64,000 nt of DNA from Candidatus Daviesbacteria bacterium. GTDB taxonomy: Bacteria > Patescibacteriota > Microgenomatia > Daviesbacterales > UBA10151. How positions within the stretch are numbered: the stretch's first letter is position 1; the number at the start of each line of letters is the position of its first letter. Position numbers and translations under genes: made by a program. This document shows positions 1 through 64,000 of the stretch, piece by piece. The stretch is from positions 107,188 to 171,187 of the forward strand of contig JACPKM010000001.1 in assembly GCA_016187025.1 (NCBI GenBank), written 5' to 3'. The notes below the pieces were generated by a model, which saw nothing but the letters and a program-made list of their open reading frames with translations, was not told the DNA's origin and did not search any database.

Positions 1-26
1 TTTCAGGAAAATTACACAATTCTGAC

Positions 27-536
27 TTGGTAATGTATGACAGATATGAAGGCAACTTATGGCAACAAATTACAGGAGAAGGTATTGTCGGACCAGCTGC
101 TCAAAGATTTGAAAAACTAAAACAGGTGCCAATTATCACCACAACCTGGGGAGAATGGGAAAAAGAACATCCTAGTACGGAAGTTCTTTCAAGAAATACA
201 GGATTTAGTAGAAATTATGACCAATATCCGTATGGCACATATGAACAAGACGACCAATTACTTTTTGGAGTAAAGGGATTAGACAAAAGTCTCCAGATAA
301 AAACTGTAATTTATGGAATAGAGATTGATGGTAAGTCTAAGGCTTACCCTGAAAATGTTTTTGATGAGAAAAAAATTATTGAAGATACAGTTGGAAATGT
401 AGCGATAAGATTAGAAAAAAATCAAGCTGGACAAATTAAGGTTACTAACTTACAAACGCAGCAAGGTTTGATACCTATTAGATTATTCTGGTTTGCCTGG
501 GCAGCTTTTCATCCAGATACAGAAGTTTATCAATAA
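27..536 (+). CDS. DUF3179-family protein, C-terminal part (likely truncated by window edge)
   Basis: ORF translation resembles DUF3179 proteins, which are usually ~300 aa; the ORF begins at the window start. Confidence 0.5.
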   Translation: MVMYDRYEGNLWQQITGEGIVGPAAQRFEKLKQVPIITTTWGEWEKEHPSTEVLSRNTGFSRNYDQYPYGTYEQDDQLLFGVKGLDKSLQIKTVIYGIEIDGKSKAYPENVFDEKKIIEDTVGNVAIRLEKNQAGQIKVTNLQTQQGLIPIRLFWFAWAAFHPDTEVYQ

Positions 537-537
537 T

Positions 538-1227
538 ATGAATCGGAAACTGATGGTTTTAAAACAACTGGATCTTTTTAAGGCGCTACCTGAAGATATG
601 GTCAAATATATCAGTGAGCGTTTTGCTGAAAGAGAGTACGGCAAGAGACAAGTTATATTTGAGCCTGAAGACCGGGATAAAGTTTTCTTGTTAAAAAGCG
701 GCAAGGTAGAGATTTATCAACTTACACCTGATGGTAAAAAAATTATTATTGATATACTGACTTCCGGTGATGTTTTTGGAGATCTGGGCATAAAAGAAGA
801 AAATGAGCAAGCTCTTTTCTCCGAAAATGAGCATTTTGTGCAAGCTACCACTAATTCCTTTGTTTGCGTAATGAACAAAGATGAATTTTTTGATATGGTT
901 AGTAAAGTTCCAAAGCTCGCGAATATATTAGTTAAGGAGCTTTTCTCCAAGTTAATTGAATCTGAAAAACAAATAGCAGCACTGGCCTCAGATAATCTTT
1001 TGGTTAAAGTAAAAAATTTACTGTTAAGACTTGCCAAAAAACATGGGGAGGTAACGGATGATAGAGTAATAATTACCACCAAATTTACCCACGAACAACT
1101 GGCTGATATGATTGGCATTTCCCGTCCCACCATGACTGAATTACTTAATAAATTAGACCGCTTGGGAATTATCAAACGCGAAGGTAAAATTATTTCATAC
1201 TATCCCCAAAAATTAGCCAGTCTTTAG
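538..1227 (+). CDS. Crp/Fnr-family transcriptional regulator (cNMP-binding domain + C-terminal HTH)
   Basis: Internal ATG at 538 immediately after the stop of the upstream ORF; cNMP-binding-like N-terminus; HTH 'EQLADMIGISRPTMTELLNKLDRLGII'. Confidence 0.7.
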   Translation: MNRKLMVLKQLDLFKALPEDMVKYISERFAEREYGKRQVIFEPEDRDKVFLLKSGKVEIYQLTPDGKKIIIDILTSGDVFGDLGIKEENEQALFSENEHFVQATTNSFVCVMNKDEFFDMVSKVPKLANILVKELFSKLIESEKQIAALASDNLLVKVKNLLLRLAKKHGEVTDDRVIITTKFTHEQLADMIGISRPTMTELLNKLDRLGIIKREGKIISYYPQKLASL

Positions 1228-1299
1228 CTTAATTGCTGCTTGACAAGGAACTATTATTTGATAAGATACTTATATATTAAGTATCTAACATAAATTCAC

Positions 1300-1725
1300 A
1301 TGTCAACAAGAATACAACTCATTGAAGAAATTCTGCACGCCTTCCACGCTATCCGAAACATAACCAAGGCTAAAGCTGCTAGTTTGGGTCACCAAAATCA
1401 CATAACTCACTCCCAATGGTTTGTCTTGACGATGATCGAACACTTTAAAAAAATAAGTATTAAAGATATCGCAGAAAAGTTGGAGATGTCTTCAAGTGCA
1501 GCAACTCAGCTTGTAGATAGCCTTGTGCAAAGTGGATTTGTTACCCGTCAAGAAGATCCAGCAGATCGTCGTTTGGTACAACTGGAACTTTCACTAAAAG
1601 GCGAGAGGCATATCGCTGCCACTAAGAATAAGCGTATAAACGAAATGGCAGATATGTTTGAAACATTAACGGATAAAGAACTTCAGGAATTTGTAAGACT
1701 ATTTAAGAAAATCATATCAAGATGA
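1300..1725 (+). CDS. MarR-family transcriptional regulator
   Basis: 141-aa winged-helix; MarR-like wHTH segment 'IKDIAEKLEMSSSAATQLVDSLVQSGFVTRQEDPADRR'. Confidence 0.7.
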   Translation: MSTRIQLIEEILHAFHAIRNITKAKAASLGHQNHITHSQWFVLTMIEHFKKISIKDIAEKLEMSSSAATQLVDSLVQSGFVTRQEDPADRRLVQLELSLKGERHIAATKNKRINEMADMFETLTDKELQEFVRLFKKIISR

Positions 1726-2528
1726 ATACTCTTATGCAGTATATTGGGAAATATTTTCATTCTATGTATTATGTTGTCATCAGCGTTCTCTTAATAGTGG
1801 CAACTGTTGAAAGCGTTGGCCGTGGGTTTCCTATCAATTTGCCTGTTGCTGTTTTGGCAGCAGTAATACTCGATTTTTCTTTACAAAGGTTCTGGTTAAA
1901 GACTCCCCTTAGAGTTCCCTTATCCGCCATCATTACTGGCCTGATAGTTGGTACAGTATCTGTAAATGCTCCTATCCTTGGTACTTTTATTGCTGCGATT
2001 CTAGCCATACTTTCTAAATTTATTATTAGGTTGAAAGGCAAGCATATCTTCAATCCAGTAGTGTTTGGAGTAGTTAGTGTGCAACTGCTTAATCCTGCTG
2101 CTCATGGTGCTGCTATGCATGGATCAGGAATGACAATGGAAGGTTTCGGGCCTGGTGGTTTTGCGGTCAGTCTCTGGCTGGTACCGCTTTTGTTATTCGC
2201 CAACTGGCGGGCAAATAAACTGTGGGTTTCAATACCATATCTTATTGCAACAGCATTGCTTTTCTACTTTTCAGGACTCGCCAACCCCGCTTCATTAAAC
2301 GCACAAGGTATATTTATGTTCCTTGAAGTCCTACCTTGGTATTTTGCATTCATTATAGTTTCAGAGCCGAAGACTTCCCCTTGGGTAAAAAAAGAGCAGA
2401 TTATATTCGGAAGCGGTGTTGCAATTCTTTCCGTTTTACCTCTCCTTCTTTTTGGTTTCTATTCCCATGTTATAGCACTTGTAGCACTGCTTGCTGGAAA
2501 TCTAATTTATGCAGCCTATCGCACATAG
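1722..2528 (+). CDS. polytopic membrane protein (tentatively RnfD/NqrB-like family)
   Basis: 268 aa with ~8 predicted TM helices; 'KHIFNP' motif reminiscent of RnfD/NqrB; overlaps the MarR stop, so likely an operon. Confidence 0.4.
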   Translation: MNTLMQYIGKYFHSMYYVVISVLLIVATVESVGRGFPINLPVAVLAAVILDFSLQRFWLKTPLRVPLSAIITGLIVGTVSVNAPILGTFIAAILAILSKFIIRLKGKHIFNPVVFGVVSVQLLNPAAHGAAMHGSGMTMEGFGPGGFAVSLWLVPLLLFANWRANKLWVSIPYLIATALLFYFSGLANPASLNAQGIFMFLEVLPWYFAFIIVSEPKTSPWVKKEQIIFGSGVAILSVLPLLLFGFYSHVIALVALLAGNLIYAAYRT

Positions 2529-2598
2529 CTAGTTGAATTCATAATTTTGTCATTTAAACAACAGATTGCAACGATATTCTCCTTTAAAATTTGGGTAT

Positions 2599-2952
2599 AT
2601 GAAAGGCATTGCCACTTGCCAGGATTGTCCAATCAATATAACCATTTACCGCTTTACCGGCATCCAGGGCTTTTTTAGTGTACCCAAGAAATGGTGTGAA
2701 GAATGCGACCTGCTTGTGAGTCTAGTTAAGAATACTGTCAGGGATTTGGGGATTGAGGATAAAACAAAATTGACCATCAGACCCTGGCTTCCCTGGTTTT
2801 GGCAACCGCTTTTAATAAATTTTGCCTGGCATGCTCCAATTTTAACCATTAATGGAAAATTAATCAGCCAAGGGATTGTACCGGATAAACTAGCTCTTAC
2901 TAAAGCCCTTTCAGAAAATGTCGTTCAAACAACAGAATTTGGGAAAGTATGA
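2599..2952 (+). CDS. hypothetical protein with two CxxC motifs (thioredoxin-fold-like?)
   Basis: ORF; CQDC and CEEC motifs; start chosen at the internal Met (MKGIAT). Confidence 0.4.
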   Translation: MKGIATCQDCPINITIYRFTGIQGFFSVPKKWCEECDLLVSLVKNTVRDLGIEDKTKLTIRPWLPWFWQPLLINFAWHAPILTINGKLISQGIVPDKLALTKALSENVVQTTEFGKV

Positions 2953-2993
2953 GTGTATACTATTTTTAATATGCAAAGAAAGGAGAAATATTT

Positions 2994-3123
2994 ATGAAAC
3001 ATGGACCCCACGATAATTGTTTAATGTGCAGCATGGCAAAGGCTGTTGGAATGATGGAAAAGCATCCAAAGGATTGTAATTGTCAGGCTAATATTAAAAA
3101 AGAAGAAAAGAAGGATAAATGAC
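2994..3123 (+). CDS. small Cys-rich protein (43 aa), possible metal-binding
   Basis: Not in the ORF track (<60 aa). RBS 'aaaggagaaatattt' before ATG; peptide MKHGPHDNCLMCSMAKAVGMMEKHPKDCNCQANIKKEEKKDK. Confidence 0.4.
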
Positions 3124-3126
3124 ATT

Positions 3127-3429
3127 ATGAAACAAAAACTAATTGAACTTTGGAAAAATGATTGCGAGCATTGTGAGGCTACGGAGCCCATCATAAAAGA
3201 GCTTGAACAAGAGGGGTATAAGTTTGATAGATTTAATATAGAGACACCGGAAGGTGAGAAGGTTTGGAGAAGCTATTCCAGGGAAATAGATGAAAATAAT
3301 AAGAAGATAGGTTATGAATTGGGCTACATTTATACACCAACAATTATCAACCCAAAAACAAGACAGTTAAAAGCATTTAAAGATAGAGCGCCTAAGAAAG
3401 AAGAAATAATAGCTCTGGCTAATTCTTAG
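3127..3429 (+). CDS. thioredoxin-like / glutaredoxin-like small redox protein
   Basis: CEHC (CxxC) motif near the N-terminus in a 100-aa protein; sits in the redox gene cluster. Confidence 0.55.
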   Translation: MKQKLIELWKNDCEHCEATEPIIKELEQEGYKFDRFNIETPEGEKVWRSYSREIDENNKKIGYELGYIYTPTIINPKTRQLKAFKDRAPKKEEIIALANS

Positions 3430-3462
3430 ATTTTATATTATTTTGGAAGGAGGTGGTAAATA

Positions 3463-3663
3463 ATGGATACTAATTTGAAATGCCCAATGTGTGGAGGCCA
3501 GTTTCATTCTCAACAAGAATTAGATTCACACACAGAGCAGTCGCATGCTAAAAAAGAGAATCAGCAACAGGAGCACGCCATAAGCTGTTCCAAGTGTGGG
3601 TTAAAAGCAAAATCTGTAGAGGATTTAAAAGAACATGAGGGACACCACAACATGAATGGTTAA
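3463..3663 (+). CDS. small protein with two C2H2-type zinc-finger-like motifs
   Basis: CPMCG..H..H and CSKCG..H..H spacing; RBS 'ggaggtgg' upstream. Confidence 0.5.
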   Translation: MDTNLKCPMCGGQFHSQQELDSHTEQSHAKKENQQQEHAISCSKCGLKAKSVEDLKEHEGHHNMNG

Positions 3664-3683
3664 GAAAGAGTGGTGGAAAAACT

Positions 3684-4262
3684 ATGATTAGAATTAAAAT
3701 TCTTACCGGTTCAGTGCGGCCTGGCAGATTTAATATCCAGCCAGCTACCTGGATCTATGAAATTGCTAAAAAAAGAACGGATATGGAGGTAGAACTTTTG
3801 GATTTACAGGAAGTAAACCTTCCTTTTCTGGATGAGTCAGTTCCACCTTCCCAAAGACAATATTCAAAGGAACATACTAAAAAATGGTCTAAGATTATTG
3901 GTGAGGCAGATGGTTTTATTTTTGTTACTCCGGAATACAATCATGGTGTATCACCAGTATTAAAAAATGCCGTAGATTATTTATTTTACGAATGGCATTA
4001 TAAGCCTGTTAGTTTTGTAAGTTATGGATCTTTAGCCGGAGGGTCAAGAGCTGTTGAACATTGGCGGGGAATAGCTGCTGAGATAAAGATGTATGATTTA
4101 AGAGAACAAGTTATGTTGCCTAACTATTGGGAAAACTTAGATAAAAATGGCAAATACCAGTTTAATGATGCTCAGGAAAAATCCGCTAGTGCAATGCTTG
4201 ACGCTCTTATCTTTTGGGCAAAGAAAATGAAAGAGGCAAGAAAGGAATTGCAAAAACCATAA
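3684..4262 (+). CDS. NADPH-dependent FMN reductase family protein
   Basis: Flavodoxin-like NAD(P)H oxidoreductase signature 'ILTGSVRPGRFN...FIFVTPEYNHGVSPVLKNAVDYL'. Confidence 0.75.
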   Translation: MIRIKILTGSVRPGRFNIQPATWIYEIAKKRTDMEVELLDLQEVNLPFLDESVPPSQRQYSKEHTKKWSKIIGEADGFIFVTPEYNHGVSPVLKNAVDYLFYEWHYKPVSFVSYGSLAGGSRAVEHWRGIAAEIKMYDLREQVMLPNYWENLDKNGKYQFNDAQEKSASAMLDALIFWAKKMKEARKELQKP

Positions 4263-4277
4263 AAAGGAAAGCAACTT

Positions 4278-5627
4278 ATGAAAAAATTTGATGTTTTAGT
4301 TATAGGTAGTGGCGCAGGTCTTGAAGTGGCTTCATTTGCCGCTGAGAAAGGTTTATCGGTTGCTTTAGTGGAGGAAGGACGCTTAGGTGGAACATGTCTT
4401 AATAGGGGTTGTATCCCCTCTAAAATGTTAATCCACTCGGCGGATGTAGCTGAAACTATTAAAAGCAGTCAGAAATTTGGGATTAAAAGTAAGATAGAGG
4501 GGATTGATTTTACCTCTATTGTCAAAAGAGTTTCTGAAGTTGTGGATACAGATTCCAGCGGAATTGAACAAGCAGTAAGAAAAAGTGGTAATCCTGTTTT
4601 GTATAAAGTCAGAAGTAAATTTATTGGGCCAAAACAAATGCAGGCTGGGAATGAACAAATAGAAGCAGACAAAGTTTTTATTGTGGGAGGTACCAGACCT
4701 TCAACCCCTCCGGTTCCGGGTCTTGAGGATACACCTTACCTTGATAGCACAAAGGCTTTGAGATTGGAAAAGCAACCGGAGCATCTGGTAATTATCGGTG
4801 GAGGTTATATTGCCGCAGAGTTAGCTCACTTTTTTGGAGCATTGGGGACAAAGATAACTATTTTAGTAAGAGGAGAAAGAATGCTGGATAACGAAGATGA
4901 TGAGATAGCAGACTGGTTTACCAAGGAATTTTCTAAGAAACACAAAATTTTATTTAAAACTGAAACAGAAGCTGTCTCCTACCAGGACAACAGATTTATT
5001 ATAAAACTAAAAAATGATGGCGGGAAATTAGAATCTGATCAACTCCTTGTTGCTACGGGAAGAACACCCAATACAGATATACTGGACGTTAAAACTACAG
5101 GGGTAGATGTAGATGATAAAGGTTATATTAAAGTAAACGACTACTTAGAAACAAACGTAGATGGGATATGGGCTTTTGGAGATATAGTAGGAATTTTACC
5201 ATTCAGGCATACAGCCAATGATCAGGTAGGTTTTGCCATCGGAAACGCTTTTACTGATAAAAAAGTACCATTTGACCCCTTTGCCATTGGTCATGCGGTT
5301 TTTTCTTCTCCTCAAGTTGGAGGTGTTGGTAAAACAGAACAGGAGCTTAAGAAAGAAGGTATATCTTATAAAGTTGGTAAAGCAGAACTTAAAGATACAG
5401 GTATGGGTGGAGCCTTGCAGGAAAATGGTTTGGCAAAAGTTATAACAGATGAGACAGGAAAAAAGATATTAGGGGTTCATATTGTTGGTCCACAAGCCTC
5501 TATCTTAATTCATGAAGCAATTGTGGCTATGAAGGGAAACGGGACAGTAGATGCTATTACCCAATCAGTCTATATTCACCCAGCGTTACCTGAATGGTTG
5601 CAAAGAGCATTTTTTGATATTGGATAA
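4278..5627 (+). CDS. class I pyridine nucleotide-disulfide oxidoreductase (dihydrolipoyl dehydrogenase / mycothione-reductase-like)
   Basis: FAD GxGxxG 'VLVIGSGAGL'; redox-active disulfide 'GGTCLNRGCIPSK'; NAD-binding 'IIGGGYIAAE'; C-terminal dimerisation domain. Confidence 0.8.
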   Translation: MKKFDVLVIGSGAGLEVASFAAEKGLSVALVEEGRLGGTCLNRGCIPSKMLIHSADVAETIKSSQKFGIKSKIEGIDFTSIVKRVSEVVDTDSSGIEQAVRKSGNPVLYKVRSKFIGPKQMQAGNEQIEADKVFIVGGTRPSTPPVPGLEDTPYLDSTKALRLEKQPEHLVIIGGGYIAAELAHFFGALGTKITILVRGERMLDNEDDEIADWFTKEFSKKHKILFKTETEAVSYQDNRFIIKLKNDGGKLESDQLLVATGRTPNTDILDVKTTGVDVDDKGYIKVNDYLETNVDGIWAFGDIVGILPFRHTANDQVGFAIGNAFTDKKVPFDPFAIGHAVFSSPQVGGVGKTEQELKKEGISYKVGKAELKDTGMGGALQENGLAKVITDETGKKILGVHIVGPQASILIHEAIVAMKGNGTVDAITQSVYIHPALPEWLQRAFFDIG

Positions 5628-5638
5628 CCAAAAAAACT

Positions 5639-6166
5639 ATGTACGACGAAAATAAATTGCTAAAATTTAGAAAACAAAAAGATCAGGCTTGGAAAAACGA
5701 TAAAGAATCTCCTTTAACCGAAGAACAAAAGAAGAACTTTAAAAGTTTAAACTATTTTCCACCTAATCCTGATTTGAGTTTTGAATTAGAGCTTGATAAA
5801 AATATACCTGATATAGGCAAAGAGGTAATTATTAAAACCACAGGTGGAGATGAACAGGTATATCTAAGAGCTGGCAAAGTAAAGCTTAGTGTTGAAGGCG
5901 CAGAAGTTGAAGCAATTGTTTTTGAAGATCCGCATCAAGAACAGTTTCAATATTATCTTTTATTTCGCGATCAAACAACTGGTAAAGAAACTTATGAAAA
6001 TGGCAGGATGTTACAAATTCCAAAAAAGGGAGATAAGTTAATTGTTGACTTTAATTATGCTTACAATCCATATAGTTCATACAATGAAAATTGGGATTGC
6101 CCAATAACACCAGAAGAAAATATTTTACCAATAGCAATTAAAGCAGGAGAAAAAAGATTTATATGA
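5639..6166 (+). CDS. DUF1684 family protein
   Basis: 175-aa translation resembles DUF1684 proteins. Confidence 0.5.
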   Translation: MYDENKLLKFRKQKDQAWKNDKESPLTEEQKKNFKSLNYFPPNPDLSFELELDKNIPDIGKEVIIKTTGGDEQVYLRAGKVKLSVEGAEVEAIVFEDPHQEQFQYYLLFRDQTTGKETYENGRMLQIPKKGDKLIVDFNYAYNPYSSYNENWDCPITPEENILPIAIKAGEKRFI

Positions 6167-6187
6167 GTTTGTTATTTGTCTATAAAC

Positions 6188-6499
6188 CTAAGCGGATTGT
6201 TCTCCCCATTCGCTTATTTTTTCAAAAATTTCTTTTAAAGACTCTCCTTTTGTAGTTAATGTATATTCTACGTGCAAAGGAATTTCTGTATAGATTTTCT
6301 TTTTGAGAATGCCTTCTTTTTCCAGTTCTTTCAGGCGCAGAGAAAGAGTCTTTGGGCTAATGCCGTTTAATTCTCCCTGTAACTGCCCGAACCTTTTTGT
6401 TCCAGAAAAAAGGCTATGGAGGATGTACATAGACCATTTGTTGCCAATAATTTTAAGAGTTTTCGATACTCCGCAGGTTTTATGATTTTCTACTGCCAT
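6188..6499 (-). CDS. HxlR-family winged-helix transcriptional regulator
   Basis: 'CGVSKTLKIIGNKWSMYILHSL...FGQLQ...ISPKTLSLRLKELEKEGIL' is a typical HxlR signature. Confidence 0.75.
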   Translation of the reverse strand: MAVENHKTCGVSKTLKIIGNKWSMYILHSLFSGTKRFGQLQGELNGISPKTLSLRLKELEKEGILKKKIYTEIPLHVEYTLTTKGESLKEIFEKISEWGEQSA

Positions 6500-6585
6500 A
6501 ATTTTCTTAATTATACTACTTATGGTACGAACTTCCCATTTTATAACTACTTTACAAAAGGAAGTAGTACTGCTAATATGTATTT

Positions 6586-7203
6586 ATGAACAAATTTGAT
6601 GAGTTGGCAGATTCCCCAGTAATTGAAAAAACAGTCCGGGCTCTGAATTCAAATGGCATAGAAACTATTGTTGTAGAAAATGGTGAAGAGGCCAAGAAAA
6701 AAGCTCTTGAGATTTTACCTGAAGGAAAAGAAATCATGACAATGGTCTCTGTTACTTTAGATACAATCAGCTTATCAACAGAGGTAAATAAAGAAGGTGG
6801 TAAATACAAACCCGTCAGAGATAAACTGTATGCCATGGATAGAGAAACTCAAGCTAAGGAAATGAAAAGTTTGGGTTCAACCCCTGACTGGGCAATTGGC
6901 AGCGTTCACGCTATTACACAAGATGGACAAATATTGGTAGCATCGGCAACAGGTAGTCAATTGCCAGCATATGCTTATGGGGCAATAAATGTTTTGTGGA
7001 TAGTTGGTGGACAGAAAATTGTTAAAAACTTGGAAGAAGGTTTAAAGCGGATATATGAATATGTTTTACCTCTGGAGAGTGAGCGCGCTAAAAAAGCTTA
7101 TGGGGTACCAGGCAGTTCAGTAAACAAAATATTAATAATTAGCAAAGAGGCTCAACCTGGAAGAATCAAGGTTATCCTGGTCAAAGAAAAACTTGGATTT
7201 TAA
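6586..7203 (+). CDS. LUD-domain (LutC/YkgG-like, DUF162) protein
   Basis: 205-aa translation resembles lactate-utilization LUD domain proteins. Confidence 0.5.
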   Translation: MNKFDELADSPVIEKTVRALNSNGIETIVVENGEEAKKKALEILPEGKEIMTMVSVTLDTISLSTEVNKEGGKYKPVRDKLYAMDRETQAKEMKSLGSTPDWAIGSVHAITQDGQILVASATGSQLPAYAYGAINVLWIVGGQKIVKNLEEGLKRIYEYVLPLESERAKKAYGVPGSSVNKILIISKEAQPGRIKVILVKEKLGF

Positions 7204-7245
7204 TAGGAGAAACTGAATAAGCATGTGAAGCATACTCGCATCCTT

Positions 7246-8124
7246 CTAATTCCTATTATTCCCTATTTTCCAAACACTTTTTTCCCTAAAAGCTGGAATG
7301 GTCTGACGCTTAGCTGCATTTAAAATAACTGGGGCTGGCTTATTTTGTTTTTCTGCATATTCTACAGCATCAATAATTTTAGAGCCTTTTAAATAAGTAA
7401 TTCTTTTGTGTAAAGCCTCCATCACAGCAAGCAGGATTAGCCTCTCTATCTTTTTTGTACTTCTATCATCTCTAAAATCCTTAAAAGACTGATAATATTC
7501 TTGTTTCTCTTTATCCCGGATAATAATTCCCGGGAACCCTAATCTGTACAACTGATAGTTTATAAGCACTCTACCAATTCTACCGTTACCATCATTAAAA
7601 GGATGAATTATCTCAAATTGCAGGTGAAATTTAGCAATCTTATCTATAAAATAAGTACTTTGATCACTGGAATATTCAATTAAAGCCTCTTCCAGCATTC
7701 GTTCTATATGCTCAGGAGCCGGGGCGATGAAACTACCTACCCTGACATACTCCCCCTTTTTCCGGAATCTTCCAGCAATACTATCATCAATATTTCCTAT
7801 TAACATTTGATGGAGTAGTAATATAGTTTCTTTAGAAAGATCCTCATAAGCTTTAGTCTGGATATATTCCATAACTCTGGCTAAATTCTTAGCCTCATAT
7901 ACTTCACGCAGGCTGACATCTTTTGACACTTCCATCTCTAAAAGTATCTTCTCTGTTTCTTTTAAAGTAAGCGTAGAGTTTTCTATGGCATTAGAGTTAT
8001 AGACACTTTCCGGAATTTCAGCTTCATTAATAAGTTGTAGCAAAAAACCTTTACCAATTTTTAAACGGTCATATTCCTTTTTAAGAATTTCTATTCTTCT
8101 TTGCAGGGAAAACGAGGTTGACAT
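7246..8124 (-). CDS. Fic/DOC family protein (AMPylase-type)
   Basis: Canonical Fic motif HPFNDGNGRIGR. Confidence 0.85.
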   Translation of the reverse strand: MSTSFSLQRRIEILKKEYDRLKIGKGFLLQLINEAEIPESVYNSNAIENSTLTLKETEKILLEMEVSKDVSLREVYEAKNLARVMEYIQTKAYEDLSKETILLLHQMLIGNIDDSIAGRFRKKGEYVRVGSFIAPAPEHIERMLEEALIEYSSDQSTYFIDKIAKFHLQFEIIHPFNDGNGRIGRVLINYQLYRLGFPGIIIRDKEKQEYYQSFKDFRDDRSTKKIERLILLAVMEALHKRITYLKGSKIIDAVEYAEKQNKPAPVILNAAKRQTIPAFREKSVWKIGNNRN

Positions 8125-8126
8125 GA

Positions 8127-8215
8127 TACCTGTATTATATTAAATTCACACTATTTTGTCAATTAAACGTGAATATAATATCATTTACGGGATAAATTCA
8201 CGTTATTTTACTCGA
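8127..8215. repeat. direct repeat copy 1 (Fic 5' region), partner at 11812..11895
   Basis: 'attatat(t/c)aaattca..tcattttgtcaatt(a/t)aacgtgaat' shared by both copies; they bracket the SEC-C pseudogene/DUF2188/LexA/R-M block. Confidence 0.6.
8134..8162 (-). promoter_or_regulatory. sigma70-type promoter for the Fic gene (TTGACA-17-TATAAT on minus strand)
   Basis: Reverse complement reads aaTTGACAaaatagtgtgaatttaaTATAATacaggtatcATG; perfect consensus hexamers with a 17-nt spacer. Confidence 0.6.
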
Positions 8216-8341
8216 GGATCGTAACGTTAATATAACCAGTCAATTCGTGCGTATTTTCAAGGTATTTGAGGATTTCAAGTTCATTAGCCAACTACGGGAA
8301 GAGATGGATAAAAGTACAGCCAGCGATGGCGATGGCATGAT

Positions 8342-9140
8342 TTAGGTTTCAATTTCAATATCTAAATTTGGAACTTTACCATACCCTTGCAAGGCGGCAA
8401 TGAATCTTTCACCAAAATCTACCGATTGAATTAAAACCTCAGGATTTCCAGCCTTCTCAAGCAACCATTCCCCAGTATCCGTTTCTTTGTCCGTTCCATA
8501 GTGATATGAGTAATTCGTAAAAACAATAGCATTTGAAGGTGATGGCTTACCCTTTGTGGCAAAAACGGCTGCATCTCGCATTTTCGTAATAGCACCTACC
8601 CAAGGAACATCCTCTGGGCGTGCATTAGGTGAAAGAGGTAGGTTCATGTCAATAAACACAATAAATGGTTTTCCTATCATCCGCTGTTTAAGTGCGTGTT
8701 TATATAGTTTTAACACACTGAATCGGAACTCTCGTTCTTTGTTGAACTTCCCCCCTATGTGCAATACACCCTCTCGCTCTTTACTCTTAACCTCAACAAC
8801 AATTCCCTCTTTCGTTTCTGGGTGAGTAGCTATAAATTCCGAATGTTTCATCTGCTTTTTGGTATGGATAAATGCGGCTTCCTAATGCCCACACTTTCTT
8901 GCCCTTAAAGACGATTGGTTGAACAAAATCTATAAATATGCCCGACTGTCGCAATATATACCTTCTCTCAACCTGTTCTGCTTCGATTTTACGCATCATT
9001 TCTTCCATCTCTGGTGTTGGCTTCTCTATTTTGGTAACTTTAGGCACACCATACGGGAAACCACCCATTAGGTAATGACATTTCTTATATTTCTTACCGC
9101 TATTACACGGACAGGGATCGTTTCTGCCTATCTTTGACAT
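8342..9140 (-). pseudogene. disrupted paralog of the SEC-C-motif protein at 26899..28098 (internal deletion/frameshift)
   Basis: ORF 8793..9140 matches the N-terminus (SEC-C zinc motif [13 protein letters not shown]) of the 399-aa protein. ORF 8342..8851 matches its C-terminal ~165 aa in another frame; the middle is missing. Confidence 0.7.
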
Positions 9141-9158
9141 GGTATTGTTTGACTGGGG

Positions 9159-9389
9159 TTAGCGTTTCCTATCCTGTGGTGGAAAAGGATCTCGGCCAAA
9201 ACTGTCTTTGTCCCTAATCCTTCCATCTGGACGATGGGTTACTATCTCTGATTGGTTATTGATCGCTATTTGCCTTGCTGCATCGTAAGCCTCTGACTGT
9301 GTGTCATGTACAGAAGTCACGCGACTATTGCCCGCACCGCGAACCGCCCAATCTGTGCCGTATGGTACTACATGTTGTGATTTTGCCAT
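9159..9389 (-). CDS. DUF2188 family small protein
   Basis: 76-aa translation typical of DUF2188. Confidence 0.5.
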   Translation of the reverse strand: MAKSQHVVPYGTDWAVRGAGNSRVTSVHDTQSEAYDAARQIAINNQSEIVTHRPDGRIRDKDSFGRDPFPPQDRKR

Positions 9390-9436
9390 TTTTGCTTCAC
9401 CCCCCTCATATTTTGATATATTTATATCGACTTGAC

Positions 9437-9455
9437 ATGACTATAAATTTGTCAT
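9437..9455 (+). promoter_or_regulatory. candidate operator (inverted repeat ATGAC-N9-GTCAT) overlapping the promoter of the LexA-like gene
   Basis: TTGACAtgactataaatttgtcaTAAAGT: -35 TTGACA at 9432, 17-nt spacer, weak -10; the palindrome sits inside the spacer. Confidence 0.4.
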
Positions 9456-9469
9456 AAAGTTATCATAAT

Positions 9470-10069
9470 ATGGATATTAAAGTCAAGCCCCTAACTAACA
9501 AACAAAAGGAAGCGTTAGATTTCGTAAATTCTTTCATGCAAGAAAAAGGATACGCCCCTTCTTTGCGTGAATTAGCCACATTTTTGGACACCAAAAACCT
9601 AAGTACCGCACAGTACTACATCGAAGAATTAGAAAAAAAAGGTTATCTAAAACGAGATCCACATAAAAATAGAGGTATAGCACCAATTACCCAAAAACAA
9701 ACTATTCCTCTACTGGGTTTTATAGCTACCGGGGAACCCATAGAGCCGATTGAAAACGCTGAACCCATACAAGTATCATCGAATATTAAATTGAATCCAA
9801 ACCATTCCTACTACGCTCTTAAGGTAAAAGGTGACAGCATGATGGATATGGGAATTCTGGATAATGACATCGTTCTTATTAAGCATCAAATGACAGCAGA
9901 TATCGGGGACACAGTAGTTGGAATTACGGAAAAAGGTGCTACATTAAAAGTTTTAGGTGAAAAAAATGGAAGAACAATCTTACAACCAAAAAATCCAAAT
10001 TATGAAATAATAATTCCAGAACAACTCGAAATAAGAGGTGTCTTTGTTGGATTATTAAGAAAAAATTAA
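9470..10069 (+). CDS. lexA: LexA-like repressor (N-terminal wHTH + S24 peptidase domain)
   Basis: N-terminal DNA-binding region; 'GF..TG' cleavage region; 'VKGDSMMDMGILDNDIVLIK' Ser nucleophile context and downstream Lys; ends 2 nt before the MTase start. Confidence 0.7.
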   Translation: MDIKVKPLTNKQKEALDFVNSFMQEKGYAPSLRELATFLDTKNLSTAQYYIEELEKKGYLKRDPHKNRGIAPITQKQTIPLLGFIATGEPIEPIENAEPIQVSSNIKLNPNHSYYALKVKGDSMMDMGILDNDIVLIKHQMTADIGDTVVGITEKGATLKVLGEKNGRTILQPKNPNYEIIIPEQLEIRGVFVGLLRKN

Positions 10070-10070
10070 C

Positions 10071-10853
10071 ATGAATTCACTAGACGACTATATCAATAAA
10101 ATAATTTGTGGTGATTGTATTGAAATAATGCAGAAAATGCCTGAAAAAAGCATTGATTTAGCTGTTACCTCACCACCATATAATCTTAAAAACTCTACAG
10201 GTAATGGCATGAAGGACGGAAGGGGTGGTAAATGGGCAAATGCACAACTACAAAAGGGCTACCACAACTATGATGACAATATGCCACATGATCTGTATGC
10301 GACATGGCAAAGGAAATGTTTAGAAGAAATGATGAGATTGTTAAAAGATGATGGGGCAATTTTCTATAATCACAAATGGCGTGTTCAGGATGGTTTACTT
10401 CAAGATAGACAAGATATAGTTTCAGGTTTTCCAGTCAGACAAATAATCATATGGCATCGCAACGGCGGTATTAACTTTAATAGAGGCTATTTTTTACCAA
10501 CGTACGAGGTAATTTATTTAATCGCAAAGAAGAATTTCAAGTTAGCACCAAAAGCTAATGCGTATGGCGATGTGTGGGATATTGGGCAAGATCTCAATAA
10601 TCCCCACCCCGCACCATTTCCGGTAGAACTTATTGAACGGATAATAGGTTCAACAACTGCAAATATCATCCTCGATCCTTTTATTGGTTCTGGAACCACT
10701 GCGGTAGTAGCTAAACAACTGGGAAGAAAATATATCGGCATTGACGTGTCACCTGAATACTGCAAAATGGCTGAAAATCGGATAGAAAAAGGATACTTTG
10801 CTAAAAAGAATCAAGAACGTATGCCTTTATTTTCAGATGATTCTTTGATATAA
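10071..10853 (+). CDS. beta-class DNA methyltransferase, probably N4-cytosine (N6_N4_Mtase family)
   Basis: Motif IV 'SPPY' near the N-terminus (DLAVTSPPYNL) and AdoMet motif I 'DPFIGSGTT' near the C-terminus, which is the beta-class permutation. Confidence 0.8.
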   Translation: MNSLDDYINKIICGDCIEIMQKMPEKSIDLAVTSPPYNLKNSTGNGMKDGRGGKWANAQLQKGYHNYDDNMPHDLYATWQRKCLEEMMRLLKDDGAIFYNHKWRVQDGLLQDRQDIVSGFPVRQIIIWHRNGGINFNRGYFLPTYEVIYLIAKKNFKLAPKANAYGDVWDIGQDLNNPHPAPFPVELIERIIGSTTANIILDPFIGSGTTAVVAKQLGRKYIGIDVSPEYCKMAENRIEKGYFAKKNQERMPLFSDDSLI

Positions 10854-10862
10854 GATAACATC

Positions 10863-11651
10863 ATGCAACTTTATACAAAAGATGAACTAATTAAAAGATT
10901 AAAAAAATTGGCAGAAATGGGTTGGATCCCAAATGGTAGGTTTGGGAACCATGGCGGTATAGGAAATACTTTAGAAGATTTTCTAGAAATTGAAGAAAAC
11001 AATTTACCTATTCCAAATGCTGCAGAATGGGAACTTAAATCACAACGGGCAAATACAACTTCCCTTACTACTCTTTTCCATATGGAACCATCACCAAGAG
11101 CTGTAGGATTTGTACCAAAAGTTTTATTGCCTCTTTATGGGTGGGGACATCAAGGGGCGGGAACTACCTATAACGCAGAAGAGATGAGTTTTAGGCAAAC
11201 AATTCATGGATTATCTCATAGCGACAGAGGCTTTATTGTGCAAATTGATAGGATTGCTAAAAAAATTCTGGTTTCTTTTGATGCTTCTAAAGTTAGCGAA
11301 AAACATACAAAGTGGTTAGAAGGCGTAAAAGAGAAAGTTGGTTTAGGTGAACTTAACCCACAACCATACTGGGGATTTGACGATCTTGAACATAAAGCAG
11401 GTACTAAATTATTAAATTGTTTTTATGTTCAAGCTGAAGTCAAAACCGAGAAAGGAAAAGAGTTCTATTGGTATAACAAAGCACAGATGTTGCAGAAATT
11501 TAGATTCGAAGGATTATTGGAAGCACTTGAAAAAGGCGTGATGCTAGTAGACTTCGATGCACGGACAGGACACAACCATGGTACAAAATTTAGGCTGAAA
11601 CAAAATCGCCTTCCGATGTTATACGAAAAAGTGACGACTGTCGTAGGTTAA
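10863..11651 (+). CDS. putative Type II restriction endonuclease (PD-(D/E)xK-like; possibly MvaI/BcnI-like)
   Basis: Immediately downstream of the MTase; 'TLEDFLEIEE...AEWELKSQR' could be a D...ExK catalytic motif near the N-terminus; family assignment is tentative. Confidence 0.45.
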   Translation: MQLYTKDELIKRLKKLAEMGWIPNGRFGNHGGIGNTLEDFLEIEENNLPIPNAAEWELKSQRANTTSLTTLFHMEPSPRAVGFVPKVLLPLYGWGHQGAGTTYNAEEMSFRQTIHGLSHSDRGFIVQIDRIAKKILVSFDASKVSEKHTKWLEGVKEKVGLGELNPQPYWGFDDLEHKAGTKLLNCFYVQAEVKTEKGKEFYWYNKAQMLQKFRFEGLLEALEKGVMLVDFDARTGHNHGTKFRLKQNRLPMLYEKVTTVVG

Positions 11652-11675
11652 TATCTTCACCTGTGAAATAGATCT

Positions 11676-11807
11676 TCAACTTTTACACCAAACTTTCATG
11701 AGATTTTCATCAATAATTTTAAGTAAAGATTCTTCACCTATCTTTAAACGATCATATTCTTTTTTAAGCGTTTCTATCCTTTTTTGATATTGAAGGGGAG
11801 TTGACAT
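11676..11807 (-). pseudogene. Fic N-terminal fragment (43 codons) with duplicated Fic promoter region
   Basis: Minus-strand translation MSTPLQYQKRIETLKKEYDRLKIGEESLLKIIDENLMKVWCKS* parallels the Fic N-terminus MSTSFSLQRRIEILKKEYDRLKIGKGFLL; the upstream ~80 nt also matches 8127..8215. Confidence 0.65.
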
Positions 11808-11811
11808 AGCT

Positions 11812-11895
11812 GCTGCATTATATCAAATTCATGTCATTTTGTCAATTTAACGTGAATTATAGCCTTTTGCGATATAAATTCACGGTATTTGCTCG
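11812..11895. repeat. direct repeat copy 2 (degenerate Fic promoter region)
   Basis: See 8127..8215. Confidence 0.6.
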
Positions 11896-12031
11896 GCCGA
11901 CAGGACTTATTCAGAAACCGAGAAATAGAGTTTGGGTTTAATTTACAGGACATTCAAACAATCTATTCTATCTTCAATTTATCATTACAACATTAGTTTT
12001 AGGAAAGGAGGATATCAAAAATTGATATATC

Positions 12032-12520
12032 TTATTTCACCTCACTGGCGAGAACGTAATCTTCATCTTCTGTAGGAGCTTGCCAATACTTCAAATAACT
12101 GTCAAACATCTCTCTGCTAATCTTAAAAGATTCTTTCGTAAGATTAACGTTTCTTCCAACAACCCTTTCCCGTATCGTTTCTATCGGAGTATCAAGATAA
12201 TACAATACCTCTTTAGCACCTAGTGCCTCTATTCTTTTCTTCATTTTAACTCGTTGTTCCTTTTCCCAAAAACCCTCGTCAATAATGACATCAATACCTT
12301 TCTCAACAAGTTGGAATGCAACATCTCTTGATAACTCGATGATTTTAGTATCCCATTCCGCATATCCATCGATTGTGGGATCATTTCCAATTAAACTGAT
12401 TGACCACTCATCCTTCGTGATCTTCACTGCACCAGTTTTTTCCTCTAGCTTCTTTGCAAAAGTAGTTTTACCAGCACCGATAAATCCACAAATTACATAA
12501 ACAATAGGTTGTGTTTTCAT
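12032..12520 (-). CDS. P-loop kinase / AAA_33-like ATP-binding protein
   Basis: Walker A 'CGFIGAGKTT' near the N-terminus of a 162-aa protein. Confidence 0.6.
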   Translation of the reverse strand: MKTQPIVYVICGFIGAGKTTFAKKLEEKTGAVKITKDEWSISLIGNDPTIDGYAEWDTKIIELSRDVAFQLVEKGIDVIIDEGFWEKEQRVKMKKRIEALGAKEVLYYLDTPIETIRERVVGRNVNLTKESFKISREMFDSYLKYWQAPTEDEDYVLASEVK

Positions 12521-12597
12521 TAACGTATTATACTAGGTTCTAAATCAAATTAAGAAACTACGCATAGGTGTTGAGGCTAATTGAAGCTAAAAATATA

Positions 12598-12673
12598 TGC
12601 TCCCCCAGCCTTGGATTACTATACCAGAAAATAGCTATATTTCTATCCTGCAAACATTCCAAAATCTAAGCTG
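12598..12673. repeat. cassette-junction repeat (long form), partner at 14963..15038
   Basis: ~80% identity over ~76 nt: 'tgctcccccagccttggattac(t/a)atacca...tttc.....t.ca.acattccaaaa(t/c)ctaag'. Confidence 0.65.
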
Positions 12674-12691
12674 CATAACTTTCTCCAGACT

Positions 12692-13300
12692 TTATCTTAA
12701 CTCCTTTTTCATTTCTTCAAATTCTTTCTTACCTATTTCTCCACGAGCATACCTCTCTTTGAGAATATCCAGTGTTGACCTACCTTCATCGCCTCTTTTA
12801 CTCCAACCGCCAAGGTAACGAATAAGGGCAATGACGCCTAAAATTAAGAGAATCCAGAAAGCAAGCATAGTTACCCAGCCTAAAATGCCAAAACCTCCCC
12901 AGCCGCCCATCATATTACCAAAACCTGTTCCCATCATAGGCATAAAGCCCACCCCGCAACCGCTATTTCTTTTACCCATAGCAATGTGCATCTGTTTCTC
13001 TCCCTCCTCGCCCATCATGCTTATCATCATCTGGTTCATGGCAGCATGTCTTTGAGTATCACCAATTGATTGACCCATAAAATACTCACCCAGCACCGCA
13101 TAACTATCATCAGTAAAGTCTTTGCACTCAATTTGTTTTGCTTGGAACTTTTCCCAAATTGCTTTTCCCTCAACTTCTTCACGGGCAGTATGGTCATCAG
13201 ATGGGGATGTTGCTTGTGCCCGCACTGACTCTCCACTTATTATAAAAACCAAAAGAAAGAAGGCTGCTATCAGAGTTGTGCTTAGATAACCGGCATGCAT
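12692..13300 (-). CDS. SHOCT-domain membrane/secreted protein
   Basis: Signal/TM N-terminus, Met/Gly-rich middle, C-terminal 'LDILKERYARGEIGKKEFEEMKKEL' SHOCT-like motif. Confidence 0.5.
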   Translation of the reverse strand: MHAGYLSTTLIAAFFLLVFIISGESVRAQATSPSDDHTAREEVEGKAIWEKFQAKQIECKDFTDDSYAVLGEYFMGQSIGDTQRHAAMNQMMISMMGEEGEKQMHIAMGKRNSGCGVGFMPMMGTGFGNMMGGWGGFGILGWVTMLAFWILLILGVIALIRYLGGWSKRGDEGRSTLDILKERYARGEIGKKEFEEMKKELR

Positions 13301-13310
13301 TGCAGATGAG

Positions 13311-14264
13311 TTACAAATCCTTAACTTGTAGTACCACTTTACCTTGCGGATGGCCTTCTTCTAAATGCTCAAACGCCTCTTTTGCCTCCTCTAGAGGAAA
13401 TACTTTATCAATATGTATCTTGATTTTCCCATTCATAACAAGTTCAGCTAAGCGGTTCAATGCTTGGGTACTTGTAACTGTATTTTGTCCAATGGCTGTA
13501 ACACCATACTTTTGGGCTAGTTCTGCGTTTGGAGCACCAAACATTGAAACAATAACCCCTCCCTTTTTGAGTACTTGAAAAGATTTATCTGAAGTTTCAC
13601 CCCCAACAGTATCAAAAACAGCATCAAAGTCCTTTAAAACTTGTTCGAAGATTTGCGCTTGGTAATCTATGACCTCATCTGCACCTAAAGATTTAACATA
13701 TTCTATATCTTTACTACCTACTGTTGTTGCCACATATGCACCCAAGGATTTAGCCAGTTGTATAGCAATAGTTCCTATACCACCTGCCCCACCTGTAATG
13801 AGAATTTTTTGACCGTTTTTAAGTTTTATATAATCTTCTAATGCTTGTATTGCACTTGCTCCTACTAATGGAAGTGCTGCTGCTTGCGCAAAATCTACAT
13901 TCTTAGGTTTTAAAGCAGTGTTTCCTGTATTTGCAGCCAAATTTTCTGCAAATGCGCCTGATCCCCCATTTAAAACAATTGCAGATCCATAAACTGAATC
14001 ACCTACTTTAAGATCAGTTACTCCTTCTCCAAGTTCTAGTATAACGCCAGCGAAATCTCCACCCAAAGTGGCTGGAAATTGTAATGGCATCATTTCTTTT
14101 AAGAACCCAGCCCGGATTTTGTAATCTATGGGGTTAATACTTGCTGCATAAACTTCTACAAGCAGCTGATTTTTAGCAAGGTTTGGTTTTGGAGTGTTTT
14201 CATTAATTTCTAAAACATCTATCCCACCATATGTGTTAATTTGTACTGCTTTCATACAAAACAA
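13311..14264 (-). CDS. NADPH:quinone oxidoreductase / zinc-type alcohol dehydrogenase-like (MDR family)
   Basis: Rossmann 'ILITGGAGGIGTIAIQLAK'; overall similarity to Qor/MDR proteins. Confidence 0.75.
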   Translation of the reverse strand: MFCMKAVQINTYGGIDVLEINENTPKPNLAKNQLLVEVYAASINPIDYKIRAGFLKEMMPLQFPATLGGDFAGVILELGEGVTDLKVGDSVYGSAIVLNGGSGAFAENLAANTGNTALKPKNVDFAQAAALPLVGASAIQALEDYIKLKNGQKILITGGAGGIGTIAIQLAKSLGAYVATTVGSKDIEYVKSLGADEVIDYQAQIFEQVLKDFDAVFDTVGGETSDKSFQVLKKGGVIVSMFGAPNAELAQKYGVTAIGQNTVTSTQALNRLAELVMNGKIKIHIDKVFPLEEAKEAFEHLEEGHPQGKVVLQVKDL

Positions 14265-14340
14265 TTATATCTCATTTACATAAGAAGGGTGCAATAAACT
14301 TTACCCGGATATTAAAGAGAGTCAGGTTAAGTTTTCAGTT

Positions 14341-14362
14341 ATGCTCCCCCAATTGGACACGC
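14341..14362. repeat. cassette-junction repeat (short core 'atgctcccccaattggacacgc')
   Basis: Shares the core 'TGCTCCCCCA-N-TTGG-N-AC' with 12598 and 14963; lies between the quinone-oxidoreductase gene and brnA. Confidence 0.5.
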
Positions 14363-14378
14363 TTAGAACTTTTAACCA

Positions 14379-14639
14379 TTATTCACTGGCGGATTTATGG
14401 AGAATAGAAGAAGCCAGTGTTTGGTAAGGAATACCCTCCTTTACAGCCTTAGCTTTTAATTTCTGTAAATCTCTTTCTGAAAGCCTCAGGTTAATGTTTC
14501 TGGTTTTATTCAGGGTATTCCTGGCAATTTGCATTAATTCCTTTTTGCGCTTAGCAAAATTCTTAACTGGTTTCCACTCACCTCTTTCAATCTCAGCCAG
14601 AAGTTCCTGTTCTTCTTGATCTAATTCAAAATATTTCAT
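14379..14639 (-). CDS. brnA: BrnA-family antitoxin
   Basis: 86-aa protein immediately downstream of the BrnT gene with a 1-nt overlap; C-terminal RHH/CopG-like region. Confidence 0.6.
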   Translation of the reverse strand: MKYFELDQEEQELLAEIERGEWKPVKNFAKRKKELMQIARNTLNKTRNINLRLSERDLQKLKAKAVKEGIPYQTLASSILHKSASE

Positions 14640-14923
14640 TATTTATTTTCACCTCCAAATAAATATTTTTTAGTTGCTTTCCTTGAAGGAAAGATGGTTT
14701 TTAAAAAAATTTTCTCTTCATCTTCCACATAAGGAACATAGTAAGCATAACCCTCTATCTCAACAATTAATATTCTCTGGTTGGGATAACGCTTCTTACT
14801 CGGATGATCAATCTCATCTAGCACTCTCCCTGCTTCAATAGCTATTTGCACATCCTCAAAAGAAACCTCCCTTAATTCCGTTAAAAGGGAATTTTTCTCT
14901 TCATCCCAATCAAAGTATTTCAC
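14639..14923 (-). CDS. brnT: BrnT-family toxin (DUF497)
   Basis: 'MKYFDWDEEKN...VSFEDV' is a DUF497 signature. Confidence 0.7.
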   Translation of the reverse strand: MKYFDWDEEKNSLLTELREVSFEDVQIAIEAGRVLDEIDHPSKKRYPNQRILIVEIEGYAYYVPYVEDEEKIFLKTIFPSRKATKKYLFGGENK

Positions 14924-14934
14924 TTTAGTATTTT

Positions 14935-14963
14935 ATGACAAATCATATCATTTGTCAATATGT
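14935..14963 (-). promoter_or_regulatory. sigma70-type promoter for brnTA (TTGACA-17-TAAAAT, minus strand)
   Basis: Reverse complement aTTGACAaatgatatgatttgtcaTAAAATactaaagtg upstream of the brnT ATG. Confidence 0.5.
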
Positions 14964-15038
14964 GCTCCCCCAGCCTTGGATTACAATACCACCAAATTCC
15001 TTTATTTCCATGCTTCAGACATTCCAAAACCTAAGTTA
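14963..15038. repeat. cassette-junction repeat (long form) copy 2
   Basis: See 12598..12673. Confidence 0.65.
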
Positions 15039-15151
15039 GATTGGAGAAATGAATCACTTCGTGCTTCTTGCTTCGCAATGTGACAAAGGTGGGAAGAAAT
15101 TAAAGCCAGCTCTCCAAAGGGGAGGATTTTAGACAAATTACAGGGTTATAG

Positions 15152-15484
15152 TTATTTAACTCTATGAAGGTATGCAACTCCTTTATGATCTTCGGGGATA
15201 ATTTTTATCTCTAGTTTAGCTTTTAAAGCTTTAGTGACCTTTTCCAGAGTAGTTAAGGTATATCTAGTGTAATCAGCATCTTCAATTCTGGCAATATTGG
15301 ATTGTTTGGTGCCAACCATTTCTGCCAGCTTTTTTTGAGTTAAACCAGCCTTCTCTCTTAAATCACGGATCTGAAAAGCTATATCCCAAGCCCGATCAGC
15401 CTTATCTAATTCCTCCTGGAAGGAAGGATCTTCCTTGAGGATTTTTTCAAATGTCCTATCTAAATCATCTTTTGGTCTGTTCAT
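15152..15484 (-). CDS. XRE-family HTH antitoxin (HigA-like)
   Basis: HTH 'LTQKKLAEMVGTKQSNIARIE'; overlaps the upstream toxin gene. Confidence 0.65.
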   Translation of the reverse strand: MNRPKDDLDRTFEKILKEDPSFQEELDKADRAWDIAFQIRDLREKAGLTQKKLAEMVGTKQSNIARIEDADYTRYTLTTLEKVTKALKAKLEIKIIPEDHKGVAYLHRVK

Positions 15485-15842
15485 TTTGATTTTCCTCCCT
15501 TTCTTTAACTTCTTTTAATCTTCGTCTGGCTAATTCCAAATCACCTACTGGTGTTTTCTGATCTTTTTTAGTAAAGCCATGTAATAAAATTATTATTCTC
15601 CCTTTCTCAAAAGTATAGATTATCCTCAGTATATCTGTTCCTGCTCTGACTCGCAGCTCCCAAAGTCCTGACTCTAAATGCTTTGATAATGGCTCTTTAT
15701 GGTAAGCTCTGTTCCTAATTTTTTCAATTGCTTTAGAAACCTGAGCTGCCAAAGGACCGTTCACTCTCTTAAGCTCTACCAAAAACTCTTCAACTGGCTG
15801 TTTTCCACTACTGTCTTGGTAATAAATAACTTTAAAGTCCAT
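15465..15842 (-). CDS. RelE/ParE-superfamily toxin, phage Gp49/HigB-like
   Basis: 125-aa Gp49-like sequence; gene pair with the downstream XRE antitoxin. Confidence 0.6.
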   Translation of the reverse strand: MDFKVIYYQDSSGKQPVEEFLVELKRVNGPLAAQVSKAIEKIRNRAYHKEPLSKHLESGLWELRVRAGTDILRIIYTFEKGRIIILLHGFTKKDQKTPVGDLELARRRLKEVKEREENQNEQTKR

Positions 15843-16005
15843 AAATATTATATATCATTTTTGATATGTCAATCAAGTGTCATCTTTTCCTGATCTTCTA
15901 TTTTACTCAGTTCCACTTAAATCAGCTACTTGGTAACCATAGCATCGCCATAATATCATAGAGAAGAAAAGTAAGCTGGCAGTAAAAATTGAGGCTAAAA
16001 GAAAT

Positions 16006-16056
16006 GTGCTCCACGAAGTTGGCGCACTTACGTAAAACAAACCACCGGGGGTCACC
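16006..16056. repeat. degenerate core 'gtgctccacgaagttggcgcac' followed by a 26-nt motif 'cgtaaaacaaaccaccgggggtcacc' that recurs at 18823..18849
   Basis: 23/26 identity between 16031..16056 and 18823..18849; both sit in imperfect hairpins (acttacg...cgtaagt; gcgtaa...ttacacgc). Confidence 0.5.
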
Positions 16057-16119
16057 ACATACTGCGTAAGTCCTGGAATTACTATACCTACAGATAAAGG
16101 ATGCCGGGAACTCAAGGAA

Positions 16120-17337
16120 TTAACTTAAAACTAGATTCATCCCATGCTCTAAAAGTTTGTTATGTAGTCGGTCATAAATAAACCTCTCTGGGGAATCATT
16201 TTCCAACTTCAAACTAAAGTCTGTCATAAATGAAAAAGTTTGGGGGAAAGCTAAATAGAAATCCCGATAGAATCCATTTAAGGCATTTTCTGCACTTTCT
16301 GCAGATCCATCTACAGCTTCAAAATCAATTCCTCTTAAAGATTGCATAAAAGCATACTTTGCCACTAGCTCTTGTAAAGAGATCACACCTAAACTAGTTT
16401 CAAAAGGTCTTCTTTTTTCTCGACGAGCAAAACCATCTTGCCTAGCCTCTTTGATATAAGCTGGAAGTTCTTGAAGAGTTTTAAGAAAAAGAGTATCCGG
16501 GTGAAATTCATGAGCAGAAACCGTCTTATAAAAATCTAAAGATAAACCCGCTTTTATGCAATTATAAAAGTAGCTAATTGTTCTGTCTAAGTTTGCTCGG
16601 TCTATTGACTTTAAGCTTGGGGTATTTGCATCTGGTAGTAGTCCATAGGGATTTCCGGAACCATCTTGAGTAAAATAAGCTACAAGTAGAATAGTAATAC
16701 CTGCGGGGCGAGATTGATTATCTTGAGCTAAAATTAACTGTTGCTCTCTAGGTAACGTACCTCTAAAACCAAAGTCAACAAAATAGGCCGCTTTATTCGC
16801 CAAACCATTTCTTAAGTAAAAATCCCTCAGATCCCGTCTCTCATCACTTTTTTGGTTAGGATATAGTTCTCTGGGCGCAAGATGTGCGTATAAAGCTCCC
16901 CTACTGGAAGGAGAGTAAAGCCATTTACTATCATGTCTTTTGCTATAAGCAATCAAAAATCCTAAACTATCTCTTCCTTCAAATATAAAAATTGGTTCTT
17001 TTTTTTGACCAGTTTTTTGATCAACATCTTTAATACCATCAATCCAATCTGCAACAGACGCGTAAAAAGGAGCTAGCCTCTGTCCAGCTTGATAATAAAT
17101 CCCAGCAAGGAAATTAAGCTGTAATGTCAAATCTGGGCTAACACTGTAACCTCTAGGCATAGCTTTCCTTGCCAAAAAAGGTATATAACCCACCACTCTT
17201 TGATAATCGTCACCAACTAAAGCTTCTTTCCTGTCGGAATTACCAACTGATCCAGTAGTTATAGTTGTTAAGTCTCTTCTCGCTTCAGCTAAGATCTCCT
17301 CTCTGAGTGCATTTTGACCTCTTTCCTCACTTACCAT
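16120..17337 (-). CDS. hypothetical protein (405 aa)
   Basis: Long ORF; no family recognised. Confidence 0.6.
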   Translation of the reverse strand: MVSEERGQNALREEILAEARRDLTTITTGSVGNSDRKEALVGDDYQRVVGYIPFLARKAMPRGYSVSPDLTLQLNFLAGIYYQAGQRLAPFYASVADWIDGIKDVDQKTGQKKEPIFIFEGRDSLGFLIAYSKRHDSKWLYSPSSRGALYAHLAPRELYPNQKSDERRDLRDFYLRNGLANKAAYFVDFGFRGTLPREQQLILAQDNQSRPAGITILLVAYFTQDGSGNPYGLLPDANTPSLKSIDRANLDRTISYFYNCIKAGLSLDFYKTVSAHEFHPDTLFLKTLQELPAYIKEARQDGFARREKRRPFETSLGVISLQELVAKYAFMQSLRGIDFEAVDGSAESAENALNGFYRDFYLAFPQTFSFMTDFSLKLENDSPERFIYDRLHNKLLEHGMNLVLS

Positions 17338-17423
17338 AGAGGGATGATATCATGAATGAAGCTAAGATACAAACTATGGGTCACTTAGGACAATATTTTT
17401 CTAGGGACTGAAGAGGAATAAGA

Positions 17424-17650
17424 TTATTCCCCAGCTGCTTTCTTTAGGATTTCTATGTCAATTTTTTTCATTTTCAGAAAAGCCTCAGTCACCATTTCAC
17501 TTTTTCCGGGATCAGACATAAGCGCTATTAAAACTGTTGGTACTATTTGCCAAGAGAGACTAAATTTATCCTTAAGCCATCCGCACTGCACCTCTTCTCC
17601 CCCATCTTGAGTTAATTTCTCCCAGTAATAATCTACTTCATCTTGATCTT
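17424..17650 (-). pseudogene. C-terminal fragment of a PhnB-like VOC/glyoxalase-fold protein (3-demethylubiquinone-9 3-methyltransferase-domain family)
   Basis: Minus-strand translation '...CKDQDEVDYYWEKLTQDGGEEVQCGWLKDKFSLSWQIVP...MKKIDIEILKKAAGE*' matches the conserved C-terminus of PhnB-like proteins; no start codon or N-terminal half. Confidence 0.6.
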
Positions 17651-17750
17651 TGCAACTAACTAAAAATAAAGGGAATATTAACTATATTTGGCTCCGTTTA
17701 ATGTCGGATGTTTAAACTTATTTTACATCCTCAATGTTATAATCTTAAGC

Positions 17751-18767
17751 ATGAGTAATGAGGTAGTCAGGAGCGTTTGTTATTTTACAGACAATCCCAA
17801 CCAACAAACAGTAGATAAAGTTAACGAACTTGAGGCTAAATTAGTTGAAAAAGGCTATGAAGTCCAGACTAAGAGAGTTTGTACTCCCATAGCAGACCCG
17901 ATAGAGCTTCAGGAAAGAGTTGGAGATAAGACATGGCTTCTTTGCGTTGGGACTCTTCCTTTTGAACAAGCCGTAGCTTCACTACCAAAGTTTTATCAGG
18001 CTGATGGAGTATCTTTCAATGTGGACTTAACCTCTATACCTATTGATATCCCTCATACGGCACCTTTGTTTAAGATTATTAAAAACAGGCCTGGTGTTAC
18101 CTTTAATTTTACCTATGTTTTCAACAACAAGCCCTCTTCTCCTTACTTCCCATCTGCAAATTACGCAAGAAACGGATTTTCTATTGGTTTGCAACCTACG
18201 GATTTAGCTGAAGATTGTTCTACTTTGGAAGAGTGGTTAGAAAAAATGAAGGCTAGTTGGCTAAGATTGGATGAAATGCTTGGGAGTGACCCTGATTTCT
18301 TGGGTATTGATAGCTCTATTGCTCCTATTTTCGAAGGTAAAGGAAGCCTTATAAACTTCATTAGGCGACTAGAAATGTCTTTTAGCGGTTCTGTAACTAC
18401 AAATACTTATGTGCGGATTACTCAATTTATGAAAGAACAAAATCCCAAACCAGTAGGACTATGTGGCCTCATGATGCCTTGTCTCGAAGATTTTGAATTG
18501 GCTGATGAATACGAAGGTGGTAATTTCTCTATTGAGAGAAATGTGTTTTTGTCTTTGCATTCCGGTTTAGGTATTGACACTTATCCAATAGGGATAGATG
18601 AAGACCCTAAGCGCGTTGTTGAGATATTGAGGCTAGTTCAGGCTTTATCACAGAAGTATACCAAACCCCTATCAGTTAGATTTGTCTCAGATGGTAAGGC
18701 TGAAATAGGGCAAAGAACAGACTTCCAAAATCAATATCTAAAAGACGTTATAGTAAGACCTTTATAG
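17751..18767 (+). CDS. hypothetical protein (~338 aa)
   Basis: ORF; internal Met start after the upstream remnant; no confident family. Confidence 0.55.
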   Translation: MSNEVVRSVCYFTDNPNQQTVDKVNELEAKLVEKGYEVQTKRVCTPIADPIELQERVGDKTWLLCVGTLPFEQAVASLPKFYQADGVSFNVDLTSIPIDIPHTAPLFKIIKNRPGVTFNFTYVFNNKPSSPYFPSANYARNGFSIGLQPTDLAEDCSTLEEWLEKMKASWLRLDEMLGSDPDFLGIDSSIAPIFEGKGSLINFIRRLEMSFSGSVTTNTYVRITQFMKEQNPKPVGLCGLMMPCLEDFELADEYEGGNFSIERNVFLSLHSGLGIDTYPIGIDEDPKRVVEILRLVQALSQKYTKPLSVRFVSDGKAEIGQRTDFQNQYLKDVIVRPL

Positions 18768-18822
18768 TTAATATACTTAAGATTCTTAACTTCTAAAAAC
18801 TACACTAATTGATTTTCCTTCG

Positions 18823-18849
18823 CGTAAAACAAACCACCTGAAGGTCACC
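18823..18849. repeat. second copy of the 26-nt 'cgtaaaacaaaccacc-ggtcacc' motif
   Basis: See 16006..16056. Confidence 0.5.
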
Positions 18850-19086
18850 GATTGGTTCGATTACACGCACCACAAGTCTGAGGGATGAGCCCTCAGGCTC
18901 AGATCTTCGATTCCAAGATCGTCACTCAGATTCGAAGAACTCGAAGAGGTGGGTTAGCTTGGCACCTTCTCGGCTCCCCAGACCTTGAATTATTATACCC
19001 CAAAGTTTTAGAGGCTTTCAGCAATAAAAGCTATGTTGGAGAATTGAGGCAAAGGTGGCTGGAGATTAAAAAATTACAATTCAACT

Positions 19087-19740
19087 CTAGTACCAAAATT
19101 TATGTGATGTAGAATCAAAGTGCTGATCTAAACCATCTGCCACTGCTAATAAATTTCTAGCTAAATCCCCTGATTTATCCTTGTAAATCATCGTTCTATA
19201 TAAATCTATAGATTCTAACAAATCCCTGTAAAGTACCACAATCGATACAGGTAACATAAACCTATCTTCTTCCCATTTGATAATCTCGAGATGTTGGAAC
19301 TTAACAGCCTTGTTTTCATAATAATCCCATTGCTCCCTATCTCCTTTATAAAGAAGCCACTCTATAGTTTTATTAGGATCCGTTCTTGAAACCATTTTCT
19401 TAGGACTATAGATATGAACAGTTCCATGCCTATACATATCATAGAGCAAATCACCATGTTTCTCATATAGTTTATCGATATGCGACAATACTTTTTTTAT
19501 AAAGATTTTTGCTTTCTGGGGCGTTGCAAAGTCATCTTTGTCACCATTTTTCTTTTTATTGCCACTCCAACCAGAATAAAGTAATCCGAGAAAATCAATA
19601 TAGCAAAACACCATTCGTGGAACACCAAAATAACCGCCTTCAGGCCTACCGGGTTGAATAATCGGAGAGATGTCAGTGTTTATCGACGTAACAAGATCAT
19701 TGATTATTCTGTCAATCCTTCGTGCCTCTTCATTAATCAT
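19087..19740 (-). CDS. hypothetical protein (217 aa)
   Basis: ORF, last gene of a tight minus-strand operon. Confidence 0.55.
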   Translation of the reverse strand: MINEEARRIDRIINDLVTSINTDISPIIQPGRPEGGYFGVPRMVFCYIDFLGLLYSGWSGNKKKNGDKDDFATPQKAKIFIKKVLSHIDKLYEKHGDLLYDMYRHGTVHIYSPKKMVSRTDPNKTIEWLLYKGDREQWDYYENKAVKFQHLEIIKWEEDRFMLPVSIVVLYRDLLESIDLYRTMIYKDKSGDLARNLLAVADGLDQHFDSTSHKFWY

Positions 19741-19755
19741 AAATCATAATTTGAC

Positions 19756-20154
19756 TTATTTAGGTCCTTTGAATCCCAAAGCCAAAAGTGCCTCCTTTAC
19801 TTTTCTTAATTTATCCTCTTTCACCAAAATATAATCTTTTGAGTAAGTAGAAATAATCAGGATGTTCATGCCTGCTTTAGCGATTGCTGAACTAACTGTG
19901 GCTAAAAAACCAACTGAATAAAATGGAACAGAAACATTTAATGCAATTAACTTGTAATTATCTTTGTTTCTTTCAATTAAATCCAAACTACTCAGATTTT
20001 CTTCTTTGGTTACTACTGTAATTTCATCCTTGTCCTGGCTAACCATAAAGTGCTTCTCTGTCTCCGGAACACTTTTGACCTGAGTATAAACATAAACTCC
20101 ATCCTCTGTTTCAAAACTACTTTGTTTAATTATATTTTTTAACTCATCATTCAT
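19756..20154 (-). CDS. ACT-domain-like small protein
   Basis: 132-aa sequence resembles ACT_7-type ligand-binding domain proteins (tentative). Confidence 0.4.
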   Translation of the reverse strand: MNDELKNIIKQSSFETEDGVYVYTQVKSVPETEKHFMVSQDKDEITVVTKEENLSSLDLIERNKDNYKLIALNVSVPFYSVGFLATVSSAIAKAGMNILIISTYSKDYILVKEDKLRKVKEALLALGFKGPK

Positions 20155-20158
20155 ATGA

Positions 20159-20755
20159 TTAACCTAACCAAGCTGCTAAAAGTGTTTTAATTTTTATTAA
20201 AAGGTCATGTGCACCAGAAAAGGTAGCCGCTGTTGTAATTGCTGCCCAAGAAACCTGAATAATTTGCTTGGAAGGGTTAGGCTTAACTAATTGCGATTTT
20301 ATGGTTTCTACATCACCTGTTAAATTCATCTTCTCCTCTTCGGTTAATGTCGACTTTCTAACCTCTTCTATAAGCGAGTTTAATTCATCAATAGAGTTAC
20401 CTTTAACCTGTGTGATGCTCCCTATATTATCTCCCATCACTAAAACATTATTAGAACCCTCTAACGTAATTGAAGAAAATGTCTTTCTGCTAAATTTTGA
20501 CTTTTCGAATATCTGCACCCCTTTACTGGAGATTATTATCTTCTCAAAAGATACCCCTCCACCTCTCTCTACCTTCTTGCTAACATAACCCTCGCCCTTT
20601 AGAAAATTTATGTTTCTTATAACCTCATTTCTATCAAAACCCTCTCGTCTCAACTCATTTGCTACCCTAGCCGGAGCTATCCACAACGCTTTCTTTAGAT
20701 TGTAATCATAAAGAAATTTTAAAATTTTATCTCTCACTCTGTCCTCGTTATCCAT
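20159..20755 (-). CDS. hypothetical protein with N-terminal winged-helix-like region (198 aa)
   Basis: ORF in an operon. Confidence 0.5.
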   Translation of the reverse strand: MDNEDRVRDKILKFLYDYNLKKALWIAPARVANELRREGFDRNEVIRNINFLKGEGYVSKKVERGGGVSFEKIIISSKGVQIFEKSKFSRKTFSSITLEGSNNVLVMGDNIGSITQVKGNSIDELNSLIEEVRKSTLTEEEKMNLTGDVETIKSQLVKPNPSKQIIQVSWAAITTAATFSGAHDLLIKIKTLLAAWLG

Positions 20756-20756
20756 G

Positions 20757-21068
20757 TTAAATCAAACTCTGCTCTACTCCATAAACAATAGCATTAAGGG
20801 TGCTCCTAGCCTCTTCCAATCCGCGCATGCAAGCTTCTATATCCGCTTGTCTGTTCCATTCAGGATTCATCATTCTAATAACTGCTGATCTATAACTGAT
20901 TTTCTCAAAAGTTTTATAGTGCTTTGAGTCTTCACCAATCAGGTTATTCAAAATCATTAGGGTTTCTTCACGCCACTGGCGTAATCTATTAAAATCCACC
21001 TCTTTTAAAAGCTCATCAATAAAAGCTATTTTCTCTTTGAGCAATTGCAAATTACGATCTTCATTCAT
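20757..21068 (-). CDS. hypothetical protein (103 aa)
   Basis: ORF in an operon; overlaps the upstream gene by 8 nt. Confidence 0.5.
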   Translation of the reverse strand: MNEDRNLQLLKEKIAFIDELLKEVDFNRLRQWREETLMILNNLIGEDSKHYKTFEKISYRSAVIRMMNPEWNRQADIEACMRGLEEARSTLNAIVYGVEQSLI

Positions 21069-21255
21069 ATTTATTCTTTTGATGTATATTTATAAAATTC
21101 ACAATATCTTCCCTTCTATACCTCCTATCTCCTCGCGTACTCACTACTACAGCCTTTAACTTCCCCAAACGGTCCCAACGTCTTAGGGTCTCTGGATTGA
21201 CACCCAAAATCTCAGCTGCCTCGCGTATTCTTAACAACTTAATCATTTTAACCAT
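21061..21255 (-). CDS. excisionase/MerR-like HTH DNA-binding protein
   Basis: 'IREAAEILGVNPETLRRWDRLGKLKAVVVSTRGDRRYRREDI' is an HTH_17/Xis-like motif; start taken at internal Met (MVKMIK). Confidence 0.55.
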   Translation of the reverse strand: MVKMIKLLRIREAAEILGVNPETLRRWDRLGKLKAVVVSTRGDRRYRREDIVNFINIHQKNKYE

Positions 21256-21361
21256 AACTTCTACTAAATTATACACCTGCTCAGAATAAACTATAATAAG
21301 GTACAGGTAGACATAGAAGCAAGTTTTTCTTTTATTTAATAAGGAGGTTAGCTCAAGAGAT

Positions 21362-21883
21362 ATGACAAATGCAACAAAAAGCAACAAATTGCAACAAAAT
21401 TTCGACTCCCTGGAGCCTAAACACCAACAAGCTATTGATTTACGATTAGAAGGTCTTGCATATAAAGTAATTGCTAAATCTCTTAATTTGACTGAGCAAC
21501 ATGTAAGGCGTTGGTTTATGAAAGGTGGAACTTGCCATTACGCTTATCAACTTAAACAAAAACAAAGGATGAAAGATTGGCAAGAGGATTTTAAAAAAAT
21601 TGATGATAAATTAAAAGAAATAGCCACCGAAGCTGTTTTGGCTATTAAACAAAATGTACGCAAGGGAAGTTTGTGGGCTGCGTTTGGGGTATTAGATAGG
21701 GTAGGTTTTCAACCCATCCAAAAACTCCAGCCAATGACAGAACCAAAAGTACAGATTATCAATTATTCTTATCCCCAAAATGGGGAGTCTAAAACGATTG
21801 ATGGTGAAACAGAAACAAAAGAAGATACAGCATTACAACCTTGGCATCCCGAGGAAGAAATACTAACTACCAATAACCCCTAA
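21362..21883 (+). CDS. HTH-containing protein (terminase-small-subunit-like / sigma region-4-like)
   Basis: 'LRLEGLAYKVIAKSLNLTEQHVRRW' HTH; acidic C-terminus. Confidence 0.35.
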   Translation: MTNATKSNKLQQNFDSLEPKHQQAIDLRLEGLAYKVIAKSLNLTEQHVRRWFMKGGTCHYAYQLKQKQRMKDWQEDFKKIDDKLKEIATEAVLAIKQNVRKGSLWAAFGVLDRVGFQPIQKLQPMTEPKVQIINYSYPQNGESKTIDGETETKEDTALQPWHPEEEILTTNNP

Positions 21884-21887
21884 TGTA

Positions 21888-22100
21888 CTAAAAGGGGAAC
21901 AACTCCTGAACTTTAACGTTTAACACACGGGCTATTTTATAAATAGTCCGAAGAGAAGGCTTCCTATGGCCTGTTTCTATAAATTGGACATACTTCGTGC
22001 TTAAATCTAATCTCTCGGCCATTTGCTCCTGGGTCATCCCTGCTCCCTTTCTAAGTTTATGTATCTTCTTCCCTAACTTTATATCTTGCTCTGTTGCCAT
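21888..22100 (-). CDS. XRE-family (Cro/CI-like) transcriptional regulator
   Basis: 'MTQEQMAERLDLSTKYVQFIETGHRKPSLRTIYKIARVLNV'. Confidence 0.7.
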   Translation of the reverse strand: MATEQDIKLGKKIHKLRKGAGMTQEQMAERLDLSTKYVQFIETGHRKPSLRTIYKIARVLNVKVQELFPF

Positions 22101-22211
22101 ACCTTTTAAGGGTATAGATAAAGCAAATCCAGTTAAACCAACTGTGTGTCACCTTTTAAAGCTATATATAGGCTTGTTTTTACCCCCACTAACTGTTACC
22201 ATTACCTCAAA

Positions 22212-23180
22212 ATGGGCACAACATTTGCACTTTTATTTCTATTCTCCATTATTGGTTTAATCATAGGATTAATAAAACCTGCAGCTATTGCTAGGCTCAC
22301 TAAAATAACTCTACCCAGAAAAAAGCTTGCTTTGTTATTTGGAGGCCTTTCTTTGTTGTTTTTTATTTTAATTGGTGTTACCGCCGATCCCTCTACAAGG
22401 GTGCAATCAAACCAAACTAACACAGCAGCAGCCACGATTGACCAAACAACGCAAGCTACCAGTTCAGGCAACCTCCAAAATTCTCCATCCCCAACTTTGA
22501 CTCAAACACCTTCTGATAAACCTACTGACCCGGTAAAAACTGCTAAAGTAACCAGAGTTATTGATGGCGATACTATTGAGATAGAAGGTGGCCAGAAAGT
22601 CCGTTATATTGGTATTGATACCCCTGAAACAGTTGACCCCAGGACAACAGTCCAATGCTTTGGCAAAGAAGCCTCGGATAAAAATAAAGAGCTTGTGGGA
22701 GGTAAGGAAGTTAGGTTGGAGAAGGATGTTTCAGAAACTGATAAATACGGGAGGTTATTAAAGTATGTTTATGTAGGAGATACTTTTGTAAATGATTATT
22801 TGGTAAGGCAAGGCTATGCCCGTTCTTCAAGCTACCCTCCTGATATAAAGTATCAAGATCAATTCAGACAGGCAGAACAGGAAGCAAGAGGAACTCAAAA
22901 AGGCTTATGGGGATCAGCTTGCCAGTCATCACCTACTCCACAAGCTCCACAAACCCAATCCAGCCAAACAACAGGCACTACAGGCAGTTATACCGCCCCA
23001 CAACCTCAATCCGGAAGTTGTTTGATTAAGGGTAATATTAGTAGTTCAGGAGAGAAGATTTACCATATGCCTGGACAAAATTTTTACAATAAAACTGTTA
23101 TAGATACAAGCAAAGGTGAGCGTTGGTTCTGCTCAGAAGCTGAAGCCCAAACTGCTGGTTGGAGAAAAGCAAAAGTATAA
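22212..23180 (+). CDS. thermonuclease (SNase-like) with N-terminal TM anchor, Thr/Gln/Pro-rich linker and C-terminal Cys-containing domain
   Basis: 'VIDGDTIEI...VRYIGIDTPE...YGRLL' staphylococcal-nuclease motifs; C-terminal 'CLIKGNIS..GEKIYHMPGQ..FCSEAEAQTAGWR'. Confidence 0.75.
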   Translation: MGTTFALLFLFSIIGLIIGLIKPAAIARLTKITLPRKKLALLFGGLSLLFFILIGVTADPSTRVQSNQTNTAAATIDQTTQATSSGNLQNSPSPTLTQTPSDKPTDPVKTAKVTRVIDGDTIEIEGGQKVRYIGIDTPETVDPRTTVQCFGKEASDKNKELVGGKEVRLEKDVSETDKYGRLLKYVYVGDTFVNDYLVRQGYARSSSYPPDIKYQDQFRQAEQEARGTQKGLWGSACQSSPTPQAPQTQSSQTTGTTGSYTAPQPQSGSCLIKGNISSSGEKIYHMPGQNFYNKTVIDTSKGERWFCSEAEAQTAGWRKAKV

Positions 23181-23258
23181 ATACACCCTCTTAATTCGCA
23201 GATTATCTTACTCAACCTATTTTTGTTAAAATCAAGATAAATAAAGATAAGCATAAAA

Positions 23259-24071
23259 ATGAACAATTTATCTGAGGACTTAAAAGAATTTCTGCGATGG
23301 ATCAAGATGCAAAGTGATGAATATATCAATGAGCATCAAGAGTTGATCCTTGTAATGTTAAGGCTCATCACAGACACACAATTTCAGTTTGAAATACAAA
23401 AACTAAGATCAGAATATAATCTCCCCAAGAAATGGTATTTAGGAACTAAAAATGTTGATTTTTATAAAAAGATACACAAGGAGTATGAAGCTTGGCACAA
23501 AAGAAATACAAAAGAAGTACTTACAAAAGACCACCCAAAAATTTTAGAAATATGTAAACAGTTTAGGATTGACTCTTCTCGCTACGGTTTTTTTGTTTCA
23601 AACTATCTATATTTTAGAGACCTGAGACCACTTAAACCTTTAACCAATAATACATTTCTATCAAACGAGGAGTACCGCTATAAGGCACGTTTAGAGACTG
23701 CACAGGACGAAACAATGCCCTACTTAACAAAAGGGTATATTCGCTTCTTTCAAGATACAACACCTGAACAGCTCTTGCGGTTTGTTGAGGAAAATAAGGA
23801 TAAGATCAGATTGATCCGAAGCTGGTTACCCCTTTACCCACACACAAAGAAATTTAGCCTATTCAAAAGAGATATCCAAATATTTATACTCCATCTGCTC
23901 AACTATAAAACACCCAAAATATCAGATATTATTGCGGAAGAAAATCTATCCCAAGATGAAAACTCAAACATTGACTCTATTGAAAATAAATTCACACTCG
24001 AAGAAGCAGCTATTAGAGAAATTGTTAGAGATTTAACCCACCGCATAAAAAACCTCAAAAATATAATCTAA
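23259..24071 (+). CDS. hypothetical protein (270 aa)
   Basis: ORF. Confidence 0.5.
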   Translation: MNNLSEDLKEFLRWIKMQSDEYINEHQELILVMLRLITDTQFQFEIQKLRSEYNLPKKWYLGTKNVDFYKKIHKEYEAWHKRNTKEVLTKDHPKILEICKQFRIDSSRYGFFVSNYLYFRDLRPLKPLTNNTFLSNEEYRYKARLETAQDETMPYLTKGYIRFFQDTTPEQLLRFVEENKDKIRLIRSWLPLYPHTKKFSLFKRDIQIFILHLLNYKTPKISDIIAEENLSQDENSNIDSIENKFTLEEAAIREIVRDLTHRIKNLKNII

Positions 24072-24289
24072 AACGTAGGTTAAACCCACCCCTCTTTTGC
24101 TCTACGCAAAACTTAATCCTCTTTTTTAGAATAATCATAATGATTAAGAGGATTAAGAATAACTATCAAAATAATTTGAGTATAGATTTCATAGCCGAAA
24201 AATGGATCGGTATACTTTTTGCTCATATACAAAGTAAAAGAATTAGCAAAAAAACTAATTTAAATAACAAAATAAAGTGAGTATAAAAT

Positions 24290-24547
24290 ATGAACGATAA
24301 TCAGAATAAAACCTTTGCTACCGATAACTTTCAACTTGCTTGCTATTTGGTTTCAGAAGCAATACCCCTACTCTCTCTTGATAAAACAAATCCTAAGCGT
24401 GTGGTATTCATCCTTGAAGAAAGTGATAAAAGACGGGCCCTGACTCAAAAATACTTAAGTTATATGGCAGAAACTGAAGTGCATCGCATTTTTTCAGCTC
24501 AAAAGGATCTTAAACAAATGATCTATCAAAATAAATCAAACTTATGA
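24290..24547 (+). CDS. DUF5659-like small protein (paralog of 37885..38136)
   Basis: Translation aligns with the 83-aa protein at 37885 ('F.T.D...A.YL.S..I.L......P.....VF..E.S'). Confidence 0.55.
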   Translation: MNDNQNKTFATDNFQLACYLVSEAIPLLSLDKTNPKRVVFILEESDKRRALTQKYLSYMAETEVHRIFSAQKDLKQMIYQNKSNL

Positions 24548-24874
24548 ATTATGAATATCCACAAAATAATGACTGTTAAAAGAAAAATGATTAACTATAT
24601 TTTTTATTCATTATTTGCAATCGTAAAGGGCTCATCCGTTATGAGTGTTTAGACGATTTAAAACAAATCTAAACAAAGTGAACGGCAACCGACCGAAACG
24701 ACCATACGGGCAGAACTGTAGGGCGCGCCCTCACTGGTAGATAGATCAAATAACAGTTACAAGGTTTATCTATTAACAGGGCTGTGTATTAACTACGGTA
24801 GCAGGTACTAAAACACCTGCCCGGAGGTGCGGTGAGGAGGGAAGATATTTAAAGGAGGGTTGGAAGAAATAAAT

Positions 24875-25018
24875 ATGAGTAAACAAGTAAACAAAAAAAT
24901 GAAACAGAAAGCCACAAAACTGGTTAGGATCAGCGCAGAGTTACATAGAAGACTAAAAATCGAGTCGGCTATCACTCAAACAACGATTGGAGAGCTTATT
25001 GAGAAACATCTTGTTTAA
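24875..25018 (+). CDS. small RHH-like DNA-binding protein (47 aa; paralog of 38151..38372)
   Basis: Not in the ORF track; 'KLVRISAELHRRLKIESAITQTTIGELIEKHL' matches 'TLVRIDAELHRLLKIKAVAERTTIRTLIEGAL' of the second module. Confidence 0.5.
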   Translation: MSKQVNKKMKQKATKLVRISAELHRRLKIESAITQTTIGELIEKHLV

Positions 25019-25054
25019 TACCTTTTAATTATGTTATATAATTAAGTATAAGTA

Positions 25055-25279
25055 ATGAGCCTGTTTAAGAAACCGTGCATGGTAGATTATAAAGAAATGT
25101 TAGCTGAAGCTAGGGCTATATATTTGGCTATGAAACAAGGCGCTATAAGTTATGAAAAAGCAAAGTTAATGACAACGCCATATTTGGAGATAATCAATAA
25201 ACGAGTAAGGAAGCTAGCCCGTAAGCATGGAGTATATGCAAAAGAGATTAGATTCAATGATTTAAACAGAAATATATGA
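25055..25279 (+). CDS. hypothetical small protein
   Basis: ORF overlapping the recombinase start. Confidence 0.4.
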   Translation: MSLFKKPCMVDYKEMLAEARAIYLAMKQGAISYEKAKLMTTPYLEIINKRVRKLARKHGVYAKEIRFNDLNRNI

Positions 25280-26787
25280 AAAATTGTTATGTTTATTTAA
25301 GAGTGTCAACAGATGAGCAAGCCAATGAGGGTTTTTCTTTAGATAATCAAAAGAGGTCCTGTTTGGATTATGCTCAAATGTGTGGCTACCACGTTAAGAA
25401 AGTCTTTGAAGATGGAGGTAGAAGCGGTAAAACTACAGACCGGCCTGCGTTTCAAGAATTACTCGCCTTAATTCAAGAAAATTCTGTAGATGCAGTTATT
25501 ATTTATAAAATAGACCGTTTTGCCAGAAATGTAGGTGATTTTTCAAATATAAGAAAGCAATTCAAGCAATTAGGGATTAAGCTGCTTTCAGTATCCGAGA
25601 ATGGAGATGTAACAGAGGGTTTAATAGGCAATATCTTTGCTTCAGTTGCAGAATGGGAGTCAGAGGTTAATGGACAAAGGACAAAAGATGCTTTAATGCA
25701 GAAGTTTAGAGAGGGCTGGCAGCCCACTCCTCCCCCAATAGGCTATATAAGCATTGGCGGTGACAGGGAGAGAAAAACTTGCGAACCAGATCCTTATGTT
25801 GCACCGATTATCAAAGAGTTATATGAGTTATACGCTACTGGTAATTATTCAATCCTAGAATTACAAGAGTGGTTAAGCGATAAAAACCTTATTTCTAAAA
25901 CTGGTACAGGATTAGGGCATAGTGTAATTTGTAATATTCTCAATAACCCCTTTTATTACGGTTTGATCCGATGGAGGGGAGAATCTAAGATCGGTAAACA
26001 TATCCCCATTATCACCAGAGAGCTATTTGATACTTGCCAGTATGTTTTAGCCAAGCACAGAAACTTCCTTTTACGAAGGCGTACACACAACTTTCTACTC
26101 AGAGGATTTATTTATTGTGCTGAGTGTGGCCAGCGGTATACTGCTGAATGGCATAAAAACGAGCACAAATTCAAGCATAGAGGCGGTAAAATTGGTTATT
26201 ACCACTGTATAAAACTAGGAAGAAATGGTTGTCCTGCTCCTTATGTAGAAATATCCGAGCTTGAAAAGTTGGTTGAAAAGGAGTTTAAAAACATGCAGTT
26301 TAGCCAGGAGTTTATAGATGCGGTAGTCAGAAAGACCAGAGAACGCCTTGAAAACAACCGTAAATCGGCTAATGCCGTCAAACAAGGCATGCTTAACCAA
26401 AAAACCGCCTTAGAAACAAAAAGAAATAAGCTGGAAGATGCTTTACTGGATGCAACAATAGACAGGGACACTTTCAAAAGAAAGCACACAGAGATTCATG
26501 ACAAGATTTTGAACTTAGAGGCACAAATTCAAGAAACTGACGCCCAGAGTCAAATAGACATAGATTTGATTGATGAGGTATTAGCTTTTACCAGAAACAT
26601 CTACCAAACATATAAAGATGCTCCAACTTACCTTAAAAGACATTACTTAAGATTCTTTTATGAGAAGCTAATTGTAAGAAATAAAGAAGTTGTTGAGGCA
26701 GTGCCAACACCAATCTTCTTGTCCCTACAAGCTAATCAAGCGGTTATAATAACAGCTTTCAGCTCCCCAGCTCTGAAGTTATTATAG
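25276..26787 (+). CDS. large serine recombinase (resolvase/invertase N-domain + recombinase + zinc-ribbon)
   Basis: 'CYVYLRVSTDEQ' catalytic Ser context; 'IIYKIDRFARN'; Cys-rich zinc-ribbon 'CAECGQRYT...YYHC'; C-terminal coiled coil. Confidence 0.85.
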   Translation: MKNCYVYLRVSTDEQANEGFSLDNQKRSCLDYAQMCGYHVKKVFEDGGRSGKTTDRPAFQELLALIQENSVDAVIIYKIDRFARNVGDFSNIRKQFKQLGIKLLSVSENGDVTEGLIGNIFASVAEWESEVNGQRTKDALMQKFREGWQPTPPPIGYISIGGDRERKTCEPDPYVAPIIKELYELYATGNYSILELQEWLSDKNLISKTGTGLGHSVICNILNNPFYYGLIRWRGESKIGKHIPIITRELFDTCQYVLAKHRNFLLRRRTHNFLLRGFIYCAECGQRYTAEWHKNEHKFKHRGGKIGYYHCIKLGRNGCPAPYVEISELEKLVEKEFKNMQFSQEFIDAVVRKTRERLENNRKSANAVKQGMLNQKTALETKRNKLEDALLDATIDRDTFKRKHTEIHDKILNLEAQIQETDAQSQIDIDLIDEVLAFTRNIYQTYKDAPTYLKRHYLRFFYEKLIVRNKEVVEAVPTPIFLSLQANQAVIITAFSSPALKLL

Positions 26788-26898
26788 AAGGGGTATCAAG
26801 TATATTAAAGACTTTTGAAGATGTTATTGAAATGGGAATAATCAAGGCCAGATGGGAAGAAATTAAAAGAGTCCAGAAGATACCTAACGCTACATGTA

Positions 26899-28098
26899 TT
26901 AGGTGTTAATAACCATATCAATATTCGGTACATCTCCATATTTACGTAATACTGTTATAAATTTCTCACCAAAATCTGGGGATTTGATTAGAATCTCTGG
27001 ATTCCCACTTTCTTCAATCAACCATTCGCCGCTACTAGTTTCTTGGTCAGTTCCATAGTGATATGAATAGTTGGTAAAAAGTATTGCATTACTGGGTGCA
27101 GGTTTACCCCTTGTAGCGAAAGTAGCGTTATCTCTCATTTTTGTAACTGCCTTTACCCAAGGAATATCATTTGGATTAGCGCCTGGAGAAAGAGGTAGAT
27201 TCATATCAATAAAAATAATGAATGGTTTACCGTGAGGTTTCTGTTTCAAAGCATGCCTATATAACTTCGCAACACTCGAACGAAACTCTTTTTCCTTGTT
27301 AAACTCACCTTCTTTATGCAAAACCCCTTCTCTTTCTTTACTCTTAACTTCAACTGCAATTTCTTCACCAGTTCCAGGGTTTGTAGCGATAAATTCCGAG
27401 TGCTTTGGTTGAGTTTTTTGGCCTACAAATTCTTCATCAAGAAATTTTATCTTATACCCCATTCGAGCAAATAATGCAGCTACAGCTATCTCATATCTAA
27501 CACTTTGATATTCTATATAGTTCCTTAGCTTCTTTAAGAAAATCTCTGGTAGATGCACTGCATGGATGAGACTACATACATCAAAGGCTAATGAAATCAA
27601 AGCACGAGAGTAACCATCTGGTATAGCTCGCCAACCTTCTCCATACCTATTTTCTGGAATCTTATTTTTATCTTGCCAATCGTAATGTTTTATAAAACAT
27701 CTGTAAATAAAATGTTGTTTATCCTCTGGTGATTCCATTTGTTTTATCCACCAATCACGACCCAACTCCTCTTTTAGAACATATATTATAAATTCATGAA
27801 AAGTCTCTTTCTTTGGTCGACGAGGGTATAAACGACTACTAAGTGCCCACACTTTATTGCCCCTAAAATGTGTTGGTGTCACAAAATCAATGAATACACC
27901 AGCTTGTACTAGTTTTTTTCGTCTTTCGATCATCTGCATTTCTAGTTCTTGCCTAATGCGTTCAAGTTCTGGAGTAGACTTTAATTTTTTAATAATTGAG
28001 GTCTTCAGCGACCCCCCGCTTAGTAGATGACACTTTTTATACTTTTTCCCGCTTCCACAAGGGCAAGGGTTATTTCTTCCAATCTTAGCCATAAACAA
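26899..28098 (-). CDS. SEC-C-motif protein of unknown function (399 aa)
   Basis: N-terminal '[18 protein letters not shown]' SEC-C zinc-binding motif; intact copy of the gene decayed at 8342..9140. Confidence 0.65.
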   Translation of the reverse strand: MFMAKIGRNNPCPCGSGKKYKKCHLLSGGSLKTSIIKKLKSTPELERIRQELEMQMIERRKKLVQAGVFIDFVTPTHFRGNKVWALSSRLYPRRPKKETFHEFIIYVLKEELGRDWWIKQMESPEDKQHFIYRCFIKHYDWQDKNKIPENRYGEGWRAIPDGYSRALISLAFDVCSLIHAVHLPEIFLKKLRNYIEYQSVRYEIAVAALFARMGYKIKFLDEEFVGQKTQPKHSEFIATNPGTGEEIAVEVKSKEREGVLHKEGEFNKEKEFRSSVAKLYRHALKQKPHGKPFIIFIDMNLPLSPGANPNDIPWVKAVTKMRDNATFATRGKPAPSNAILFTNYSYHYGTDQETSSGEWLIEESGNPEILIKSPDFGEKFITVLRKYGDVPNIDMVINT

Positions 28099-28131
28099 AT
28101 CAATGTTAGAAATTATTATATAATTTACCTT

Positions 28132-28326
28132 ATGGATAATCTCACTTCAGCACAAAGAAGATTATGCATGACACGGATAAGATCCACTAATACAAAAATA
28201 GAGATTCTTTTTAGAAAGTATCTCTGGAGTAATGGATTTAGAGGCTACAGAGTAAAAAGCAAATTGGAAGGCAAACCTGATCTTTACTTCCCCAAAAAAC
28301 AAACAGAGCATCTATTGACACTTTAA
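28132..28326 (+). pseudogene. vsr: Vsr (very-short-patch-repair endonuclease) N-terminal fragment
   Basis: 'MDNLTSAQRRLCMTRIRSTNTKIEILFRKYLWSNGFRGYRVKSKLEGKPDLYFPKKQ' matches the Vsr N-terminus ('RSRNMSRIRSKDTKPE...LW..G.RYR......GRPDIVFP') then stops, against ~150 aa for full-length Vsr. Confidence 0.65.
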
Positions 28327-28372
28327 TGAGGCTGACAGTCTCATTACCCGCATCTTTAATCCTAAATGCTAG

Positions 28373-29971
28373 GTGCTTTTTCTTACAAATTCAGCTATAC
28401 TATGGACATCAAATTCACCTTTTTCTGATATGGATGAGAATATATTACAAGAAGATATTGGGTCGGTTGTAGCAGATGAGTTCTCCCCTACTTTTGATTG
28501 CTTCAGAATAAAAGCGGATGCTAACAAGTATGTTTACCCAGGCACACTTGTTGCAACTCCCATTGATAAAAATCACTTCTTGATAGGTCGCATCAAATCA
28601 TCGTTGGAAGTAAATCCTCATGAAAGCGCTTCTCGTGCAAAAGTTAGAGAGGCATTGGATATCGAGCCAGATTATCCAGAAGAGAAACTTTCGACGAACA
28701 TATACCGTGTGTACGAGGCTGATGTTATTGAAGAAGGAATACTATCCAAAGAAGGTGAAGCAATAAAAATGGAGGTATCTGAACCTTCTGATATGCCAAA
28801 AGCGGGAGCTAGAGTATTTATCCCTACAGAAGAAGTTGTTGCGAATGCAATGGGGTTTTTGAGAGAAGAAGACAAGGCGTTAGTGTTAGGAAGAACAAAA
28901 ATAACCAATGGCGATGAAGATCAAGAAAATCCTAAGAATAACGTTCTCTTAAAACCATCACTAATTCAGAGGCATGTATTTGTTGGTGGCACAACTGGAA
29001 GTGGCAAATCATACGCCACAGGGGTAATTCTTGAAGAAGTTAATAAGTTTAAAATTCCTATAATAATTCTTGATTCGCAGAATGAATATATTGGACTAGC
29101 AGAAGGACTTGGAGGAGTTGTACTCAAGCCTGGAGATGATTATAAGGTCAGACTATCGTCTCTCACTGAAGGAGAAATCCTTGGGCTAGTCCCGACATTA
29201 CCTGAGGTAGGTCGTAATCTATTAGCCTTTACTTTTCTACAGTTAAAAAGAGAGATTATTCGTGGAGAAAGAGGAGGTTTTGGTTTGGACGACATTTTAA
29301 TTGAAATGTCTAATAATGCCCCCTCTCTTCAGGTAAACACAAATAGCCTTCAGATAGCATTACAACGAACTCGTTCCTCACTTGAAAGACATAGATTTTT
29401 AGGTGATGAGACTAACTGGAAAGATTTACTCAGAGATCAACCTGTTGTAAATATCGACTGTGGCGATTTGGATCAACACCAACTACAGCTTGTCATAGGC
29501 GCAACACTCCGAGAACTACAACATTTAAGAAAAAGTGTTGAGATTCCTCCGTATGTTGCAGTTCTAGATGAGGCACATTTACTTGTTCCCGAAGGTGAAG
29601 ATAGTCCTTGTAAACAGGTTATACGAGAAGGAGTAAGGATTGGCAGACATTATGGAATCTGTATGTTTTTAATTACTCAAAGCCCAGTTGATATCGATAA
29701 GAAAACAATTCGGCAATGTAATACTCGATTCATTTTTGCACTGGAGCCAGACCAACTCGAGTCGATTAAGGGCGTACGCGCAGATGCTACAGAAGATATG
29801 TTACAGCGCTTACCTAAAATGCCAGTTGGTACCTGCATATTATCTGGAACTTATGAGACTGTTAAGCATGCAATCCCCATAAAAATTCGCAAGAGGAATA
29901 TTGAATCAGGTGGTAAAACCCCCGATATATTTACAGAAATGACTGAGAAATGGATAAACAAGAAGAAATAA
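28373..29971 (+). CDS. HerA/FtsK-superfamily (DUF87-like) P-loop ATPase with ~190-aa N-terminal domain
   Basis: Walker A 'VGGTTGSGKS', Walker B 'VAVLDEAHLLVP', 'FLITQSP' sensor-like motif; an N-terminal HAS-barrel-like region is plausible. Confidence 0.7.
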   Translation: MLFLTNSAILWTSNSPFSDMDENILQEDIGSVVADEFSPTFDCFRIKADANKYVYPGTLVATPIDKNHFLIGRIKSSLEVNPHESASRAKVREALDIEPDYPEEKLSTNIYRVYEADVIEEGILSKEGEAIKMEVSEPSDMPKAGARVFIPTEEVVANAMGFLREEDKALVLGRTKITNGDEDQENPKNNVLLKPSLIQRHVFVGGTTGSGKSYATGVILEEVNKFKIPIIILDSQNEYIGLAEGLGGVVLKPGDDYKVRLSSLTEGEILGLVPTLPEVGRNLLAFTFLQLKREIIRGERGGFGLDDILIEMSNNAPSLQVNTNSLQIALQRTRSSLERHRFLGDETNWKDLLRDQPVVNIDCGDLDQHQLQLVIGATLRELQHLRKSVEIPPYVAVLDEAHLLVPEGEDSPCKQVIREGVRIGRHYGICMFLITQSPVDIDKKTIRQCNTRFIFALEPDQLESIKGVRADATEDMLQRLPKMPVGTCILSGTYETVKHAIPIKIRKRNIESGGKTPDIFTEMTEKWINKKK

Positions 29972-31554
29972 ATGGCGAATCATTATCTTTTGAGGAAACT
30001 CTATCTAGACTCGAAGCAGAGCGTAGAATTGATCCAATTATTGTCCAAACTGCAGACTACCTCTTAGCGGCTAGTATACTAAGTGGCGAAAAAGAACTCC
30101 TAAAACAAGCACGAGAAGCCCTCATGAAGGAAGATCCTCGAGAGCTATTCTTAAAGTTTATACAAGAGTGCATAAAAGATTTACAGACAGCCCCTAGAGC
30201 AGAGCGCTTTAAATATGCAACTTACTTGAATGATGTGGCAATTATGGGATTGGGTATTTGGCAAGAAGATATTGGTTTAACGGCAACAGGACAAGATGCT
30301 TTGAAATTTACTAGAGAGCCTAATTGGGAAAAGATAAAAGCACACATCAGTGAAGTAGTTTTTGGAGACTATTTTATTGAACAAGTATCAGTTCCAGTTG
30401 ATACCCAAATATGGGGAACCGAATTCCCTTTAAGAATGAGCGCCTGCGATGCCAGTCAACACAGATTTAAACTCAAAGCTCCTTTTAATAAAGCTTTCGC
30501 ATCACCCGTTGTCGTTAATAATGCAGGAGGAACTATTAAGACAAACGAAGTGGAGAAGCGCTGGACGCCAATCGCGGTACCTAAAAATACTGGAGATTAT
30601 GAGGATTGGGTAATTCTTGGTCCTCATGACTACGCCTACATGGAGGACGGAGACTATGAATGGGCAGTTAAATCGTCAATGGATGTAGGTGAATTTTTTG
30701 TAGAGGAGACATTTATTTTTAAACATGGTGGCCTTGCTAAAAAGCCAGATGTCCATTTTAGAGACGGTAGAATATACCCTCAGGATAAGCTCATGAATTG
30801 TAAAATCCAAAATAGGCATGGAGAACTCACACGGCAAGCATTATATAGGATGGTTACAACCTGTAAGACTGCAAATGATTTAAAAATTCTTTACTGCGGT
30901 GTGGCAAAACAGGTAGAGCTTAAAATATTTAGCACAATTATTGATTGGTATATTACCAAAGTGATTGGAAACACTCACTGGAACCCTACAGGAAAAGCCA
31001 TTACTGACTCAGAAATGATTCGATATATGCTGAACTGTGAAGATTTTAGCGCAAGAACATTTAATAAAATCTATGTTACATGCCAGGTTATGAGAAAATT
31101 TGAAGCAGCTTCTAATCTCAATAGAAGAACAAGACAACAAGCTCGCAACGATCTTGATAGTTTAAATCGTGTTCACCATAGTAGAGATATTACAGCAAGG
31201 GATATCGTAGAAGAAGCTTTAAAAGTAAATGTTGTTATGTTTTTTGCCGGACATTCCACAAACGATGAACTTTATATTCCCCGATATGAGTTTGTTATGC
31301 TACCCTTCATGAAGGTAGCGGAAATGAAGAATTATGTACTAAAGGTGTTATCTGCTTTAAGACTCGCTTCTTTTGATGTTGACGAAGACCATTTGCGAGG
31401 TCTTGACGAACCAATCACTACTCTTGTCCCAACCCCTCTTCTCGTTGCCCACGATATAAGCAAAAAAATGGGTGAAGAGTTAGCAGCAAATTTTGCGCAA
31501 AGAACAACAGCAGAATTGATATTGCGTATGAGACAAAAAAAAGATATCGTATAA
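29950..31554 (+). CDS. hypothetical protein (534 aa), translationally coupled to the ATPase
   Basis: Overlaps the ATPase gene by 22 nt; no recognisable family; no NurA 'DGS' motif found. Confidence 0.6.
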   Translation: MDKQEEINGESLSFEETLSRLEAERRIDPIIVQTADYLLAASILSGEKELLKQAREALMKEDPRELFLKFIQECIKDLQTAPRAERFKYATYLNDVAIMGLGIWQEDIGLTATGQDALKFTREPNWEKIKAHISEVVFGDYFIEQVSVPVDTQIWGTEFPLRMSACDASQHRFKLKAPFNKAFASPVVVNNAGGTIKTNEVEKRWTPIAVPKNTGDYEDWVILGPHDYAYMEDGDYEWAVKSSMDVGEFFVEETFIFKHGGLAKKPDVHFRDGRIYPQDKLMNCKIQNRHGELTRQALYRMVTTCKTANDLKILYCGVAKQVELKIFSTIIDWYITKVIGNTHWNPTGKAITDSEMIRYMLNCEDFSARTFNKIYVTCQVMRKFEAASNLNRRTRQQARNDLDSLNRVHHSRDITARDIVEEALKVNVVMFFAGHSTNDELYIPRYEFVMLPFMKVAEMKNYVLKVLSALRLASFDVDEDHLRGLDEPITTLVPTPLLVAHDISKKMGEELAANFAQRTTAELILRMRQKKDIV

Positions 31555-31556
31555 GT

Positions 31557-32612
31557 ATGGGCGATTTTGCCAATTCTGGATTCCGATATCCTTCAACCCG
31601 TTATACTGGTAGTAAGCGTAGATTCCTAGAGTGGATCAAAGAAAATTCCGATACTATCAAATTTGATACCGTTTTGGATTTGTTTGGAGGAACTGCAAGC
31701 GTAAGCCTACTGTTTAAAAGATATGGAAAACAAGTTTCTTATAACGACTTTTTGGCCTCAAATCAAATAGTTGCTAAGGCAATTGTAGAAAATGATGGCA
31801 TTACTATTTCAGATAAAGACCTAGCGTCGGTATTTTCGAAAACCCAGAAAAGATATCCTAATTTTATTCAAAACACCTATAAAAATGTTTTTTTTCTGGA
31901 TGAGGAGAATGCATGGCTCGATCAAGCAATCACTAATATTAACAAGATCGACAATGAGTATAAAAGAGCTATCCTTATGGCAAGCCTGTTCCAGGCCTGT
32001 CTAGCAAAACGTCCATTCAATCTTTTTCATAGAGCCAATCTATATATACGCACTAACGACGTAAAACGGACTTTTTGTAATAAAACAACCTGGGAAAGAT
32101 CATTTGAGGAGTTGGTAAGCAGATATGTTAAGGAATACAACAATGCAGTATTCTCAAATAAAAGAAATAACAGAGTAATTGGTGGTTATAACGCAGCGAA
32201 ATCTCCAAACGGCGTTGACTTAGTTTATATGGACCCTCCCTATTTCTCTGAACACATGACTCAAGGGACTAACTATCTAGCCTATTATCATTTTCTAGAA
32301 GGTTTAGCAGATTACAAAAACTGGAAAAACCGCTTAGGTAAAGATACAGGGAAAGTAAAAAGAATGGAAGACTCAGAAGAAGTTTATAGCTTTACTAGAA
32401 AGGATAGGGTCTTAGAAACATTTGAAAAACTTATAAAGAGATTTCAGCATACACAGCTTATTATCTCTTATCAAAGCAATGGAATCCCTTCAAAAGAACA
32501 AATCATTGAGATGTTGCACAATGGAGGCAAAAAGGTGAAGGTTTATGAAAAACCACATAAGTATGCCTTAAGTAGAAGACAAACTAACGAATTATTATTT
32601 GTTGCAACTTAA
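31557..32612 (+). CDS. Dam-like (D12 class, alpha-group) N6-adenine DNA methyltransferase
   Basis: N-terminal 'YTGSKRR...DLFGGTASVSL...YNDF' AdoMet region; catalytic 'VYMDPPY'; starts 3 nt after the upstream gene. Confidence 0.8.
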   Translation: MGDFANSGFRYPSTRYTGSKRRFLEWIKENSDTIKFDTVLDLFGGTASVSLLFKRYGKQVSYNDFLASNQIVAKAIVENDGITISDKDLASVFSKTQKRYPNFIQNTYKNVFFLDEENAWLDQAITNINKIDNEYKRAILMASLFQACLAKRPFNLFHRANLYIRTNDVKRTFCNKTTWERSFEELVSRYVKEYNNAVFSNKRNNRVIGGYNAAKSPNGVDLVYMDPPYFSEHMTQGTNYLAYYHFLEGLADYKNWKNRLGKDTGKVKRMEDSEEVYSFTRKDRVLETFEKLIKRFQHTQLIISYQSNGIPSKEQIIEMLHNGGKKVKVYEKPHKYALSRRQTNELLFVAT

Positions 32613-32684
32613 CTGGTTGACACCAAGAACCCTTATAAATATACGGAAATTTTATTTTCCTCCCAAGATGTTTTTCAACAGGTA

Positions 32685-32885
32685 TTGGAGATAGGCTTAA
32701 GCAGGGATAGAAGAATCCTTATACCAATACTTGATTATATCGGTGAACATGCCCCATTAACACGCGAACAGATTAGAGTAATTATAAAAGAACTCAACTT
32801 GATACTCTCTGTTAGGAATATTGCCGTGCTTAACTTTGATGAGATAAAGGCGCTGCTTGAAGAAATAGACTCCCCGGCTTCTTAA
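32685..32885 (+). CDS. hypothetical small protein
   Basis: ORF. Confidence 0.3.
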   Translation: MEIGLSRDRRILIPILDYIGEHAPLTREQIRVIIKELNLILSVRNIAVLNFDEIKALLEEIDSPAS

Positions 32886-32928
32886 ACAAACTGTGCATAG
32901 GATGATTTAAGCATCAAATAATCTAAGT

Positions 32929-33336
32929 ATGTATTTTAACAAAACAATTTTAATTCTTGAGGATAATTTAAAAGTATTATCTAAACTGCTAGATAAACTA
33001 TACACACTTGAAGGCAGTCAACCGAATGAATTAAGTCTAATTGTTCTAACTAACGGCCAACAGGTTCAGGATTATATAAACAGTAATCCTAAAGCAGAGT
33101 TTGATATCGCACTTCTGGATTTTGATGATAAATTAGGCCGCTCATTTCATGCGTTAGAGATTGAAAAGTTTGGAGCAGAAAAGATTATCGGCATATCAAG
33201 TGTGCCTAAATGGAATTATGAGGCTCAAAAAAGGGGTGTTACAAGGATAATTTTAAAGGATTATGCAAAGATGGATGAATTTGCGGATTTGGTAGTAAAG
33301 GAAATAAGTGAGATGATTAGAGAGCTTCCGGATTAA
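32929..33336 (+). CDS. stand-alone response-regulator receiver (CheY-like) domain protein
   Basis: 'ILILEDN...DIALLDFDD...' acidic pocket / phospho-acceptor arrangement. Confidence 0.5.
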   Translation: MYFNKTILILEDNLKVLSKLLDKLYTLEGSQPNELSLIVLTNGQQVQDYINSNPKAEFDIALLDFDDKLGRSFHALEIEKFGAEKIIGISSVPKWNYEAQKRGVTRIILKDYAKMDEFADLVVKEISEMIRELPD

Positions 33337-33400
33337 ATTACTATATAGGTTAGTTACTCAAAAGTATGTATTTAGCTTGTTCTGGTGAACCATACTGACT

Positions 33401-34165
33401 CTACTTGACGAATGATTGTTCAATAAAATAATTAATGCTCACAGCATATTCAGTTACCATTCTTGTGTCAAGAGTACGATAGTTATATTTTTCATTATCT
33501 TTTAATCGTTTTCTAAAATGCTCTTCATAGAATTTAGAAAAATCTACAAACTTCAAATACACCTCCCCGATTGTTTTTGCTAACGATTGAACCTCTTCTT
33601 CAACTTTATTACCGCGCATACGCTTTATCATAACCTGTCCTGAATTTTTCATTTCTGCATAAGCCCAAAAGTGCCTATGAAGAGAATCATCTCTTGTATC
33701 TCGCAGATGAGTAAACCATGACATATTATCTTTGAGATATGTTGCGTAAACGCTATCAAACCCTGGACGCTTATTAATAAACCAATCTATATGATCATTA
33801 AAAGAGTTTCTGGGAATAATACCATTCCTTTTATAAAACAGGGGTGTCAAATATGTTATTAGATCCATAATCATTCTAATCCAAACAAAAAAAGATTCAA
33901 AATCTATAGGCAAATAGATAAAATTCAGTGTGTAACTCTCTGTTGGTAAAATGTTTACCCCACTATCAACTCTAATTCTGTGCATAATTAGATGAAGATT
34001 AGAAATCCTCCTATCAATAGCAGTAGTCCCTTTGTGAGCTTGACCATAAGGAGTTTTTTGGTCAATTATTCCAGAGAAATGTTTAAAATCCTCTTTTGAA
34101 GATAGATAACCAGTTAGGTTAGGAAATATACTTTGAAAAGGAATGTACATTGGTCTAAGCTCCAT
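33401..34165 (-). CDS. hypothetical protein (254 aa), third gene of an XRE-ImmA operon
   Basis: ORF 14 nt downstream of the ImmA-like gene; no recognisable family. Confidence 0.6.
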   Translation of the reverse strand: MELRPMYIPFQSIFPNLTGYLSSKEDFKHFSGIIDQKTPYGQAHKGTTAIDRRISNLHLIMHRIRVDSGVNILPTESYTLNFIYLPIDFESFFVWIRMIMDLITYLTPLFYKRNGIIPRNSFNDHIDWFINKRPGFDSVYATYLKDNMSWFTHLRDTRDDSLHRHFWAYAEMKNSGQVMIKRMRGNKVEEEVQSLAKTIGEVYLKFVDFSKFYEEHFRKRLKDNEKYNYRTLDTRMVTEYAVSINYFIEQSFVK

Positions 34166-34179
34166 ATTTGTAAAATATG

Positions 34180-34701
34180 TTAGGAAGATCGCAAATAGGA
34201 ATACTTTTCAGCAAGCCTGAGAGTGTTTAAACGAACCCACAAAGCCTGCTTGCTGACTAAATACTTCCCAAGAAGCTGACTTTCGTCTATCCTATTTAAT
34301 GCTAAGTCGTTTTCCAGAAAATCTTTTGGCATCAATAATTCTGCTGCAAAAGAGTCCGCTTCCCTCTCCTGCTGAAAATGGTGATCATAGAATATTGTCT
34401 CATCCTCTATAAATGCGTTTTCAAAATGAGCGTGTCCGTTGATAAAATGGCCTAGTTCGTGACCAATGGTATAGCGTTGTAAAGTTACAGGATGCTTTTC
34501 ATTTACACCAATTGCTTTAACTCCGTTCTCAATTAAAACCATTCCTTTTCTCTTTTCAGGGAATGGGAAAGGTATAATCGTAAAACCTAGTATTTTAGCA
34601 ATCTTTTCTACATCAACAGGTGCTTCTAAAATACGAGCGGACTTAAGGAGGGTTTGAGCCTGAATTCTGTTAGAGCTACTCATTAGATTTATCTTTTGCA
34701 A
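34180..34701 (-). CDS. ImmA/IrrE-family metallopeptidase
   Basis: 'HELGHFINGH' HExxH zinc motif in the COG2856-like context; overlaps the upstream XRE gene. Confidence 0.75.
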   Translation of the reverse strand: MQKINLMSSSNRIQAQTLLKSARILEAPVDVEKIAKILGFTIIPFPFPEKRKGMVLIENGVKAIGVNEKHPVTLQRYTIGHELGHFINGHAHFENAFIEDETIFYDHHFQQEREADSFAAELLMPKDFLENDLALNRIDESQLLGKYLVSKQALWVRLNTLRLAEKYSYLRSS

Positions 34702-35029
34702 GCTCTCTTGCCAGTTTTATAAAATCATCTGAAACTTTATCTGCATACTTTTTTTCCTTTGGAGTTATATCCTTCGCATCTCTGCTTTGAACAAAAGAGG
34801 GGTGGGCTACGGAATTTCTTTCCTCAATGCTTAAAAATTCGGTTACCGGCACATCCAAAAAGTTCGCTATAACATAAAGATCCCTAACAGTCACATCTGT
34901 TTTTCCTCTTTCTATATCAGATATAGTTGCATGGGTTCTACTAAGTGCGACACCTAAAGCCTCCTGTGATTTCCCTCTTTCAATCCTTAGTTGACGGATT
35001 TTTGCTCCTAATTCTTCTTTTGTAATCAT
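34676..35029 (-). CDS. XRE-family HTH regulator
   Basis: 'SQEALGVALSRTHATISDIERGK'. Confidence 0.7.
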   Translation of the reverse strand: MITKEELGAKIRQLRIERGKSQEALGVALSRTHATISDIERGKTDVTVRDLYVIANFLDVPVTEFLSIEERNSVAHPSFVQSRDAKDITPKEKKYADKVSDDFIKLARELAKDKSNE

Positions 35030-35179
35030 TGTTTAGCTTTAAATATTGTAACACATACTTACAAGTAATCAACTGTTGTAAGTTTTATTGACAAATATCT
35101 GAATCTATTGTAAGCTATACTTAAACTATTACAGTTATTCTTACAATACAACTTAGAAATCTGAAAGGGGGTGATTAAA

Positions 35180-35305
35180 TTGGCAGCAAAAACAAGGACA
35201 GAAGGTAGAAACGCAAAAAACGGCAGATTTGTTAAGGATAGCTACGTAAAGCAACATCCTAACACTACAGTGCTTGAGCGGATCAAAAACCCTAATAAAG
35301 GTTAA
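35180..35305 (+). CDS. small basic protein (41 aa), TTG start
   Basis: Very strong RBS 'aaagggggtga' 9 nt upstream; peptide (M)AAKTRTEGRNAKNGRFVKDSYVKQHPNTTVLERIKNPNKG. Confidence 0.3.
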   Translation: MAAKTRTEGRNAKNGRFVKDSYVKQHPNTTVLERIKNPNKG

Positions 35306-35361
35306 GGATAAAAGAGGAAGGGAGCCACAATTCCCTTCCTCTATTCTTTCATTACTTACCA

Positions 35362-35571
35362 TTAAAAGTCAAACAATTGAAGAATCTTTACATCTAAAGC
35401 GTTAGCAATCTTCCATATGGTTTTTAACATTGGATCTCTATTACCATTCTCCAGCTCATTAATGGTAGTAAGATCCAACTTTGACTTTTGAGCCAAGGCA
35501 AGTTGAGACATCTTTCTCTGCTCTCGTAGCTTCTTAACCCTTTGTCCAAATCTCTCATTAACTGTAGCCAT
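35362..35571 (-). CDS. XRE-family (Cro/CI-like) regulator, paralog of 21888..22100
   Basis: 'MSQLALAQKSKLDLTTINELENGNRDPMLKTIWKIANALDVKILQLFDF' parallels the other module's regulator. Confidence 0.7.
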   Translation of the reverse strand: MATVNERFGQRVKKLREQRKMSQLALAQKSKLDLTTINELENGNRDPMLKTIWKIANALDVKILQLFDF

Positions 35572-35680
35572 ATATTAAAAAAGTATGGCGCAGATGCCAT
35601 ACTTGCGATATGGCGAGGATGCCAAATTTGGTGCTTGTCCTCTAGCTAAAAATTACATAAAATAGCATTGTAGTATTTCT

Positions 35681-36391
35681 ATGCGTACTTGGTATAAAAA
35701 ATCAATTGTTATTATTGGTTCAATTATTCTTTTCTTCCCTGTGGGATTATTTCTAATGTGGAAATATGCAGGATGGAATAAAAAGGTTAAGTGGGCAATT
35801 ACCTCTTTATTTGCCTTTGTAATCCTAATAAGCTTAATTCCAAGTAAACAGGCTATTGTCCCAACAACCGCCACTCCACCCCCTACACAAAACCCCTCTC
35901 CTAAGCCTACTCTTAAACCCCTATCTTCCCCTGTTCCTGCAGTTAAACCAGCAAATGAAGCTGTTTCTTCAACATTAGAGAAGATAGAAAAACTTGTAGC
36001 TGAAAAATATCCTAACTTTGAAGTAACAATTTGGAACAAGGACTCGGAATTAGCCACTGAGGGTGAAATTCCATACGAAGTTATTCTTAATGGTTCATTT
36101 AATGAAACTGCGTCCAGCTGCGATGCTGCAAAGAAGGCTTCCTACTACATGTTAGAAACTTTCTATAAGGATAATGAGATAAGACCTATTCTAAGCCGGG
36201 TATTAATTACCTTCCCTTATTACTTAAGAGTCAGTTTAGGCGCAAGTGATGGGGTGTCTATGGCAGAAGGTAGTGGCTTTTCTGGTCCAACTAATTTCTG
36301 GAAAGTTGTTGAAAGTGCGGGAATGGGTGAGAACGAGCAGGGAGAGATGGAAGCTCGTAGCTGGGCAGTCTATCTGACCCGGTGTAAATAG
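35681..36391 (+). CDS. membrane-anchored/secreted protein with Pro/Thr-rich linker
   Basis: N-terminal TM helices, 'PTTATPPPTQNPSPKPTLKPLSSPVPAVKP' linker. Confidence 0.55.
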   Translation: MRTWYKKSIVIIGSIILFFPVGLFLMWKYAGWNKKVKWAITSLFAFVILISLIPSKQAIVPTTATPPPTQNPSPKPTLKPLSSPVPAVKPANEAVSSTLEKIEKLVAEKYPNFEVTIWNKDSELATEGEIPYEVILNGSFNETASSCDAAKKASYYMLETFYKDNEIRPILSRVLITFPYYLRVSLGASDGVSMAEGSGFSGPTNFWKVVESAGMGENEQGEMEARSWAVYLTRCK

Positions 36392-36502
36392 GCTCTCACA
36401 CCTTATTTCTATTTATTAATAATCTATTACCATAATCAATTATCACAGGGCTAAAAACCACCCTTAAGACGGTGAGATTGGTGATTGACCACAGATTGAG
36501 GT

Positions 36503-36564
36503 GTCTCAAAAACTAGTGGCATATTTGTGGCTAAAATGCCACAGTAGGAGGGAGTTTTTGAGAC
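36503..36564. repeat. nested perfect inverted repeats (12-bp gtctcaaaaact/agtttttgagac around 7-bp gtggcat/atgccac) in a 444-nt non-coding region
   Basis: Read directly from the sequence; three 'ggctaaaa' and three 'gattg' short repeats nearby. Confidence 0.6.
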
Positions 36565-36835
36565 AGTTTTGACAAATCCAGGGGGAATGATGGCTCAAGT
36601 AGGTTAAAAAGATTCCATAATGCACTATAGAATCTTTTTAATAAACCAATCTTCTCGTATTTATTTCAATTTTATTTAAAGCTATTAAAAATCTCTGATG
36701 GTCATAAAGTTCTCCCTAAAATTAGGGCATATTTTGAGGCTAAAAACACTAAAAGAAGGGGGATATTTGGGAGAGGTGTTGTGCCTGAAGCATATATTTG
36801 TTAACTCTCTCCCAGGTCTCTATAATCGCTCTTAG

Positions 36836-37681
36836 ATGAAGATTGAGAAAAAATATAGGTTTATTGATATCCAGGGAAGTGATTTTGGCAAACTAACCGA
36901 TATTGCCTATCTTGTTGATAATTTATATTTTCTAGATAAAGTTGAGGAAATAAGAGAAAAACTCGGTCTGACTTTTGAGTACCCCCTGTCCAAAACAGAT
37001 GAGGAAAAGATTGACAAGATGTTTGAATACAAAAATAAAGAGCTAAATGAAAACCTTTCTAAAGAAGCTGAAAGAATTAGAAAACTTTTTAAAATGCCGC
37101 CCCATTTTAGAGAAGTCATACAGATTGCAATTATTTATGGAAAAATTAATGACTTTAATTACTCAAAAGCATACTTGGAAAAACAAGAAATTACACCTAC
37201 TAATGATCCTAACGAAGTACCGGATATTAAATACTGCATTGTTATCCATTCAGGTACAGGAATTGAAGATATTAAGAAAGTATTTAGGAAATTTCAGGAT
37301 GAAGTAAGAATAAACTTCAAAGCATCAGAAGAAGAAAAGCACAGGTACAATTTTGGTTATTGGCTTGAATTTGGTTTGACCAGACCAATGGATCCAAAAA
37401 CCAGTATCACTGATCTCCGCCCCTTATATCATCTTAGAAGGAATGGGATGAAGCCTTTGGAAATTGCACTAAAAGATTTAAGAATATCTAAAAAACAATA
37501 TAAAGAGGCTTTAGAGGGATGTAGGCTGAATAATAAAGGCAGACTGGACAATAAAGAGAAAAGTAAAAGATATGATGAATGTGATGCTTTAATTGTAAGG
37601 GTTCAACAAAGAAGAGATAGTATTAAGTCCCTTATAAAGCGATATATTGACTTTCTTAGTGCTCCAAATTCATTATTGTAA
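36836..37681 (+). CDS. hypothetical protein (281 aa)
   Basis: ORF. Confidence 0.5.
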   Translation: MKIEKKYRFIDIQGSDFGKLTDIAYLVDNLYFLDKVEEIREKLGLTFEYPLSKTDEEKIDKMFEYKNKELNENLSKEAERIRKLFKMPPHFREVIQIAIIYGKINDFNYSKAYLEKQEITPTNDPNEVPDIKYCIVIHSGTGIEDIKKVFRKFQDEVRINFKASEEEKHRYNFGYWLEFGLTRPMDPKTSITDLRPLYHLRRNGMKPLEIALKDLRISKKQYKEALEGCRLNNKGRLDNKEKSKRYDECDALIVRVQQRRDSIKSLIKRYIDFLSAPNSLL

Positions 37682-37884
37682 ACACTTAACTCCTTCCTAT
37701 CTACAACCCATACTTTTCTAATTTCAGGATCTAAAATAAACCCAAATGCTGGGAAATATTGAAAACAAATCCAAGATTGACTATCAAAAGCAGATTGAAC
37801 TTGCAGCGGAACAGCTAGCTCAAATCTTAATCCAGCAGGTCATAAGTAAAAATAACCAGATTAAAAACAAAATTAATAATAAAT

Positions 37885-38136
37885 ATGGAGAATCAAACAG
37901 ATAATTTTTCAACATCAGACATAAAAATTGCAAGCTATCTTCTAAGTAAAGGCATATCACTTATTGGGGTCGAGAGACCACAGGTCAGAAAAGTTATTTT
38001 TGTCTTCGAAAAGTCCAATTTAATCACACAATTAATCCAAGATTATTTATCAGATAAAGCAATCGTAAATCCGAGAGTTTTGTTTGAAAGTTTTGCAAAC
38101 CTGAAAAGTATTATTTTTAGAGAAATAGGGATTTAA
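37885..38136 (+). CDS. DUF5659-like small protein (paralog of 24290..24547)
   Basis: See 24290. Confidence 0.55.
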   Translation: MENQTDNFSTSDIKIASYLLSKGISLIGVERPQVRKVIFVFEKSNLITQLIQDYLSDKAIVNPRVLFESFANLKSIIFREIGI

Positions 38137-38150
38137 AGACAAGTAAAGAA

Positions 38151-38372
38151 TTGATAATAAATATGCATAATACCAAATTAAGCCCATTCCAAAATAAACA
38201 AATTAACAAAAACCATACAACCTTGGTGCGGATAGATGCCGAGTTGCATAGATTACTGAAAATAAAGGCAGTGGCAGAAAGAACCACTATCAGGACTCTT
38301 ATAGAAGGTGCTCTGGCAGATGTATTGGAAGTGAAATCTGATAAGAAACAGGGAGTTGAGAATAATGATTAA
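38151..38372 (+). CDS. RHH-like small DNA-binding protein (paralog of 24875..25018)
   Basis: See 24875. Confidence 0.5.
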   Translation: MIINMHNTKLSPFQNKQINKNHTTLVRIDAELHRLLKIKAVAERTTIRTLIEGALADVLEVKSDKKQGVENND

Positions 38373-39216
38373 AAATTTAGCAGTCCAATATGAAAATCCC
38401 AGTACTGATTACTTCAAGGTTAGGAATAGTTTTGCGGAGGCACTTGCGCGTATTAACACCTCTGAATATGAAACAAGGTTGTTGTGGGTGATAATACGCA
38501 AAACCTGGGGTTGGAATAAAGATGAAGACTATATTTCAGTAACTCAATTCGAGAAGGCAACAGGTATTAACAGAAGCAATGCACACCCTTCTCTACTCAA
38601 ACTTGAAGAAAAGAAAATTATCATAATTAATAGAACAGGTCATATTAATAAGTATAGGATCAATACCAATGTTAATGAGTGGGTGCACAAGGAAGGGAAA
38701 AATGTTATTCCCATAAATAATGTTATTCCAGCAGATAATATTATCCCTCCAACTAATACCCCGTTATTTGAGGACATAACAACTTCGTTATCTCAAGAGA
38801 CCATAACAAAAGAAACAGAAAAGACAATTAAACAAAACACAAGTAATATAAATAGCGACAGTATTAAAAATTCATTACCAGTGAAAACAGAACAACCTAA
38901 TAAACAGATCCCTCTTCAGAAACTGGTTTCTTATTATAAGCAGCTCTACAAAGGTAAATTTAACCATGAACCAGTCATTAGCAGTATGAGTTGGGGGAAA
39001 TGGGGAAAGTTGCTGAAAACAAAACTTGAACAAGGATATTCCTTAAAAGAAATTGCCATCCTGCTTCAAACTTTTGCTAAATCAAAAGAATCAGATCCAA
39101 AAAGACTAGGTTTTGACCTTGGCGCCTTCTTTTCCGATTATGTCTTCAATAAAATGCAAGCAATTAAAAGCAAGAGGGTTGATGTAGCCACGGAAGGAAA
39201 ATATGATAAATATTAA
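38356..39216 (+). CDS. replication initiation / phage-replisome-organiser-like protein
   Basis: N-terminal 'RLLWVIIRKTWGWNKDEDYISVTQFEKATGINRSNAHPSLLKLEEKKII' wHTH resembles Rep / replisome organiser N-domains. Confidence 0.5.
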   Translation: MRIMIKNLAVQYENPSTDYFKVRNSFAEALARINTSEYETRLLWVIIRKTWGWNKDEDYISVTQFEKATGINRSNAHPSLLKLEEKKIIIINRTGHINKYRINTNVNEWVHKEGKNVIPINNVIPADNIIPPTNTPLFEDITTSLSQETITKETEKTIKQNTSNINSDSIKNSLPVKTEQPNKQIPLQKLVSYYKQLYKGKFNHEPVISSMSWGKWGKLLKTKLEQGYSLKEIAILLQTFAKSKESDPKRLGFDLGAFFSDYVFNKMQAIKSKRVDVATEGKYDKY

Positions 39217-40069
39217 ATCTAACCTGCCTATTTGTAGTTTGTGTGGTAAACAGATTAATTCCCTTGGTTTTGAGGATAGAATTATTAGGAATCACCGAGA
39301 TAAACCAGATGAATTTGGATTGTGGAATTTAGATGCACAGCTTGATATTAAAGAATTTGAAAAAGATATTCACTTAAAGTGCCGCATTCGGTGTGCCAGA
39401 TATTATCGTGTTGAGTTGAAACGTAAATGGCTTTCAACAGAGCTGTTTGAGGTTACTAACGATAACAGAACCGCATATGAAGCCCTAGAAAAAATGAAGG
39501 GGATGAATTATGAAGAGATGAAATCTAACGGTATATACCTTTACGGGCAGCCTGGAACAGGTAAAACACATTTACTTACTGATCTTTGCCGCACCATCAC
39601 TGACCGACATACCAATCTGGCTAATATATCATGGGTAAACACTTCAGATATGCTTATAAATCTCCGTTCTAGCTTCGGCAAAAAATATGAATATAGGGAA
39701 GAAACTGAATCAGAAAAGATCCTAAAAAAATTAAAAGCCAGATTTTTATTTTTAGACGATCTGGGCACAGAAGCTGCCACAGAGTGGGCAAAGGAAATTC
39801 TCTATGGAGCTATAAATTATAGGTATGATGAACAGCTTCCACTCTTTGTAACCAGCAACTTATCTCCTAAAGAATTGGAAGACAAAATGGGGGATAAATT
39901 TACTTCGAGAATAGTTGGAATGTGTAAGCCTGTAAGGATAGCAGGAGAAGATCGGCGTTTAGATGCCAAGGAACAAAATCCTAATATAGCATTGCCCATA
40001 TTCTCATATCAAATGGCATATTGGAATCCAGAGGAAAACGTACCTGAAAATAAGGCAGGTAGAAATTAA
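39203..40069 (+). CDS. DnaC/IstB-like AAA+ ATPase (helicase-loader-like)
   Basis: Walker A 'GQPGTGKTHL', Walker B 'FLFLDDLGTE'. Confidence 0.7.
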   Translation: MINIKSNLPICSLCGKQINSLGFEDRIIRNHRDKPDEFGLWNLDAQLDIKEFEKDIHLKCRIRCARYYRVELKRKWLSTELFEVTNDNRTAYEALEKMKGMNYEEMKSNGIYLYGQPGTGKTHLLTDLCRTITDRHTNLANISWVNTSDMLINLRSSFGKKYEYREETESEKILKKLKARFLFLDDLGTEAATEWAKEILYGAINYRYDEQLPLFVTSNLSPKELEDKMGDKFTSRIVGMCKPVRIAGEDRRLDAKEQNPNIALPIFSYQMAYWNPEENVPENKAGRN

Positions 40070-40084
40070 AGAAAGGGGGTTTAA

Positions 40085-40240
40085 GTGTCTAAATATATTT
40101 TGCTAGTAAAGAAAAGCGGGCAAGTTATCAAATTAGCATCCAAGGATTTCCCCATACAAAGAAGAGGAGGGGTAGGCGTAAAAGCAGTTATCCTTGCTAA
40201 GGGTGATGCGGTAGTAGCGGCAGTTGCACTTGAAAGTTAA
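40085..40240 (+). CDS. small protein (51 aa) resembling a single GyrA C-terminal beta-propeller blade
   Basis: GTG start with strong RBS 'aaagggggt'; 'RRGGVGVKAVILAKGDAVVAAVAL' resembles the gyrase CTD repeat. Confidence 0.3.
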   Translation: MSKYILLVKKSGQVIKLASKDFPIQRRGGVGVKAVILAKGDAVVAAVALES

Positions 40241-40285
40241 TGTATCAATTTAAAAAATACAAAGTATGGAAGGAGGTGAGCTTAT

Positions 40286-40534
40286 TTGAAAATTTTAACT
40301 TTTAGCAGAATTTCTTCTCAAGATCAGGAGAAATTGGCTTTACAACAAAGTCATAAACAGGATGTTGAGGTGGAAAACGAAAATGGATGTACCTACCTGG
40401 TTTGTCATAAGTGTGATGGTTTTTGGGTGGTGGACACGCTCTCTAGATGGATCAGATACCCTAAAGGAGAGTTGAGAGAAAGAAAACGCTACCCAAAACC
40501 AAGATGTCCATTTTGTGATAAAGTCGGAGTTTAA
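40286..40534 (+). CDS. zinc-ribbon small protein
   Basis: CHKCDG...CPFCDK. Confidence 0.45.
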   Translation: MKILTFSRISSQDQEKLALQQSHKQDVEVENENGCTYLVCHKCDGFWVVDTLSRWIRYPKGELRERKRYPKPRCPFCDKVGV

Positions 40535-40657
40535 TATTTACTATGAGGTATATATAATAAATTAGCTAATAAAAATAGAGCCTCCAGGCCTGAATAACCA
40601 AGGGAAGCTCTATTACGCTTAGGTGAGTCGTTTTGAGGCGGACTACGCCCTATTTGT

Positions 40658-40825
40658 ATGAACACTATACCAAAAATAAATAAAAATATCCAAGAACAAG
40701 ATGCTGAATTGATGAATGACAAAAAATTCATCTTTATGGTTTGCAACAGATGTGGATGGGCTGGGATAGCAACCACTTTTTCAAAGAAATACCTTTCAAG
40801 ACCAAAATGTCCATCTTGTAAATAA
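40658..40825 (+). CDS. zinc-ribbon small protein (55 aa, paralog of 40286..40534)
   Basis: Not in the ORF track; CNRCGW...CPSCK. Confidence 0.4.
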   Translation: MNTIPKINKNIQEQDAELMNDKKFIFMVCNRCGWAGIATTFSKKYLSRPKCPSCK

Positions 40826-40833
40826 GAATAACA

Positions 40834-42372
40834 ATGACAACAACAAAAAAGGCAATAATTTATACGAGAGTTTCGGACCCAGGCCAGGTCAGCGGTCTAT
40901 CTTTAGATGTCCAAAGGGAGAAGTGTTCTAAATGGGCAAAAGATCACGGCTTTCAGGTAGTAGGCATATATGAGGACGGTGGCAAAACAGGAACAAAAAC
41001 TGTCGGTCGAGATGGCCTTGAAGATGTCATTATTCACTGTCAGAGAGAAAAAATAGACGTAGTACTGGTGATTGATACAGACCGAATTGCGAGAAACGAA
41101 TTTGATCACTTTTCAATCCGAAATGAGTTGAAAAAACAGGGCACATTACTTATTGCCATAAATCAACCGCTAATTGATGGTTCGGCAGAGGGGTTGTTGA
41201 TGGATGGAATGCTGGCTTCAATAAATGCTTTTTATAGCAGGTTAACTGGACGTAAAGTAAGAAAGAGTTTGGAGAAAAAATGGGAGGATGGTATTTATCC
41301 TTCATGGGCCCCCCTAGGTTATATCAATGTTAATAAAGGCACTGAAGAGAAACCTCACCGCGTAATTGAGATTGATCCTAAAACTGGACCGCTTATTAAA
41401 ATGCTTTTTAAAATGTATGCAACAGGCAGTCATTCGTACCTTTCCCTTTCCCGAATAATGTTTAAAAAAGGATTAACTGCAAGAAATGGGAAAGTGCTTT
41501 CCGACAGCAGCTTGCAACAGATATTGTCTTGCACCTTTTATTACGGGTGGATGAAATGGGGCGGTATGGAAAAATGGGGTATCCATAAACCATTAATCAA
41601 TAAGACATTATTTGATCAATGCCAGTTTACAGCAGCAAAGCACCGGCAATTTCTTGTCCGCCAGAGGAAGCATGATTTCCTTTTAAGAGGAGTTGTCTTG
41701 TGCTCAAAGCATGATTCAAGGTTTACGGCAGAATGGCATTATTATCACCACGATCATTACAAAAAACAAAAAATCGGCTATTACCATTGCCACTTTCAGG
41801 GAGGCTGCTCTGGTTCTTATATCGAGGTAAATGAGCTTGAAAAGAGAGTTGCTAATCTTTTCAAAAACTATCAATTTGACCAGGAGTTTATTGATCTGGT
41901 AAGACAAAAGGTTAGAGATTATTTAAATGATGGAAGAAAGACCCTTGAGTCTCAAAGACAGGCAATTATTAACAGACGGAAGGTAGTGGAAGATAAAAGG
42001 AACAATTTAGAAGATTTGCTGGTAGCAGGAACAGTTGAAAGGGAGACTTATCAAAGACAGCATATCAAGCTCCATGGGGGAATAGAAGTTTTAGACAATG
42101 AATTGGCAGAGTTAGAACATCAGCGGAGTATTGATGTAACGCTGATAGATGAAATTTTGGCGCTAAGCAGAGATATTTATAAGACTTACTCAACCGCCCC
42201 CACTTTCCTCAAAAGACATTACCTAAGATTCTTCTTTGAGGCTGTCTATGTTGATGAAAAAAGAATCACTAAGGTGGTTGAAACACCGCTGTTTGCAACC
42301 TTGCGCAGGCAACACCACATTATAATAAGGACCAACTGGCTCCCCCGGGAGGATTCGAACCTCCAACCTTGA
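40834..42372 (+). CDS. large serine recombinase (paralog of 25276..26787)
   Basis: 'IIYTRVSDPGQ' Ser context, 'VIDTDRIARN', zinc ribbon; the 3' end overlaps the tRNA-Asn 3' exon by ~36 nt. Confidence 0.85.
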   Translation: MTTTKKAIIYTRVSDPGQVSGLSLDVQREKCSKWAKDHGFQVVGIYEDGGKTGTKTVGRDGLEDVIIHCQREKIDVVLVIDTDRIARNEFDHFSIRNELKKQGTLLIAINQPLIDGSAEGLLMDGMLASINAFYSRLTGRKVRKSLEKKWEDGIYPSWAPLGYINVNKGTEEKPHRVIEIDPKTGPLIKMLFKMYATGSHSYLSLSRIMFKKGLTARNGKVLSDSSLQQILSCTFYYGWMKWGGMEKWGIHKPLINKTLFDQCQFTAAKHRQFLVRQRKHDFLLRGVVLCSKHDSRFTAEWHYYHHDHYKKQKIGYYHCHFQGGCSGSYIEVNELEKRVANLFKNYQFDQEFIDLVRQKVRDYLNDGRKTLESQRQAIINRRKVVEDKRNNLEDLLVAGTVERETYQRQHIKLHGGIEVLDNELAELEHQRSIDVTLIDEILALSRDIYKTYSTAPTFLKRHYLRFFFEAVYVDEKRITKVVETPLFATLRRQHHIIIRTNWLPREDSNLQP

Positions 42373-42623
42373 TCTTACAAGTACCCCCGGTTTTCATCGG
42401 GGCTTGGACTATCTCTTAGTCATAATCTATAAATAGATCCCAGACTCCAGGTATATAGTCTCTACACATTTACCACATTCAGTTTGCATGAACGTGGACT
42501 TAGCTCGAGATTACCCTTCAACAAGCTCAGGGCTTCCCCGAATTAGCCTGGTTACATTTCAAAGTTTCCCTTGAAAGCTGCATTATTTTACAGGATCCCG
42601 CTCTACCATTGAGCTACAGGGGA
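42337..42623 (-). tRNA. tRNA-Asn(GUU) interrupted by a ~212-nt group I intron (42378..42589) in the anticodon loop
   Basis: 5' exon TCCCCTG-TA-GCTCAATGGTAGAGC-G-GGATC-CTGT matches E. coli tRNA-Asn stem and loop. 3' exon TAA-GATCA-AGGTT-GGAGGTTCGAATCCTCC-CGGGGGA-G-CCA. Intron shows P1 (exon CUGU / IGS GCAG with U.G at the splice site), terminal G, and R/S elements 'GAGACTATA' and 'AAGAGATAGTCC' that form P7. Confidence 0.75.
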
Positions 42624-42736
42624 ATGTTAATGTACGCTTGGTATTTTACCACCCACCAAAGCTGAAATCCAGCTATATTCCCAATTGGGAATATTAGGGA
42701 TATTCGGGAAATTAGGGAAGTGGGGAAAGTAAGTAT

Positions 42737-43825
42737 TTATTCAAGATAATCGCGCAGTTTTTTGGCTCGGGTGGGGTGTTTGAGCTTTCTGATAGCTTTT
42801 GCCTCAATTTGACGGATACGCTCTCTGGTTACCCCAAACTCTTTCCCTACTTCCTCAAGTGTTCTTTGCTTGCCATCCTCCAATCCAAACCTGAGCTGCA
42901 AAACCCTTTTTTCTCTTGGTGACAGCGAATCTAGCACTTCATCCAAATGACCTTTTAAAAGCTCTCTGGTGGCTGCTTCATCTGGTTGCAAACCTTGATC
43001 TGCTATAAAATCACCCAGATGAGAATCCTCTTCATCCCCAACCGGAGTCTCTAAAGATGTAGGTTCTTGGGAAACTTTTACTATTTCTCTTGCTTTTGAA
43101 GGGTCTATACCTAACACTGAGGCTACCTCCTCGGGAGTAGGTTCTCTTCCCAGCTCTTGCATTAACTGTCTTTGAGTTCTATTAAACCTGTTTATAGTCT
43201 CAACCATATGCACCGGAATACGGATAGTTCTTGCTTGATCAGCAATAGCCCTGGTTATTGCCTGTCTAATCCACCAGGTAGCATAGGTTGAAAACTTATA
43301 ACCTCTACGCCAATCGTACTTATCAACTGCCCTCATCAAACCGATATTTCCTTCCTCTATTAAATCAAGCAGAGACATCCCCCTACCTACATATTTTTTG
43401 GCAATAGATACAACCAATCTTAAATTTGCACTGATAAGCTTATCCCTGGCTCTTTTTTCATTTTTTTCTGCCCTTTTTGCAAGGTCTATTTCTTGTACAG
43501 CTGTTAAAAGAGGAATCTTTCCAATATCCCTTAAATATTGCCTAACAGGATCTGTTACTGAACCTTCTTCTAAAGTTGTAAGCATTTCTAGCTCTTTTTC
43601 TAACTCTGTAGTAGTTTTACCTTCTGTTTCCAGCTCTTCTGCAGTAGTTTCAAATACATCAATACCTTCATCGATTAGGCCAGTAAAAAACTGGTCAAGC
43701 CCTTCAATGTTATCTTCCGGCTTGGGAAAAACCTGCAGGATTTCTTCTTGGGTAACAAATCCTCTTTCCCGCCCAAGCTTCATTATTTTTTTTACATCTA
43801 AGTTTGTTTGCTTCTTTGCTGCCAT
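42737..43825 (-). CDS. rpoD: RNA polymerase sigma factor RpoD (short, no region 1.1)
   Basis: Regions 2-4 conserved ('[54 protein letters not shown]'). Confidence 0.9.
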
Positions 43826-43863
43826 ATTAGTTTTTTAAAGACCTCTAAGTTTCATGATTATAC

Positions 43864-45651
43864 CTAAAGGTTTTTTAGTTTTACAGATAGGTCTCTAAAC
43901 CTCCTGTTGAGCTTTTCCAAGCTTTCTATTTTACCAAATTCCTGCGCATTTTTAATCTCTAGTGTTAATCTCTCCAAAGATGCTCTGATTAATGACTTTT
44001 TAAGCTCAGTTATTACTGTCTCAAATTCTTTCTGCCAATCTTTTTTATCTGCAAGCTTACTATCCAATTCAGTTAAATAAAGCCTATCTACCTCCTGGGC
44101 CAGATCTTTTGGCAAGGTTGAGACAAATTCGTTGATGTTAAAAGAGGCCATTTTGAAAAAGATAGAATCAAGATAGAGCACAAGCATTACATAAATCTGC
44201 TTCCATCTCTCTTCTAAAAATAGAGTTTCAGGGAAACTCGGGACAAAATTATGATCTTCCGGAATATGTAGAAGCAAGGCGATCAGATACTCCTCAAGCA
44301 TCTCTCTTCTGGTTTTACCACTTTTTATTCCATCGTCCTTTTTACCAGCTGAGGCAGAAATTTTTATAAAAGAGATTTTACCATCAAATTTTCGCTGCTT
44401 GTTTACAAGTTGTCTTAAAAGTTTTTCTTCTATCTTCAAAAAAGCAGCTAGTTTTTGGATATAGTGTTCTCTGACAAAATCATCTGTAATTTTTGCCCAT
44501 ACTGGTATAAGCTCTTGAGCGACTTTTTTAAAATCTGAGGGGTTTTTAAGATTAAATCTTTTTGCAGTTGAGTGCAGATAATAATCATAAATAGGGGCTG
44601 CATCCTGGACAGCTTTTTTCCAAGCATCAGAGTTGTTTCTGTTTAACTCTGCTGCATCTTTTTCATCAGCAATTGTAGTTACTTTAATGTCCAGTCCTAG
44701 TCTGTCTGCTATCTCTATTCCTCTTCTTGCTGCTGAGTCTCCGGCCAAATCCATATCAAAGCATAAATTTATAGTCTCGGTGTATTTTTTTAGCAGCTCT
44801 AGCTGTCCTTCAGTTAAAGCAGTACCTTTGGTAGCAACAATATTTTGTACTCCTTCTTGATAAGACATGATCATATCCATCTCCCCTTCTACCAAAATTG
44901 CTTCCTTTTTATTTCTTATCTCATTTTTTGATAAGTTAATTCCAAACAGGTAACTACTTTTATCAAATATTGGAGTCTGAGGAGTATTGATGTATTTTGG
45001 CTCTTGTGGATATAGTACCCTTCCTGAAAAACCAATTAACCTATCTTTTTGATCAATCAGAGGAAAAGTTATCCTGGCCCTAAACCTGTCATAGCAGAAA
45101 TCCTTTGAGGCTACCCCTAAACCAGAGTTTATTATTTCAGAAATACTAAACCCCCGCTTGAGTAAAAATTTAGTTAACGTATCCCAGGAGTTAGGAGCAT
45201 AGCCAATGCCAAATTTTTCTATTGACTCTTTTTTCAAACCCCGCTTTTTTAAATAATCCAGGGCATTTTTGCCCAAAGGGTGTTTGTTTAGAATATAACC
45301 AAATAATTCTTGAGCTTTTAGATTAGCTTCAAAAAGCCGGTCTCTGAAATCTTTTTTCCCGGTCTTTTTTCTTTTTAAGCTAACTCCAGCTTTTTTGGCC
45401 AGTATTTCCAGGGCATCTTTAAATTCCAAGCCCTCTTTTTCCATTAAAAACTTAAAAATATCCCCACCTTTTTGGCACCCCCCAAAACAATGCCAGATTT
45501 GTCTTTCTGGAGAGACCATAAAAGAAGGGGTTTTTTCTGTATGGAAAGGACAATTAGCTTTGAAATTTACTCCGGATTTTTTTAAGGGAAGATACTCTTG
45601 AATTAAATCTACAATATTTAACTTTTGCTTGATCAGTTCTATTTCGTCCAT
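43864..45651 (-). CDS. dnaG: DNA primase DnaG
   Basis: Zinc-binding '[30 protein letters not shown]'; Toprim region 'EGEMD'. Confidence 0.9.
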   Translation of the reverse strand: [595 protein letters not shown]

Positions 45652-45745
45652 ATTAGTAACAATTCATCAAGTCGTCCGTGACGCATCAGACAGCACATCA
45701 CATAACCACCAGAGATTATCGCGCAGATTATATACCAAAAAGGGT

Positions 45746-46012
45746 TTACTTAGCAATTCCTTCGAAAATGAATTGCTTAATTAGAGACTGATACGGCACA
45801 TCCATTTTATGGGCTTTAATTTTAACCCTGTCAATTAAACCGGCCGGTAAACGGATAGTTATTGGTTTCGTAGTAAGCTTCAGATTAGGAAAACTAACAC
45901 CTCTTTTAGCTTTTGACCAGTCTATATATTCAGTCGAATCGTGAGTTTGCCAAAATTCCCTTTCCTCAGCTTCAGATTTAAAACCTGGGATTGGTTTAAG
46001 CTTTTTGTTCAT
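45746..46012 (-). CDS. brnA: BrnA-family antitoxin
   Basis: Overlaps the brnT stop; C-terminal 'ITIRLPAGLIDRVKIKAHKMDVPYQSLIKQFI' RHH-like. Confidence 0.6.
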   Translation of the reverse strand: MNKKLKPIPGFKSEAEEREFWQTHDSTEYIDWSKAKRGVSFPNLKLTTKPITIRLPAGLIDRVKIKAHKMDVPYQSLIKQFIFEGIAK

Positions 46013-46328
46013 ATTGCCTCCTTTCTTTTTTGTTGGTTTTTCTTACAGAAATAACTCTAATCTTATGTTTTCTTATAGTAAAGACTGCTAATAGTACGCA
46101 GCCCTTGGTCGTCTTGCCTAAACTTATGTATCGTACCTCCTGCTTTGAATGTTTGATATCTTCCTGTAATAATTTATCCTGGTCTAAAAATACCTCCTCA
46201 GCCTCATTCGGGGTAATACCGTGCTTTTGATAACTTTTATCAAAATTGCCTTTGTCCCACTCAAAACCAGTAATTTTACTTAGGTCTAACACTGTACATA
46301 TATTACATGTACAAATAATTTTTGTCAA
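45996..46328 (-). CDS. brnT: BrnT-family toxin (DUF497)
   Basis: 'ITGFEWDKGNFDKSYQKHGITPNEAEEVF'. Confidence 0.65.
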   Translation of the reverse strand: MTKIICTCNICTVLDLSKITGFEWDKGNFDKSYQKHGITPNEAEEVFLDQDKLLQEDIKHSKQEVRYISLGKTTKGCVLLAVFTIRKHKIRVISVRKTNKKERRQYEQKA

Positions 46329-46367
46329 TGTAGACTAGAATCAAAAATTAGGTATAATATGACAACT

Positions 46368-46452
46368 GGAGAGGTCGCATAGTGGCCTAGTGCGCGGGCT
46401 TGGAAAGCTCGTATACCGCAAGGTATCGTGGGTTCAAATCCCACCCTCTCCG
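46368..46452 (+). tRNA. tRNA-Ser(GGA), type II with long variable arm
   Basis: GGAGAGG-TC-GCA-TAGTGGCCTAG-TGC-G-CGGGC-TTGGAAA-GCTCG-var-GTGGG-TTCAAAT-CCCAC-CCTCTCC-G; TATAAT-like box at 46353. Confidence 0.85.
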
Positions 46453-46651
46453 CAGTTAGGAAATGAGAGTCCCGGCTCGCCCGCTACGCGGGCCCGCCAG
46501 CCGTTCTTCGAGGAAATTTCAAGCCGTTTTGAATAAAGTCAAGGCCAAAAGCGGGCTTCCCTCATAATTGGACTGTTTTCATTTTATTTGTTATCATATT
46601 TATGAAGGGTTAGATAAGCTCCCATACTAATACTATCCTACTTAGGAAACT

Positions 46652-46867
46652 ATGAAAAGTCAAAATAATAATGAAACCATTGGGGATAAGATAAAACAGC
46701 TTAGAAATAAGCAGGGTTTGACGCAAGACGAATTGGCGAGAAAATCCGATCTTCCCTATACAACGCTGACTAAAATTGAAACGAATGTCATCACAAAGCC
46801 TTCTATCCAAACAGTTATGAAGATTGCCAAAGGATTGGGGATTAGTGTTGATGAGTTAATGAAATAA
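46652..46867 (+). CDS. XRE-family HTH regulator
   Basis: 'LTQDELARKSDLPYTTLTKIE'. Confidence 0.7.
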   Translation: MKSQNNNETIGDKIKQLRNKQGLTQDELARKSDLPYTTLTKIETNVITKPSIQTVMKIAKGLGISVDELMK

Positions 46868-46871
46868 AAAT

Positions 46872-47426
46872 ATGCATAATAAACCATTAAAGGCACTATT
46901 CGTTTTTAACGGGATTTTTGTTTTTGCGGGTAGTTTATTGGGCCCTCTTTATGCATTATACATCGGAACATTCGATAAGAACGTTCTGTCCGTTAGTATA
47001 ACATGGGCTGCTTTTTTAGTTGCGACCTTTGTTTTTACTCTGATAATCTCAAAAGTTGGCGATAAAATAAAAGAAAAAGAATACCTGTTAATGGCTGGAT
47101 TTCTTGTAAGAGCAATTGCTTGGTTTATGTTTATTTTTGCGGGCAATGTTTTCCATTTTATTTTCCTACAAATACTATTAGGGCTGGGTGAAGCTTTGGG
47201 AACTCCTACATTTGCTGCAATATTTGCCGAACATTTAGATGGAGGTAAACACATCGAAGAATATGCGGACTGGAAGTTGATATTAAATGGGACAACAGCA
47301 GTTGGGACTATACTGGGCGGATTAGTTGTTACCACTTTAGGATTCAGTTGGTTATTTGCGATGATGGGTATGTTAGCGGTAGTGTCTTTTTTTGGTGTTT
47401 TGATACAACCAAGAAAATTGTTATAG
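46872..47426 (+). CDS. membrane protein (6 TM; MFS-half-like)
   Basis: Hydrophobic 184-aa ORF; family not recognised. Confidence 0.5.
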   Translation: MHNKPLKALFVFNGIFVFAGSLLGPLYALYIGTFDKNVLSVSITWAAFLVATFVFTLIISKVGDKIKEKEYLLMAGFLVRAIAWFMFIFAGNVFHFIFLQILLGLGEALGTPTFAAIFAEHLDGGKHIEEYADWKLILNGTTAVGTILGGLVVTTLGFSWLFAMMGMLAVVSFFGVLIQPRKLL

Positions 47427-47631
47427 TTATTAAGAATTTGCCGTCAAAGAAAAACTTGTGGTTCGACAGGCCCAGAGAGTTCCGTTCGGATATTTTCAAA
47501 CAGACACCACAGGAATTAATACAGTCCTAAATATGAACAACGTTTATTTTAGACAAGCTTCTGCTTTTTTAAAATTATCAAGGTACTATACTATAATAAC
47601 TTTGTTATACTAGTCTAGTACCGCTTGATTT

Positions 47632-48129
47632 ATGGAAACGAGCACAGAGTCTACAAGTCCAGAAAAAGCAAGGAGACCAATTGCTTTGGCTATACATGGT
47701 ACTTCAAGCAGGCGAGCAGAACAGTTGATCGAGGAGGGTTTTGACCCAAAGAAGAGTACTAATCTTGCCGGGCGTATGGAAGCTTTTTACTACAGATTTC
47801 ATCCCAAAACTATCCCCCCTGAACCATACATAGAGAGTTCCTGGGAAAGAGCTTCTCTCGCTGTTGATAAAGACAGAGCGACGGGTGTGGATTCAAAGCC
47901 AGTTCTTATCGTATTTGAACCACCACCAGCTATATCGATTCTTGGGAGAGTGATTATGAAAAATCCTTTTTCTAAAACACCTCAGGAGGGAAGCTTCAGG
48001 AAGCGATATAGAGCAAGAATCCTAGCAGTTATTCCACTACCTCACCTTGGTTCTGAACAATTCAAAAGACCGGAAGAACGGGCGAGGGTTATTAGCGACT
48101 TACAAAACAGAATTTTAGCTCATAAGTAG
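47632..48129 (+). CDS. hypothetical protein
   Basis: ORF. Confidence 0.45.
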   Translation: METSTESTSPEKARRPIALAIHGTSSRRAEQLIEEGFDPKKSTNLAGRMEAFYYRFHPKTIPPEPYIESSWERASLAVDKDRATGVDSKPVLIVFEPPPAISILGRVIMKNPFSKTPQEGSFRKRYRARILAVIPLPHLGSEQFKRPEERARVISDLQNRILAHK

Positions 48130-48131
48130 AT

Positions 48132-48701
48132 TTATTTACCCAGTGTAATCTTTAATAGGTATTCCCTGTTGCCTTTTCCACCAGAACCCAAAACTGGAGA
48201 TTCCATTTCACCTTCCATTTTAAATCCTAAACCTTGGATTTTTTTGACTACTTCATCCTTAATTTTTTCCACCAGTTCAGGCTTAACCACACCTTTTACC
48301 AAATTATTTTTCTCAGTTTCATAATGAGGTTTTAGCAAAGCTATAATTAATCCATTGGGTTTTAAAAATGTTTTAATAATCGGCAAGACCAGTTCCAGTT
48401 TTGTCCAACTAGCATCAATAGTGATCAGGTCCACGACCTCTGGTAAACTTTCCAAGTAAAGGATATTTGTTCTTTCCATCACCACCACCCTAGGATCATT
48501 TCTTAATTTCCAGGCCAGCTCTCCGTATGCTGTATCAAGTGCATAAACTTTGGCTGCCCCATTTTGCAATAAACAATCTACAAATCCGCCGGTTGAGGAG
48601 CCAACATCCAAAGCTACGCAATTTCCAATTCTCAATTTCCAATTTTCAATTGCGGCTTGTAGCTTATCTCCACCTCTGGATACGAATTTATCGCTGGCCA
48701 T
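48132..48701 (-). CDS. tlyA: TlyA-family rRNA 2'-O-methyltransferase (FtsJ-like, no S4 domain)
   Basis: 'ALDVGSSTGGFVDCLLQNGAAKVYALDTAYGELAWKLRNDPRV'. Confidence 0.75.
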   Translation of the reverse strand: MASDKFVSRGGDKLQAAIENWKLRIGNCVALDVGSSTGGFVDCLLQNGAAKVYALDTAYGELAWKLRNDPRVVVMERTNILYLESLPEVVDLITIDASWTKLELVLPIIKTFLKPNGLIIALLKPHYETEKNNLVKGVVKPELVEKIKDEVVKKIQGLGFKMEGEMESPVLGSGGKGNREYLLKITLGK

Positions 48702-49095
48702 ACATCTTTAGGGCTTTTTTAAAAAGTTCTTTATCCTGAGAAAAAGAAAGCTTCTTTAAAGCATCTTCAGATTCAAACCAACCAATATCCGACACTTCCC
48801 AGTCATGATCCGCAATATCACCACTTTGATATTTCATTAAAAAATAGGTGACAACTTTAAATATTTTTTCTCCATTAAGAGTATATACATATTTTGAATA
48901 TCCTACTTTATCAACTATTTCAGTTATAACCCCACCTTCTTCCCTCACTTCTCTTAAAGCTGCCTCCTTGCTTGGCTCACCCTGATCAATCCAGCCCTTG
49001 GGGAAACTCCAGTGCTTGTTTTGGGAATGTTGAGTCACCAGCACCTGGCCTTTATCATTAAAAACTATTCCACCAGCACTAAATTCCCTTTTCAT
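48688..49095 (-). CDS. NUDIX hydrolase
   Basis: Nudix box 'GWIDQGEPSKEAALREVREEGGV'. Confidence 0.8.
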   Translation of the reverse strand: MKREFSAGGIVFNDKGQVLVTQHSQNKHWSFPKGWIDQGEPSKEAALREVREEGGVITEIVDKVGYSKYVYTLNGEKIFKVVTYFLMKYQSGDIADHDWEVSDIGWFESEDALKKLSFSQDKELFKKALKMYGQR

Positions 49096-49364
49096 CGGCG
49101 ATAAATATCCTTCCTATGACCAATATCTAAAATCATAATTATATTCGCTTCTGCTTCTTCAACCATATCAAAAACCACCCTGTAATTGCCTATGCGAAAA
49201 CGGTAGGTGCCGATCTTGAGATTAGTTAAAGGTTCTGCATATAAAAGAGGATCTGAGGATTGTACAAAAAATTCTAATTTGTGAATTATTCTGATTTGGA
49301 TATTTTTAGGTAGTTTAGATAATTTTTTATCTGCTGTTGCTTTAAACCTAACCTTAAACATCAA
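49092..49364 (-). CDS. RelE/ParE-family toxin
   Basis: 90-aa protein; overlaps the upstream antitoxin; 'YRFRIGNYRVVFDM' typical. Confidence 0.65.
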   Translation of the reverse strand: MMFKVRFKATADKKLSKLPKNIQIRIIHKLEFFVQSSDPLLYAEPLTNLKIGTYRFRIGNYRVVFDMVEEAEANIIMILDIGHRKDIYRR

Positions 49365-49639
49365 AGACCAAGTCTTTCCTTAACTTCCTCCATGCCATAA
49401 GTAACCTTATCAGCTCTTGATTTGGCTATTCTTTTAAGATAACTTTCAGAAGCAAGCGCTTCTAAATCCTCTAAAAATGATTCCCAAACACGATTAGGCA
49501 CAAGTACCCCCACAGGCTCATTATTCCGCATCACCCTGACAAATTTACCGTCTTTTTCAGCTTTTTTTAAAATCTTGGTGACACCGGCTTGAACCTTTTG
49601 TACGCTGGCGAAGTCTTCATTAGCAATTAATTGTGTCAT
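49361..49639 (-). CDS. Phd/YefM-like antitoxin
   Basis: Start set at MTQLIANEDF, because the longer ORF would run into tRNA-Arg; palindrome TTGTGT..ACACAA spans the start (operator-like). Confidence 0.55.
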   Translation of the reverse strand: MTQLIANEDFASVQKVQAGVTKILKKAEKDGKFVRVMRNNEPVGVLVPNRVWESFLEDLEALASESYLKRIAKSRADKVTYGMEEVKERLGL

Positions 49640-49675
49640 ATAATAATTATTACACAATCCTAACAGGCTGTCAAG

Positions 49676-49747
49676 CACCCTCGGCGGGAATCGAACCCAC
49701 ATATCAGGATCCGGAATCCTGTGGTCTATCCGTTAGCCTACAAGGGC
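49676..49747 (-). tRNA. tRNA-Arg(CCG)
   Basis: Minus strand GCCCTTG-TA-GGCT-AACGGATA-GACC-A-CAGGA-TTCCGGA-TCCTG-ATATG-GTGGG-TTCGATT-CCCGC-CGAGGGT-G. Confidence 0.7.
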
Positions 49748-49869
49748 ATAAAGGTATTCTAAACTAAGTATTAGCTTTAAACAAATACAAGATTTAAAAC
49801 CTTGGAATCCCAAAGGTGGGACTTGCAAAAAGATCCACAAAGTGGTATTACTATAAAATAGGTATTACT

Positions 49870-50163
49870 ATGCAGACGCAACCTACTACCATTACCCAAA
49901 AAGGGCAAGTTACAATTCCTGCTCCTATTAGACGGGCTCTAGGACTAAACAAAGGTGATCAGGTTAAATTTACCATCACCAAGAAAAAGATAGTTCAATT
50001 AAAACCAGCTAAAAAATTCTCCATTATGTCCCTTTATGGCTCGCTAAAACCAAGGGTCAGACCAAACCTTTCCGGGCAAGACTTAATTAAATGGGAGAAG
50101 CAAGCCTGGCCGGAGGCATCTGCTGAAAAAGACCGCAAGATTTTGGAATCAGCAAAGAGATGA
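49870..50163 (+). CDS. AbrB/MazE/SpoVT-type antitoxin (VapB-like)
   Basis: 'TITQKGQVTIPAPIRRALGLNKGDQVKFTI' swapped-hairpin motif. Confidence 0.65.
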   Translation: MQTQPTTITQKGQVTIPAPIRRALGLNKGDQVKFTITKKKIVQLKPAKKFSIMSLYGSLKPRVRPNLSGQDLIKWEKQAWPEASAEKDRKILESAKR

Positions 50164-50561
50164 TTCTAGTAGATACAAATATTATTCTGCGTCTTATCTT
50201 GAACGATAGTCCTATTTTATCCCCTAAAGCGCGAATAATCTTTGACAAAATTACTAAGAATAAGGCTAAAATTTTTATTAGTTTACTAACGATTTCTGAA
50301 ACAATCTTCACACTGGAAAGGTCTTATAAAATCCCCAAGGTCGAAATTGTTAAAAGTTTATCCCAAATATTTAAATTAACCAACCTGACAGTAGAAAAAC
50401 AAACATTAGTAGAACGAACATTTGCCTATTACATAGAAAAAAATATTAGTTTTCCAGATGCATATCACGTTGCCCTAATGCAGAAGAAAAAGATTAAACA
50501 AATTTATTCTTTTGATGAAGATTTTGATAAATTTCCCCAGATTCAAAGATTGGAAATTTGA
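50160..50561 (+). CDS. vapC: PIN-domain toxin (VapC-like)
   Basis: 'MILVDTNIILR' N-terminal acidic motif; overlaps the antitoxin stop. Confidence 0.7.
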   Translation: MILVDTNIILRLILNDSPILSPKARIIFDKITKNKAKIFISLLTISETIFTLERSYKIPKVEIVKSLSQIFKLTNLTVEKQTLVERTFAYYIEKNISFPDAYHVALMQKKKIKQIYSFDEDFDKFPQIQRLEI

Positions 50562-50572
50562 ATTCCGAATTT

Positions 50573-50663
50573 TGGCGGAGGAGGTGAGATTCGAACTCAC
50601 GGTAGCCTTACGGCCACAGCCGCTTTCGAGGCGGCCCCGTTACAACCACTTCGGTACTCCTCC
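50573..50663 (-). tRNA. tRNA-Ser(CGA)
   Basis: Minus strand GGAGGAG-TA-CCG-AAGTGGTTGTAA-CGG-G-GCCGC-CTCGAAA-GCGGC-long var-GTGAG-TTCGAAT-CTCAC-CTCCTCC-G-CCA. Confidence 0.85.
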
Positions 50664-50666
50664 AAA

Positions 50667-50731
50667 TGCGCGCCTGGAGGGATTCGAACCCCCGACCTCA
50701 ACGTCCGCAACGTCGCGCTCTATCCCCTGAG
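50667..50731 (-). tRNA. tRNA-Arg (anticodon read as GCG)
   Basis: Minus strand GCGCTTG-TA-GCTC-AGGGGATA-GAGC-G-CGACG-TTGCGGA-CGTTG-AGGTC-GGGGG-TTCGAAT-CCCTC-CAGGCGC-G. Confidence 0.65.
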
Positions 50732-50791
50732 CTACAAGCGCATTCAGGCTAAATTTTACCTTAAAGAGAAGTTAAAAACCACTTAAGAAAG

Positions 50792-51391
50792 TTAGCGGGG
50801 GATATTTTCCAGAGGAAAATGTTTTTGCAGTCCTTCTACCCATTTATCAAAAAGAGTTTTATGAGGTATCTCGTGGTACGGTAAAAACCTGGCAATTATC
50901 CTTTTTACCTCTTCTTCGCTAACATCTTGACCCAAAACCAACATTAGCTGAGCCGGAAATCTTAAAGCTGTTTGGATGATTAATATATCACTGCCTTCTT
51001 TCTTCTTAAACCAGAATGAGTCAAGGTAGTGCCAAAAATAGAAATCTTCTCCAATCACTATACCCTGGGTAGATACTCTATAAACTACATTATTGGGTGG
51101 AACCAGAGCCAGCACATAACTTACAAACATTAAAGACAAAAGCACCCCGATGAGTAAAAACTCTTTCATCAAAAGGACAATAAGGATAAACAGAACTACA
51201 ATTGTGGCAATGGTTGTAAAATATGATCTATCTCTTTTTCTAAAAGGCCTTGAGGGTGCTTCCCAGGAAAGCAATGTTTTAATCTCTCCCGCTTCTGACA
51301 TTTTAGGGTGAAAATACCCATCTTCAAGATGTTCTGGTAGCAGCTTTTCCTCTTTTTGCAGTTCTTGGGTTAGTTTTTGATCCTCAGGCAT
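50792..51391 (-). CDS. membrane protein of unknown function
   Basis: Two central TM helices in a 199-aa ORF. Confidence 0.5.
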   Translation of the reverse strand: MPEDQKLTQELQKEEKLLPEHLEDGYFHPKMSEAGEIKTLLSWEAPSRPFRKRDRSYFTTIATIVVLFILIVLLMKEFLLIGVLLSLMFVSYVLALVPPNNVVYRVSTQGIVIGEDFYFWHYLDSFWFKKKEGSDILIIQTALRFPAQLMLVLGQDVSEEEVKRIIARFLPYHEIPHKTLFDKWVEGLQKHFPLENIPR

Positions 51392-51463
51392 TACTTTTAA
51401 GTTTAAACTTAAAAACAGGTAGTGTAAAGACGCAGGCTAAAAATATTATGATATTATTTAGCT

Positions 51464-52312
51464 GTGAAACATAACTTTTCTGCCAAAGACCGTAATGATA
51501 TAAATTATCAGGAAATTAAAACTTGGCAAAAAATACTCCAGCTTCAAAAGCTTTGTGATCTATCGACTCCTCCTAAAAATCTGTATTTTCAAGGCAGATG
51601 GAACCCAAATATCTTTGAAAATTGTGTAGCTATTGTTGGCAGCCGGAAAATGACAGATTATGGGCAGCAGACTATAGAAAAAATTATTCCCCAGCTTATC
51701 CAGCAGGGAAAAACCGTTGTTTCCGGTTTTATGTATGGGGTTGATAAGTATGCCCACAAAATATGCATTGATAGCGGAGGCACCACTATTGCTGTTTTAG
51801 GATGGGGAATAAATAAAAAATTAGATGGGGAAGATTCGAGGTTGGCAAATAAGATTATAAATGGTGGCGGAATCCTGCTTTCTGAATGGGAATCCCAACA
51901 GCCAACTCATTGGACTTTCCCGGCAAGAAACCGGATCGTGGCAGCTTTGGCACAAGAAGTGATTGTTGTCGAAGCAGTAGAGAAAAGTGGTTCTCTAATT
52001 ACAGCCAGAATTGCAAGCAGGCTTAAAAGGACACTCTGGGCAGTTCCCGGACCAATTACCAGCCGGACTTCAGTAGGGACAAATAATTTGATCGCATCTG
52101 GCAAAGCTAAGGTTTGGTTGGGAACGTTCCAAACTCACCCTGAGCAAAGCAACGACCCTATCTTACAGATTCTTGAAATGCAGGCTTTAACCGCTGATGA
52201 GCTTGCCAGAAAACTAGACTTACCCATCTCGGATGTGGGAGCAAAACTTTCAATGTTTCTACTATCTGGTCAAGTTACAGAAAAAGGCGGAAAATATTAT
52301 CATGCTAGTTAA
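51464..52312 (+). CDS. dprA: DNA-processing protein DprA (Smf)
   Basis: 'VAIVGSRKMTDYG...VVSGFMYGVDKYAH...GTTIAVLGWGI' Rossmann-like DprA domain. Confidence 0.85.
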   Translation: MKHNFSAKDRNDINYQEIKTWQKILQLQKLCDLSTPPKNLYFQGRWNPNIFENCVAIVGSRKMTDYGQQTIEKIIPQLIQQGKTVVSGFMYGVDKYAHKICIDSGGTTIAVLGWGINKKLDGEDSRLANKIINGGGILLSEWESQQPTHWTFPARNRIVAALAQEVIVVEAVEKSGSLITARIASRLKRTLWAVPGPITSRTSVGTNNLIASGKAKVWLGTFQTHPEQSNDPILQILEMQALTADELARKLDLPISDVGAKLSMFLLSGQVTEKGGKYYHAS

Positions 52313-53849
52313 AATCCGCTCAATTGCCAATATTGGCCTTGAAACCGTACCTGTGGACGTAGAAGTCGATGTAGCCTCGGCTGGGTTTCCGGGATTTACA
52401 ATTGTAGGTTTGGCAAGTAAGGCAGTTGAAGAAGCACGCGAAAGAGTAAAAACAGCAATTATTAACTCAAAACTGGATTTTCCTCCCAAAAAAATCACTG
52501 TTAACCTTGCACCTGCTGACCTTCCCAAAGATGGTGCAGCTTATGATTTACCCATTGCTGTAGGAGTCCTTCTGGCTAGCGGACAGCTAAACTTATCTGA
52601 TGGTTTTGACTCAAAAACATTTTTTTATGGGGAATTATCACTTGACGGAGCACTCCGGCAGACCCGCGGAATTTTGCTTTTAGCGCTTTTTGCCCAGAGA
52701 GTTGATCCCGAATCTACCATCTTTGTCCCACAGCGTTGCGCTCCTGAGGCCAGTGTAGTAAGCGGGATTAAAGTAATGGCGCTAACTTCTCTGTCTCAAC
52801 TGGTTAAACACCTATCTACCCAAGAAAAAATAATGCCATTACAAGCCTCAATACCTCAAGACAATTTTGATTCTCCAGTTGTGGAATTTGACCTTGCGGA
52901 GATTGCCGGCCAGGAACAGGCAAAAAGGGCCTTAATAATTGCTGCAGCTGGCGGCCATAATCTGCTAATGTGGGGGCCTCCTGGTACTGGTAAAACAATG
53001 TTGTCACGGGCCTTACCAGGTATTTTACCTTCATTAACACTTGCTGAAGCATTGGAGGTAACCAGGATATATTCAGTATCTGGCCTTCTGGCATCGGGCC
53101 AAGCTTTGATTTTCACACGGCCATTCAGATCCCCTCATCATGGAATTTCAAATGCAGGAATGGTAGGAGGTGGCAGCAACCCTTTACCCGGTGAGGTCAG
53201 TTTGGCTCATTTAGGGGTGTTGTTTTTGGATGAAATGCCGGAATTTCCAAGGAGCATAATCGAAAGCTTAAGACAACCTATGGAGGATGGAACAGTAGAA
53301 ATTGTGCGGGCTGCCGGGCATGTCAAATACCCTGCCAGCTTTACCCTCATTGCTGCTATAAATCCATGTCCTTGTGGGTACTTGGGTCATCCAAAAAGGG
53401 AGTGTAAATGCTCTGATAAGCAGATTACCAAATACAGGCAACGTATTTCAGGTCCTATTTTGGATAGAATCGACCTTTTTGCTCCGGTTAGCGCCATAGA
53501 GACAGAGAAGTTGTCGGTTACCTCCCAAAACATTACCAATAGAATCTCTTCTAAAGAAGCCAGGATACAGGTAGCTAAAACGCGCCGGATTCAAAAGAAG
53601 CGGTTCCAGGATGAAAAGCGCAGTCTGTATACTAACTCCCAAATGCACAACCGCGATGTGAAGAAATATTGTTTTTTAACACCTGAGGCAGAAAACCTTT
53701 TAAAACTAGCTGCTGATAAATTTTACTTTTCTGCCCGCAGCTATTTCCGTCTTATCAAAGTAGCAAGAACAATTGCAGACCTGGCAGAATGCAAACAAAT
53801 CCTACCTGCCCACATGGCAGAAGCTCTTCAATACAGGCAAACAATATGA
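52302..53849 (+). CDS. comM: YifB/ComM-family Mg-chelatase-like AAA+ ATPase
   Basis: N-terminal Lon-like domain, Walker A 'GPPGTGKT', 'GVLFLDEMPEF'. Confidence 0.85.
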   Translation: MLVKIRSIANIGLETVPVDVEVDVASAGFPGFTIVGLASKAVEEARERVKTAIINSKLDFPPKKITVNLAPADLPKDGAAYDLPIAVGVLLASGQLNLSDGFDSKTFFYGELSLDGALRQTRGILLLALFAQRVDPESTIFVPQRCAPEASVVSGIKVMALTSLSQLVKHLSTQEKIMPLQASIPQDNFDSPVVEFDLAEIAGQEQAKRALIIAAAGGHNLLMWGPPGTGKTMLSRALPGILPSLTLAEALEVTRIYSVSGLLASGQALIFTRPFRSPHHGISNAGMVGGGSNPLPGEVSLAHLGVLFLDEMPEFPRSIIESLRQPMEDGTVEIVRAAGHVKYPASFTLIAAINPCPCGYLGHPKRECKCSDKQITKYRQRISGPILDRIDLFAPVSAIETEKLSVTSQNITNRISSKEARIQVAKTRRIQKKRFQDEKRSLYTNSQMHNRDVKKYCFLTPEAENLLKLAADKFYFSARSYFRLIKVARTIADLAECKQILPAHMAEALQYRQTI

Positions 53850-54202
53850 CCAGAGACACCAGGCAAACGGGGATCTTGGCAGAAACTCTAGCTACTAAAG
53901 CCTTAATAGAAAAAGGCTTCCGGATTCTGGAAAATAACTTCAGCAACCGCTTTGGAGAGATTGACATTATTGCCAAGGATAAGGGTATTTTAGTGTTTGT
54001 GGAGGTCAAGGCTAAAAAGGGGTTGGAATTTGGAACCCCTGAGGAAATGATTACTCCTTCCAAACTAAAAAGGGTTAAAAACATGGCCACAGTTTATATG
54101 AAAGGACAAATAGTGCCCTGCAGAATTGATGTGATAACGGTTATTTTATCTTCACAAGGCAAGCTCATCCGCCTAACACACTATGAAAATGTTTACATAT
54201 AA
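53846..54202 (+). CDS. yraN: YraN-family (UPF0102) endonuclease
   Basis: 'AETLATKALIEKGFRILENNFSNRFGEIDIIAKDKGILVFVEVKAKK'. Confidence 0.8.
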   Translation: MTRDTRQTGILAETLATKALIEKGFRILENNFSNRFGEIDIIAKDKGILVFVEVKAKKGLEFGTPEEMITPSKLKRVKNMATVYMKGQIVPCRIDVITVILSSQGKLIRLTHYENVYI

Positions 54203-54234
54203 ACAAAACTTGAACACACGGTTATGAAAAAGAG

Positions 54235-54321
54235 CGGAGAGGGTGAGATTCGAACTCACGGACCCCTTGCAGGGTCAGCGGTTTTCAAGACCGCCGCACT
54301 AGACCGCTATGCGACCTCTCC
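54235..54321 (-). tRNA. tRNA-Ser(TGA)
   Basis: Minus strand GGAGAGG-TC-GCA-TAGCGGTCTAG-TGC-G-GCGGT-CTTGAAA-ACCGC-long var-GTGAG-TTCGAAT-CTCAC-CCTCTCC-G. Confidence 0.85.
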
Positions 54322-54363
54322 TTACTTTACACTGAGCTTGTCGTACTGAGCAAAGTCGAAGTG

Positions 54364-54450
54364 CGGAGGAGGTGGGATTCGAACCCACGATACCCTTACG
54401 GGTATAGCGCATTAGCACTGCGCGGCACTCGGCCTCTATGCGACTCCTCC
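54364..54450 (-). tRNA. tRNA-Ser(GCT)
   Basis: Minus strand GGAGGAG-TC-GCA-TAGAGGCCGAG-TGC-C-GCGCA-GTGCTAA-TGCGC-long var-GTGGG-TTCGAAT-CCCAC-CTCCTCC-G. Confidence 0.85.
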
Positions 54451-55425
54451 CAATATTTTCTTTACCGACGGTTTATAGTTTCTAGTTCCTATCTCCTGCA
54501 AATATCTTCTAACTTCTTGCTGATTATGCAACCATACCCCATATTTAAAAGTCCTTTTAGGATTAAAGCCTACCTGTCTTAATCCCTGATACATAAATTG
54601 CAAGATCGGCTCAGACCTGTTAGAAAAAGCGAGTTTCGGATAAGCATACACTTTATTGTTTACCCTATATTTATGTATGGTAAAACATCCATCAGTATCT
54701 ACCAATCCCCTAATACAAGCTCTTATATACCCTTCTTTAGCCCAAATCCACTTAGGTACCTCAACTTGTGACAGTATTTTATTTCCTAAAGATAAACCTT
54801 TAGAGTTTAGATATTCTACCAAATTAATCCCACCAATACTAACTTGCCATACATGGTCTTTTCTGGATTTATAAATACTTGGTCTAGAATCAAATAATTT
54901 CTCTATTAAGTTCTGAACATACATAGCGAATTCTTGATCTGTGTCACTATTCAAATAAATTACACACTGATAACGAGTCAACCCTCCATCCCCAAGAATA
55001 ATGCCAAATAATTCCGCTAAATCCTCTGATTCTTCAGGAATCTTAAAAATTTTAACATACTTTTTCCAAAGTTCTGGATTTTCCCGTCTTTTGAGCCAGG
55101 ATATCTTACCTCCTTTACTTCTAGATTTTCTATTCCCTAATAAACCATATAGTTCGTAGGTTCTTTTACCACCTAATTTGGCTGCAATTTTGTTATGCCA
55201 AAATTGAGGCAAGGTTTTATAAGCAGGCAAGGGTATTTGAGATAATTTACTGCATTTTACTAAAACTTCTTTCTGTGGATTAAACTTCTCTCTTTTCCAA
55301 TCTCTCAAGGTCCTTCCGGATATTCCTACTAATTCAGCAAGCTGATTTGTATTTAGATTAAGTTTTATTTGAACTTGAGTAATAAAAGCCCTTAATTCAT
55401 CCTCCTTAAATAATAATTTATCCAT
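54436..55425 (-). CDS. free-standing LAGLIDADG-family homing-endonuclease-like protein with N-terminal HTH
   Basis: Two LAGLIDADG motifs, 'LAELFGIILGDGGL' and 'IRGLVDTDGCF'; N-terminal 'LAELVGISGRTLRDW' HTH; stop lies 12 nt from tRNA-Ser. Confidence 0.75.
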   Translation of the reverse strand: MDKLLFKEDELRAFITQVQIKLNLNTNQLAELVGISGRTLRDWKREKFNPQKEVLVKCSKLSQIPLPAYKTLPQFWHNKIAAKLGGKRTYELYGLLGNRKSRSKGGKISWLKRRENPELWKKYVKIFKIPEESEDLAELFGIILGDGGLTRYQCVIYLNSDTDQEFAMYVQNLIEKLFDSRPSIYKSRKDHVWQVSIGGINLVEYLNSKGLSLGNKILSQVEVPKWIWAKEGYIRACIRGLVDTDGCFTIHKYRVNNKVYAYPKLAFSNRSEPILQFMYQGLRQVGFNPKRTFKYGVWLHNQQEVRRYLQEIGTRNYKPSVKKILGGVA

Positions 55426-55499
55426 AAATTAACAGTAGCATATCTCCAAAGAGGATACAATAGATCCTTCGCTAATCACTCAGGATGACAAAAAAGCAG

Positions 55500-56198
55500 C
55501 TATCTTGCCAAAGTAATTGCCCAGACTTTTTTGGCACCGGCACTTTTTAAAACATAACAGCATTCTTTTAGGGTTGAGCCTGTGGTCCAGACATCATCAA
55601 TTAATAAAACATTTGTACTGCGTACTAAATAATTAGTACTAAGGGAGAAGGCGTTTTGGATATTTTTCCTTCTATCAAACCTGTTTAGCCTGGTTTGAGA
55701 ACTGGTGTGGCGGACCTTTTTTAAAGCCTCGCAATAATCCAAGCCTAATGTTTGGGACAGTGACTGACTGATTAGTTGTACCTGATTGAATCCTCTAATA
55801 TTTTCCCTATACCAATGCAAAGGCACAGGCACTACTAACCATCCTTTTCCTTTAGTTGTCTTTACCTGGTCCAAAAACATAGGGTTAAACTTGGCCCAAT
55901 ATTCAATTAAAATATAAGCCAAAATATCTGATAATTCTTTTATTCCTTTATATTTTAGAGACTGGATAGCGTTTTTAAGCGGAGCCTTATATATTCCTAA
56001 GCTCCATAATCCATCCAAACCATATTTGCTTTTGCAAACAGGATGCGTTATCCCTCCAACTGAAAACCTGCCGCATTGAGGACAAACTAAATCTGCCTGT
56101 TTAATATTCAAAATACAGCTTGAGCAAAAGTAAGTGTTTGAGGCTTTACAGCTTATACAATGTTTCGGAAAGATGGCATCAAGAATAAACCCAACCAC
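55500..56198 (-). CDS. comF: ComF-family phosphoribosyltransferase-domain protein
   Basis: N-terminal zinc-finger Cys pairs; C-terminal PRTase motif 'VLLIDDVWTTGSTL'. Confidence 0.8.
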   Translation of the reverse strand: MVGFILDAIFPKHCISCKASNTYFCSSCILNIKQADLVCPQCGRFSVGGITHPVCKSKYGLDGLWSLGIYKAPLKNAIQSLKYKGIKELSDILAYILIEYWAKFNPMFLDQVKTTKGKGWLVVPVPLHWYRENIRGFNQVQLISQSLSQTLGLDYCEALKKVRHTSSQTRLNRFDRRKNIQNAFSLSTNYLVRSTNVLLIDDVWTTGSTLKECCYVLKSAGAKKVWAITLAR

Positions 56199-56220
56199 CT
56201 GCTCATTTTAAACAAAAAAT

Positions 56221-56239
56221 CCCGGCTAAAAAAGCCGGG
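56221..56239 (-). terminator. rho-independent terminator hairpin (cccggcTTTTTTagccggg) just downstream of ssrA
   Basis: Perfect 7-bp GC-rich stem with T-run loop/tail. Confidence 0.6.
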
Positions 56240-56245
56240 ATTATC

Positions 56246-56642
56246 TGGTGGAGATGGAGGGTTTTGCACCCTCGTCCAAGAAAACATATTCAAAAACCTC
56301 TACAAGCTTAGCTAGTTAATATTTACTTATTGGTTGTAACCAACCAGCAGGAAAACCAATAAGTGATTGAATTATCTTAAAACCTAAAGGATCAACCAAC
56401 ACCTTTAAAGTAAGCATCCTAACTTTGTATTTACCTTAGCCTTCCGTTAGAAAGAGAAGATTCTAAGATATTGCGTTAAGCAGCAAAAGCGTAGTTTGGT
56501 TGCCCAAAGAGCGCTTGTGAAGCTCTAGCAAAAACGGAATTTGATTTGCCGTTTATGTTTTGAAACCACATTTTTACGGGTTGAGGTTTCCTTCCCGGCT
56601 TGCAGTTTTTAAAGTGCCAACCTGTCGATGCGATACATCCCC
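56246..56642 (-). ncRNA. ssrA: tmRNA (ssrA)
   Basis: 5' GGGGATGTATCGCATCGACAGG (cf. consensus GGGG..GGAUUCGACGGG). 3' tRNA-like GGACGAGGG-TGCAAAA-CCCTC-CATCTCC-ACCA with acceptor pairing to the 5' end. Internal tag frame ends ...QPNYAFAA-TAA. Adjacent to smpB. Confidence 0.85.
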
Positions 56643-56675
56643 AGTGAATAGTATTATACCATAAAGAGGTTCAAA

Positions 56676-57119
56676 CTACACCTTTTCGCCGCGTAACTCC
56701 TGTTCTATTCTTCTGAGTTGATCTTTTTCTTTAAGAGCTTTTCTTTTATCAAAATCTTTTTTAGATTTAGCCACCCCTATCTCTACTTTAAATCTGTTAT
56801 TTTTATCATAGATAGAAACTGGGATTAAAGTAAAACCAGTTGCGGATGCCTTTCCGATCAAAGCATCTATCTGAGCTCTATGTAAAAGCAGTTTTCTTAA
56901 CCTGAACGGGTCATATTCTTTATCTGAGGTTTGTTTAAAGCGTGGAATATTGGCATTTACCAAAAACGCTTCACCCTGAATAACTTTTATATGTGACAAA
57001 GACAAATCCAGTCTGCCGGCTCTGACGGATTTGACCTCTGATCCAGTTAAAACCAAACCGGCTTCCAGCCGATCAGTAATATGAAAATTATGTAGTCCCC
57101 TTTTATTTATAAAACGCAT
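56676..57119 (-). CDS. smpB: SsrA-binding protein SmpB
   Basis: 'NKRGLHNFHI...EAGLVLTGSEVKS...' conserved SmpB N-terminus. Confidence 0.9.
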   Translation of the reverse strand: MRFINKRGLHNFHITDRLEAGLVLTGSEVKSVRAGRLDLSLSHIKVIQGEAFLVNANIPRFKQTSDKEYDPFRLRKLLLHRAQIDALIGKASATGFTLIPVSIYDKNNRFKVEIGVAKSKKDFDKRKALKEKDQLRRIEQELRGEKV

Positions 57120-57165
57120 ATTAGTCAGATTATATAATTTGTGGGACTAAACTCAAGCTTAGAGG

Positions 57166-59097
57166 TTATTTTAAATCTAAAGTGTAAATTTTGAACCCTT
57201 CCAAAAGATAAACTTTTTTACTTTTCTCATCCACTACCAAATCTGAAGCTACTGAGAACTTATCGCCAGCATATTGGCCTTTATAGTCTCCGCTTTTACT
57301 GACTATTACTAGTCTAGAATTGCCTGAATCTAGAATATATAAATTATCTGTATCTGATGACACAAAAAAGCTTTTTGGATCTTTAATATTTTTGTCTAAA
57401 CCGTTTAAAGCAAAATTATCTTTTGCTCCCCTGGTAAACCTTAGAATCTCACCACCTTGCTTTAACACATAAACCGAGGACTCAATTTGCATTTTTATAG
57501 CATGTGTAAAATCAGCCTTAACTCCTTCGTTTAAATACTCTCTTTTGTCTGAATATCCAGAAGAGGTACCGATGTATTTCCAAATTTTATTTGAGAGAGT
57601 ATCTAAAAGATAGAAATTACTTCCAAATCCGGCAATATCAACAATTTTTCCCCACTCCTCATCCGGCTTTGTGGCAACCGTATCTTTTTGATTGTTGATA
57701 TCAACTTTTATAACTCCCTTGTCGGAAGAAAAAGCAAATGCAGAACCAGTGTTCAAAGAAACAAACAGGGCATCGCCTAACTTTTCTTTTCCTGCCAAAA
57801 CCTGGTTACTTTTTTTAGAAATATCAATTGATACTAAGGTTTTAGAATCAGTATCCAAAAGAAGTATTTTTCCATCTGATAAACTCATCCCCTTTGATTT
57901 AAGTCCTTGTTTTATTAAATTTAGATCCAAGAATTCAGGAAGATTTTGGGTATTAAATTGCTGCAGGATAACGTTTTCTTGCTCTGAAATCTTACTTTTT
58001 AACTCTTGAGCTTGCCCGTCATTAGGTTTGGAGTTCAAAGCTGCTGTTAAATTTGATTTTGCAGATTCCAGCTTACTTTTGGCTTCAGCCGGATTTAAAT
58101 TTTGCAAGCCTTGCGCAGCAGAAAAATCATCCCGGGCCTGCTGAAAAGTAAGCTGGAATTGTAGATCCCTGGCTTTTTCCTGATCGCTTTTAACCTTCAG
58201 ACCAACTCCTATACCAATAATCAGTAGCAGTAGAAGACCCAAAATTAACCTATTGCGCCCACTAGCAGGAAAAAGCCGGCCTAAAGAAAACCTTCTCTGG
58301 TTTAATACATATCCTGATTCCACTTCTGTTTGTTGTTGTCCGTTTTTTCTAATTCTATCTTTTAAACTTGTAAAAATTCCTGTAAAAGGATTCTTAAATT
58401 CTCTTTTTTGCCGGTTTTGCAAAGCATTTTCCCCAACTGGTGCAATTGAAGATATTTCAGACTGCTCTGGAATTGCATCTAGTAGTAAGCCAGCCATACC
58501 ATGATGGTCAAGGTTGCCAACACTAATTTTATTGGTTAACTCATCCTCCCACTCTGCTAAAGGCAAATCTAAAGTTTTGTTCAGTTCTGATTCTAAATAT
58601 TGAGAAAGATCTGCTGTTGCCAAAAGTATCCTGTCATCATCCTGCAAAAACCCGGAAATAATTTGTTTAGGAGAACCAATTGAAAGAAGAGAGGATACTT
58701 TTCCGTCCCTCTTTAGGAAAGCTACAACCTGACCTTCATAAATTAAATACAAGGTCTTACCAGAAACAACAGCTAGTACTAAGTCGTAGCTTACCGGAGT
58801 AGCGCTATCTTCTAGCCCTTCATTTGATGGTTGGGTCAAAAGTTGCTCTGCTTTAAGAAAGGTGCTGTTTAGTTTATCTGGTATAGAACCCTCTTCTTCA
58901 AAAAAATAATCTGCAATTTCTGCCAGTACTTGTCTGCCTTTAGTAAATGCATCATCGCAGGATAGATGAATTACAGCAGCAAATACATTGTTTTCATTCC
59001 TAATAGAGGAGATTGCTTGAGCAGCTGTTTGATCCGTATTTGGCCCAATAACCTGGGCGGCTTTATATCTCATAACCTTTAGGTCATAATACTCCAA
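57166..59097 (-). CDS. large hypothetical protein (643 aa) with one TM segment and C-terminal beta-rich region
   Basis: ORF; N-terminal part may be PP2C/SpoIIE-like (weak). Confidence 0.5.
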   Translation of the reverse strand: MEYYDLKVMRYKAAQVIGPNTDQTAAQAISSIRNENNVFAAVIHLSCDDAFTKGRQVLAEIADYFFEEEGSIPDKLNSTFLKAEQLLTQPSNEGLEDSATPVSYDLVLAVVSGKTLYLIYEGQVVAFLKRDGKVSSLLSIGSPKQIISGFLQDDDRILLATADLSQYLESELNKTLDLPLAEWEDELTNKISVGNLDHHGMAGLLLDAIPEQSEISSIAPVGENALQNRQKREFKNPFTGIFTSLKDRIRKNGQQQTEVESGYVLNQRRFSLGRLFPASGRNRLILGLLLLLIIGIGVGLKVKSDQEKARDLQFQLTFQQARDDFSAAQGLQNLNPAEAKSKLESAKSNLTAALNSKPNDGQAQELKSKISEQENVILQQFNTQNLPEFLDLNLIKQGLKSKGMSLSDGKILLLDTDSKTLVSIDISKKSNQVLAGKEKLGDALFVSLNTGSAFAFSSDKGVIKVDINNQKDTVATKPDEEWGKIVDIAGFGSNFYLLDTLSNKIWKYIGTSSGYSDKREYLNEGVKADFTHAIKMQIESSVYVLKQGGEILRFTRGAKDNFALNGLDKNIKDPKSFFVSSDTDNLYILDSGNSRLVIVSKSGDYKGQYAGDKFSVASDLVVDEKSKKVYLLEGFKIYTLDLK

Positions 59098-59392
59098 AAA
59101 CTAAAATTAGCAAGCCTATGGCAAACCCTGCATGAATTATAGCAGCTGCGGTAACAACCGGCGAGATAGGTGTAATTAAAGTTTTTCCCATTAAATCAAC
59201 TTGTCTGACAATAATTAAGGCAAAAATTGCATAAAAAACAAGTAAAAGCAAAACAACGTACCTAAAATAAGGGACAAGAAAGGAGAAATCAAATACTAAG
59301 TTAGTTTGATCAGGGGGCATGGTGACCTCCTTTTTTGGAAAGATGAGCCTCATCCATAACCCTATCTGCAACTTTGTGGGGGTCGGGAACAT
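59084..59392 (-). CDS. small membrane protein
   Basis: Hydrophobic 102-aa ORF overlapping its neighbours; weak. Confidence 0.35.
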   Translation of the reverse strand: MFPTPTKLQIGLWMRLIFPKKEVTMPPDQTNLVFDFSFLVPYFRYVVLLLLVFYAIFALIIVRQVDLMGKTLITPISPVVTAAAIIHAGFAIGLLILVFGVL

Positions 59393-59873
59393 TTTTTAAA
59401 TCAATCCCTACAGATGCCCCTGCAGTTTGAATTAAAACATCACCAAAGTTAAATACCGTTCCGATTATTCCTTTAACATGAGAGTTTGCTTCTTCTACAT
59501 TTGAAAGGGGAGCAAGATCTACTTTTTTATAAAGCAAAGACTCAAAGTCAATATCGATAATTCTTTTATTTGTTAAGATACTGACATTAAAATACCAGTA
59601 CAAAAACCCTTCAAATACAATCACCAACACCAGCAAATAGTTAATGATCAAAAAGCCCAGCAAAATCTCTTCTGCTATATTTGGTAATGTAATCCCAGTC
59701 AAAACAATCAATTGCGGGACTAAGAAGGGAACGGAGAAAACTAAGATTGCAAAAAAGATCCAGCCCAAGTTTGTGATAGGGTGAGCTCTTAAAACCAGTA
59801 ATATCTTCTCATCATTATCTTGTCCTTCAAAAGAGATGTTATGAGGATTTTCAAGATAAGAAAACAAGTGCAT
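59310..59873 (-). CDS. membrane protein with bacterial PH-like (DUF304/YdbS-like) domain
   Basis: Two TM helices followed by 'LTNKRIIDIDFESLLYKKVDLAPLSNVEE' bPH-like region. Confidence 0.5.
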   Translation of the reverse strand: MHLFSYLENPHNISFEGQDNDEKILLVLRAHPITNLGWIFFAILVFSVPFLVPQLIVLTGITLPNIAEEILLGFLIINYLLVLVIVFEGFLYWYFNVSILTNKRIIDIDFESLLYKKVDLAPLSNVEEANSHVKGIIGTVFNFGDVLIQTAGASVGIDLKNVPDPHKVADRVMDEAHLSKKGGHHAP

Positions 59874-59894
59874 GTTCTTGAGTTTAGTATATCA

Positions 59895-61598
59895 CTACTT
59901 CTTTTCTGCGTTAAACAAGGGACCAACTATTTGAAGATTAGCAGGAGCCCTTAAATTAAAGAAGTTTTTAAACTCATTACCGCCAAAAGATTTGGATCCG
60001 GCATCTCCAGAAATAGTAATATTAGCAGTAAGACCGTTGGTAAAATCAGGACTTATGGAAATATCAGAAACTGAGCTAAATGGTGTTCCTCCTTTGTTTT
60101 TCAACTCCTGTTTTACCCGAATAGCATCCCATGTTTCCTGTCCTTCCGGGTTGGGTTTGTCTGGTTGATACAGATGAGAAGATACTCCCCCATCTTGCTT
60201 TGTTAATAAAATTACGTTAACAATATCTGCCACCTCTTCTGATTTCAACCACGCTGATTTTGCATACTCAGACCTGAATCCCTGCGCCGCATAAAAACAG
60301 GGCGAATCTTTATCATATGACTTTGAGGCTAAGTCCGCAAAACTTCCAATGTCTCCGGTAACATCTTTTGTTCGCTTGGTAAATGATGTCCCGCTTCCCC
60401 AAACATCAGCTGAGGAGAAGGTAAACCCCCCATCTGTTGAAGAATACCAGGCCTTAACTGCCTGCCCCCCGGAAACCATTACTTTACCTGCAGTTTGCTC
60501 AACAGCTGTTTTCCATGCCCCTGATTTTGGCGGCTGCTTGTAAACCTGGCAGGATTGGGTAGTACAGATCTCACCTGCTCCATTGTTGGTATAAGCTAAA
60601 GCATAAGAACGGGCAGCAATTACCTGGGCTTTTAATGCCTCCAAAGGCCAGCTTTCCGGCATTTCATAAATTCCCAACATATAAGTTTCCAGCGGTATTT
60701 CTCCATAACCTTGTACTTTAATATTGATATTTCCTCTGGTCTCGAAACTAAAATTGTCAAAATAGACTCTTAAAATATCCTCATGAGACTGTCCTGCCTG
60801 TGCCCGCCCATATGCTCCATATTGATTTAAACCAACTCTGTGGGGAATGCCGTAAGTAAAAAAAGCGAATGCCGGCCTAAAAGGCGGGTCTAGTTTCCTA
60901 TCATCTGTACAAAAAAGCGGCCCTGCTCCTAAGCTGGTGGGTAAATTTAAACTGGCTTGACGGGAAGCAATAATTTGTTGCTGTCTTGCAGACAATTGGG
61001 CAATTTTACTGGTTAGCTCAGACTGATAAGCCTTGGCTTTTTTAATCTCTCCTCCAATGAATCCGGCATTTTTATCAACTTGGGCTTGAAGTGCGGCAAA
61101 AGCTATTTTGTCTTTTTCCAGTTTTTCCTTTTGTTCTAGTAAATCCAGTATTTCACCAGTAACATTTTTAATAATTCCTTTATCTTCCCTGGTTGCAGCC
61201 TGCCTATAAGATAACTCTCTAAATAAATCCCCCGGATTGGAAGCAGAAAGTAAAACCAGCAAGGGCGCGGTTAAAAACGATCTGATATAGTAGTTTTTTA
61301 CTCTTTCCTCAAGCAGGGCATGCTGCAGAGCCAGTTTATCTTCTCTGACCTCCAGCTCCTTTTGCTTTTGAGTAATAGTTGAAGACAGATGGTCTAAACT
61401 GGCCTGGATTTGAGCTAGCTGTCTTTCCAGGGAGCTAAGCTGGCCCTCTAAAGGCTTGGTGGCTTTAACTGATAACTCCCGAGACTTATTTAACTCATCT
61501 ATTTGTCTTTGCAGCTCTTCTATCTCATCTGCTTTAACTGAAAAAACAAGGATTAAAAATATAAAAATAGAGATAAAAATGGCAGTGACCTTTTTCAT
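59895..61598 (-). CDS. SpoIID/LytB-domain protein with N-terminal coiled coil
   Basis: Signal peptide, long coiled-coil; 'GLNQYGAYGRAQAGQSHEDILRVYF' SpoIID-like. Confidence 0.5.
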   Translation of the reverse strand: MKKVTAIFISIFIFLILVFSVKADEIEELQRQIDELNKSRELSVKATKPLEGQLSSLERQLAQIQASLDHLSSTITQKQKELEVREDKLALQHALLEERVKNYYIRSFLTAPLLVLLSASNPGDLFRELSYRQAATREDKGIIKNVTGEILDLLEQKEKLEKDKIAFAALQAQVDKNAGFIGGEIKKAKAYQSELTSKIAQLSARQQQIIASRQASLNLPTSLGAGPLFCTDDRKLDPPFRPAFAFFTYGIPHRVGLNQYGAYGRAQAGQSHEDILRVYFDNFSFETRGNINIKVQGYGEIPLETYMLGIYEMPESWPLEALKAQVIAARSYALAYTNNGAGEICTTQSCQVYKQPPKSGAWKTAVEQTAGKVMVSGGQAVKAWYSSTDGGFTFSSADVWGSGTSFTKRTKDVTGDIGSFADLASKSYDKDSPCFYAAQGFRSEYAKSAWLKSEEVADIVNVILLTKQDGGVSSHLYQPDKPNPEGQETWDAIRVKQELKNKGGTPFSSVSDISISPDFTNGLTANITISGDAGSKSFGGNEFKNFFNLRAPANLQIVGPLFNAEKK

Positions 61599-61663
61599 TG
61601 GGAAACTAAAGTGGCTATATTTTACCAGTTTTTGTAAACAAAACTACACCCTCTCTTCATTTT

Positions 61664-63025
61664 GTGCTAAGCTTTGATTTAATGCCTAAATTATTATCTT
61701 TTTTCCTAATAATCTTACTGTTTCTTTTCTCTATGAGATATCCTCAAGTTGTTGAAGCTAAAGCATGTTCCTTAACTTCTTGGGGGGTAGATATAAAAAG
61801 TGCTGCAAGACCTAGCAATACTGTCTCGGTGGGTGAACCTTATATAGTAACTGTATCAATCCCGTCTGCGGAATATAGTAGTTCATTTACAAAATTTAAA
61901 GCTAGGATACATAATCATTACCCCTACCAAGGACCATACCGTACAGATGATGATCCAATATTGACTGTTGGTTTTGTGTGGGAATCAGAGGTAACAGCGC
62001 CTGCCAAAAACCCAACCGGACCTACAATTGTCGAGCTACCATTTAACAATAAGGCTAACTTTTTTGATAAAGAAGGTACTGCTTTTGTAGAGATAGATTA
62101 TTTTCCCCGCAGCAATACTAACCAATCCTGGGCACGAAAATGTGATACTTCAAATAATAATTTTAATATAACCCGGGCCACTTTACCCACCTGTGACATT
62201 ACTGGATTAAACTCTTGCATGGTAGAAAACACTAGGTTTGATGTGAATATATCTACCACTACACCAAATCTTGACTATTACTACTTCTTAATTTCTAGTA
62301 AGCCCCCTACAATAGGATCGGCAATAGGGGTTGCCGGGCTTTTTACAAGCAGAAGCGGCATTGCACCTACAGTACTTAATAGCGATATACAATACGAAAT
62401 ACCAACCCATCCAAAAGACGATTTTTTCTTTTCAGGAAGAGTTGAAACATCACCAAAGAATTTAAACCGTTACCAAAGTGTTTTTGACTCCTTACCAGTT
62501 GACCAATCGAAAAGATATTATTTAGTAGTCGCAGCTACATCGGGAAACCCCTTTTTAGACACTGGTCTGACTGGTCTCCCTGCTAGAGTCTGTGCTGTTG
62601 GTACCTTTGTCAAAACCTCAGATCAAACTGCTAATGCTTGTACTGCAAAGTCCGTATCGACAATACAAACAGCAGATCCAAATTCACTGCCTGCCTTAGC
62701 AGGGGGACCAAAGACTTCTGGAGCAGGTAAGCTCTGTGACAATGACAAAGGAATACAAACGGCAATAGGATGCGTTCACACTAATCCTGGCCTACTTGTC
62801 CAAGATATTCTCAAACTTACCTCTGGAATAGGTGGCGGGATTGCTTTTTTGCTAATGCTTTTGGGGGCTTTTAGAATGATTACCTCCCAGGGAAACCCCC
62901 AAGAGCTAAAAGAAGGGCAGGAAATATTTACAAGTGCTATTATTGGATTATTGTTTGTGATTTTCTCAGTCCTATTTATGCAAATCATTGGACTAAATAT
63001 TTTGGGATTACCTGGATTTAAATAA
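61664..63025 (+). CDS. secreted protein with C-terminal VirB2/TrbC-like pilin domain
   Basis: Signal peptide; C-terminal 'IAFLLMLLGAFRMITSQGNPQELKEGQEIFTSAIIGLLFVIFSV' two-TM pilin-like module. Confidence 0.5.
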   Translation: MLSFDLMPKLLSFFLIILLFLFSMRYPQVVEAKACSLTSWGVDIKSAARPSNTVSVGEPYIVTVSIPSAEYSSSFTKFKARIHNHYPYQGPYRTDDDPILTVGFVWESEVTAPAKNPTGPTIVELPFNNKANFFDKEGTAFVEIDYFPRSNTNQSWARKCDTSNNNFNITRATLPTCDITGLNSCMVENTRFDVNISTTTPNLDYYYFLISSKPPTIGSAIGVAGLFTSRSGIAPTVLNSDIQYEIPTHPKDDFFFSGRVETSPKNLNRYQSVFDSLPVDQSKRYYLVVAATSGNPFLDTGLTGLPARVCAVGTFVKTSDQTANACTAKSVSTIQTADPNSLPALAGGPKTSGAGKLCDNDKGIQTAIGCVHTNPGLLVQDILKLTSGIGGGIAFLLMLLGAFRMITSQGNPQELKEGQEIFTSAIIGLLFVIFSVLFMQIIGLNILGLPGFK

Positions 63026-63026
63026 T

Positions 63027-63347
63027 ATGAAAAGGCTTGCTTTAACCCTTCCCGGAGGAGAAATAATAAACCCTCCAGCCGGACTAAAACCTGAATTTTC
63101 AAATTTAGGAGGATTTTTAACGCAGCTATTTAGCGTTGCTGTTTCTATTACAGTATTTCTGGCATTTATTTGGGTTGTCTGGGGTGGGTTTCAGCTGATA
63201 TTATCAAGTGGCAATAAAGAAGAGCTGGGCAAAGCCCGGGAAAGAATCAGGTGGGCTTTGGTAGGACTAATTGTCACGCTTCTGGCTTATTCTATTACCC
63301 GCTACGTTTCTGGTATATTTGATCTTAAAACAAGTTTACCATGGTAA
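63027..63347 (+). CDS. VirB2/TrbC-like pilin paralog
   Basis: 'FIWVVWGGFQLILSSGNKEELGKARERIRWALVGLIVTLLAY'. Confidence 0.5.
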   Translation: MKRLALTLPGGEIINPPAGLKPEFSNLGGFLTQLFSVAVSITVFLAFIWVVWGGFQLILSSGNKEELGKARERIRWALVGLIVTLLAYSITRYVSGIFDLKTSLPW

Positions 63348-63637
63348 ATATTGAAGATAAGTTTGGTTTTGGTAATATCAAAAGCCTTGGAGAAGCCATC
63401 TCCGGTCTGGTAAATCCGGCTTTTTCTATTGCAGCTGCCCTTGTTGTTTTATATTTTGTACTGGCTGGATTTAAATATCTGACATCAGCAGGAAATAAAG
63501 AAGATTTAGCCTCGGCTCAAAAAATGGCCCTTTATGCTACTGTTGGTTTTGTAGTACTAATGGCTGCTTTTTTGATATTCCAGTTTTTGCTATCCAAGCT
63601 ATTTGGTATTAATGGTTTGCAAATTATTGGTATTTGA
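63341..63637 (+). CDS. VirB2/TrbC-like pilin paralog
   Basis: 'FVLAGFKYLTSAGNKEDLASAQKMALYATVGFVVLMAAF'. Confidence 0.5.
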   Translation: MVNIEDKFGFGNIKSLGEAISGLVNPAFSIAAALVVLYFVLAGFKYLTSAGNKEDLASAQKMALYATVGFVVLMAAFLIFQFLLSKLFGINGLQIIGI

Positions 63638-63643
63638 GAATAT

Positions 63644-63980
63644 GACACTCATTGCACAAGATATACAAAAAGAGCTGGGACAAATAAAAGCTCCTGCGGC
63701 GCTAGAGCCGTTTATACAAAGAGGCGGAGACGGAGCAGGTGGAATTAGTCTGTTTTTGAGTAACTTGATTGCCCTTATTTATTCGGTTGCAGGGGTGGTA
63801 TTTATTTTTATGCTGGTATGGGGGGCATTTGAGTGGATGGTTTCCGGAGGAGAAAAAGAAAAAATAGCCTCGGCTCAAAAAAGAATAACTTTTGCTGTGA
63901 TCGGCATAATTTTGCTGTCGGTAACCTTTGCCATTATAGCTGTAATCAGTGCATTTACCGGATTTTCCTTCTTTATTTAA
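63644..63980 (+). CDS. VirB2/TrbC-like pilin paralog
   Basis: 'MLVWGAFEWMVSGGEKEKIASAQKRITFAVIGIILLSVTF'; start at MTLIAQ. Confidence 0.5.
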
Positions 63981-64000
63981 GTTATGGTACTTGACAACAA

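Follow-up and report, generated by a model that had tools for sequence, protein, structure and literature searches.

Tandem islands at a tRNA-Asn gene of a Candidatus Daviesbacteria genome: cassette junctions as the probable left-end scars of elements inserted by large serine recombinases

The window analysed here, a 64,000-nt (64-kb) stretch of a Candidatus Daviesbacteria contig, contains an array of eight repeat-marked junctions plus a tRNA-Asn(GTT) gene between 8.2 and 42.3 kb (Table 1). From 8 to 19 kb the array is made up of units of 0.6-3.7 kb with TA, restriction-modification, kinase and oxidoreductase genes and no recombinase. To their right lie two islands, B and A, each with a gene for a large serine recombinase (LSR; rec1 and rec2, respectively). 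The tRNA gene, whose intron matches Rfam Intron_gpI at 42385-42599 (69 bits), has conserved dnaG-rpoD genes on its other side. Near-consensus promoters occur within the cassettes: the BrnT-like gene is preceded by TTGACA-17-TAAAAT (11/12), and the Gp49 gene by TTGACA-16-TAATAT.

Table 1. Features of the array and its tRNA target (window coordinates)
Feature	Coordinates	Strand	Content or basis
Junction c0	8196..8309	+	core variant and complete second-subfamily tail LLEDRNVNITSQFVRIFKVFEDFKFISQLREEMDK
Recombinase-less units	8310..18972	.	SEC-C, DUF2188, LexA-like and restriction-modification genes with truncated Fic; kinase (AAA_33); SHOCT and zinc-type oxidoreductase; BrnTA (BrnT/BrnA-like); Gp49-HTH (HigBA-like); 405-aa unknown and DUF711
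Junction c0'	11745..11925	+	duplicated Fic 5' end with promoter, short recombinase remnant, core
Junction c1	12560..12700	+	about 40 nt of recombinase 3' end (..VEAN..), core, 3'-truncated tail LPQPWITIPENSYISILQTFQNLS
Junction c2	14310..14427	+	about 27 nt of recombinase 3' end TTAAGTTTTCAGTTATG, core, shortened tail LPQLDTLRTFNHYSLADLWRIEEASVW (stop)
Junction c3	14955..15107	+	core and decayed tail: LPQPWITIPPNSFISMLQTFQNLS (stop), frameshift, ...RWEEIK
Junction c4	15955..16092	+	recombinase 3' remnant KSKLAVKIEAKRNVL, GCTCC, 60-nt insert, P' arm CCTGGAATTACTATACC
Junction c5	18973..19103	+	core and island B tail
Island B cargo	19104..25275	.	ACT-domain protein, MerR/HTH_17-type small protein, HTH protein, SNase-domain protein, DUF5659 protein, unknowns (Pfam scans)
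rec1, LSR, 503 aa as integrated	25276..26787	+	Pfam scan, sequence
Junction c6	26762..26900	+	core GCTCCCC and island A tail
Island A cargo	26901..40833	.	SEC-C protein, HerA-like ATPase, Dam-like methyltransferase, M78 peptidase and HTH pair, Phage_rep_O, DnaC/IstB-like loader (Pfam scans)
rec2, LSR, 512 aa as integrated	40834..42372	+	Pfam Resolvase, Recombinase and Zn_ribbon_recom
tRNA-Asn(GTT), 212-nt group I intron	42337..42623	-	ARAGORN, introns allowed

All copies of the repeat lie on the + strand, and each consists of a 7-nt core, GCTCCCC, followed by approximately 100 nt that formerly specified the C-terminal 40-50 residues of an LSR. The original prediction of same-stranded repeats at the cassette junctions was borne out by exact matches and a profile search: GCTCCCCCAGCCTTGGATTAC is present in two exact copies, at 12599 and 14964, where none is expected by chance, while TGCTCCCCCA is exact at 12598, 14342 and 14963. 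Copies fall between adjacent cassettes as proposed, and the gene identities proposed for these, from the AAA_33 kinase through the 405-aa unknown with DUF711, agree with Pfam scans. An extended similarity between two copies, put at 76 nt and 80% identity, was found to span 79 nt at 85% (c1, 12592-12670, and c3, 14957-15035). The degenerate copy reported at 16006 is also real, though split (c4), with GCTCC at 16008, CCTGGAATTACTATACC at 16073 and some 60 nt between them; its profile match is weak (16070-16094, E 0.25). On visual inspection, c4 and a metagenome contig, L054, have similar left flanks; blastn gave no match to the c4 flank. Additional copies were noted at 8205, 11893, 18973 and 26762, as well as at the tRNA-Asn 3' end at 42337.

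Two further repeats had been described in this stretch. The duplication of the Fic 5' region exists (58 nt at 79% identity, repeat D7) and is contained in an alignment of c0' with 8060-8345 of about 150 nt, the similarity ending at another junction core; beyond this core follows a decayed tRNA-Asn-like arm, GCTCGGCCGACAGGACTTATTCAG. A 26-nt motif at 16031 does recur at 18823 (24/27 with one gap, blastn E ~0.02), but the hairpin folding ascribed to it is absent. An Rfam search for a small RNA at 18768-18972 gave no match.

The recombinase origin of the tails is seen at the protein level with an HMM trained on foreign proteins only, which matches the window at 8208 (c0, E 2e-15), 26793 (E 3.7e-9) and 19005 (E 5.5e-7); c0 also aligns with the 3' end of the gene for the homologue P0032, and phmmer matches the tail of another homologue, P0081, to c5 with E 6.8e-8. 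The assignment of c1, c2 and c3 draws on DNA similarity to intact tails, the protein level being individually non-significant (E 0.7-0.8 for c1 and c3): relative to the intact tail of metagenome contig L053, c1 is 93% identical over 83 nt and c3 85% over 89 nt, while c2 was recognised by alignment with the 3' end of the P0081 gene and alone lacks protein-level significance. The left flanks of c1, c2 and c4 retain 25-45 nt of recombinase 3' end. Recombinase HMM matches in the array are limited to rec1 and rec2, with no remnant detected at 8310-18972. Tail codons are under purifying selection, with pN/pS of 0.15-0.45; within the window, decay shows as a stop and frameshift in c3, truncation of c1 and interruption of c4.

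The stretch had been thought to lack a visible integrase, yet the two LSR genes are found on its right, at distances of 6 and 22 kb, each ending on a copy of the repeat. Resolvase, Recombinase and zinc ribbon domains are all present in both, and the catalytic R-V-S motif is invariant across a 26-sequence alignment. The final 12 codons of rec2, which shares 99% identity with a Candidatus Daviesbacteria protein at NCBI, run into the tRNA 3' end (...WLPREDSNLQP, stop), the + strand of which, TGGCTCCCCCGGGAGGATTCGAACC, carries the prototype core; rec1 stops on the core of c6, out of frame with the island A tail. When joined to the tail of c6 (26762), rec2 yields a single 550-aa ORF (...NWLPSSEVIIEGVSSILKTFEDVIEMGIIKARWEEIKRVQK...), and rec1 joined to the tail of c5 (18973) yields a single ORF of 541 aa (...SSPDLELLYPKVLEAFSNKSYVGELRQRWLEIKKLQ...), the in-frame chance rate being 1 in 3 per join. 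Since each gene thus forms one ORF with the tail lying at the opposite end of the island to which the gene belongs, attP is placed inside the recombinase gene. The 3' end of tRNA-Asn(GTT) is the predicted integration target and would provide the right arm of attB. It has only the sequence GCTCC(C/G)(C/G) in common with the left-end copies. A first reading, in which the core was a duplication of the tRNA 3' end, was rejected, given that only ~7 nt agree with the tRNA and the remainder is recombinase coding sequence; an Rfam search of 12.4-19.2 kb likewise returned no tRNA-like match. The att sites of serine integrases measure about 40-50 bp and are partly dyad-symmetric. Several reconstructed attP sites carry TTATAATAA to the left of the core and TTATTATA to its right, and a simple symmetry count on such sites, a crude test, gave no excess over shuffled sequence.

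The association with tRNA-Asn extends to related genomes. The 3' end of the recombinase gene overlaps tRNA-Asn in 27 of 42 related CPR loci, and in two more it overlaps an intron-bearing gene named tRNA-Thr by ARAGORN; at five further loci, tRNA-Asn follows the recombinase gene or its remnant at 0.7-10 kb, in the fashion of a tandem array. Recombinase and tail joined in frame at seven of the eight loci tested, the exception being L030. For most homologues the match ends at the core, covering 91% of the reconstituted query, and several continue into the tRNA T-loop, which gives rise to the peptide motif DSN. Others possess a contiguous tail, such as P0081 (...LLPQPW...IGELRQRWNEIKKLQ), which agrees with the tails of c1/c3 and c5. 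Some of these "unsplit" database proteins may be fusions between the recombinase of one element and the tail of the next, rather than episomal forms. At one locus, L004, a second tail was observed 9 kb upstream. Four metagenome contigs contain an exact 21-mer with intact tails, and their similarity to the window begins exactly at GCTCC, all left flanks being different. Comparable arrays were found in L023, L050, L051 (two tails 1.7 kb apart) and L053 (a tail, two genes, then the tRNA). Other genomes hold longer recombinase remnants, which form a graded decay series. Neither the junction nor the attP sequences are represented in IMG/VR, whose recombinases are only 22-32% identical. Literature searches returned no description of this recombinase family, nor of LSR elements at tRNA-Asn in CPR.

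These observations make it very probable that each repeat is a scar at the left-end junction of a mobile element, and that a serine recombinase inserted these elements serially into the end of tRNA-Asn. Each junction would comprise the core, the P' arm and the recombinase tail at the left end of an integrative element, and a family of LSRs would insert such elements successively at the tRNA-Asn(GTT) 3' end. With attP some 40-50 codons ahead of the stop of the recombinase gene, crossover inside GCTCCCC would regenerate the tRNA, leave the recombinase body reading into it at the proximal end and strand the last 40-50 codons at the far end. We infer this recombination chemistry, together with the order of arrival, in which each newcomer would displace older elements away from the tRNA. 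Two elements still have a recombinase, island A at 26.8-42.3 kb and island B at 19.0-26.8 kb. Some six or seven older units would have lost the recombinase and other + strand genes, keeping minus-strand cargo only, with its own promoters (e.g., TA pairs and the restriction-modification system), and their junction sequences would be decaying pseudogene fragments. A short attP/attB core and two direct-orientation hybrid junctions, which characterise LSR elements, are both present in the window; rec1 and rec2 are predicted to recombine attP with attB, and to excise with the help of a directionality factor. To our knowledge, canonical LSRs do not integrate at an occupied, attR-like site, a point which counts against serial insertion as the way in which a tandem array forms. 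Neither an excised circle nor an empty site nor a polymorphic array came to light; the population data are Logan contigs 100% identical to the window, and a search of IMG/VR gave no circular junction.

The cassettes had originally been likened to those of an integron. Part of this reading stands, in that site-specific recombination junctions bound the gene units, and the same-stranded repeats, which separate small one- or two-gene units that in many cases are TA pairs, recall the one-orientation, TA-rich cassette arrays of integrons with their intervening recombination sites. An integron proper, with attC-type single-strand hairpins and an integron integrase outside the window, is nevertheless scarcely credible. 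Five copies, folded as DNA on both strands, gave z-scores of -0.72 to +1.52 and no conserved hairpin; attC hairpins, which had been suggested as a check, were ruled out by this folding, neither strand performing better than shuffled sequence. In attC, by comparison, an imperfect palindrome with R''/L''-L'/R' boxes forms the hairpin. R''/R' core sites are absent, and a Pfam scan of ~58 window ORFs detected no Phage_integrase domain and no IntI-type tyrosine recombinase, which in integrons comes with attI and the Pc promoter beside it; rec1 and rec2 were the only recombinases in the scan. The repeat, moreover, shares homology with the 3' coding portion of serine recombinase genes, and the LSRs in the window end on the same core. 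Integron cassettes are also mostly promoterless and depend on one shared promoter, unlike those seen here, and the two systems differ in recombinase class, in double-stranded att as against folded attC sites, and in the tRNA target. A dispersed regulatory or selfish repeat in intergenic DNA (promoter, terminator, REP or MITE) is little better placed and, in our judgement, highly improbable. The minus-strand P' arm, TGGTATAGT or GGTATAAT, does resemble an extended -10 box, and promoter-like sites were called within c1 and c5. However, 22 promoter-like sites compare with 18.3 +/- 4.4 in shuffles, and with no such enrichment a promoter or terminator element was rejected; no copy coincides with a terminator-like site. 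Terminal inverted repeats are absent, substitutions follow a codon-level pattern, and the repeat is explained as a pseudogenised recombinase C-terminus with a 7-nt tRNA-derived core, contrary to an earlier suggestion of REP/MITE-mediated shuffling. Nor, within the window, is the motif a ubiquitous element at non-junction positions: a profile search of the 64-kb window found no copy outside the array (~8.2-42.3 kb), and the other 50 kb of the window is without copies.

Alternatively, the recombinase-less units may be minimal elements (short P arm, core and P' arm), functional rather than debris, which the resident serine recombinases excise and re-insert at tRNA-Asn in trans, after the manner of CIMEs (cis-mobilizable elements), pseudo-SCC or, functionally, integron cassettes. 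We regard this as unlikely, although far from negligible. Every recombinase-less unit seen has at most 50 nt of recombinase 3' end, approximately the size of an LSR half-site. This rule covers c0, c0', c1, c2, c4, the unit beside the tRNA in L053, and L054, and a stump of several hundred nt was never found in such units. One- or two-gene units with intact flanking tails exist in other populations (L051, L053), and the first 27 nt (core and P' arm) are nearly invariant among seven copies, the remaining tail differing at many synonymous sites. The by-eye likeness of the c4 left flank to L054, which is from another sample and was undetected by blastn, points the same way. Against movement in trans, the copies in the window are visibly decaying (stop codon, frameshift, truncation, 60-nt insert), the P arm at c3 measures only ~8 nt, and the longer remnants elsewhere fit graded decay. 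Two relatives of the Gp49/HTH pair (74-76% identity), in two other genomes, occupy unrelated chromosomal contexts with no adjacent cores or tails, though taken by itself this is neutral as to the mobility of that cassette. Circular or rearranged forms are missing from the seven Logan contigs that encode the kinase or the Gp49 protein, all of which are 100% identical to the window and hence uninformative on array polymorphism. That the units constitute a genuine CPR cassette system, with att-bounded TA, defence and metabolic modules captured, stacked and reshuffled by resident LSRs, is a somewhat more doubtful proposition still. Were it true, the system would be a functional analogue of the integron with another recombinase class and a tRNA target, and the exchange of C-termini that the recombinase undergoes on integration would serve to switch between integrated and free states. 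The recombinase-less units are most likely decaying remnants, and we infer decay as the cause of their recombinase loss.

Accretion of this kind has precedents; the island build-up is of a known type, while the recombinase is unusual. As in tandem accretion elsewhere, several units share one target with att copies in the same orientation, some of them recombinase-less. In Prochlorococcus, 910 of 937 tycheposons use tyrosine recombinases and duplicate part of a tRNA (Hackl et al., bioRxiv 10.1101/2020.12.28.424599). Tycheposons and tRNA-linked Prochlorococcus islands resemble the present array in their streamlined host genome, integration at tRNA genes, outward displacement of older elements by newcomers, degraded integrases, partial att/tRNA repeats, and defence and adaptive cargo (bioRxiv 10.1101/2020.12.28.424599). 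Here, unlike in tycheposons, the enzyme is an LSR, the overlap with the tRNA amounts to only ~7 nt, and the repeat consists of the end severed from the recombinase gene. In staphylococcal SCC and pseudo-SCC, CcrAB or CcrC, which are large-type serine recombinases, insert at the 3' end of rlmH, which stays active, and recombinase-less units can be moved in trans. The targeting of a conserved gene's 3' end, the tandem composite arrays with short direct repeats and the recombinase-less units are thus common to both, but the SCC target is protein-coding, the ccr genes lie inside the element unsplit by attP, and the host is a Firmicute. Streptococcal CIME/ICE accretion at tRNA or fda sites also produces att-flanked units devoid of a recombination module, in tandem with an intact element able to mobilise in cis or trans; those elements, in contrast, are conjugative and use tyrosine integrases. 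In SSV1-type archaeal integrases and in intP of myxophage Mx8, attP lies inside the integrase gene and the full-length gene exists only in the circle, so that integration into a tRNA partitions or re-tails an ORF which joining the element ends restores, as at our locus. However, SSV1 is split near the 5' end of the gene, and the known attP-split integrases are tyrosine recombinases; the likeness is therefore one of analogy, not membership.

As a practical rule for annotation, a "tail" ORF fragment starting at GCTCC marks the left end of such islands, so exact island boundaries can be called in fragmented CPR genomes, where methods based on tRNA repeats fail at these islands because only ~7 nt are duplicated. 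The recombinase and its tRNA target could, in addition, become a genetic tool for organisms which have almost none. Mobile elements of CPR/Patescibacteria are poorly known, and tRNA-Asn emerges as a conserved hotspot in Microgenomates-type genomes which gathers defence, TA and accessory genes, with the enzyme family behind it now identified. The characterised LSRs known to us mostly target protein-coding genes, and it is unusual for a clade to be devoted to the 3' end of a tRNA and to have attP in its own ORF. Two protein isoforms are predicted from this arrangement, full-length when the element is free and re-tailed when it is integrated.

The short repeats between the gene cassettes of this window are, in our confident assessment, scars of the serial insertion of large serine recombinase (LSR) elements at a tRNA-Asn gene. 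As originally noticed, the repeats separate gene units and share one orientation (+ strand throughout), and the Pfam identities of the units agree with those first proposed: an AAA_33 kinase, a SHOCT protein with a zinc-type oxidoreductase, a BrnT/BrnA-like pair, a Gp49/HTH pair, and a 405-aa unknown with DUF711. The 21-mer GCTCCCCCAGCCTTGGATTAC occurs exactly twice (12599 and 14964; none expected by chance), the 10-mer TGCTCCCCCA matches exactly at 12598, 14342, and 14963, and junction copies c1 and c3 are 85% identical across 79 nt. More copies exist than were first noticed, and following them pointed to a tRNA and two recombinases. Self-comparison at low stringency revealed another at 18973, which also matches 26742–26786, while a profile of the recombinase tail (its last 40–50 codons), built only from foreign proteins, detected a previously unnoticed copy at 8208–8309 (E 2e-15).

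The match at 26742–26786 is the 3′ end of the gene for a 503-aa protein (rec1) with Resolvase, Recombinase, and zinc-ribbon domains, and a second protein of the same domain type (rec2, 512 aa, 40834–42372) is encoded farther right; the array is thus not without a visible integrase, as had been supposed. The rec2 gene terminates within an oppositely oriented tRNA gene, which default ARAGORN missed because of its group I intron, and beyond which lie the ordinary core genes dnaG and rpoD. Read along the + strand, GCTCCCC is common to the 3′ end of the tRNA (TGGCTCCCCCGGGAGGATTCGAACC), the rec1 terminus (CAGCTCCCCAGCTCTGAAGTTATTATAG), and the motif initially noticed (TGCTCCCCCAGCCTTGGATTACTATACC). 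Within this tRNA gene (42337–42623, − strand), the intron sits in the anticodon loop and the recombinase target in the 3′ exon; intron-bearing tRNA-Asn genes recur in related Candidate Phyla Radiation (CPR) genomes (loci L024–L026, L028, L029, L044, L049, and L053).

If integration proceeds by crossover within GCTCCCC, the DNA that follows a core on its right side is part of the right-hand element. The sequences themselves indicate that this DNA once formed the end of a recombinase gene, from which it is now detached. The peptides encoded after the rec1 stop and after the 18973 core are related (LKTFEDVIEMGIIKARWEEIKRVQ and VLEAFSNKSYVGELRQRWLEIKKLQ), and joining at the core yields an uninterrupted 550-aa ORF from rec2 and the sequence after 26762, and a 541-aa ORF from rec1 and the sequence after 18973. 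In the integrated state, rec2 ends in the tRNA-encoded residues PREDSNLQP, and rec1 and the tail next to it are in different frames. A search with the reconstituted protein assigned the host to Candidatus Daviesbacteria, in the Microgenomates group of the CPR. Most homologues in this search cease matching at 91% of the query, the position of the core. Several run on into the tRNA T-loop, giving a "DSN" peptide from GATTCGAAC, and others have the tail contiguous with the recombinase, although fusion in frame across the junction of two tandem elements may account for some of these "unsplit" proteins. The C-terminus of one homologue, P0081 (...LLPQPWTNITIDFEAIICAFQDVRYIGELRQRWNEIKKLQ), combines the LPQPW with which c1 and c3 begin and the GELRQRW..IKKLQ with which c5 ends. 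The foreign-protein tail profile matches 26793–26885 (E 3.7e-9) and 19005–19082 (E 5.5e-7); c1 and c3 fall below significance with it (E 0.7–0.8), and their DNA is 85–93% identical to intact tails from groundwater metagenomes.

The boundary is exact. Four metagenome contigs carry the 21-mer, each with a complete tail (LPQPWITIPENSFISILQTFQNLSYIGEMRQRWEEIKKLQ), and they align with the window and among themselves precisely from the G of GCTCC onward, the left flanks being unrelated. Pairwise comparison of four intact tails gave pN/pS of 0.15–0.45 at pS 0.3–0.6, and the tails have therefore diverged under coding constraint. The core and adjoining arm (first 27 nt) are almost invariant in seven copies, as would be expected if a protein also binds there. 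A simple count of dyad symmetry in the reconstructed attP sites was not above that of shuffled sequence. On the − strand, the P′ arm (12618–12645, 18992–19021) resembles an extended −10 box (TGGTATAGT or GGTATAAT) which points across the core into the neighbouring unit and could drive read-through transcription.

Map of the array, with predicted attachment sites
Feature	Position in window	Strand	Detail
Fic	7.2–8.1 kb		
Junction c0	8205		
Truncated Fic, R-M, LexA-like, DUF2188, SEC-C genes	8.3–11.8 kb		
Junction c0′	11893		
Kinase	12.0–12.5 kb		
Junction c1	12598		
SHOCT + oxidoreductase	12.7–14.3 kb		
Junction c2	14341		
BrnTA-like pair	14.4–14.9 kb		
Junction c3	14963		
Gp49/HTH pair	15.2–15.8 kb		
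Junction c4	16006		
405-aa unknown + DUF711	16.1–18.8 kb		
Junction c5	18973		
Island B	19.0–26.8 kb		ends with rec1
Junction c6	26762		
Island A	26.8–42.3 kb		ends with rec2
tRNA-Asn core	42337		
tRNA-Asn(GTT)	42337–42623	−	ARAGORN, introns allowed; 212-nt group I intron
attP of island A, reconstructed (predicted)			GGACCAACTGGCTCCCCAGCTCTGAAGTTATTATAG
attP of island B, reconstructed (predicted)			ACAGCTTTCAGCTCCCCAGACCTTGAATTATTATACC
Single-cassette circle junction (predicted under trans-mobilisation), c2 left flank + c1 right arm			TTTTCAGTTATGCTCCCCCAGCCTTGGATTACTATACC

Among the units, the duplicated Fic 5′ region is real (repeat D7 in the self-comparison) and, judged from the alignment, represents the right-hand end of a Fic-bearing unit that occurs in duplicate; these ends align over ~150 nt and diverge exactly at the core. 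The right arm of c0′ (11897–11925, GCTCGGCCGACAGGACTTATTCAG) is unlike the recombinase tail and resembles a decayed tRNA-Asn 3′ half of another lineage (cf. GCTCCGGCGACAGGATTCGAACC in related locus L011). The degenerate copy at 16006 is genuine, and is split by a ~60-nt insert (16013–16072) bounded by the 7-nt inverted ends ACTTACG/CGTAAGT. As claimed, 18823 holds a second copy (24/27) of the 26-nt motif at 16031, but the motif does not fold as a hairpin; 27 nt of the insert reappear at 18823–18849, 150 nt left of c5, and the insert had no Rfam match, no stable fold, and no copy among 54 other loci. Island A encodes replication and regulation genes (Phage_rep_O, a DnaC-like loader, an M78 peptidase and HTH pair), a HerA-like ATPase, and a Dam-like methylase; Pfam scans found no virion genes in it, and the recombinase family is absent from IMG/VR. 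A SEC-C-motif protein is the first cargo gene after the tail in two elements (8342–9140 and 26899–28098, ~70% DNA identity), that of the older element (8342–9140) being broken into two ORFs. At 9470–11651, a LexA-like protein (LexA_DNA_bind and Peptidase_S24) immediately precedes an N4/N6 methyltransferase and an MvaI/BcnI-type endonuclease in the same orientation, and may regulate the R-M unit in an SOS-type or controller-like manner.

Other origins for the repeats fared poorly. Against an integron, the copies do not fold into attC-like hairpins, no tyrosine recombinase occurs among the ~58 ORFs scanned in the window, and the cassettes have their own promoters. A REP or MITE element, promoter, or terminator was rejected since the repeat is confined to the array within the 64-kb window rather than found at non-junction positions, promoter-like sites are not enriched, and the substitution pattern is codon-like. 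Duplicated tRNA halves were dismissed as just 7 nt are common to repeat and tRNA. How the recombinase-less units arose is less settled. We favour decay of older arrivals, because the recombinase profile finds no match at 8–19 kb, the final 8–15 residues of the enzyme can still be read to the left of c1, c2, and c4 (VEAN.., QVKFSVM.., and KSKLAVKIEAK..; cf. QKLIEANKVTLSSDLLPQPW in P0081), and the tails are damaged (c1 truncated, c2 shortened, c3 with a stop and frameshift, c4 interrupted). If a module on the + strand (regulation, replication, recombinase) were deleted, what remained would be minus-strand cargo driven by its own promoters, and addictive TA pairs would be expected survivors. A cassette system mobilised in trans by resident recombinases is possible, however, since never more than 50 nt of recombinase sequence precede the core, about one half-site (also in the L053 unit directly at the tRNA), and one-gene units between intact tails exist (L051). 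Two relatives of the Gp49/HTH pair elsewhere are without such flanks and bear on neither reading, and Logan contigs, all 100% identical to the window, contained no excision products or array polymorphism.

Scanning the family alignment against species-representative genomes gave 42 loci, and all neighbours examined were CPR-type genomes. The recombinase 3′ end overlaps the tRNA-Asn(GTT) 3′ end convergently in 27/42; in two more the overlap is with an intron-bearing gene that shares this 3′ end and is named tRNA-Thr by ARAGORN. In five others tRNA-Asn lies 0.7–10 kb past the recombinase or what is left of it, resembling a tandem array, and the closest relative (78% identical) shows the same. 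The arrangement is thus general in this bacterial group. Only GCTCC(C/G)(C/G) is common to the tRNA end and left ends, which fits short serine-integrase cores. In the eight loci with both ends visible, tails lie 6–10 kb upstream of the recombinase; when the gene was fused to its tail at GCTCC, the frame was kept in seven of eight tests (chance, 1 in 3), each join restoring a conserved GE(L/M)RQRW.EIK motif. Many loci retain 3′ recombinase remnants alone, in graded lengths. Several MAGs (L009, L014, L016, L020, L026, L029, and others) are titled 'uncultured Gammaproteobacteria' despite their CPR recombinase and tRNA-Asn context, probably a mislabel. Cargo of related tRNA-Asn elements (L023 3977–5395; L050 8378–9924 and 4854–5132) includes a SMODS and AGS_C (CBASS-like) protein, an AbiEii/AbiEi pair, and a partial kinase of the AAA_33 family represented in the window, and the hotspot therefore gathers defence-type genes across genera.

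The array resembles ICE/CIME accretion and staphylococcal SCC/pseudo-SCC composites. Its build-up is the same process as in the tRNA-linked tycheposon islands of Prochlorococcus, in which newcomers displace older elements outward and fragmented integrases and partial repeats are retained (Hackl et al., bioRxiv 10.1101/2020.12.28.424599). Full-text literature searches found no description of this recombinase family, while large island databases may already contain such islands. SSV1 and Mx8 have an analogous attP within an ORF, but with tyrosine enzymes. While the tRNA-island process is thus already known, what differs here is a large serine recombinase that specifically targets the 3′ end of a tRNA, with attP inside its own ORF, so that integration swaps the recombinase C-terminus, in a CPR host.

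Follow-up and report, generated by a model that had tools for sequence, protein, structure and literature searches.

Positions 8.2 to 42.3 kb of the window, the 64,000-nt stretch of a Candidatus Daviesbacteria (CPR/Microgenomates) chromosome analysed here, most probably form a tandem array of units integrated at the 3′ end of a tRNA-Asn(GUU) gene. The two youngest of these units are complete elements, E1 (about 18977–26765, + strand, ~7.8 kb, between junctions at 18973 and 26762) and E2 (about 26766–42342, + strand, ~15.6 kb, between junctions at 26762 and 42339), and both end in a large serine recombinase gene pointing into the tRNA. The explanation that we favour, with good confidence, is tandem integration at tRNA-Asn by elements whose attP lies within the recombinase open reading frame (ORF). 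The first-pass annotation had proposed two modules (21061–26787 and 35362–42372) sharing a gene order with homologous XRE, DUF5659, RHH and large serine recombinase genes, read either as a composite island or as a family of small integrative elements with serine recombinases. The modules are present and both halves of that reading apply, but their limits as whole units were drawn too narrowly: they are the right-hand halves of E1 and E2, what had been taken for defence-like cargo in between makes up the left half of E2, and 18977–21060 is part of E1. Element boundaries, the tRNA intron, the older decayed units to the left and a probable attachment site within the recombinase frame did not figure in that annotation.

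The heptamer GCTCCCC occurs eight times on the + strand of the window, against fewer than one copy estimated from base composition. The copies at 12599, 14964, 18973 and 26762 are in a single orientation and each is followed by the same arm; complete elements begin with this core, the conserved arm and a ‘tail’ of ~40 codons. E1 and E2 therefore share att-like ends: core and conserved arm occur together at both 18973 and 26762, and a further copy of the core stands at 42339. A tRNA had been noted at the end of module 2, and it is real: the target gene (42337–42623, − strand, CCA encoded) consists of a 5′ exon (42590–42623), a group I intron (42378–42589) and a 3′ exon (42337–42377). Default ARAGORN misses the gene because the intron interrupts it, whereas intron-aware ARAGORN returned tRNA-Asn(gtt) with a 212-nt intron; Rfam RF00028 matched 42385–42599 on the − strand (69.3 bits, E=1.7e-15), and the 75-nt spliced sequence gives a canonical tRNA-Asn cloverleaf. 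The core of the tRNA-proximal, attR-type junction (42339–42345, + strand) is the complement of tRNA positions 68–74 (acceptor 3′ strand, discriminator and first C of CCA), and the same heptamer heads every left junction. Junctions of other loci diverge directly after GCTC or GCTCC, and we infer a crossover in or next to GCTC.

Pfam and PADLOC searches of the left half of E2 identified a SEC-C protein (26899–28098, − strand), Vsr (28027–28326), a HerA-like ATPase (28373–29971), a 534-aa protein of unknown function (29950–31554), a D12 methylase (31557–32612) and an ImmA-like/XRE pair (34180–35029, − strand), the HerA, Vsr and D12 methylase matches agreeing with the defence-like cargo proposed earlier. 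Module 2 follows with an XRE gene (35362–35571, − strand), a membrane protein with a Pro/Thr linker (35681–36391), a 281-aa core protein (36836–37681), DUF5659 (37885–38136), RHH (38151–38372), a RepO-like initiator (38356–39216; Pfam Phage_rep_O, PHROGs replication initiation O-like), a DnaC-like loader (39203–40069; IstB/DnaA-type ATPase in Pfam, DnaC-like helicase loader in PHROGs), both anticipated by the first-pass annotation, two Cys-rich small proteins (40286–40534 and 40658–40825) and the recombinase gene rec2 (40834–42372, + strand; 512 aa as integrated). With its RepO-like and DnaC-like genes, an excised E2 is probably capable of episomal replication. The last 36 nt of rec2 overlap the tRNA 3′ exon, so that its C-terminus, ...WLPREDSNLQP, is read from tRNA antisense.

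E1 comprises four genes of unknown function (19087–21068, − strand), a MerR/HTH_17 (excisionase-type) gene (21061–21387, − strand), an HTH protein (21362–21883), XRE (21888–22100, − strand), a secreted SNase nuclease (22146–23180; the previously called thermonuclease, confirmed by Pfam), a 270-aa core protein (23259–24071), DUF5659 (24290–24547), a 327-nt spacer (24548–24874), RHH (24875–25018), a 74-aa ORF (25055–25279) overlapping the start of rec1, and rec1 itself (25276–26787, + strand; 503 aa as it stands). The 3′ end of rec1 now lies within the E2 left end and is read there out of frame (...SSPALKLL*). A relative in L009, 70% identical to rec1, ends on tRNA-Asn, and the sequence is identical up to GCTCCCC and divergent thereafter. 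Both recombinases have the Pfam domains Resolvase, Recombinase and Zn_ribbon_recom, and they look active, the catalytic Arg/Ser/Asp-Arg residues being the same throughout an alignment of 16 sequences. The spacer had been described as GC-rich and structured; its G+C does rise above the flanks (reaching 47%, where the flanks range over 21–41%), but a z of −2.1 gives weak support for structure. Rfam returned nothing for it at E≤1, and 2.8 Mb of related loci contain no relative of it.

The E2 left junction (26762–26906, + strand) consists of the core (26762–26768), the conserved arm (AGCTCTGAAGTTATTATAG...) and a tail-coding segment (26769–26906; tail HMM E=3e-16), and that of E1 (18973–19109, + strand) of the core (18973–18979), the conserved arm (AGACCTTGAATTATTATACC) and its own tail-coding segment (E=9e-18). 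Each tail continues the frame of its own recombinase across the core, at offset 2 for both parts in E2 and offset 1 for both in E1, and reconstruction yields open frames of 550 aa for rec2 plus tail (ending ...WLPSSEVIIEGVSSILKTFEDVIEMGIIKARWEEIKRVQKIPNATCIRC) and 541 aa for rec1 plus tail (ending ...SSPDLELLYPKVLEAFSNKSYVGELRQRWLEIKKLQFNSSTKIYVM). Tails were found at the left junctions of 20 genome-scan and context loci in addition to the window, and at 453 metagenome sites. Their mean pairwise identity at codon positions 1, 2 and 3 is 0.55, 0.67 and 0.40, a coding-type conservation, and the sequences have no conserved start codon. Frame agreement, at offset 2, extends to 15 further loci, with L044 as one weak exception; it is largely inherited and thus represents few independent events. 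Because the tail shows coding-type conservation, is startless, and matches its own recombinase in frame even though the frames of E1 and E2 differ, attP probably lies within the recombinase ORF, and integration would swap the C-terminus. Natural recombinase–tail fusions occur in P0089, P0067, P0037, P0079, L053, L055, L058, L062 and L063; fused ORFs with readable flanks (for example L062, L063, L073 and L228) stand in chromosomal or tandem contexts, and neither an excised circle nor a contig bearing attP turned up in the search. The reconstructed attP sites show modest dyad symmetry (11–13 of 22).

It is unlikely, in our estimate, that the tail is no part of the recombinase, being instead a separate micro-protein started by a TTG, GTG or ATG over the core, or else a lengthened DNA arm that serves accessory proteins, with attP abutting the recombinase stop. 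TTG/GTG/ATG-CTC-CCC is indeed present at the core of several junctions, intact-looking tails are common in recombinase-less arrays, and the conserved arm coincides with the first ~8 tail codons. With a CCA-encoding tRNA, such as that of the window, the core codon is however TGG, which provides no start, and there is no conserved ribosome-binding site. Conservation also continues ~100 nt past a normal attP arm with the pattern position 2 > 1 > 3, the frame covaries with the element's own recombinase between E1 and E2, and database proteins include recombinase-fused tails. The tail is not one universal domain, since there are at least three unrelated tail families; rec2's close relatives L001, L004 and L006 have no family-1 tail within 10 kb upstream, and AlphaFold2 models the tail, after a disordered linker, with a pLDDT of only 50–73.

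Further junctions lie to the left of E1. That at 14964–15105 (+ strand; repeat D4), located by Hamming scan and alignment, has the core and arm (GCTCCCCCAGCCTTGGATTACAATACC) and a decayed tail, in which a stop codon and a ~40-nt insertion precede an RWEEIK remnant at 15087 and the tail HMM finds weak fragments; it heads a recombinase-less unit (14971–18976) with a HigB/HigA-like pair and two unknown genes. The junction at 12599–12700 (+ strand), with core and arm (GCTCCCCCAGCCTTGGATTACTATACC), retains only the first half of a recognisable tail (HMM E=0.0085) and heads another recombinase-less unit (12606–14963). At the oldest recognisable junction (8203–8342, + strand) there is a second arm type (ACTCGAGGATCGTAACGTTAATATAACC, cf. 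GCTCGAGGATCGTAACG in L035) and a tail remnant, NITSQFVRIFKVFEDFKFISQLREE (HMM E=1e-9), the junction having been compared with those of L035 and L053; after it comes a frameshifted paralogue (8342–9140, − strand) of the SEC-C gene that also opens E2. Two recombinases in tandem were seen in L010, L011, L040, L062 and L063 as well.

Many array units have no recombinase, and the 30 nt to the left of their cores are unconserved (~0.1 bit per position), a pattern that would not be expected if complete elements had simply accreted. Such units could instead belong to an integron-like cassette platform, in which small units without a recombinase, each with a one-sided site of core, arm and tail, enter and leave tRNA-Asn through recombinases acting in trans and E1 and E2 are only the autonomous members, a reading that we regard as decidedly doubtful. 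Recombinase-less metagenome arrays with up to 5–6 junctions at 0.5–5 kb spacing (L154, L162, L173 and L187), the three recombinase-less units of the window, and junctions conserved on the right side and not the left are all in its favour. Large serine recombinases, however, are known to need two half-sites on each partner, the tails of two of the three recombinase-less units in the window are decaying as expected of dead remnants, no circular cassette was seen, and accreted elements that had lost their recombinases by deletion could look just like this.

Recombinase relatives number 396 in one-genome-per-species data, almost all from Microgenomates/Patescibacteria. Among the 68 recombinase 3′ ends evaluable in that scan, 49 lie on tRNA-Asn (32 on an uninterrupted tRNA and 17 on an interrupted one with the T arm in place) and five run into a tail; Rfam confirmed group I introns in five of six interrupted tRNAs tested. 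In all close relatives fetched (L001–L009) the 3′ end of the recombinase gene is on tRNA-Asn, and the chromosomal neighbourhoods are of two or more kinds. Empty sites exist: L230 and L232 keep dnaG-rpoD-tRNA-Asn with neither recombinase nor tail, and their synteny with the window, which covers 42737 to about 57–61 kb, goes no further than the tRNA on the element side. The first-pass annotation had named a lack of empty-site variants, or modules without shared att-like ends, as findings that would refute it; with empty sites and shared ends both observed, neither refutes it. The gene order is shared by the family. In a survey of up to 83 related loci, DUF5659 is on the recombinase strand and ends a median of 0.9 kb before the start of the recombinase gene (46 loci), the median distance of the 281-aa family is 1.6 kb (23 loci), and XRE or HTH_17 at 2.6–3.6 kb, mostly on the opposite strand.

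The very widespread adjacency of recombinase and tRNA-Asn, and the failure to find a circular form, would also fit a domesticated chromosomal gene, fixed beside tRNA-Asn since the Microgenomates ancestor, with the repeats as relics and nothing mobile now. This is improbable, as relatives with the same right-hand synteny have an empty tRNA-Asn, cargo and element size vary in every genome, the adjacency recurs in unrelated neighbourhoods (L001 versus L004/L006), the window stacks two different clades, and purifying selection on a tail that is translatable only after excision or in tandem points to recent activity. We give equally little credence to prophages or phage satellites with a serine integrase. 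RepO-like and DnaC-like genes matching phage families, XRE/ImmA-type regulators and a weak small-terminase-like match at 21362–21883 (E=4e-4) have to be set against the absence of capsid, portal, tail and lysis genes among the ORFs scanned with Pfam and PHROGs, the size of E1, only 7.8 kb, and a best recombinase relative of 27% identity in 2.9 million IMG/VR contigs.

Pairwise BLASTP between the modules gave 39% identity for XRE (E=5e-15), 31% for DUF5659 (E=3e-13), Pfam-confirmed as had been predicted, and 40% over 498 aa for the recombinases (E=2e-136); the RHH proteins are 50% identical over 46 aa (E=2e-11). The modules had each been said to open with a minus-strand XRE gene, which holds for the homologues given above but not for ORF 21061–21387; this candidate was rejected as XRE and is the MerR/HTH_17 protein. 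The membrane-anchored Pro/Thr-linker proteins are positional analogues rather than homologues. BLAST found no similarity between the 270-aa and 281-aa proteins, and the proposed correspondence survives at profile level (HHalign probability 91%, E=1e-6, 213 columns). Although the modules are adjacent and agree in orientation and gene order, a single island duplicated internally, with the modules as in-situ paralogues rather than two independent integrations, is extremely improbable, because the recombinases are 40% identical to each other and ~70–78% identical to those in other genomes, placing rec1 and rec2 in separate clades that diverged long before meeting here, each module has its own junction and in-frame tail in a different frame, and elsewhere single elements of either clade stand alone on tRNA-Asn.

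Under tandem integration with attP in the recombinase ORF, the free circular form would carry attP within the 3′ end of that ORF, and the recombinase would carry out strand exchange, over the core GCTC[C], of attP with an attB located in the tRNA-Asn acceptor 3′ strand/discriminator. The element would supply the last few tRNA nucleotides, leaving the tRNA intact. The last ~40 recombinase codons, predicted to encode a conserved two-helix tail (..AFQN..YIGELRQRWxEIKKLQ), would pass to the far left end of the element, and the integrated gene would end instead a few codons into tRNA antisense. E2 would have integrated later, between E1 and the tRNA, putting rec1 out of frame into the E2 left end, while the older units leftward would have lost their recombinases and their tails would be decaying.

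Islands described in 2011 (PMC3146451) resemble these elements, as described there, in small size, a ~500–540-aa serine recombinase, the 3′ end of a tRNA-like gene as target, tandem arrays marked by a repeated target fragment, a conserved integration module with variable cargo, and units without that module, which were interpreted as cis-mobilisable or fixed. Those islands, whose hosts belong to a different phylum from the present one, target the tmRNA gene with a 20-bp direct repeat, whereas the target here is a true tRNA (Asn) with a 4–7-bp shared core; their DsiB lies beside attL, paired with a small second recombinase, whereas here the recombinase gene, directed into the tRNA at attR, has an ORF that crosses the site. 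Site-specific accretion and cis-mobilisable elements (ICESt1/ICESt3 type, as cited in PMC3146451) likewise build tandem arrays by successive integrations at one att site, and their inner units may be without integrase yet flanked by att-type sites. They use tyrosine integrases and conjugative transfer, in contrast to a serine recombinase and no conjugation or relaxase gene detected here with Pfam, and in the present array only one side of the inner junctions is conserved.

Serine integrases of temperate phages (phiC31, Bxb1, A118/LI type) share the resolvase catalytic, recombinase, and zinc ribbon plus long coiled coil domains, short att sites without long direct repeats, and an attP adjacent to the integrase gene. 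Their targets are protein-coding genes or intergenic sites rather than a tRNA, and according to Hudson et al. (2015, PMC4383910) no serine recombinase was known to have a tRNA gene as its target. The present elements differ further in having no phage structural genes and, probably, an attP within the ORF, so that the C-terminus would change on integration; no recombination directionality factor was identified in them. In the ‘suicidal’ archaeal integrases of SSV1/pTN3/pT26-2 type (PMC8371274), the recombination site is also inside the integrase gene, the targets are tRNAs, and integration partitions the gene with its 3′ part at the other element end, a split proposed as built-in directionality control. 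Those enzymes are tyrosine recombinases, reported to be exclusive to archaea, and are inactivated by separation of the N-terminal part from the catalytic C-terminal part. In the bacterial serine recombinase described here, only a ~40-aa tail beyond all recognised domains would be removed, with 5–12 tRNA-antisense residues in its place. The recombinase gene thus appears to lose its last ~40 codons at each integration, and the tail may have a role of its own, for example in directionality.

The array lies in a chromosome segment of a CPR/Microgenomates bacterium (G+C of the window about 37%) and is followed on its right by rpoD (42737-43825, minus strand), dnaG (43864-45651, minus strand), several tRNAs and a tmRNA gene. 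No tRNA was called by default ARAGORN near 42372, where the large serine recombinase gene of the right-hand element E2 (rec2, 40834-42372, plus strand) ends. Intron-aware ARAGORN identified tRNA-Asn(GUU) at 42337-42623 on the minus strand, its anticodon loop split by a 212-nt intron, and on the same strand Rfam matched 42385-42599 to a group I intron (69 bits). The spliced 75-nt sequence has a canonical tRNA-Asn fold with an encoded CCA, and the gene is intact at the element end. rec2 runs 36 nt into the 3′ exon, and the end of its protein, ...WLPREDSNLQP, is thus read from the tRNA antisense. The intron itself (42378-42589, minus strand) interrupts the anticodon loop after the second anticodon base, an arrangement that is missed by default tRNA scans and recurs in about one third of the tRNA-Asn genes beside these recombinases in other Microgenomates species (related loci L020, L023, L026, L036, L038, L040, L042, L044, L045, L047, L049, L052, L059, L061, L062, L066, L075 and L230). 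Group I introns in CPR tRNAs have received passing mention in one paper (PMC8172020). The idea that the tRNA 3′ end recurs as a long direct repeat marking the element boundary was dropped, since a 26-nt probe allowing up to three mismatches found no second copy in the window; the tRNA sequence repeated at the other end is limited to 7 nt (GCTCCCC), as expected with a serine rather than a tyrosine recombinase. The boundary was instead taken as this 7-nt core and the conserved arm that follows it.

The same target is occupied in other species. All 3′ ends of rec2 homologues 65-78% identical (loci L001-L008, fetched with flanks) overlap tRNA-Asn(GUU) on the opposite strand, in the rpoD-dnaG neighbourhood of the window for L004 and L006 and in a different neighbourhood for L001. 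The recombinase of the left-hand element E1 (rec1, 25276-26787, plus strand) belongs to a clade separate from rec2, and its 70%-identical relative in locus L009 also ends on tRNA-Asn. The L009 junction reads ...ATGCTCCCCGACTAGGATTCGAACC and rec1 reads ...TCAGCTCCCCAGCTCTGAAG; the two are the same through GCTCCCC and then diverge. A scan of one genome per species gave 396 relatives, lending support to the first-pass annotation in its reading of a family of serine-recombinase integrative elements; 78 loci were kept and 68 recombinase 3′ ends were evaluable. Of these, 32 lay on an uninterrupted tRNA-Asn, 17 lay on a tRNA that is interrupted but keeps its T arm, five ran into the tail, a segment of about 40 codons found at left junctions, and one adjoined another tRNA. 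Several of the 13 ends in none of these situations are GCTCCCC junctions that have a tRNA-Asn 0.7-7 kb beyond them. Group I introns were detected by Rfam in 5/6 interrupted tRNAs tested. Many of the loci records (L012, L015, L019, L020, L022 and others) are titled 'uncultured Gammaproteobacteria' or 'Pseudomonadales'; since their recombinase, tRNA-Asn context and accessory genes match Microgenomates/Patescibacteria, these MAG taxon labels look doubtful.

Comparison with genomes lacking the insert, proposed in the first-pass annotation, revealed an unoccupied tRNA-Asn in two relatives, L230 and L232, which were found via DnaG (73% and 68% identical) and are fairly distant. Both keep the order dnaG-rpoD-tRNA-Asn, and beyond the tRNA there is neither a recombinase nor a tail. 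The tRNA-Asn intron is present in L230 and absent in L232, where the tRNA is followed by ordinary genes. By tblastx the window is syntenic with L230, L231 and L232 from 42737 to about 57-61 kb; left of the tRNA no synteny was found except for one junction-type match, between L231 and 14965-15051. Since synteny extends to the right of the tRNA only, the synteny break is placed at the tRNA. Some close DnaG homologues (P0140 and P0215) are about 986 aa long and carry LAGLIDADG/intein-type Pfam domains, none of which occur in the 595-aa DnaG of the window; this suggests that the primase of related Microgenomates can contain inteins.

On the plus strand of the window GCTCCCC was counted eight times, against less than one copy expected from base composition by our own estimate. 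A related arm (CAGCCTTGGATTAC[T/A]ATACC, AGACCTTGAATTATTATACC, AGCTCTGAAGTTATTATAGA) follows the core at 12599, 14964, 18973 and 26762, and these four copies share the orientation of the one in the tRNA at 42339. Together with a junction near 8205 and the tRNA, they make up several att-type junctions in direct orientation at one target. E1 (about 18977-26765) and E2 (about 26766-42342) share att-like ends, as had been anticipated, with core and arm at 18973 and 26762 and the core again at 42339. To their left lie two recombinase-less units, at 14971-18976 and 12606-14963. The defence-like cargo that had been placed between two modules is real in its content (a HerA-like ATPase, Vsr, a D12 methylase and an ImmA/XRE pair, from Pfam, PHROGs and PADLOC) and belongs to the left half of E2. 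The core at 26762 falls inside the last codons of rec1; on the simplest reading, E1 would first have adjoined the tRNA, as the L009 relative does, and E2 would then have integrated between E1 and the tRNA. Tandem pairs of recombinases also occur in L010, L011, L040, L062 and L063. Taken together, these data give good support to a model of tandem integration, in which a CPR-wide family of large serine recombinases built up an array at this intron-containing tRNA-Asn.

The junction near 8205 has a second arm type, matching junctions in L035 and L053. A 399-aa SEC-C-motif protein opens E2 (26899-28098, minus strand), and a frameshifted paralogue, split into two ORFs, lies immediately after the junction near 8205 (8342-9140, minus strand), which indicates that a similar element was once integrated there. 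Judged from their translations, the older units and the flank appear to carry a LexA-like repressor, a restriction-modification pair (N4/N6 methylase and probable endonuclease) and toxin-antitoxin pairs, the defence and addiction genes lying at 9470-11651, 14639-15842 and 45746-46328.

Both integrases belong to the serine and not the tyrosine family. The resolvase catalytic domain (PF00239) was matched with E=7e-34 in rec1 and 7e-28 in rec2, and in an alignment of 16 sequences the catalytic residues R12, S14, D83, R84 and R87 are invariant and the Cys columns conserved. PF07508 (Recombinase) scored above cut-off in both proteins; PF13408 (zinc ribbon) was above it in rec1 (40.3 bits) and just below it in rec2 (23.4 vs 25.3). 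Helices 343-390 and 396-436 form a long hairpin in the AlphaFold2 model of a homologous database protein, P0089, in keeping with the coiled coil that is inserted in the zinc ribbon of large serine recombinases. Since junctions share the core and diverge after GCTC or GCTCC in L053, L077 and L081, the crossover was put at tRNA positions ∼71-74. Reconstructed attP sites show a weak dyad (TTATAATAA ... N~26 ... TTATTATA; 11-13 of 22) centred at the crossover.

Downstream of each left junction is the tail, a segment of ∼130 nt in which one frame gives the peptide ..IL.AFQN..YIGELRQRW.EIKKLQ. HMM matches were obtained in the window at 18978 (E=9e-18), 26769 (E=3e-16) and 8220 (E=1e-9). Fragmentary matches lay at 12599 and at 14964, where a stop codon and an insertion interrupt the tail. 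At least one copy is present in each of 20 genome-scan and context loci (HMM), always on the recombinase strand and upstream of the recombinase, and a peptide-alignment scan located 453 metagenome sites with the tail. Generic repeat finding gave weak hints only, with repeat D4 corresponding to the RWEEIK part of the tail. The tails form at least three families; no family-1 tail was found within 10 kb of the closest rec2 relatives. Codon positions 1, 2 and 3 have mean pairwise identities of 0.55, 0.67 and 0.40 among 22 distinct copies, a coding signature, and the segment contains no conserved start codon.

The frame of the core is equal for recombinase and tail, at offset 2 in 15 loci and E2 and at offset 1 in E1, with one weak exception. 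When joined to its own left end at GCTC, each recombinase stays open, with lengths of 550 aa (rec2) and 541 aa (rec1), compared with 512 and 503 aa in the integrated forms, and all recognised recombinase domains stay on one piece after the split. The tail is fused to a recombinase in the database proteins P0089, P0067, P0037 and P0079, and there are genomic cases in which the distal recombinase reads in frame into the tail of the next unit. The logic of these sequences supports a still unproven model in which attP would lie inside the recombinase ORF of the circular form, and integration would leave its final ∼40 codons at the opposite end of the element. No circular form was found among the fused ORFs with readable flanks, all of which are in chromosomal or tandem contexts. 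Of the contigs considered as circles, L073 carries a pair of tails (88% identical) without a second copy of the element, and L228 and L229 are chromosomal or too short. AlphaFold2 modelled the enzyme body of P0089 well and placed the tail, after a disordered linker, as two helices with pLDDT 50-73. By analogy with archaeal self-splitting integrases, the tail may, hypothetically, play a role in directionality.

Metagenome arrays without a recombinase contain up to 5-6 junctions at 0.5-5 kb spacing. Across 76 distinct junctions, conservation is strong to the right (GCTCCCCGAgCCTAGGATTAATATAAC), and the 30 nt to the left hold ∼0.1 bit per position. A conserved B-type arm (CCGTAGAAATT motif) at the right end of these units was accordingly rejected, being present at only 11/76 junctions. 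Accretion of complete elements would be expected to leave every inner junction with a recombinase 3′ end on its left. Either the recombinases were lost by precise, probably site-specific deletions, or the units are small cassettes with a one-sided site that were moved in trans; decaying tails in two of the three old units of the window fit remnants. L006 and L008 carry an identical recombinase, and the contigs are 100% identical outside a 6.7-kb segment with an 11-nt flanking repeat (L006 2410-9118 against L008 5219-5229). This segment was rejected as an att event, since its right breakpoint cuts the DUF5659 gene; the difference is a microhomology deletion or an assembly chimera.

The two modules of shared gene order described in the first-pass annotation correspond to the right-hand halves of E1 and E2, and BLASTP between their ORFs bore out both the order and most of the pairings: the recombinases (40% over 498 aa, E=2e-136), the XRE genes (39% identity, E=5e-15), the DUF5659 proteins (31%, E=3e-13) and the RHH pair, which consists of a short ORF at 24875-25018 in module 1 and its counterpart at 38151-38372 (50% identical, E=2e-11). 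The ORF at 21061-21387, first taken for the XRE of module 1, is a MerR/HTH_17 protein, and the XRE lies at 21888-22100. The 270-aa and 281-aa hypotheticals showed no pairwise similarity and proved related by family profiles (HHalign 91% probability, E=1e-6, 213 columns), the families being built from the local ORF set of 89 related loci. For the membrane-anchored pair the likeness is confined to a TM segment and a Pro/Thr linker, and one member is an SNase nuclease (Pfam). The Rep-like initiator and DnaC-type ATPase of module 2 were recovered as RepO-like and DnaC-like genes (Pfam, PHROGs, PADLOC); no replication genes were recognisable in E1. Since the same order recurs upstream of the recombinase in up to 83 related loci, it is a property of the family: XRE or HTH_17 at 2.6-3.6 kb, mostly on the opposite strand, the 270/281-aa family at 1.3-1.6 kb, DUF5659 at 0.9 kb, then small genes. 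DUF5659 and the 270/281-aa family are the most conserved accessory proteins. PHROGs and Pfam gave no function for the 270/281-aa, DUF5659, 74-aa or 236-aa proteins, and the 281-aa protein had no structural neighbour in PDB.

A small ORF (52-74 aa) lies directly 5′ of the recombinase in the window (25055-25279 and 40658-40825), L001 (9786-10004), L228 (5368-5544) and L229 (90-248). In E1, L001, L228 and L229 its end shares 4 nt with the start of the recombinase gene, and the E2 copy stops 8 nt upstream of rec2. The E1 and E2 proteins are not homologous; these small proteins are candidate accessory or directionality factors. A near-perfect hairpin with a 25-bp stem (35299-35358, plus strand), between the ImmA/XRE pair and the module 2 XRE, is possibly a terminator or operator, and its Rfam match to MIR529 was discarded as spurious, the sequence being merely a hairpin.

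The non-coding spacer of 327 nt between DUF5659 and RHH (24548-24874; G+C up to 47%) is present in E1 only and has a weak folding signal (z=-2.1 on the plus strand, -1.1 on the minus strand). No RNA family was detected in it or in other gaps from 18.9 to 42.7 kb (Rfam, E<=1), nhmmer found no relatives of three intergenic gaps in 229 loci, and the spacer had no relative in 2.8 Mb of related loci. Rfam identified LOOT RNA (RF03000, 68-83 bits) inside related elements, just 5′ of a 212-277-aa core gene (L004, 6921-7030, minus strand; L006, 7552-7663, plus strand; L016, 7375-7483, minus strand), which ties this orphan RNA family to the element family; the window itself gave no LOOT match.

Among known systems, the nearest precedent is the ssrA-specific islands of Dehalococcoides, in which a serine recombinase acts at the tmRNA 3′ end and tandem islands and units without an integration module occur (PMC3146451). 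The signature of tRNA islands (Islander) is reproduced in the intact tRNA at one end and the unoccupied target in relatives, but the integrase is serine rather than tyrosine. As in accretion or cis-mobilisable elements, direct att-type junctions stand at one target and inner units lack an integrase. Self-splitting integrases (SSV/pTN3/pT26-2) have att inside the ORF and a gene that is split on integration, and the same would apply here, judging from reconstruction, frame agreement and coding-type conservation; those enzymes, however, are archaeal tyrosine recombinases split into inactive halves, whereas here a serine recombinase of a CPR bacterium keeps its domains together. Integrons have an IntI-type tyrosine recombinase with attI, and cassettes with structured attC sites; here no tyrosine recombinase was found among 32 ORFs scanned from 19.1 to 42.4 kb, and the ends of units equivalent to attC are unconserved. 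The search for relaxase and type IV secretion families was also negative, with only sub-threshold TraG/TrwB P-loop matches to the HerA-like ATPase, and there were no virion structural, packaging or lysis genes (Pfam, PHROGs) and only distant recombinases in IMG/VR, with no close relative. The elements are small, integrative and probably episome-forming.

tRNA genes are classic targets of tyrosine integrases. By published statements, no serine recombinase was known to use a tRNA gene as its target (PMC4383910), and integrases splitting their own gene are exclusive to archaeal tyrosine recombinases (PMC8371274). A literature search of incomplete coverage gave no account of the present family or of DUF5659, and none of serine integrases at Patescibacteria tRNA-Asn. 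The present clade, with 396 relatives, has 49 of 68 evaluable 3′ ends on tRNA-Asn, uninterrupted or interrupted. A broader scheme is conceivable, if on balance doubtful: a bacterial serine integrase with attP in its own frame would swap its C-terminal tail on integration at tRNA-Asn, activity or directionality would not be the same in the full-length form (from a circle or a tandem neighbour) as in the tRNA-terminated form, which would provide a switch without a separate RDF, and the one-sided site of core, arm and tail would let recombinase-less cassettes pile up in integron-like arrays across Microgenomates. The model of attP inside the recombinase ORF would by itself make this family a bacterial, serine-type counterpart of archaeal self-splitting integrases, and would offer a simple, testable model of directionality by C-terminal exchange.

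An intron-split tRNA and a core of 4-7 bp make such islands invisible to island finders based on tRNA fragments. To our knowledge, few mobile elements have been described in CPR/Patescibacteria and no genetic tools exist for them; the compact integrase described here, whose target (the tRNA-Asn 3′ end) is defined and occurs universally, is an obvious candidate for one. For the organisms themselves, tRNA-Asn is a major hotspot for defence, toxin-antitoxin and restriction-modification genes in reduced genomes.

Follow-up and report, generated by a model that had tools for sequence, protein, structure and literature searches.

A compact group I intron in the tRNA-Asn(GUU) gene of a Candidatus Daviesbacteria genome and a serine-recombinase element apparently attached at the 3' end of the same gene

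Group I introns that interrupt Patescibacteria tRNA genes between positions 35 and 36 of the anticodon have recently been described as a class and spliced in vitro (Nakagawa et al. 2026, PMC13011429). Their published size range begins at 184 nt, nearly all of them are assigned to subgroup IA, and no Patescibacteria tRNA intron is placed in subgroup IC (PMC13011429). Splicing has been shown for a 234-nt tRNA-Asn intron (GCA_016700035.1) and, as precise self-splicing, for the tRNA-Asp intron of GCA_001029755.1, and the sequenced in vitro products of relatives reveal excision at 35/36 (PMC13011429). The published hosts are tRNA-Asn(GUU) as well as tRNA-Asp(GUC).

We analyzed a 64-kb stretch of Candidatus Daviesbacteria DNA, here called the window, that carries a further example of the class published in 2025-26 and not a discovery. 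The insertion lies between positions 35 and 36 of a tRNA-Asn(GUU), as the original prediction had reconstructed, and the intron mode of ARAGORN, applied to the genomic sequence, yields tRNA-Asn (gtt) i(35,212). Very probably, the locus combines a working tRNA-Asn(GUU) gene containing a 35/36 group I intron with a separate serine-recombinase replicon attached at the tRNA 3' end (Table 1). These findings leave the current understanding of group I introns unchanged. The window does provide an example of a compact 'tRNA-Asp-type' intron lineage hosted by tRNA-Asn; metagenomes contain this lineage in abundance, in tRNA-Asn and in tRNA-Asp alike, and the window hints at intron exchange between tRNA-Asp and tRNA-Asn. 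It also suggests that serine-recombinase elements dock repeatedly at the tRNA-Asn gene in these reduced genomes.

Table 1. Features of the tRNA-Asn locus and of related sites elsewhere in the window. Positions count from the first letter of the window; sites of recombination are predicted.
Feature	Position	Strand	Description and basis
att-like arm copy	12599..12693	+	GCTCCCCC then AGCCTTGGATTACTATACC and about 65 nt more
att-like arm copy	14964..15058	+	1 mismatch in 27 nt relative to the copy at 12599
att-like arm copy	18973..19050	+	GCTCCCC AGACCTTGAATTATTATACC
Second, paralogous large serine recombinase, 503 aa	25276..26787	+	66% identical to the tRNA-Asn-abutting recombinase of locus L001
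attP-like imperfect palindrome	26741..26795	+	TATAATAAC-N24-GTTATTATA, centre GCTCCCC; sequence
Putative element cargo beside the tRNA	36836..40825	+	281-aa unknown protein, DUF5659, RHH/Arc-like repressor, O-like replication initiator, small ORFs
Large serine recombinase, 512 aa	40834..42372	+	converges on tRNA-Asn; Pfam, phrog_95, ORF list
Inferred recombinase arm and crossover core	42305..42346	+	TTATAATAAG, 9 nt, then GCTCCCCC
tRNA-Asn exon 2	42377..42337	-	TAAGATCAAGG...GGGGGAGCCA; sequence, ARAGORN
P7 3' strand AUAGUC	42412..42407	-	J8/7 AAGAG just before it
P7 5' strand GACUAU (guanosine-binding helix)	42460..42455	-	pairs with AUAGUC at 42412..42407
Internal guide sequence UGCAG	42582..42578	-	pairs with exon CCUGU (42594..42590) to form P1
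Group I intron, 212 nt, no ORF	42589..42378	-	Rfam RF00028; covariation over 51 homologs
tRNA-Asn(GUU) exon 1	42623..42590	-	TCCCCTGTAGCTCAATGGTAGAGCGGGATCCTGT; sequence, ARAGORN on spliced and genomic sequence

Judged by its sequence and predicted fold, the insert is a group I intron, with core helices P3-P9, a P3/P7 pseudoknot, a P1 bearing a U.G pair and a terminal G. It begins AAAATAATGCAG and finishes CTTG (CUUG in the RNA), its last G falling at 42378 as had been predicted, and its helices run in the order P1-P2-P3-P4-P5-P6-P7-P3'-P8-P7'-P9 without a P7.1/P7.2 insertion. The original prediction of a group I intron had named a covariance-model match as its check, and one is present: Rfam RF00028 (Intron_gpI) matches 42599..42385 on the minus strand across model positions 1-253 of 253, with 69.3 bits where the gathering score is 50 (E 1.7e-15). 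Within the guide, GCAG (42581..42578) pairs with exon CUGU and sets a U35.G pair at the 5' splice site, again as proposed; four P1 pairs, this U.G included, stay unchanged in all 51 homologs, and the fifth covaries (CG, GC, AU, UG). The conserved R/S elements said to form P7 could be located as GACUAU and AUAGUC, the former being invariant in all 51 homologs. P8 is extended (AGUC/GACU plus AUCUA/UAGAU). This extension accounts for the length of what had looked like an unusually long J8/7, an idea that was dropped, and the Rfam placement of P3' on GUCUGG was replaced by CCUGG (42451..42447) from covariation.

The fold was scored in an alignment of 51 homologous introns, of which the window copy is the first row and so has every family-invariant column by construction. 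Standard pairs fill 95.3% of pair cells, compared with 38-49% when partners are slid, and the covariation score is 0.489 compared with 0.07-0.15. Double compensatory changes were found at 32 of the 52 pairs, and compensatory changes are seen in P2, P3, P5, P6, P8, and P9; P4 and P7 are invariant and thus present but uninformative for covariation. For four of five measures none of 500 shuffles reached the observed value, while 14 of 500 did so for the count of further pair types.

Across 80 metagenome loci, introns of this compact lineage were counted 41 times in tRNA-Asn and 17 times in tRNA-Asp, and in both hosts guide GCAG always pairs with CUGU. They span 171-238 nt, so a length of 212 nt is not exceptional, and the earlier suggestion that this would be among the smallest group I introns does not hold. 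By crude alignment-based identities over about 190 columns, the window intron is 82% identical to the tRNA-Asn intron of metagenome locus L131, 66% identical to both Microgenomatia tRNA-Asp introns (GCA_001029755.1, 196 nt; GCA_030583725.1, 184 nt), and 47-57% identical to published tRNA-Asn introns. The Microgenomatia tRNA-Asp introns likewise sit at 35/36 with a CUGU/GCAG P1 and its U.G, are likewise compact without the P7.1 hairpin, and have core blocks near-identical to those of the window intron (AGGCTAATTCGGGGAA, GGTAATCYCGAGCTAA, GTAAATGTGTAGAGACTATATACCT, AGATAGTCC). The window intron differs from them in its tRNA-Asn host, its longer P5, P6, and P8, and its length of 212 nt versus 184-196 nt. 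With the published Patescibacteria tRNA-Asn introns (GCA_016700035.1; GCA_016700135.1, from Microgenomatia) it shares host tRNA, position, and P1 logic, and, like most of them, it encodes no homing endonuclease, being without an ORF. Most of those inspected have a further hairpin, placed after the 5' strand of P7 and before P3', that is absent here, although the tRNA-Asn intron of GCA_030583765.1 also lacks it.

Introns of subgroup IC3, such as those of Azoarcus tRNA-Ile and cyanobacterial tRNA-Leu(UAA), are also small, ORF-less residents of bacterial tRNA anticodon loops, with a 5' exon whose final U pairs to G. The comparison with Azoarcus drawn in the original prediction was apt as a likeness between small tRNA introns but not as the closest one, since the Patescibacteria 35/36 introns are nearer. 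Typical IC3 insertion sites are 33/34, 34/35, and 36/37, the last being that of the Azoarcus intron. The IC3 intron of Nostoc tRNA-Leu is 49% identical to the window intron, among the lowest values of the comparisons made. With tRNA-Leu introns at 34/35 (PMC13011429) and the present one at 35/36, membership in IC3 was rejected by site and identity.

The orthologous locus of the closest relative, L001, belongs to a Patescibacteria MAG with the best RpoD match among the genome contigs searched (68% identity). It shares the rpoD / tRNA-Asn-intron / recombinase layout of the window, and its tRNA-Asn downstream of rpoD also has a 35/36 intron, which carries the extra P7-P3' hairpin and is 53% identical to ours. 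The greater similarity of the window intron to tRNA-Asp introns than to either this ortholog or the published tRNA-Asn introns, together with the presence of one lineage in both host genes, always with GCAG/CUGU, may reflect movement from tRNA-Asp(GUC) to tRNA-Asn or the reverse. Such a transfer would be an addition to, not an alternative to, the reading given above: reverse splicing at the common CUGU could have replaced or pre-empted the P7.1-bearing type of L001. We regard the case for it as evenly balanced, as the identities are crude and an RpoD identity of only 68% means that the hosts are not close and that the two introns may have independent vertical histories.

The second component of the locus is the recombinase that converges on the tRNA. 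It contains Resolvase (PF00239, E 7e-28) and Recombinase (PF07508, E 1e-10) domains, with Zn_ribbon_recom (PF13408) just below the cut-off at E 8e-5, and it matches the phrog_95 integrase family (E 3.4e-82). The same Resolvase, Recombinase, and zinc-ribbon architecture characterizes large serine integrases of the phiC31 and Bxb1 class, and, as with these phage-type integrases and with elements that take a tRNA 3' end as attB and restore it, an integrase at the element edge abuts an intact tRNA. As predicted, the ORF reads 36 nt into the 3' exon: its final 36 nt (42337..42372), or 12 codons (WLPREDSNLQP-stop region), are antisense to exon 2.

This overlap could be incidental, the ORF simply lacking a stop before a convergent tRNA with no integrated element present, and several null results fit such an explanation. 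Allowing up to three mismatches, we found no second copy of the 3' exon in the window (a partial att duplicate was what the original prediction had said would speak against a split tRNA); there was no GC step at the recombinase/tRNA junction in the composition profile, and no distal element junction was found in L001 or in the recombinase-bearing metagenome loci, these being either too short or lacking a recognizable one. However, a few bases of common core suffice for large serine recombinases, so a long duplicate is not expected and its absence is uninformative against integration. The same junction, with a recombinase gene ending inside the tRNA-Asn 3' exon, recurs in L001 and in at least eight metagenome loci; these independent homologs, only 22-65% identical, abut an intron-bearing tRNA-Asn through their last residue (L001, L126, L158, L084, L100, L148, L098, L135, L140). 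The spacing between a conserved arm motif and the tRNA end is also constant, and the motif is present in 14 of 41 tRNA-Asn loci versus 1 of 17 tRNA-Asp loci, as counted with a regular expression composed after the data were seen. Finally, the genes next to the recombinase are plasmid- or phage-type replication genes. We consider an incidental overlap improbable, and the suggestion that an integrative element sits at this tRNA has been strengthened by the recurrence of the junction. No relatives of the recombinase were confirmed in viral contigs, and the literature searched contained no report of an association between serine recombinases and tRNA-Asn.

The evidence supports integrative elements that target the tRNA-Asn 3' end, with the exact att sites being predicted ones. 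A small replicon, equipped with the large serine recombinase, the O-like initiator, and a DnaC/IstB-like loader also encoded in the cargo region, where no virion genes were found, would have become attached at the 3' end of the tRNA. Its attachment site apparently lies within the last codons of the recombinase gene, which would account for the integrated ORF running across 36 nt of exon 2 in antisense. Crossover would take place in GCTCC, the final acceptor-stem bases plus the discriminator, and the element would supply the extreme 3' end of the tRNA while the gene stays intact. The predicted core GCTCCCCC is the antisense of tRNA positions 67-74, and the same arm-spacer-core layout recurs in L001, in several metagenome loci, and where the gene of the paralogous recombinase has its 3' end. 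Tyrosine integrases are the classical enzymes of elements that target tRNA genes, and these elements leave a long direct repeat behind. By contrast, a serine recombinase is present here, only about 7-8 nt of core are common, and the attachment site apparently falls within the 3'-terminal part of the ORF for the recombinase.

Simple attP x attB exchange does not fully explain the arrangement, as the window has a second recombinase in tandem whose gene carries, at its 3' end, an attP-like palindrome that looks intact. No empty site was recovered from a close relative. One possibility, which we advance tentatively and hold to be somewhat less probable than its converse, is that Patescibacteria harbor a not yet described family of small serine-recombinase replicons that is specific to tRNA-Asn and accretes in tandem, combined with movement of the intron between tRNA-Asp and tRNA-Asn. 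Such replicons would integrate into the last bases of an intron-bearing tRNA-Asn through an att site that the recombinase ORF contains at its 3' end, and each integration would rewrite the C-terminal tail of the recombinase with tRNA-antisense sequence. Repeated integration might then have built up elements and att-like scars into an array about 30 kb long (12.6-42.3 kb), laden with defence and toxin-antitoxin cargo, and the compact intron lineage would in addition have moved between the two host genes via their common CUGU splice context. Carriage of the intron along with the element was rejected: L126 has the most similar recombinase (65%) but not the closest intron, and L131, whose intron is the closest, has no recombinase match in the 2.8 kb covered.

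Returning to the tRNA, the two exon halves lie 212 nt apart on the minus strand and pair as a tRNA-Asn(GUU), correct to the base as first described. Exon 1 spans the acceptor 5' strand, the D arm, the anticodon stem 5' strand, and loop positions 32-35 (CUGU); exon 2 comprises U36 A37 A38, the anticodon stem 3' strand, the variable loop, the T arm, the acceptor 3' strand, and G73, and ends in an encoded CCA. ARAGORN recognizes the joined 75-mer as a canonical tRNA-Asn(gtt), with an anticodon loop of CUGUUAA, a U1-A72 pair, and G73, and it is 79-81% identical to other Patescibacteria tRNA-Asn. Splicing would proceed along the standard route, as we infer from sequence, structure, and covariation. 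Transcribed within the tRNA-Asn, the compact ORF-less intron would fold into a group I core formed by P3-P8, with P7 as the guanosine pocket; exon CCUGU and guide UGCAG would form P1, whose U35.G marks the 5' splice site. Exogenous guanosine would attack after U35, and the terminal G would then occupy the pocket as the exons are ligated. The same steps have been demonstrated experimentally for same-site relatives, including the 66%-identical Microgenomatia tRNA-Asp intron (PMC13011429).

It is highly improbable that the intron is instead a decayed, non-splicing relic in a tRNA pseudogene, with a working tRNA-Asn elsewhere in the genome. Its Rfam score of 69 bits is lower than the 107 bits of the L001 ortholog, a difference explained by the lack of P7.1 in the compact lineage, and our view covers 64 kb of the genome. 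All helices of the intron are nevertheless intact, the sole departure from a near-invariant core column among those inspected being a P4 G-C to G.U change, and the gene at 42337..42623 on the minus strand is the only tRNA-Asn of the window: a default ARAGORN scan of the 64 kb returned no second, intact copy, the other finding that would have spoken against the original prediction. Scarcely credible is a tRNA-Thr(UGU) with its intron at 33/34 and the boundaries moved by two bases, a documented ambiguity of ARAGORN and tFind (PMC13011429) by which ARAGORN labels several homologous loci tRNA-Thr(tgt) i(33), and which we rejected because the intron would end ...GGUACU, in U against the terminal-G rule, the P1 U.G that is invariant in 51/51 would be off the splice site, the spliced product has the hallmarks of tRNA-Asn and is 79-81% identical to other tRNA-Asn, and the sequenced in vitro products of relatives place excision at 35/36 (PMC13011429).

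A sigma-70-type promoter was sought between rpoD and tRNA-Asn, and none was found there. Both default ARAGORN and the Rfam tRNA model miss the split gene, so that a genome from this organism would seem to be without tRNA-Asn and would receive a lower completeness score, a caveat about intron-split tRNAs already raised by Nakagawa et al. 2026 (PMC13011429).

The tRNA-Asn(GUU) gene on the minus strand of the window is split by a group I intron. With introns allowed, ARAGORN reads the genomic sequence as tRNA-Asn (gtt) i(35,212) and folds the 75-nt exon-exon join as a canonical tRNA-Asn(GTT). The original prediction, made without database searches, had proposed a covariance-model search as a check, and the Rfam Intron_gpI model, aligned from end to end, scores 69.3 bits at 42599..42385 (gathering score 50; E 1.7e-15). 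The coordinates, 212-nt length, IGS/exon pairing, terminal G and P7 elements were likewise as predicted, so that the observation is confirmed and its interpretation supported. The gene escapes both ARAGORN at default settings and Rfam's tRNA model, which find seven other tRNA/tmRNA genes in the window. These include clustered tRNA-Ser and tRNA-Arg genes at 46-54 kb and a standard one-piece tmRNA at 56246-56642 (minus strand; Rfam 124 bits), whose predicted tag, GKSNSVFARASQALFGQPNYAFAA, is long.

Such genes are already known. In 95 complete Patescibacteria genomes, Nakagawa et al. (2026; PMC13011429) described group I introns of 184-894 nt at the "unusual position 35/36" of tRNA-Asn(GUU) (n=15) and tRNA-Asp(GUC) (n=3); tRNA introns in this phylum were nearly all of subgroup IA, and none were IC. 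One tRNA-Asn and one tRNA-Asp intron self-splice precisely in vitro, and a terminal G-to-C mutation abolishes splicing (PMC13011429). The window intron is a further member of this published class, experimentally validated in relatives, and the central discovery of the original prediction is therefore real but not new. With standard tools such genes go unreported or are mistaken for tRNA-Thr(UGU) with an intron at 33/34 (PMC13011429); we ruled out that reading here because the intron would end in U, in conflict with the terminal-G rule and with the invariant U35.G pair at the splice site. What the present case adds is modest: a compact "Asp-type" intron lineage inside tRNA-Asn, a hint of intron exchange between the two genes, and apparent repeated docking of serine-recombinase elements at tRNA-Asn.

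The spliced tRNA carries U1-A72 and G73 and is 79-81% identical to the spliced tRNA-Asn of L001, a Patescibacteria metagenome-assembled genome, and of a Microgenomatia genome, as against 67% for an intron-less Falkowbacteria tRNA-Asn likewise located downstream of rpoD. In the window (37% G+C), 113 nt separate the gene from rpoD (42737..43825, minus strand), which lies upstream of it; dnaG is in turn upstream of rpoD. The gap that separates the rpoD stop codon from the tRNA (42624-42736) gave no sigma-70-type promoter match. Co-transcription with rpoD is one possible reason; another is that promoters in this organism depart from the consensus used.

Positions of the split tRNA-Asn gene, its intron helices, the recombinases and the att-like repeats in the window
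Feature	Position	Strand	Sequence or detail
Exon 1, 34 nt	42623..42590	minus	TCCCCTGTAGCTCAATGGTAGAGCGGGATCCTGT
Group I intron, 212 nt	42589..42378	minus	first bases AAAATAATGCAG, last bases CTTG
Exon 2, 41 nt	42377..42337	minus	TAAGATCAAGGTTGGAGGTTCGAATCCTCCCGGGGGAGCCA
P1	42594..42590 / 42582..42578		exon CCUGU / UGCAG, U35.G at splice site
P2	42576..42569 / 42564..42557		UUUCAAGG / CUUUGAAA
P3	42551..42547 / 42451..42447		CCAGG / CCUGG
P4	42542..42536 / 42510..42504		UUCGGGG / UCUCGAG
P5	42533..42529 / 42517..42513		GCCCU / AGGGU
P6	42497..42489 / 42481..42473		CCACGUUCA / UGAAUGUGG
P7	42460..42455 / 42412..42407		GACUAU / AUAGUC
P8, two-part	42446..42434 / 42429..42418		AGUCUGGGAUCUA / UAGAUUAUGACU
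P9	42402..42398 / 42389..42385		CCCCG / CGGGG
Omega-G	42378		terminal G of intron
Large serine recombinase	40834..42372	+	Resolvase, Recombinase and Zn-ribbon recombinase domains
Second large serine recombinase, paralogous	25276..26787	+	43% identity to tRNA-side enzyme, 66% to L001 enzyme
Imperfect palindrome	26741..26795	+	TATAATAAC-N24-GTTATTATA, centre GCTCCCC; overlaps stop codon of second recombinase
Att-like repeat	12599-12693	+	
Att-like repeat	14964-15058	+	
Att-like repeat, weak copy	16070-16121	+	
Att-like repeat	18973-19050	+	
Att-like repeat	26762-26807	+	

Helix coordinates were computed from the Rfam alignment and homolog comparison; the P3' strand of the Rfam alignment, GUCUGG, was replaced by CCUGG on covariation. 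From 51 compact-lineage introns, aligned together with short stretches of exon, RNAalifold recovered the anticodon stem and P1, P2, P3, P4, P5, P6, P8 and P9, with double compensatory changes in 32 of 52 predicted pairs; P7 cannot be drawn by the program because it is pseudoknotted with P3. We included P7 in the full structure before counting pairs, with partners slid by 1-3 columns and 500 shuffles as controls. Standard pairs fill 95.3% of cells (38-49% in slid controls) and the covariation score is 0.489 (0.07-0.15 in slid controls). No shuffle reached the observed value for four of five measures; for the fifth, the number of further pair types, 14 of 500 did. All 51 sequences have the U.G at the 5' splice site, next to a P1 pair that covaries. 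Because neither P4 nor P7 varies among the 51 introns, these two helices are present but carry no covariation information; for P7 the lack of variation is due in part to overlap with the search pattern.

Compared with the published introns (Table S3 of PMC13011429), the window intron is closest to two Microgenomatia tRNA-Asp introns (GCA_001029755.1, spliced in vitro, and GCA_030583725.1), with 66% identity and near-identical core blocks. Identity is 47-57% to published tRNA-Asn introns and 49% to the Nostoc tRNA-Leu IC3 intron, so that the Azoarcus/IC3 comparison first offered is not the closest. Most published tRNA-Asn introns inspected have an additional hairpin between the P7 5' strand and P3', which is missing from the window intron (also without an ORF), both tRNA-Asp introns and a Paceibacteria tRNA-Asn copy from GCA_030583765.1.

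An exact-match scan of metagenome contigs with a shared 18-mer, TGTAGAGACTATATACCT, gave >120 matches. To 80 listed loci we applied our own splice-site logic (P1 pairing, G opposite the final U, terminal G, restored anticodon stem), followed by ARAGORN on the spliced product. Among these 80, the host was tRNA-Asn(GTT) in 41 and tRNA-Asp(GTC) in 17, all with insertions at 35/36, and another 20, some of them truncated, gave no host tRNA. On these counts the compact lineage is common in uncultured bacteria, in both genes, which hints at exchange between tRNA-Asp and tRNA-Asn. The closest intron among the loci listed (L131, tRNA-Asn, 208 nt) is 82% identical. Lengths there span 171-238 nt, and 212 nt is ordinary for the class, not "among the smallest" as originally proposed. 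The 18-nt core also occurs in L088 and in L150, a human gut metagenome contig, both called by ARAGORN as tRNA-Leu(taa) with a 284-nt intron, i(36,284).

By RpoD, the best match among species-representative genomes is L001 (DASYZL010000006.1; 68% identity); matches also include other CPR groups. L001 shares the layout of rpoD, intron-bearing tRNA-Asn(GTT) and convergent recombinase. Its 218-nt intron, also at 35/36 (Rfam 107 bits; gene at L001 11223-11512), carries P7.1 and shares only 53% identity with that of the window. Orthologous tRNA-Asn genes of these admittedly distant relatives thus contain different intron lineages. The L001 recombinase (11501-12992) is frameshifted and ends 13 nt inside tRNA-Asn.

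The window's tRNA-side recombinase matches phage integrase family phrog_95 (E 3e-82) and is convergent with the tRNA; its final 36 nt, encoding the tail ...WLPREDSNLQP, are antisense to exon 2, the overlap originally described. Same-strand genes upstream encode an O-like replication initiator, a DnaC/IstB-like loader, an Arc/RHH-like repressor and DUF5659, with no virion genes among them; we read the element as a small integrative replicon and not as a typical prophage. Each recombinase element also has a protein of ~270-300 aa without Pfam/PHROG match (window 36836-37681 and 23259-24071; L001 14675-15583), with a DUF5659 protein after it; the ~270-300-aa protein may have an element-specific function; the L001 copy and the 23259..24071 copy are 25% identical by direct comparison.

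In tblastn searches of the fetched loci with both window recombinases, homologs of 22-65% identity aligned through residue 512, and they directly adjoin intron-containing tRNA-Asn in L126, L158, L084, L100, L148, L098, L135 and L140. Many loci have, downstream of the tRNA and at a distance of 9-11 nt from GCTCC (the antisense of the tRNA 3' end), an arm motif that reads TTATAATAAG, GGTATATTAAG or GGTTAGATTAAG. By a post hoc regular expression, among the loci listed, it is present at 14 of 41 tRNA-Asn and 1 of 17 tRNA-Asp loci. L131, L109, L089, L090 and L110 are without it and look like unoccupied sites; L090 has a partial tblastn recombinase match elsewhere in the locus, not adjoining the tRNA. 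No recombinase relatives were found in viral contigs, and our literature search found no description of serine-recombinase elements associated with the tRNA-Asn 3' end.

The palindrome at the 3' end of the second recombinase has the look expected of an intact serine-recombinase attP. The att-like repeats share one orientation, starting with GCTCCCC(C), antisense of the tRNA-Asn 3' end, and continuing into a related right-hand arm (AGCCTTGGATTACTATACC type). They divide ~30 kb of accessory genes left of the tRNA, with no copy left of 12599 in the window, and resemble att scars left by one insertion after another. We infer, short of proof, that the attP of this family would sit in the final codons of the recombinase gene, with crossover within GCTCC (roughly tRNA positions 70-74) and the extreme 3' end of the tRNA supplied by the element. 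Repeated insertion would then have produced a tandem array that spans about 12.6-42.3 kb and contains elements alongside remnants. A simple attP x attB history does not predict an apparently intact attP within the array, and no distal junction was found for any single element in L001 or the recombinase-bearing metagenome loci.

Genes between 12.6 and 42.3 kb are accessory in character, including toxin-antitoxin pairs, HerA-like ATPase, D12 methyltransferase, Vsr, ImmA/XRE, a nuclease and a SEC-C protein. Between the two recombinases, 28027-32612 (+) encodes in a row a Vsr-like endonuclease, a HerA-like ATPase (DUF87 / HerA_C), a 534-aa protein with no Pfam match and a D12-class adenine methyltransferase, a putative defence-island-like cassette. 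The SEC-C-motif protein (399 aa, 26899-28098, minus strand) has a paralog further left at 8342-9140 (minus strand); broken into two ORFs (8793..9140 and 8342..8851), this paralog appears to be a pseudogene.
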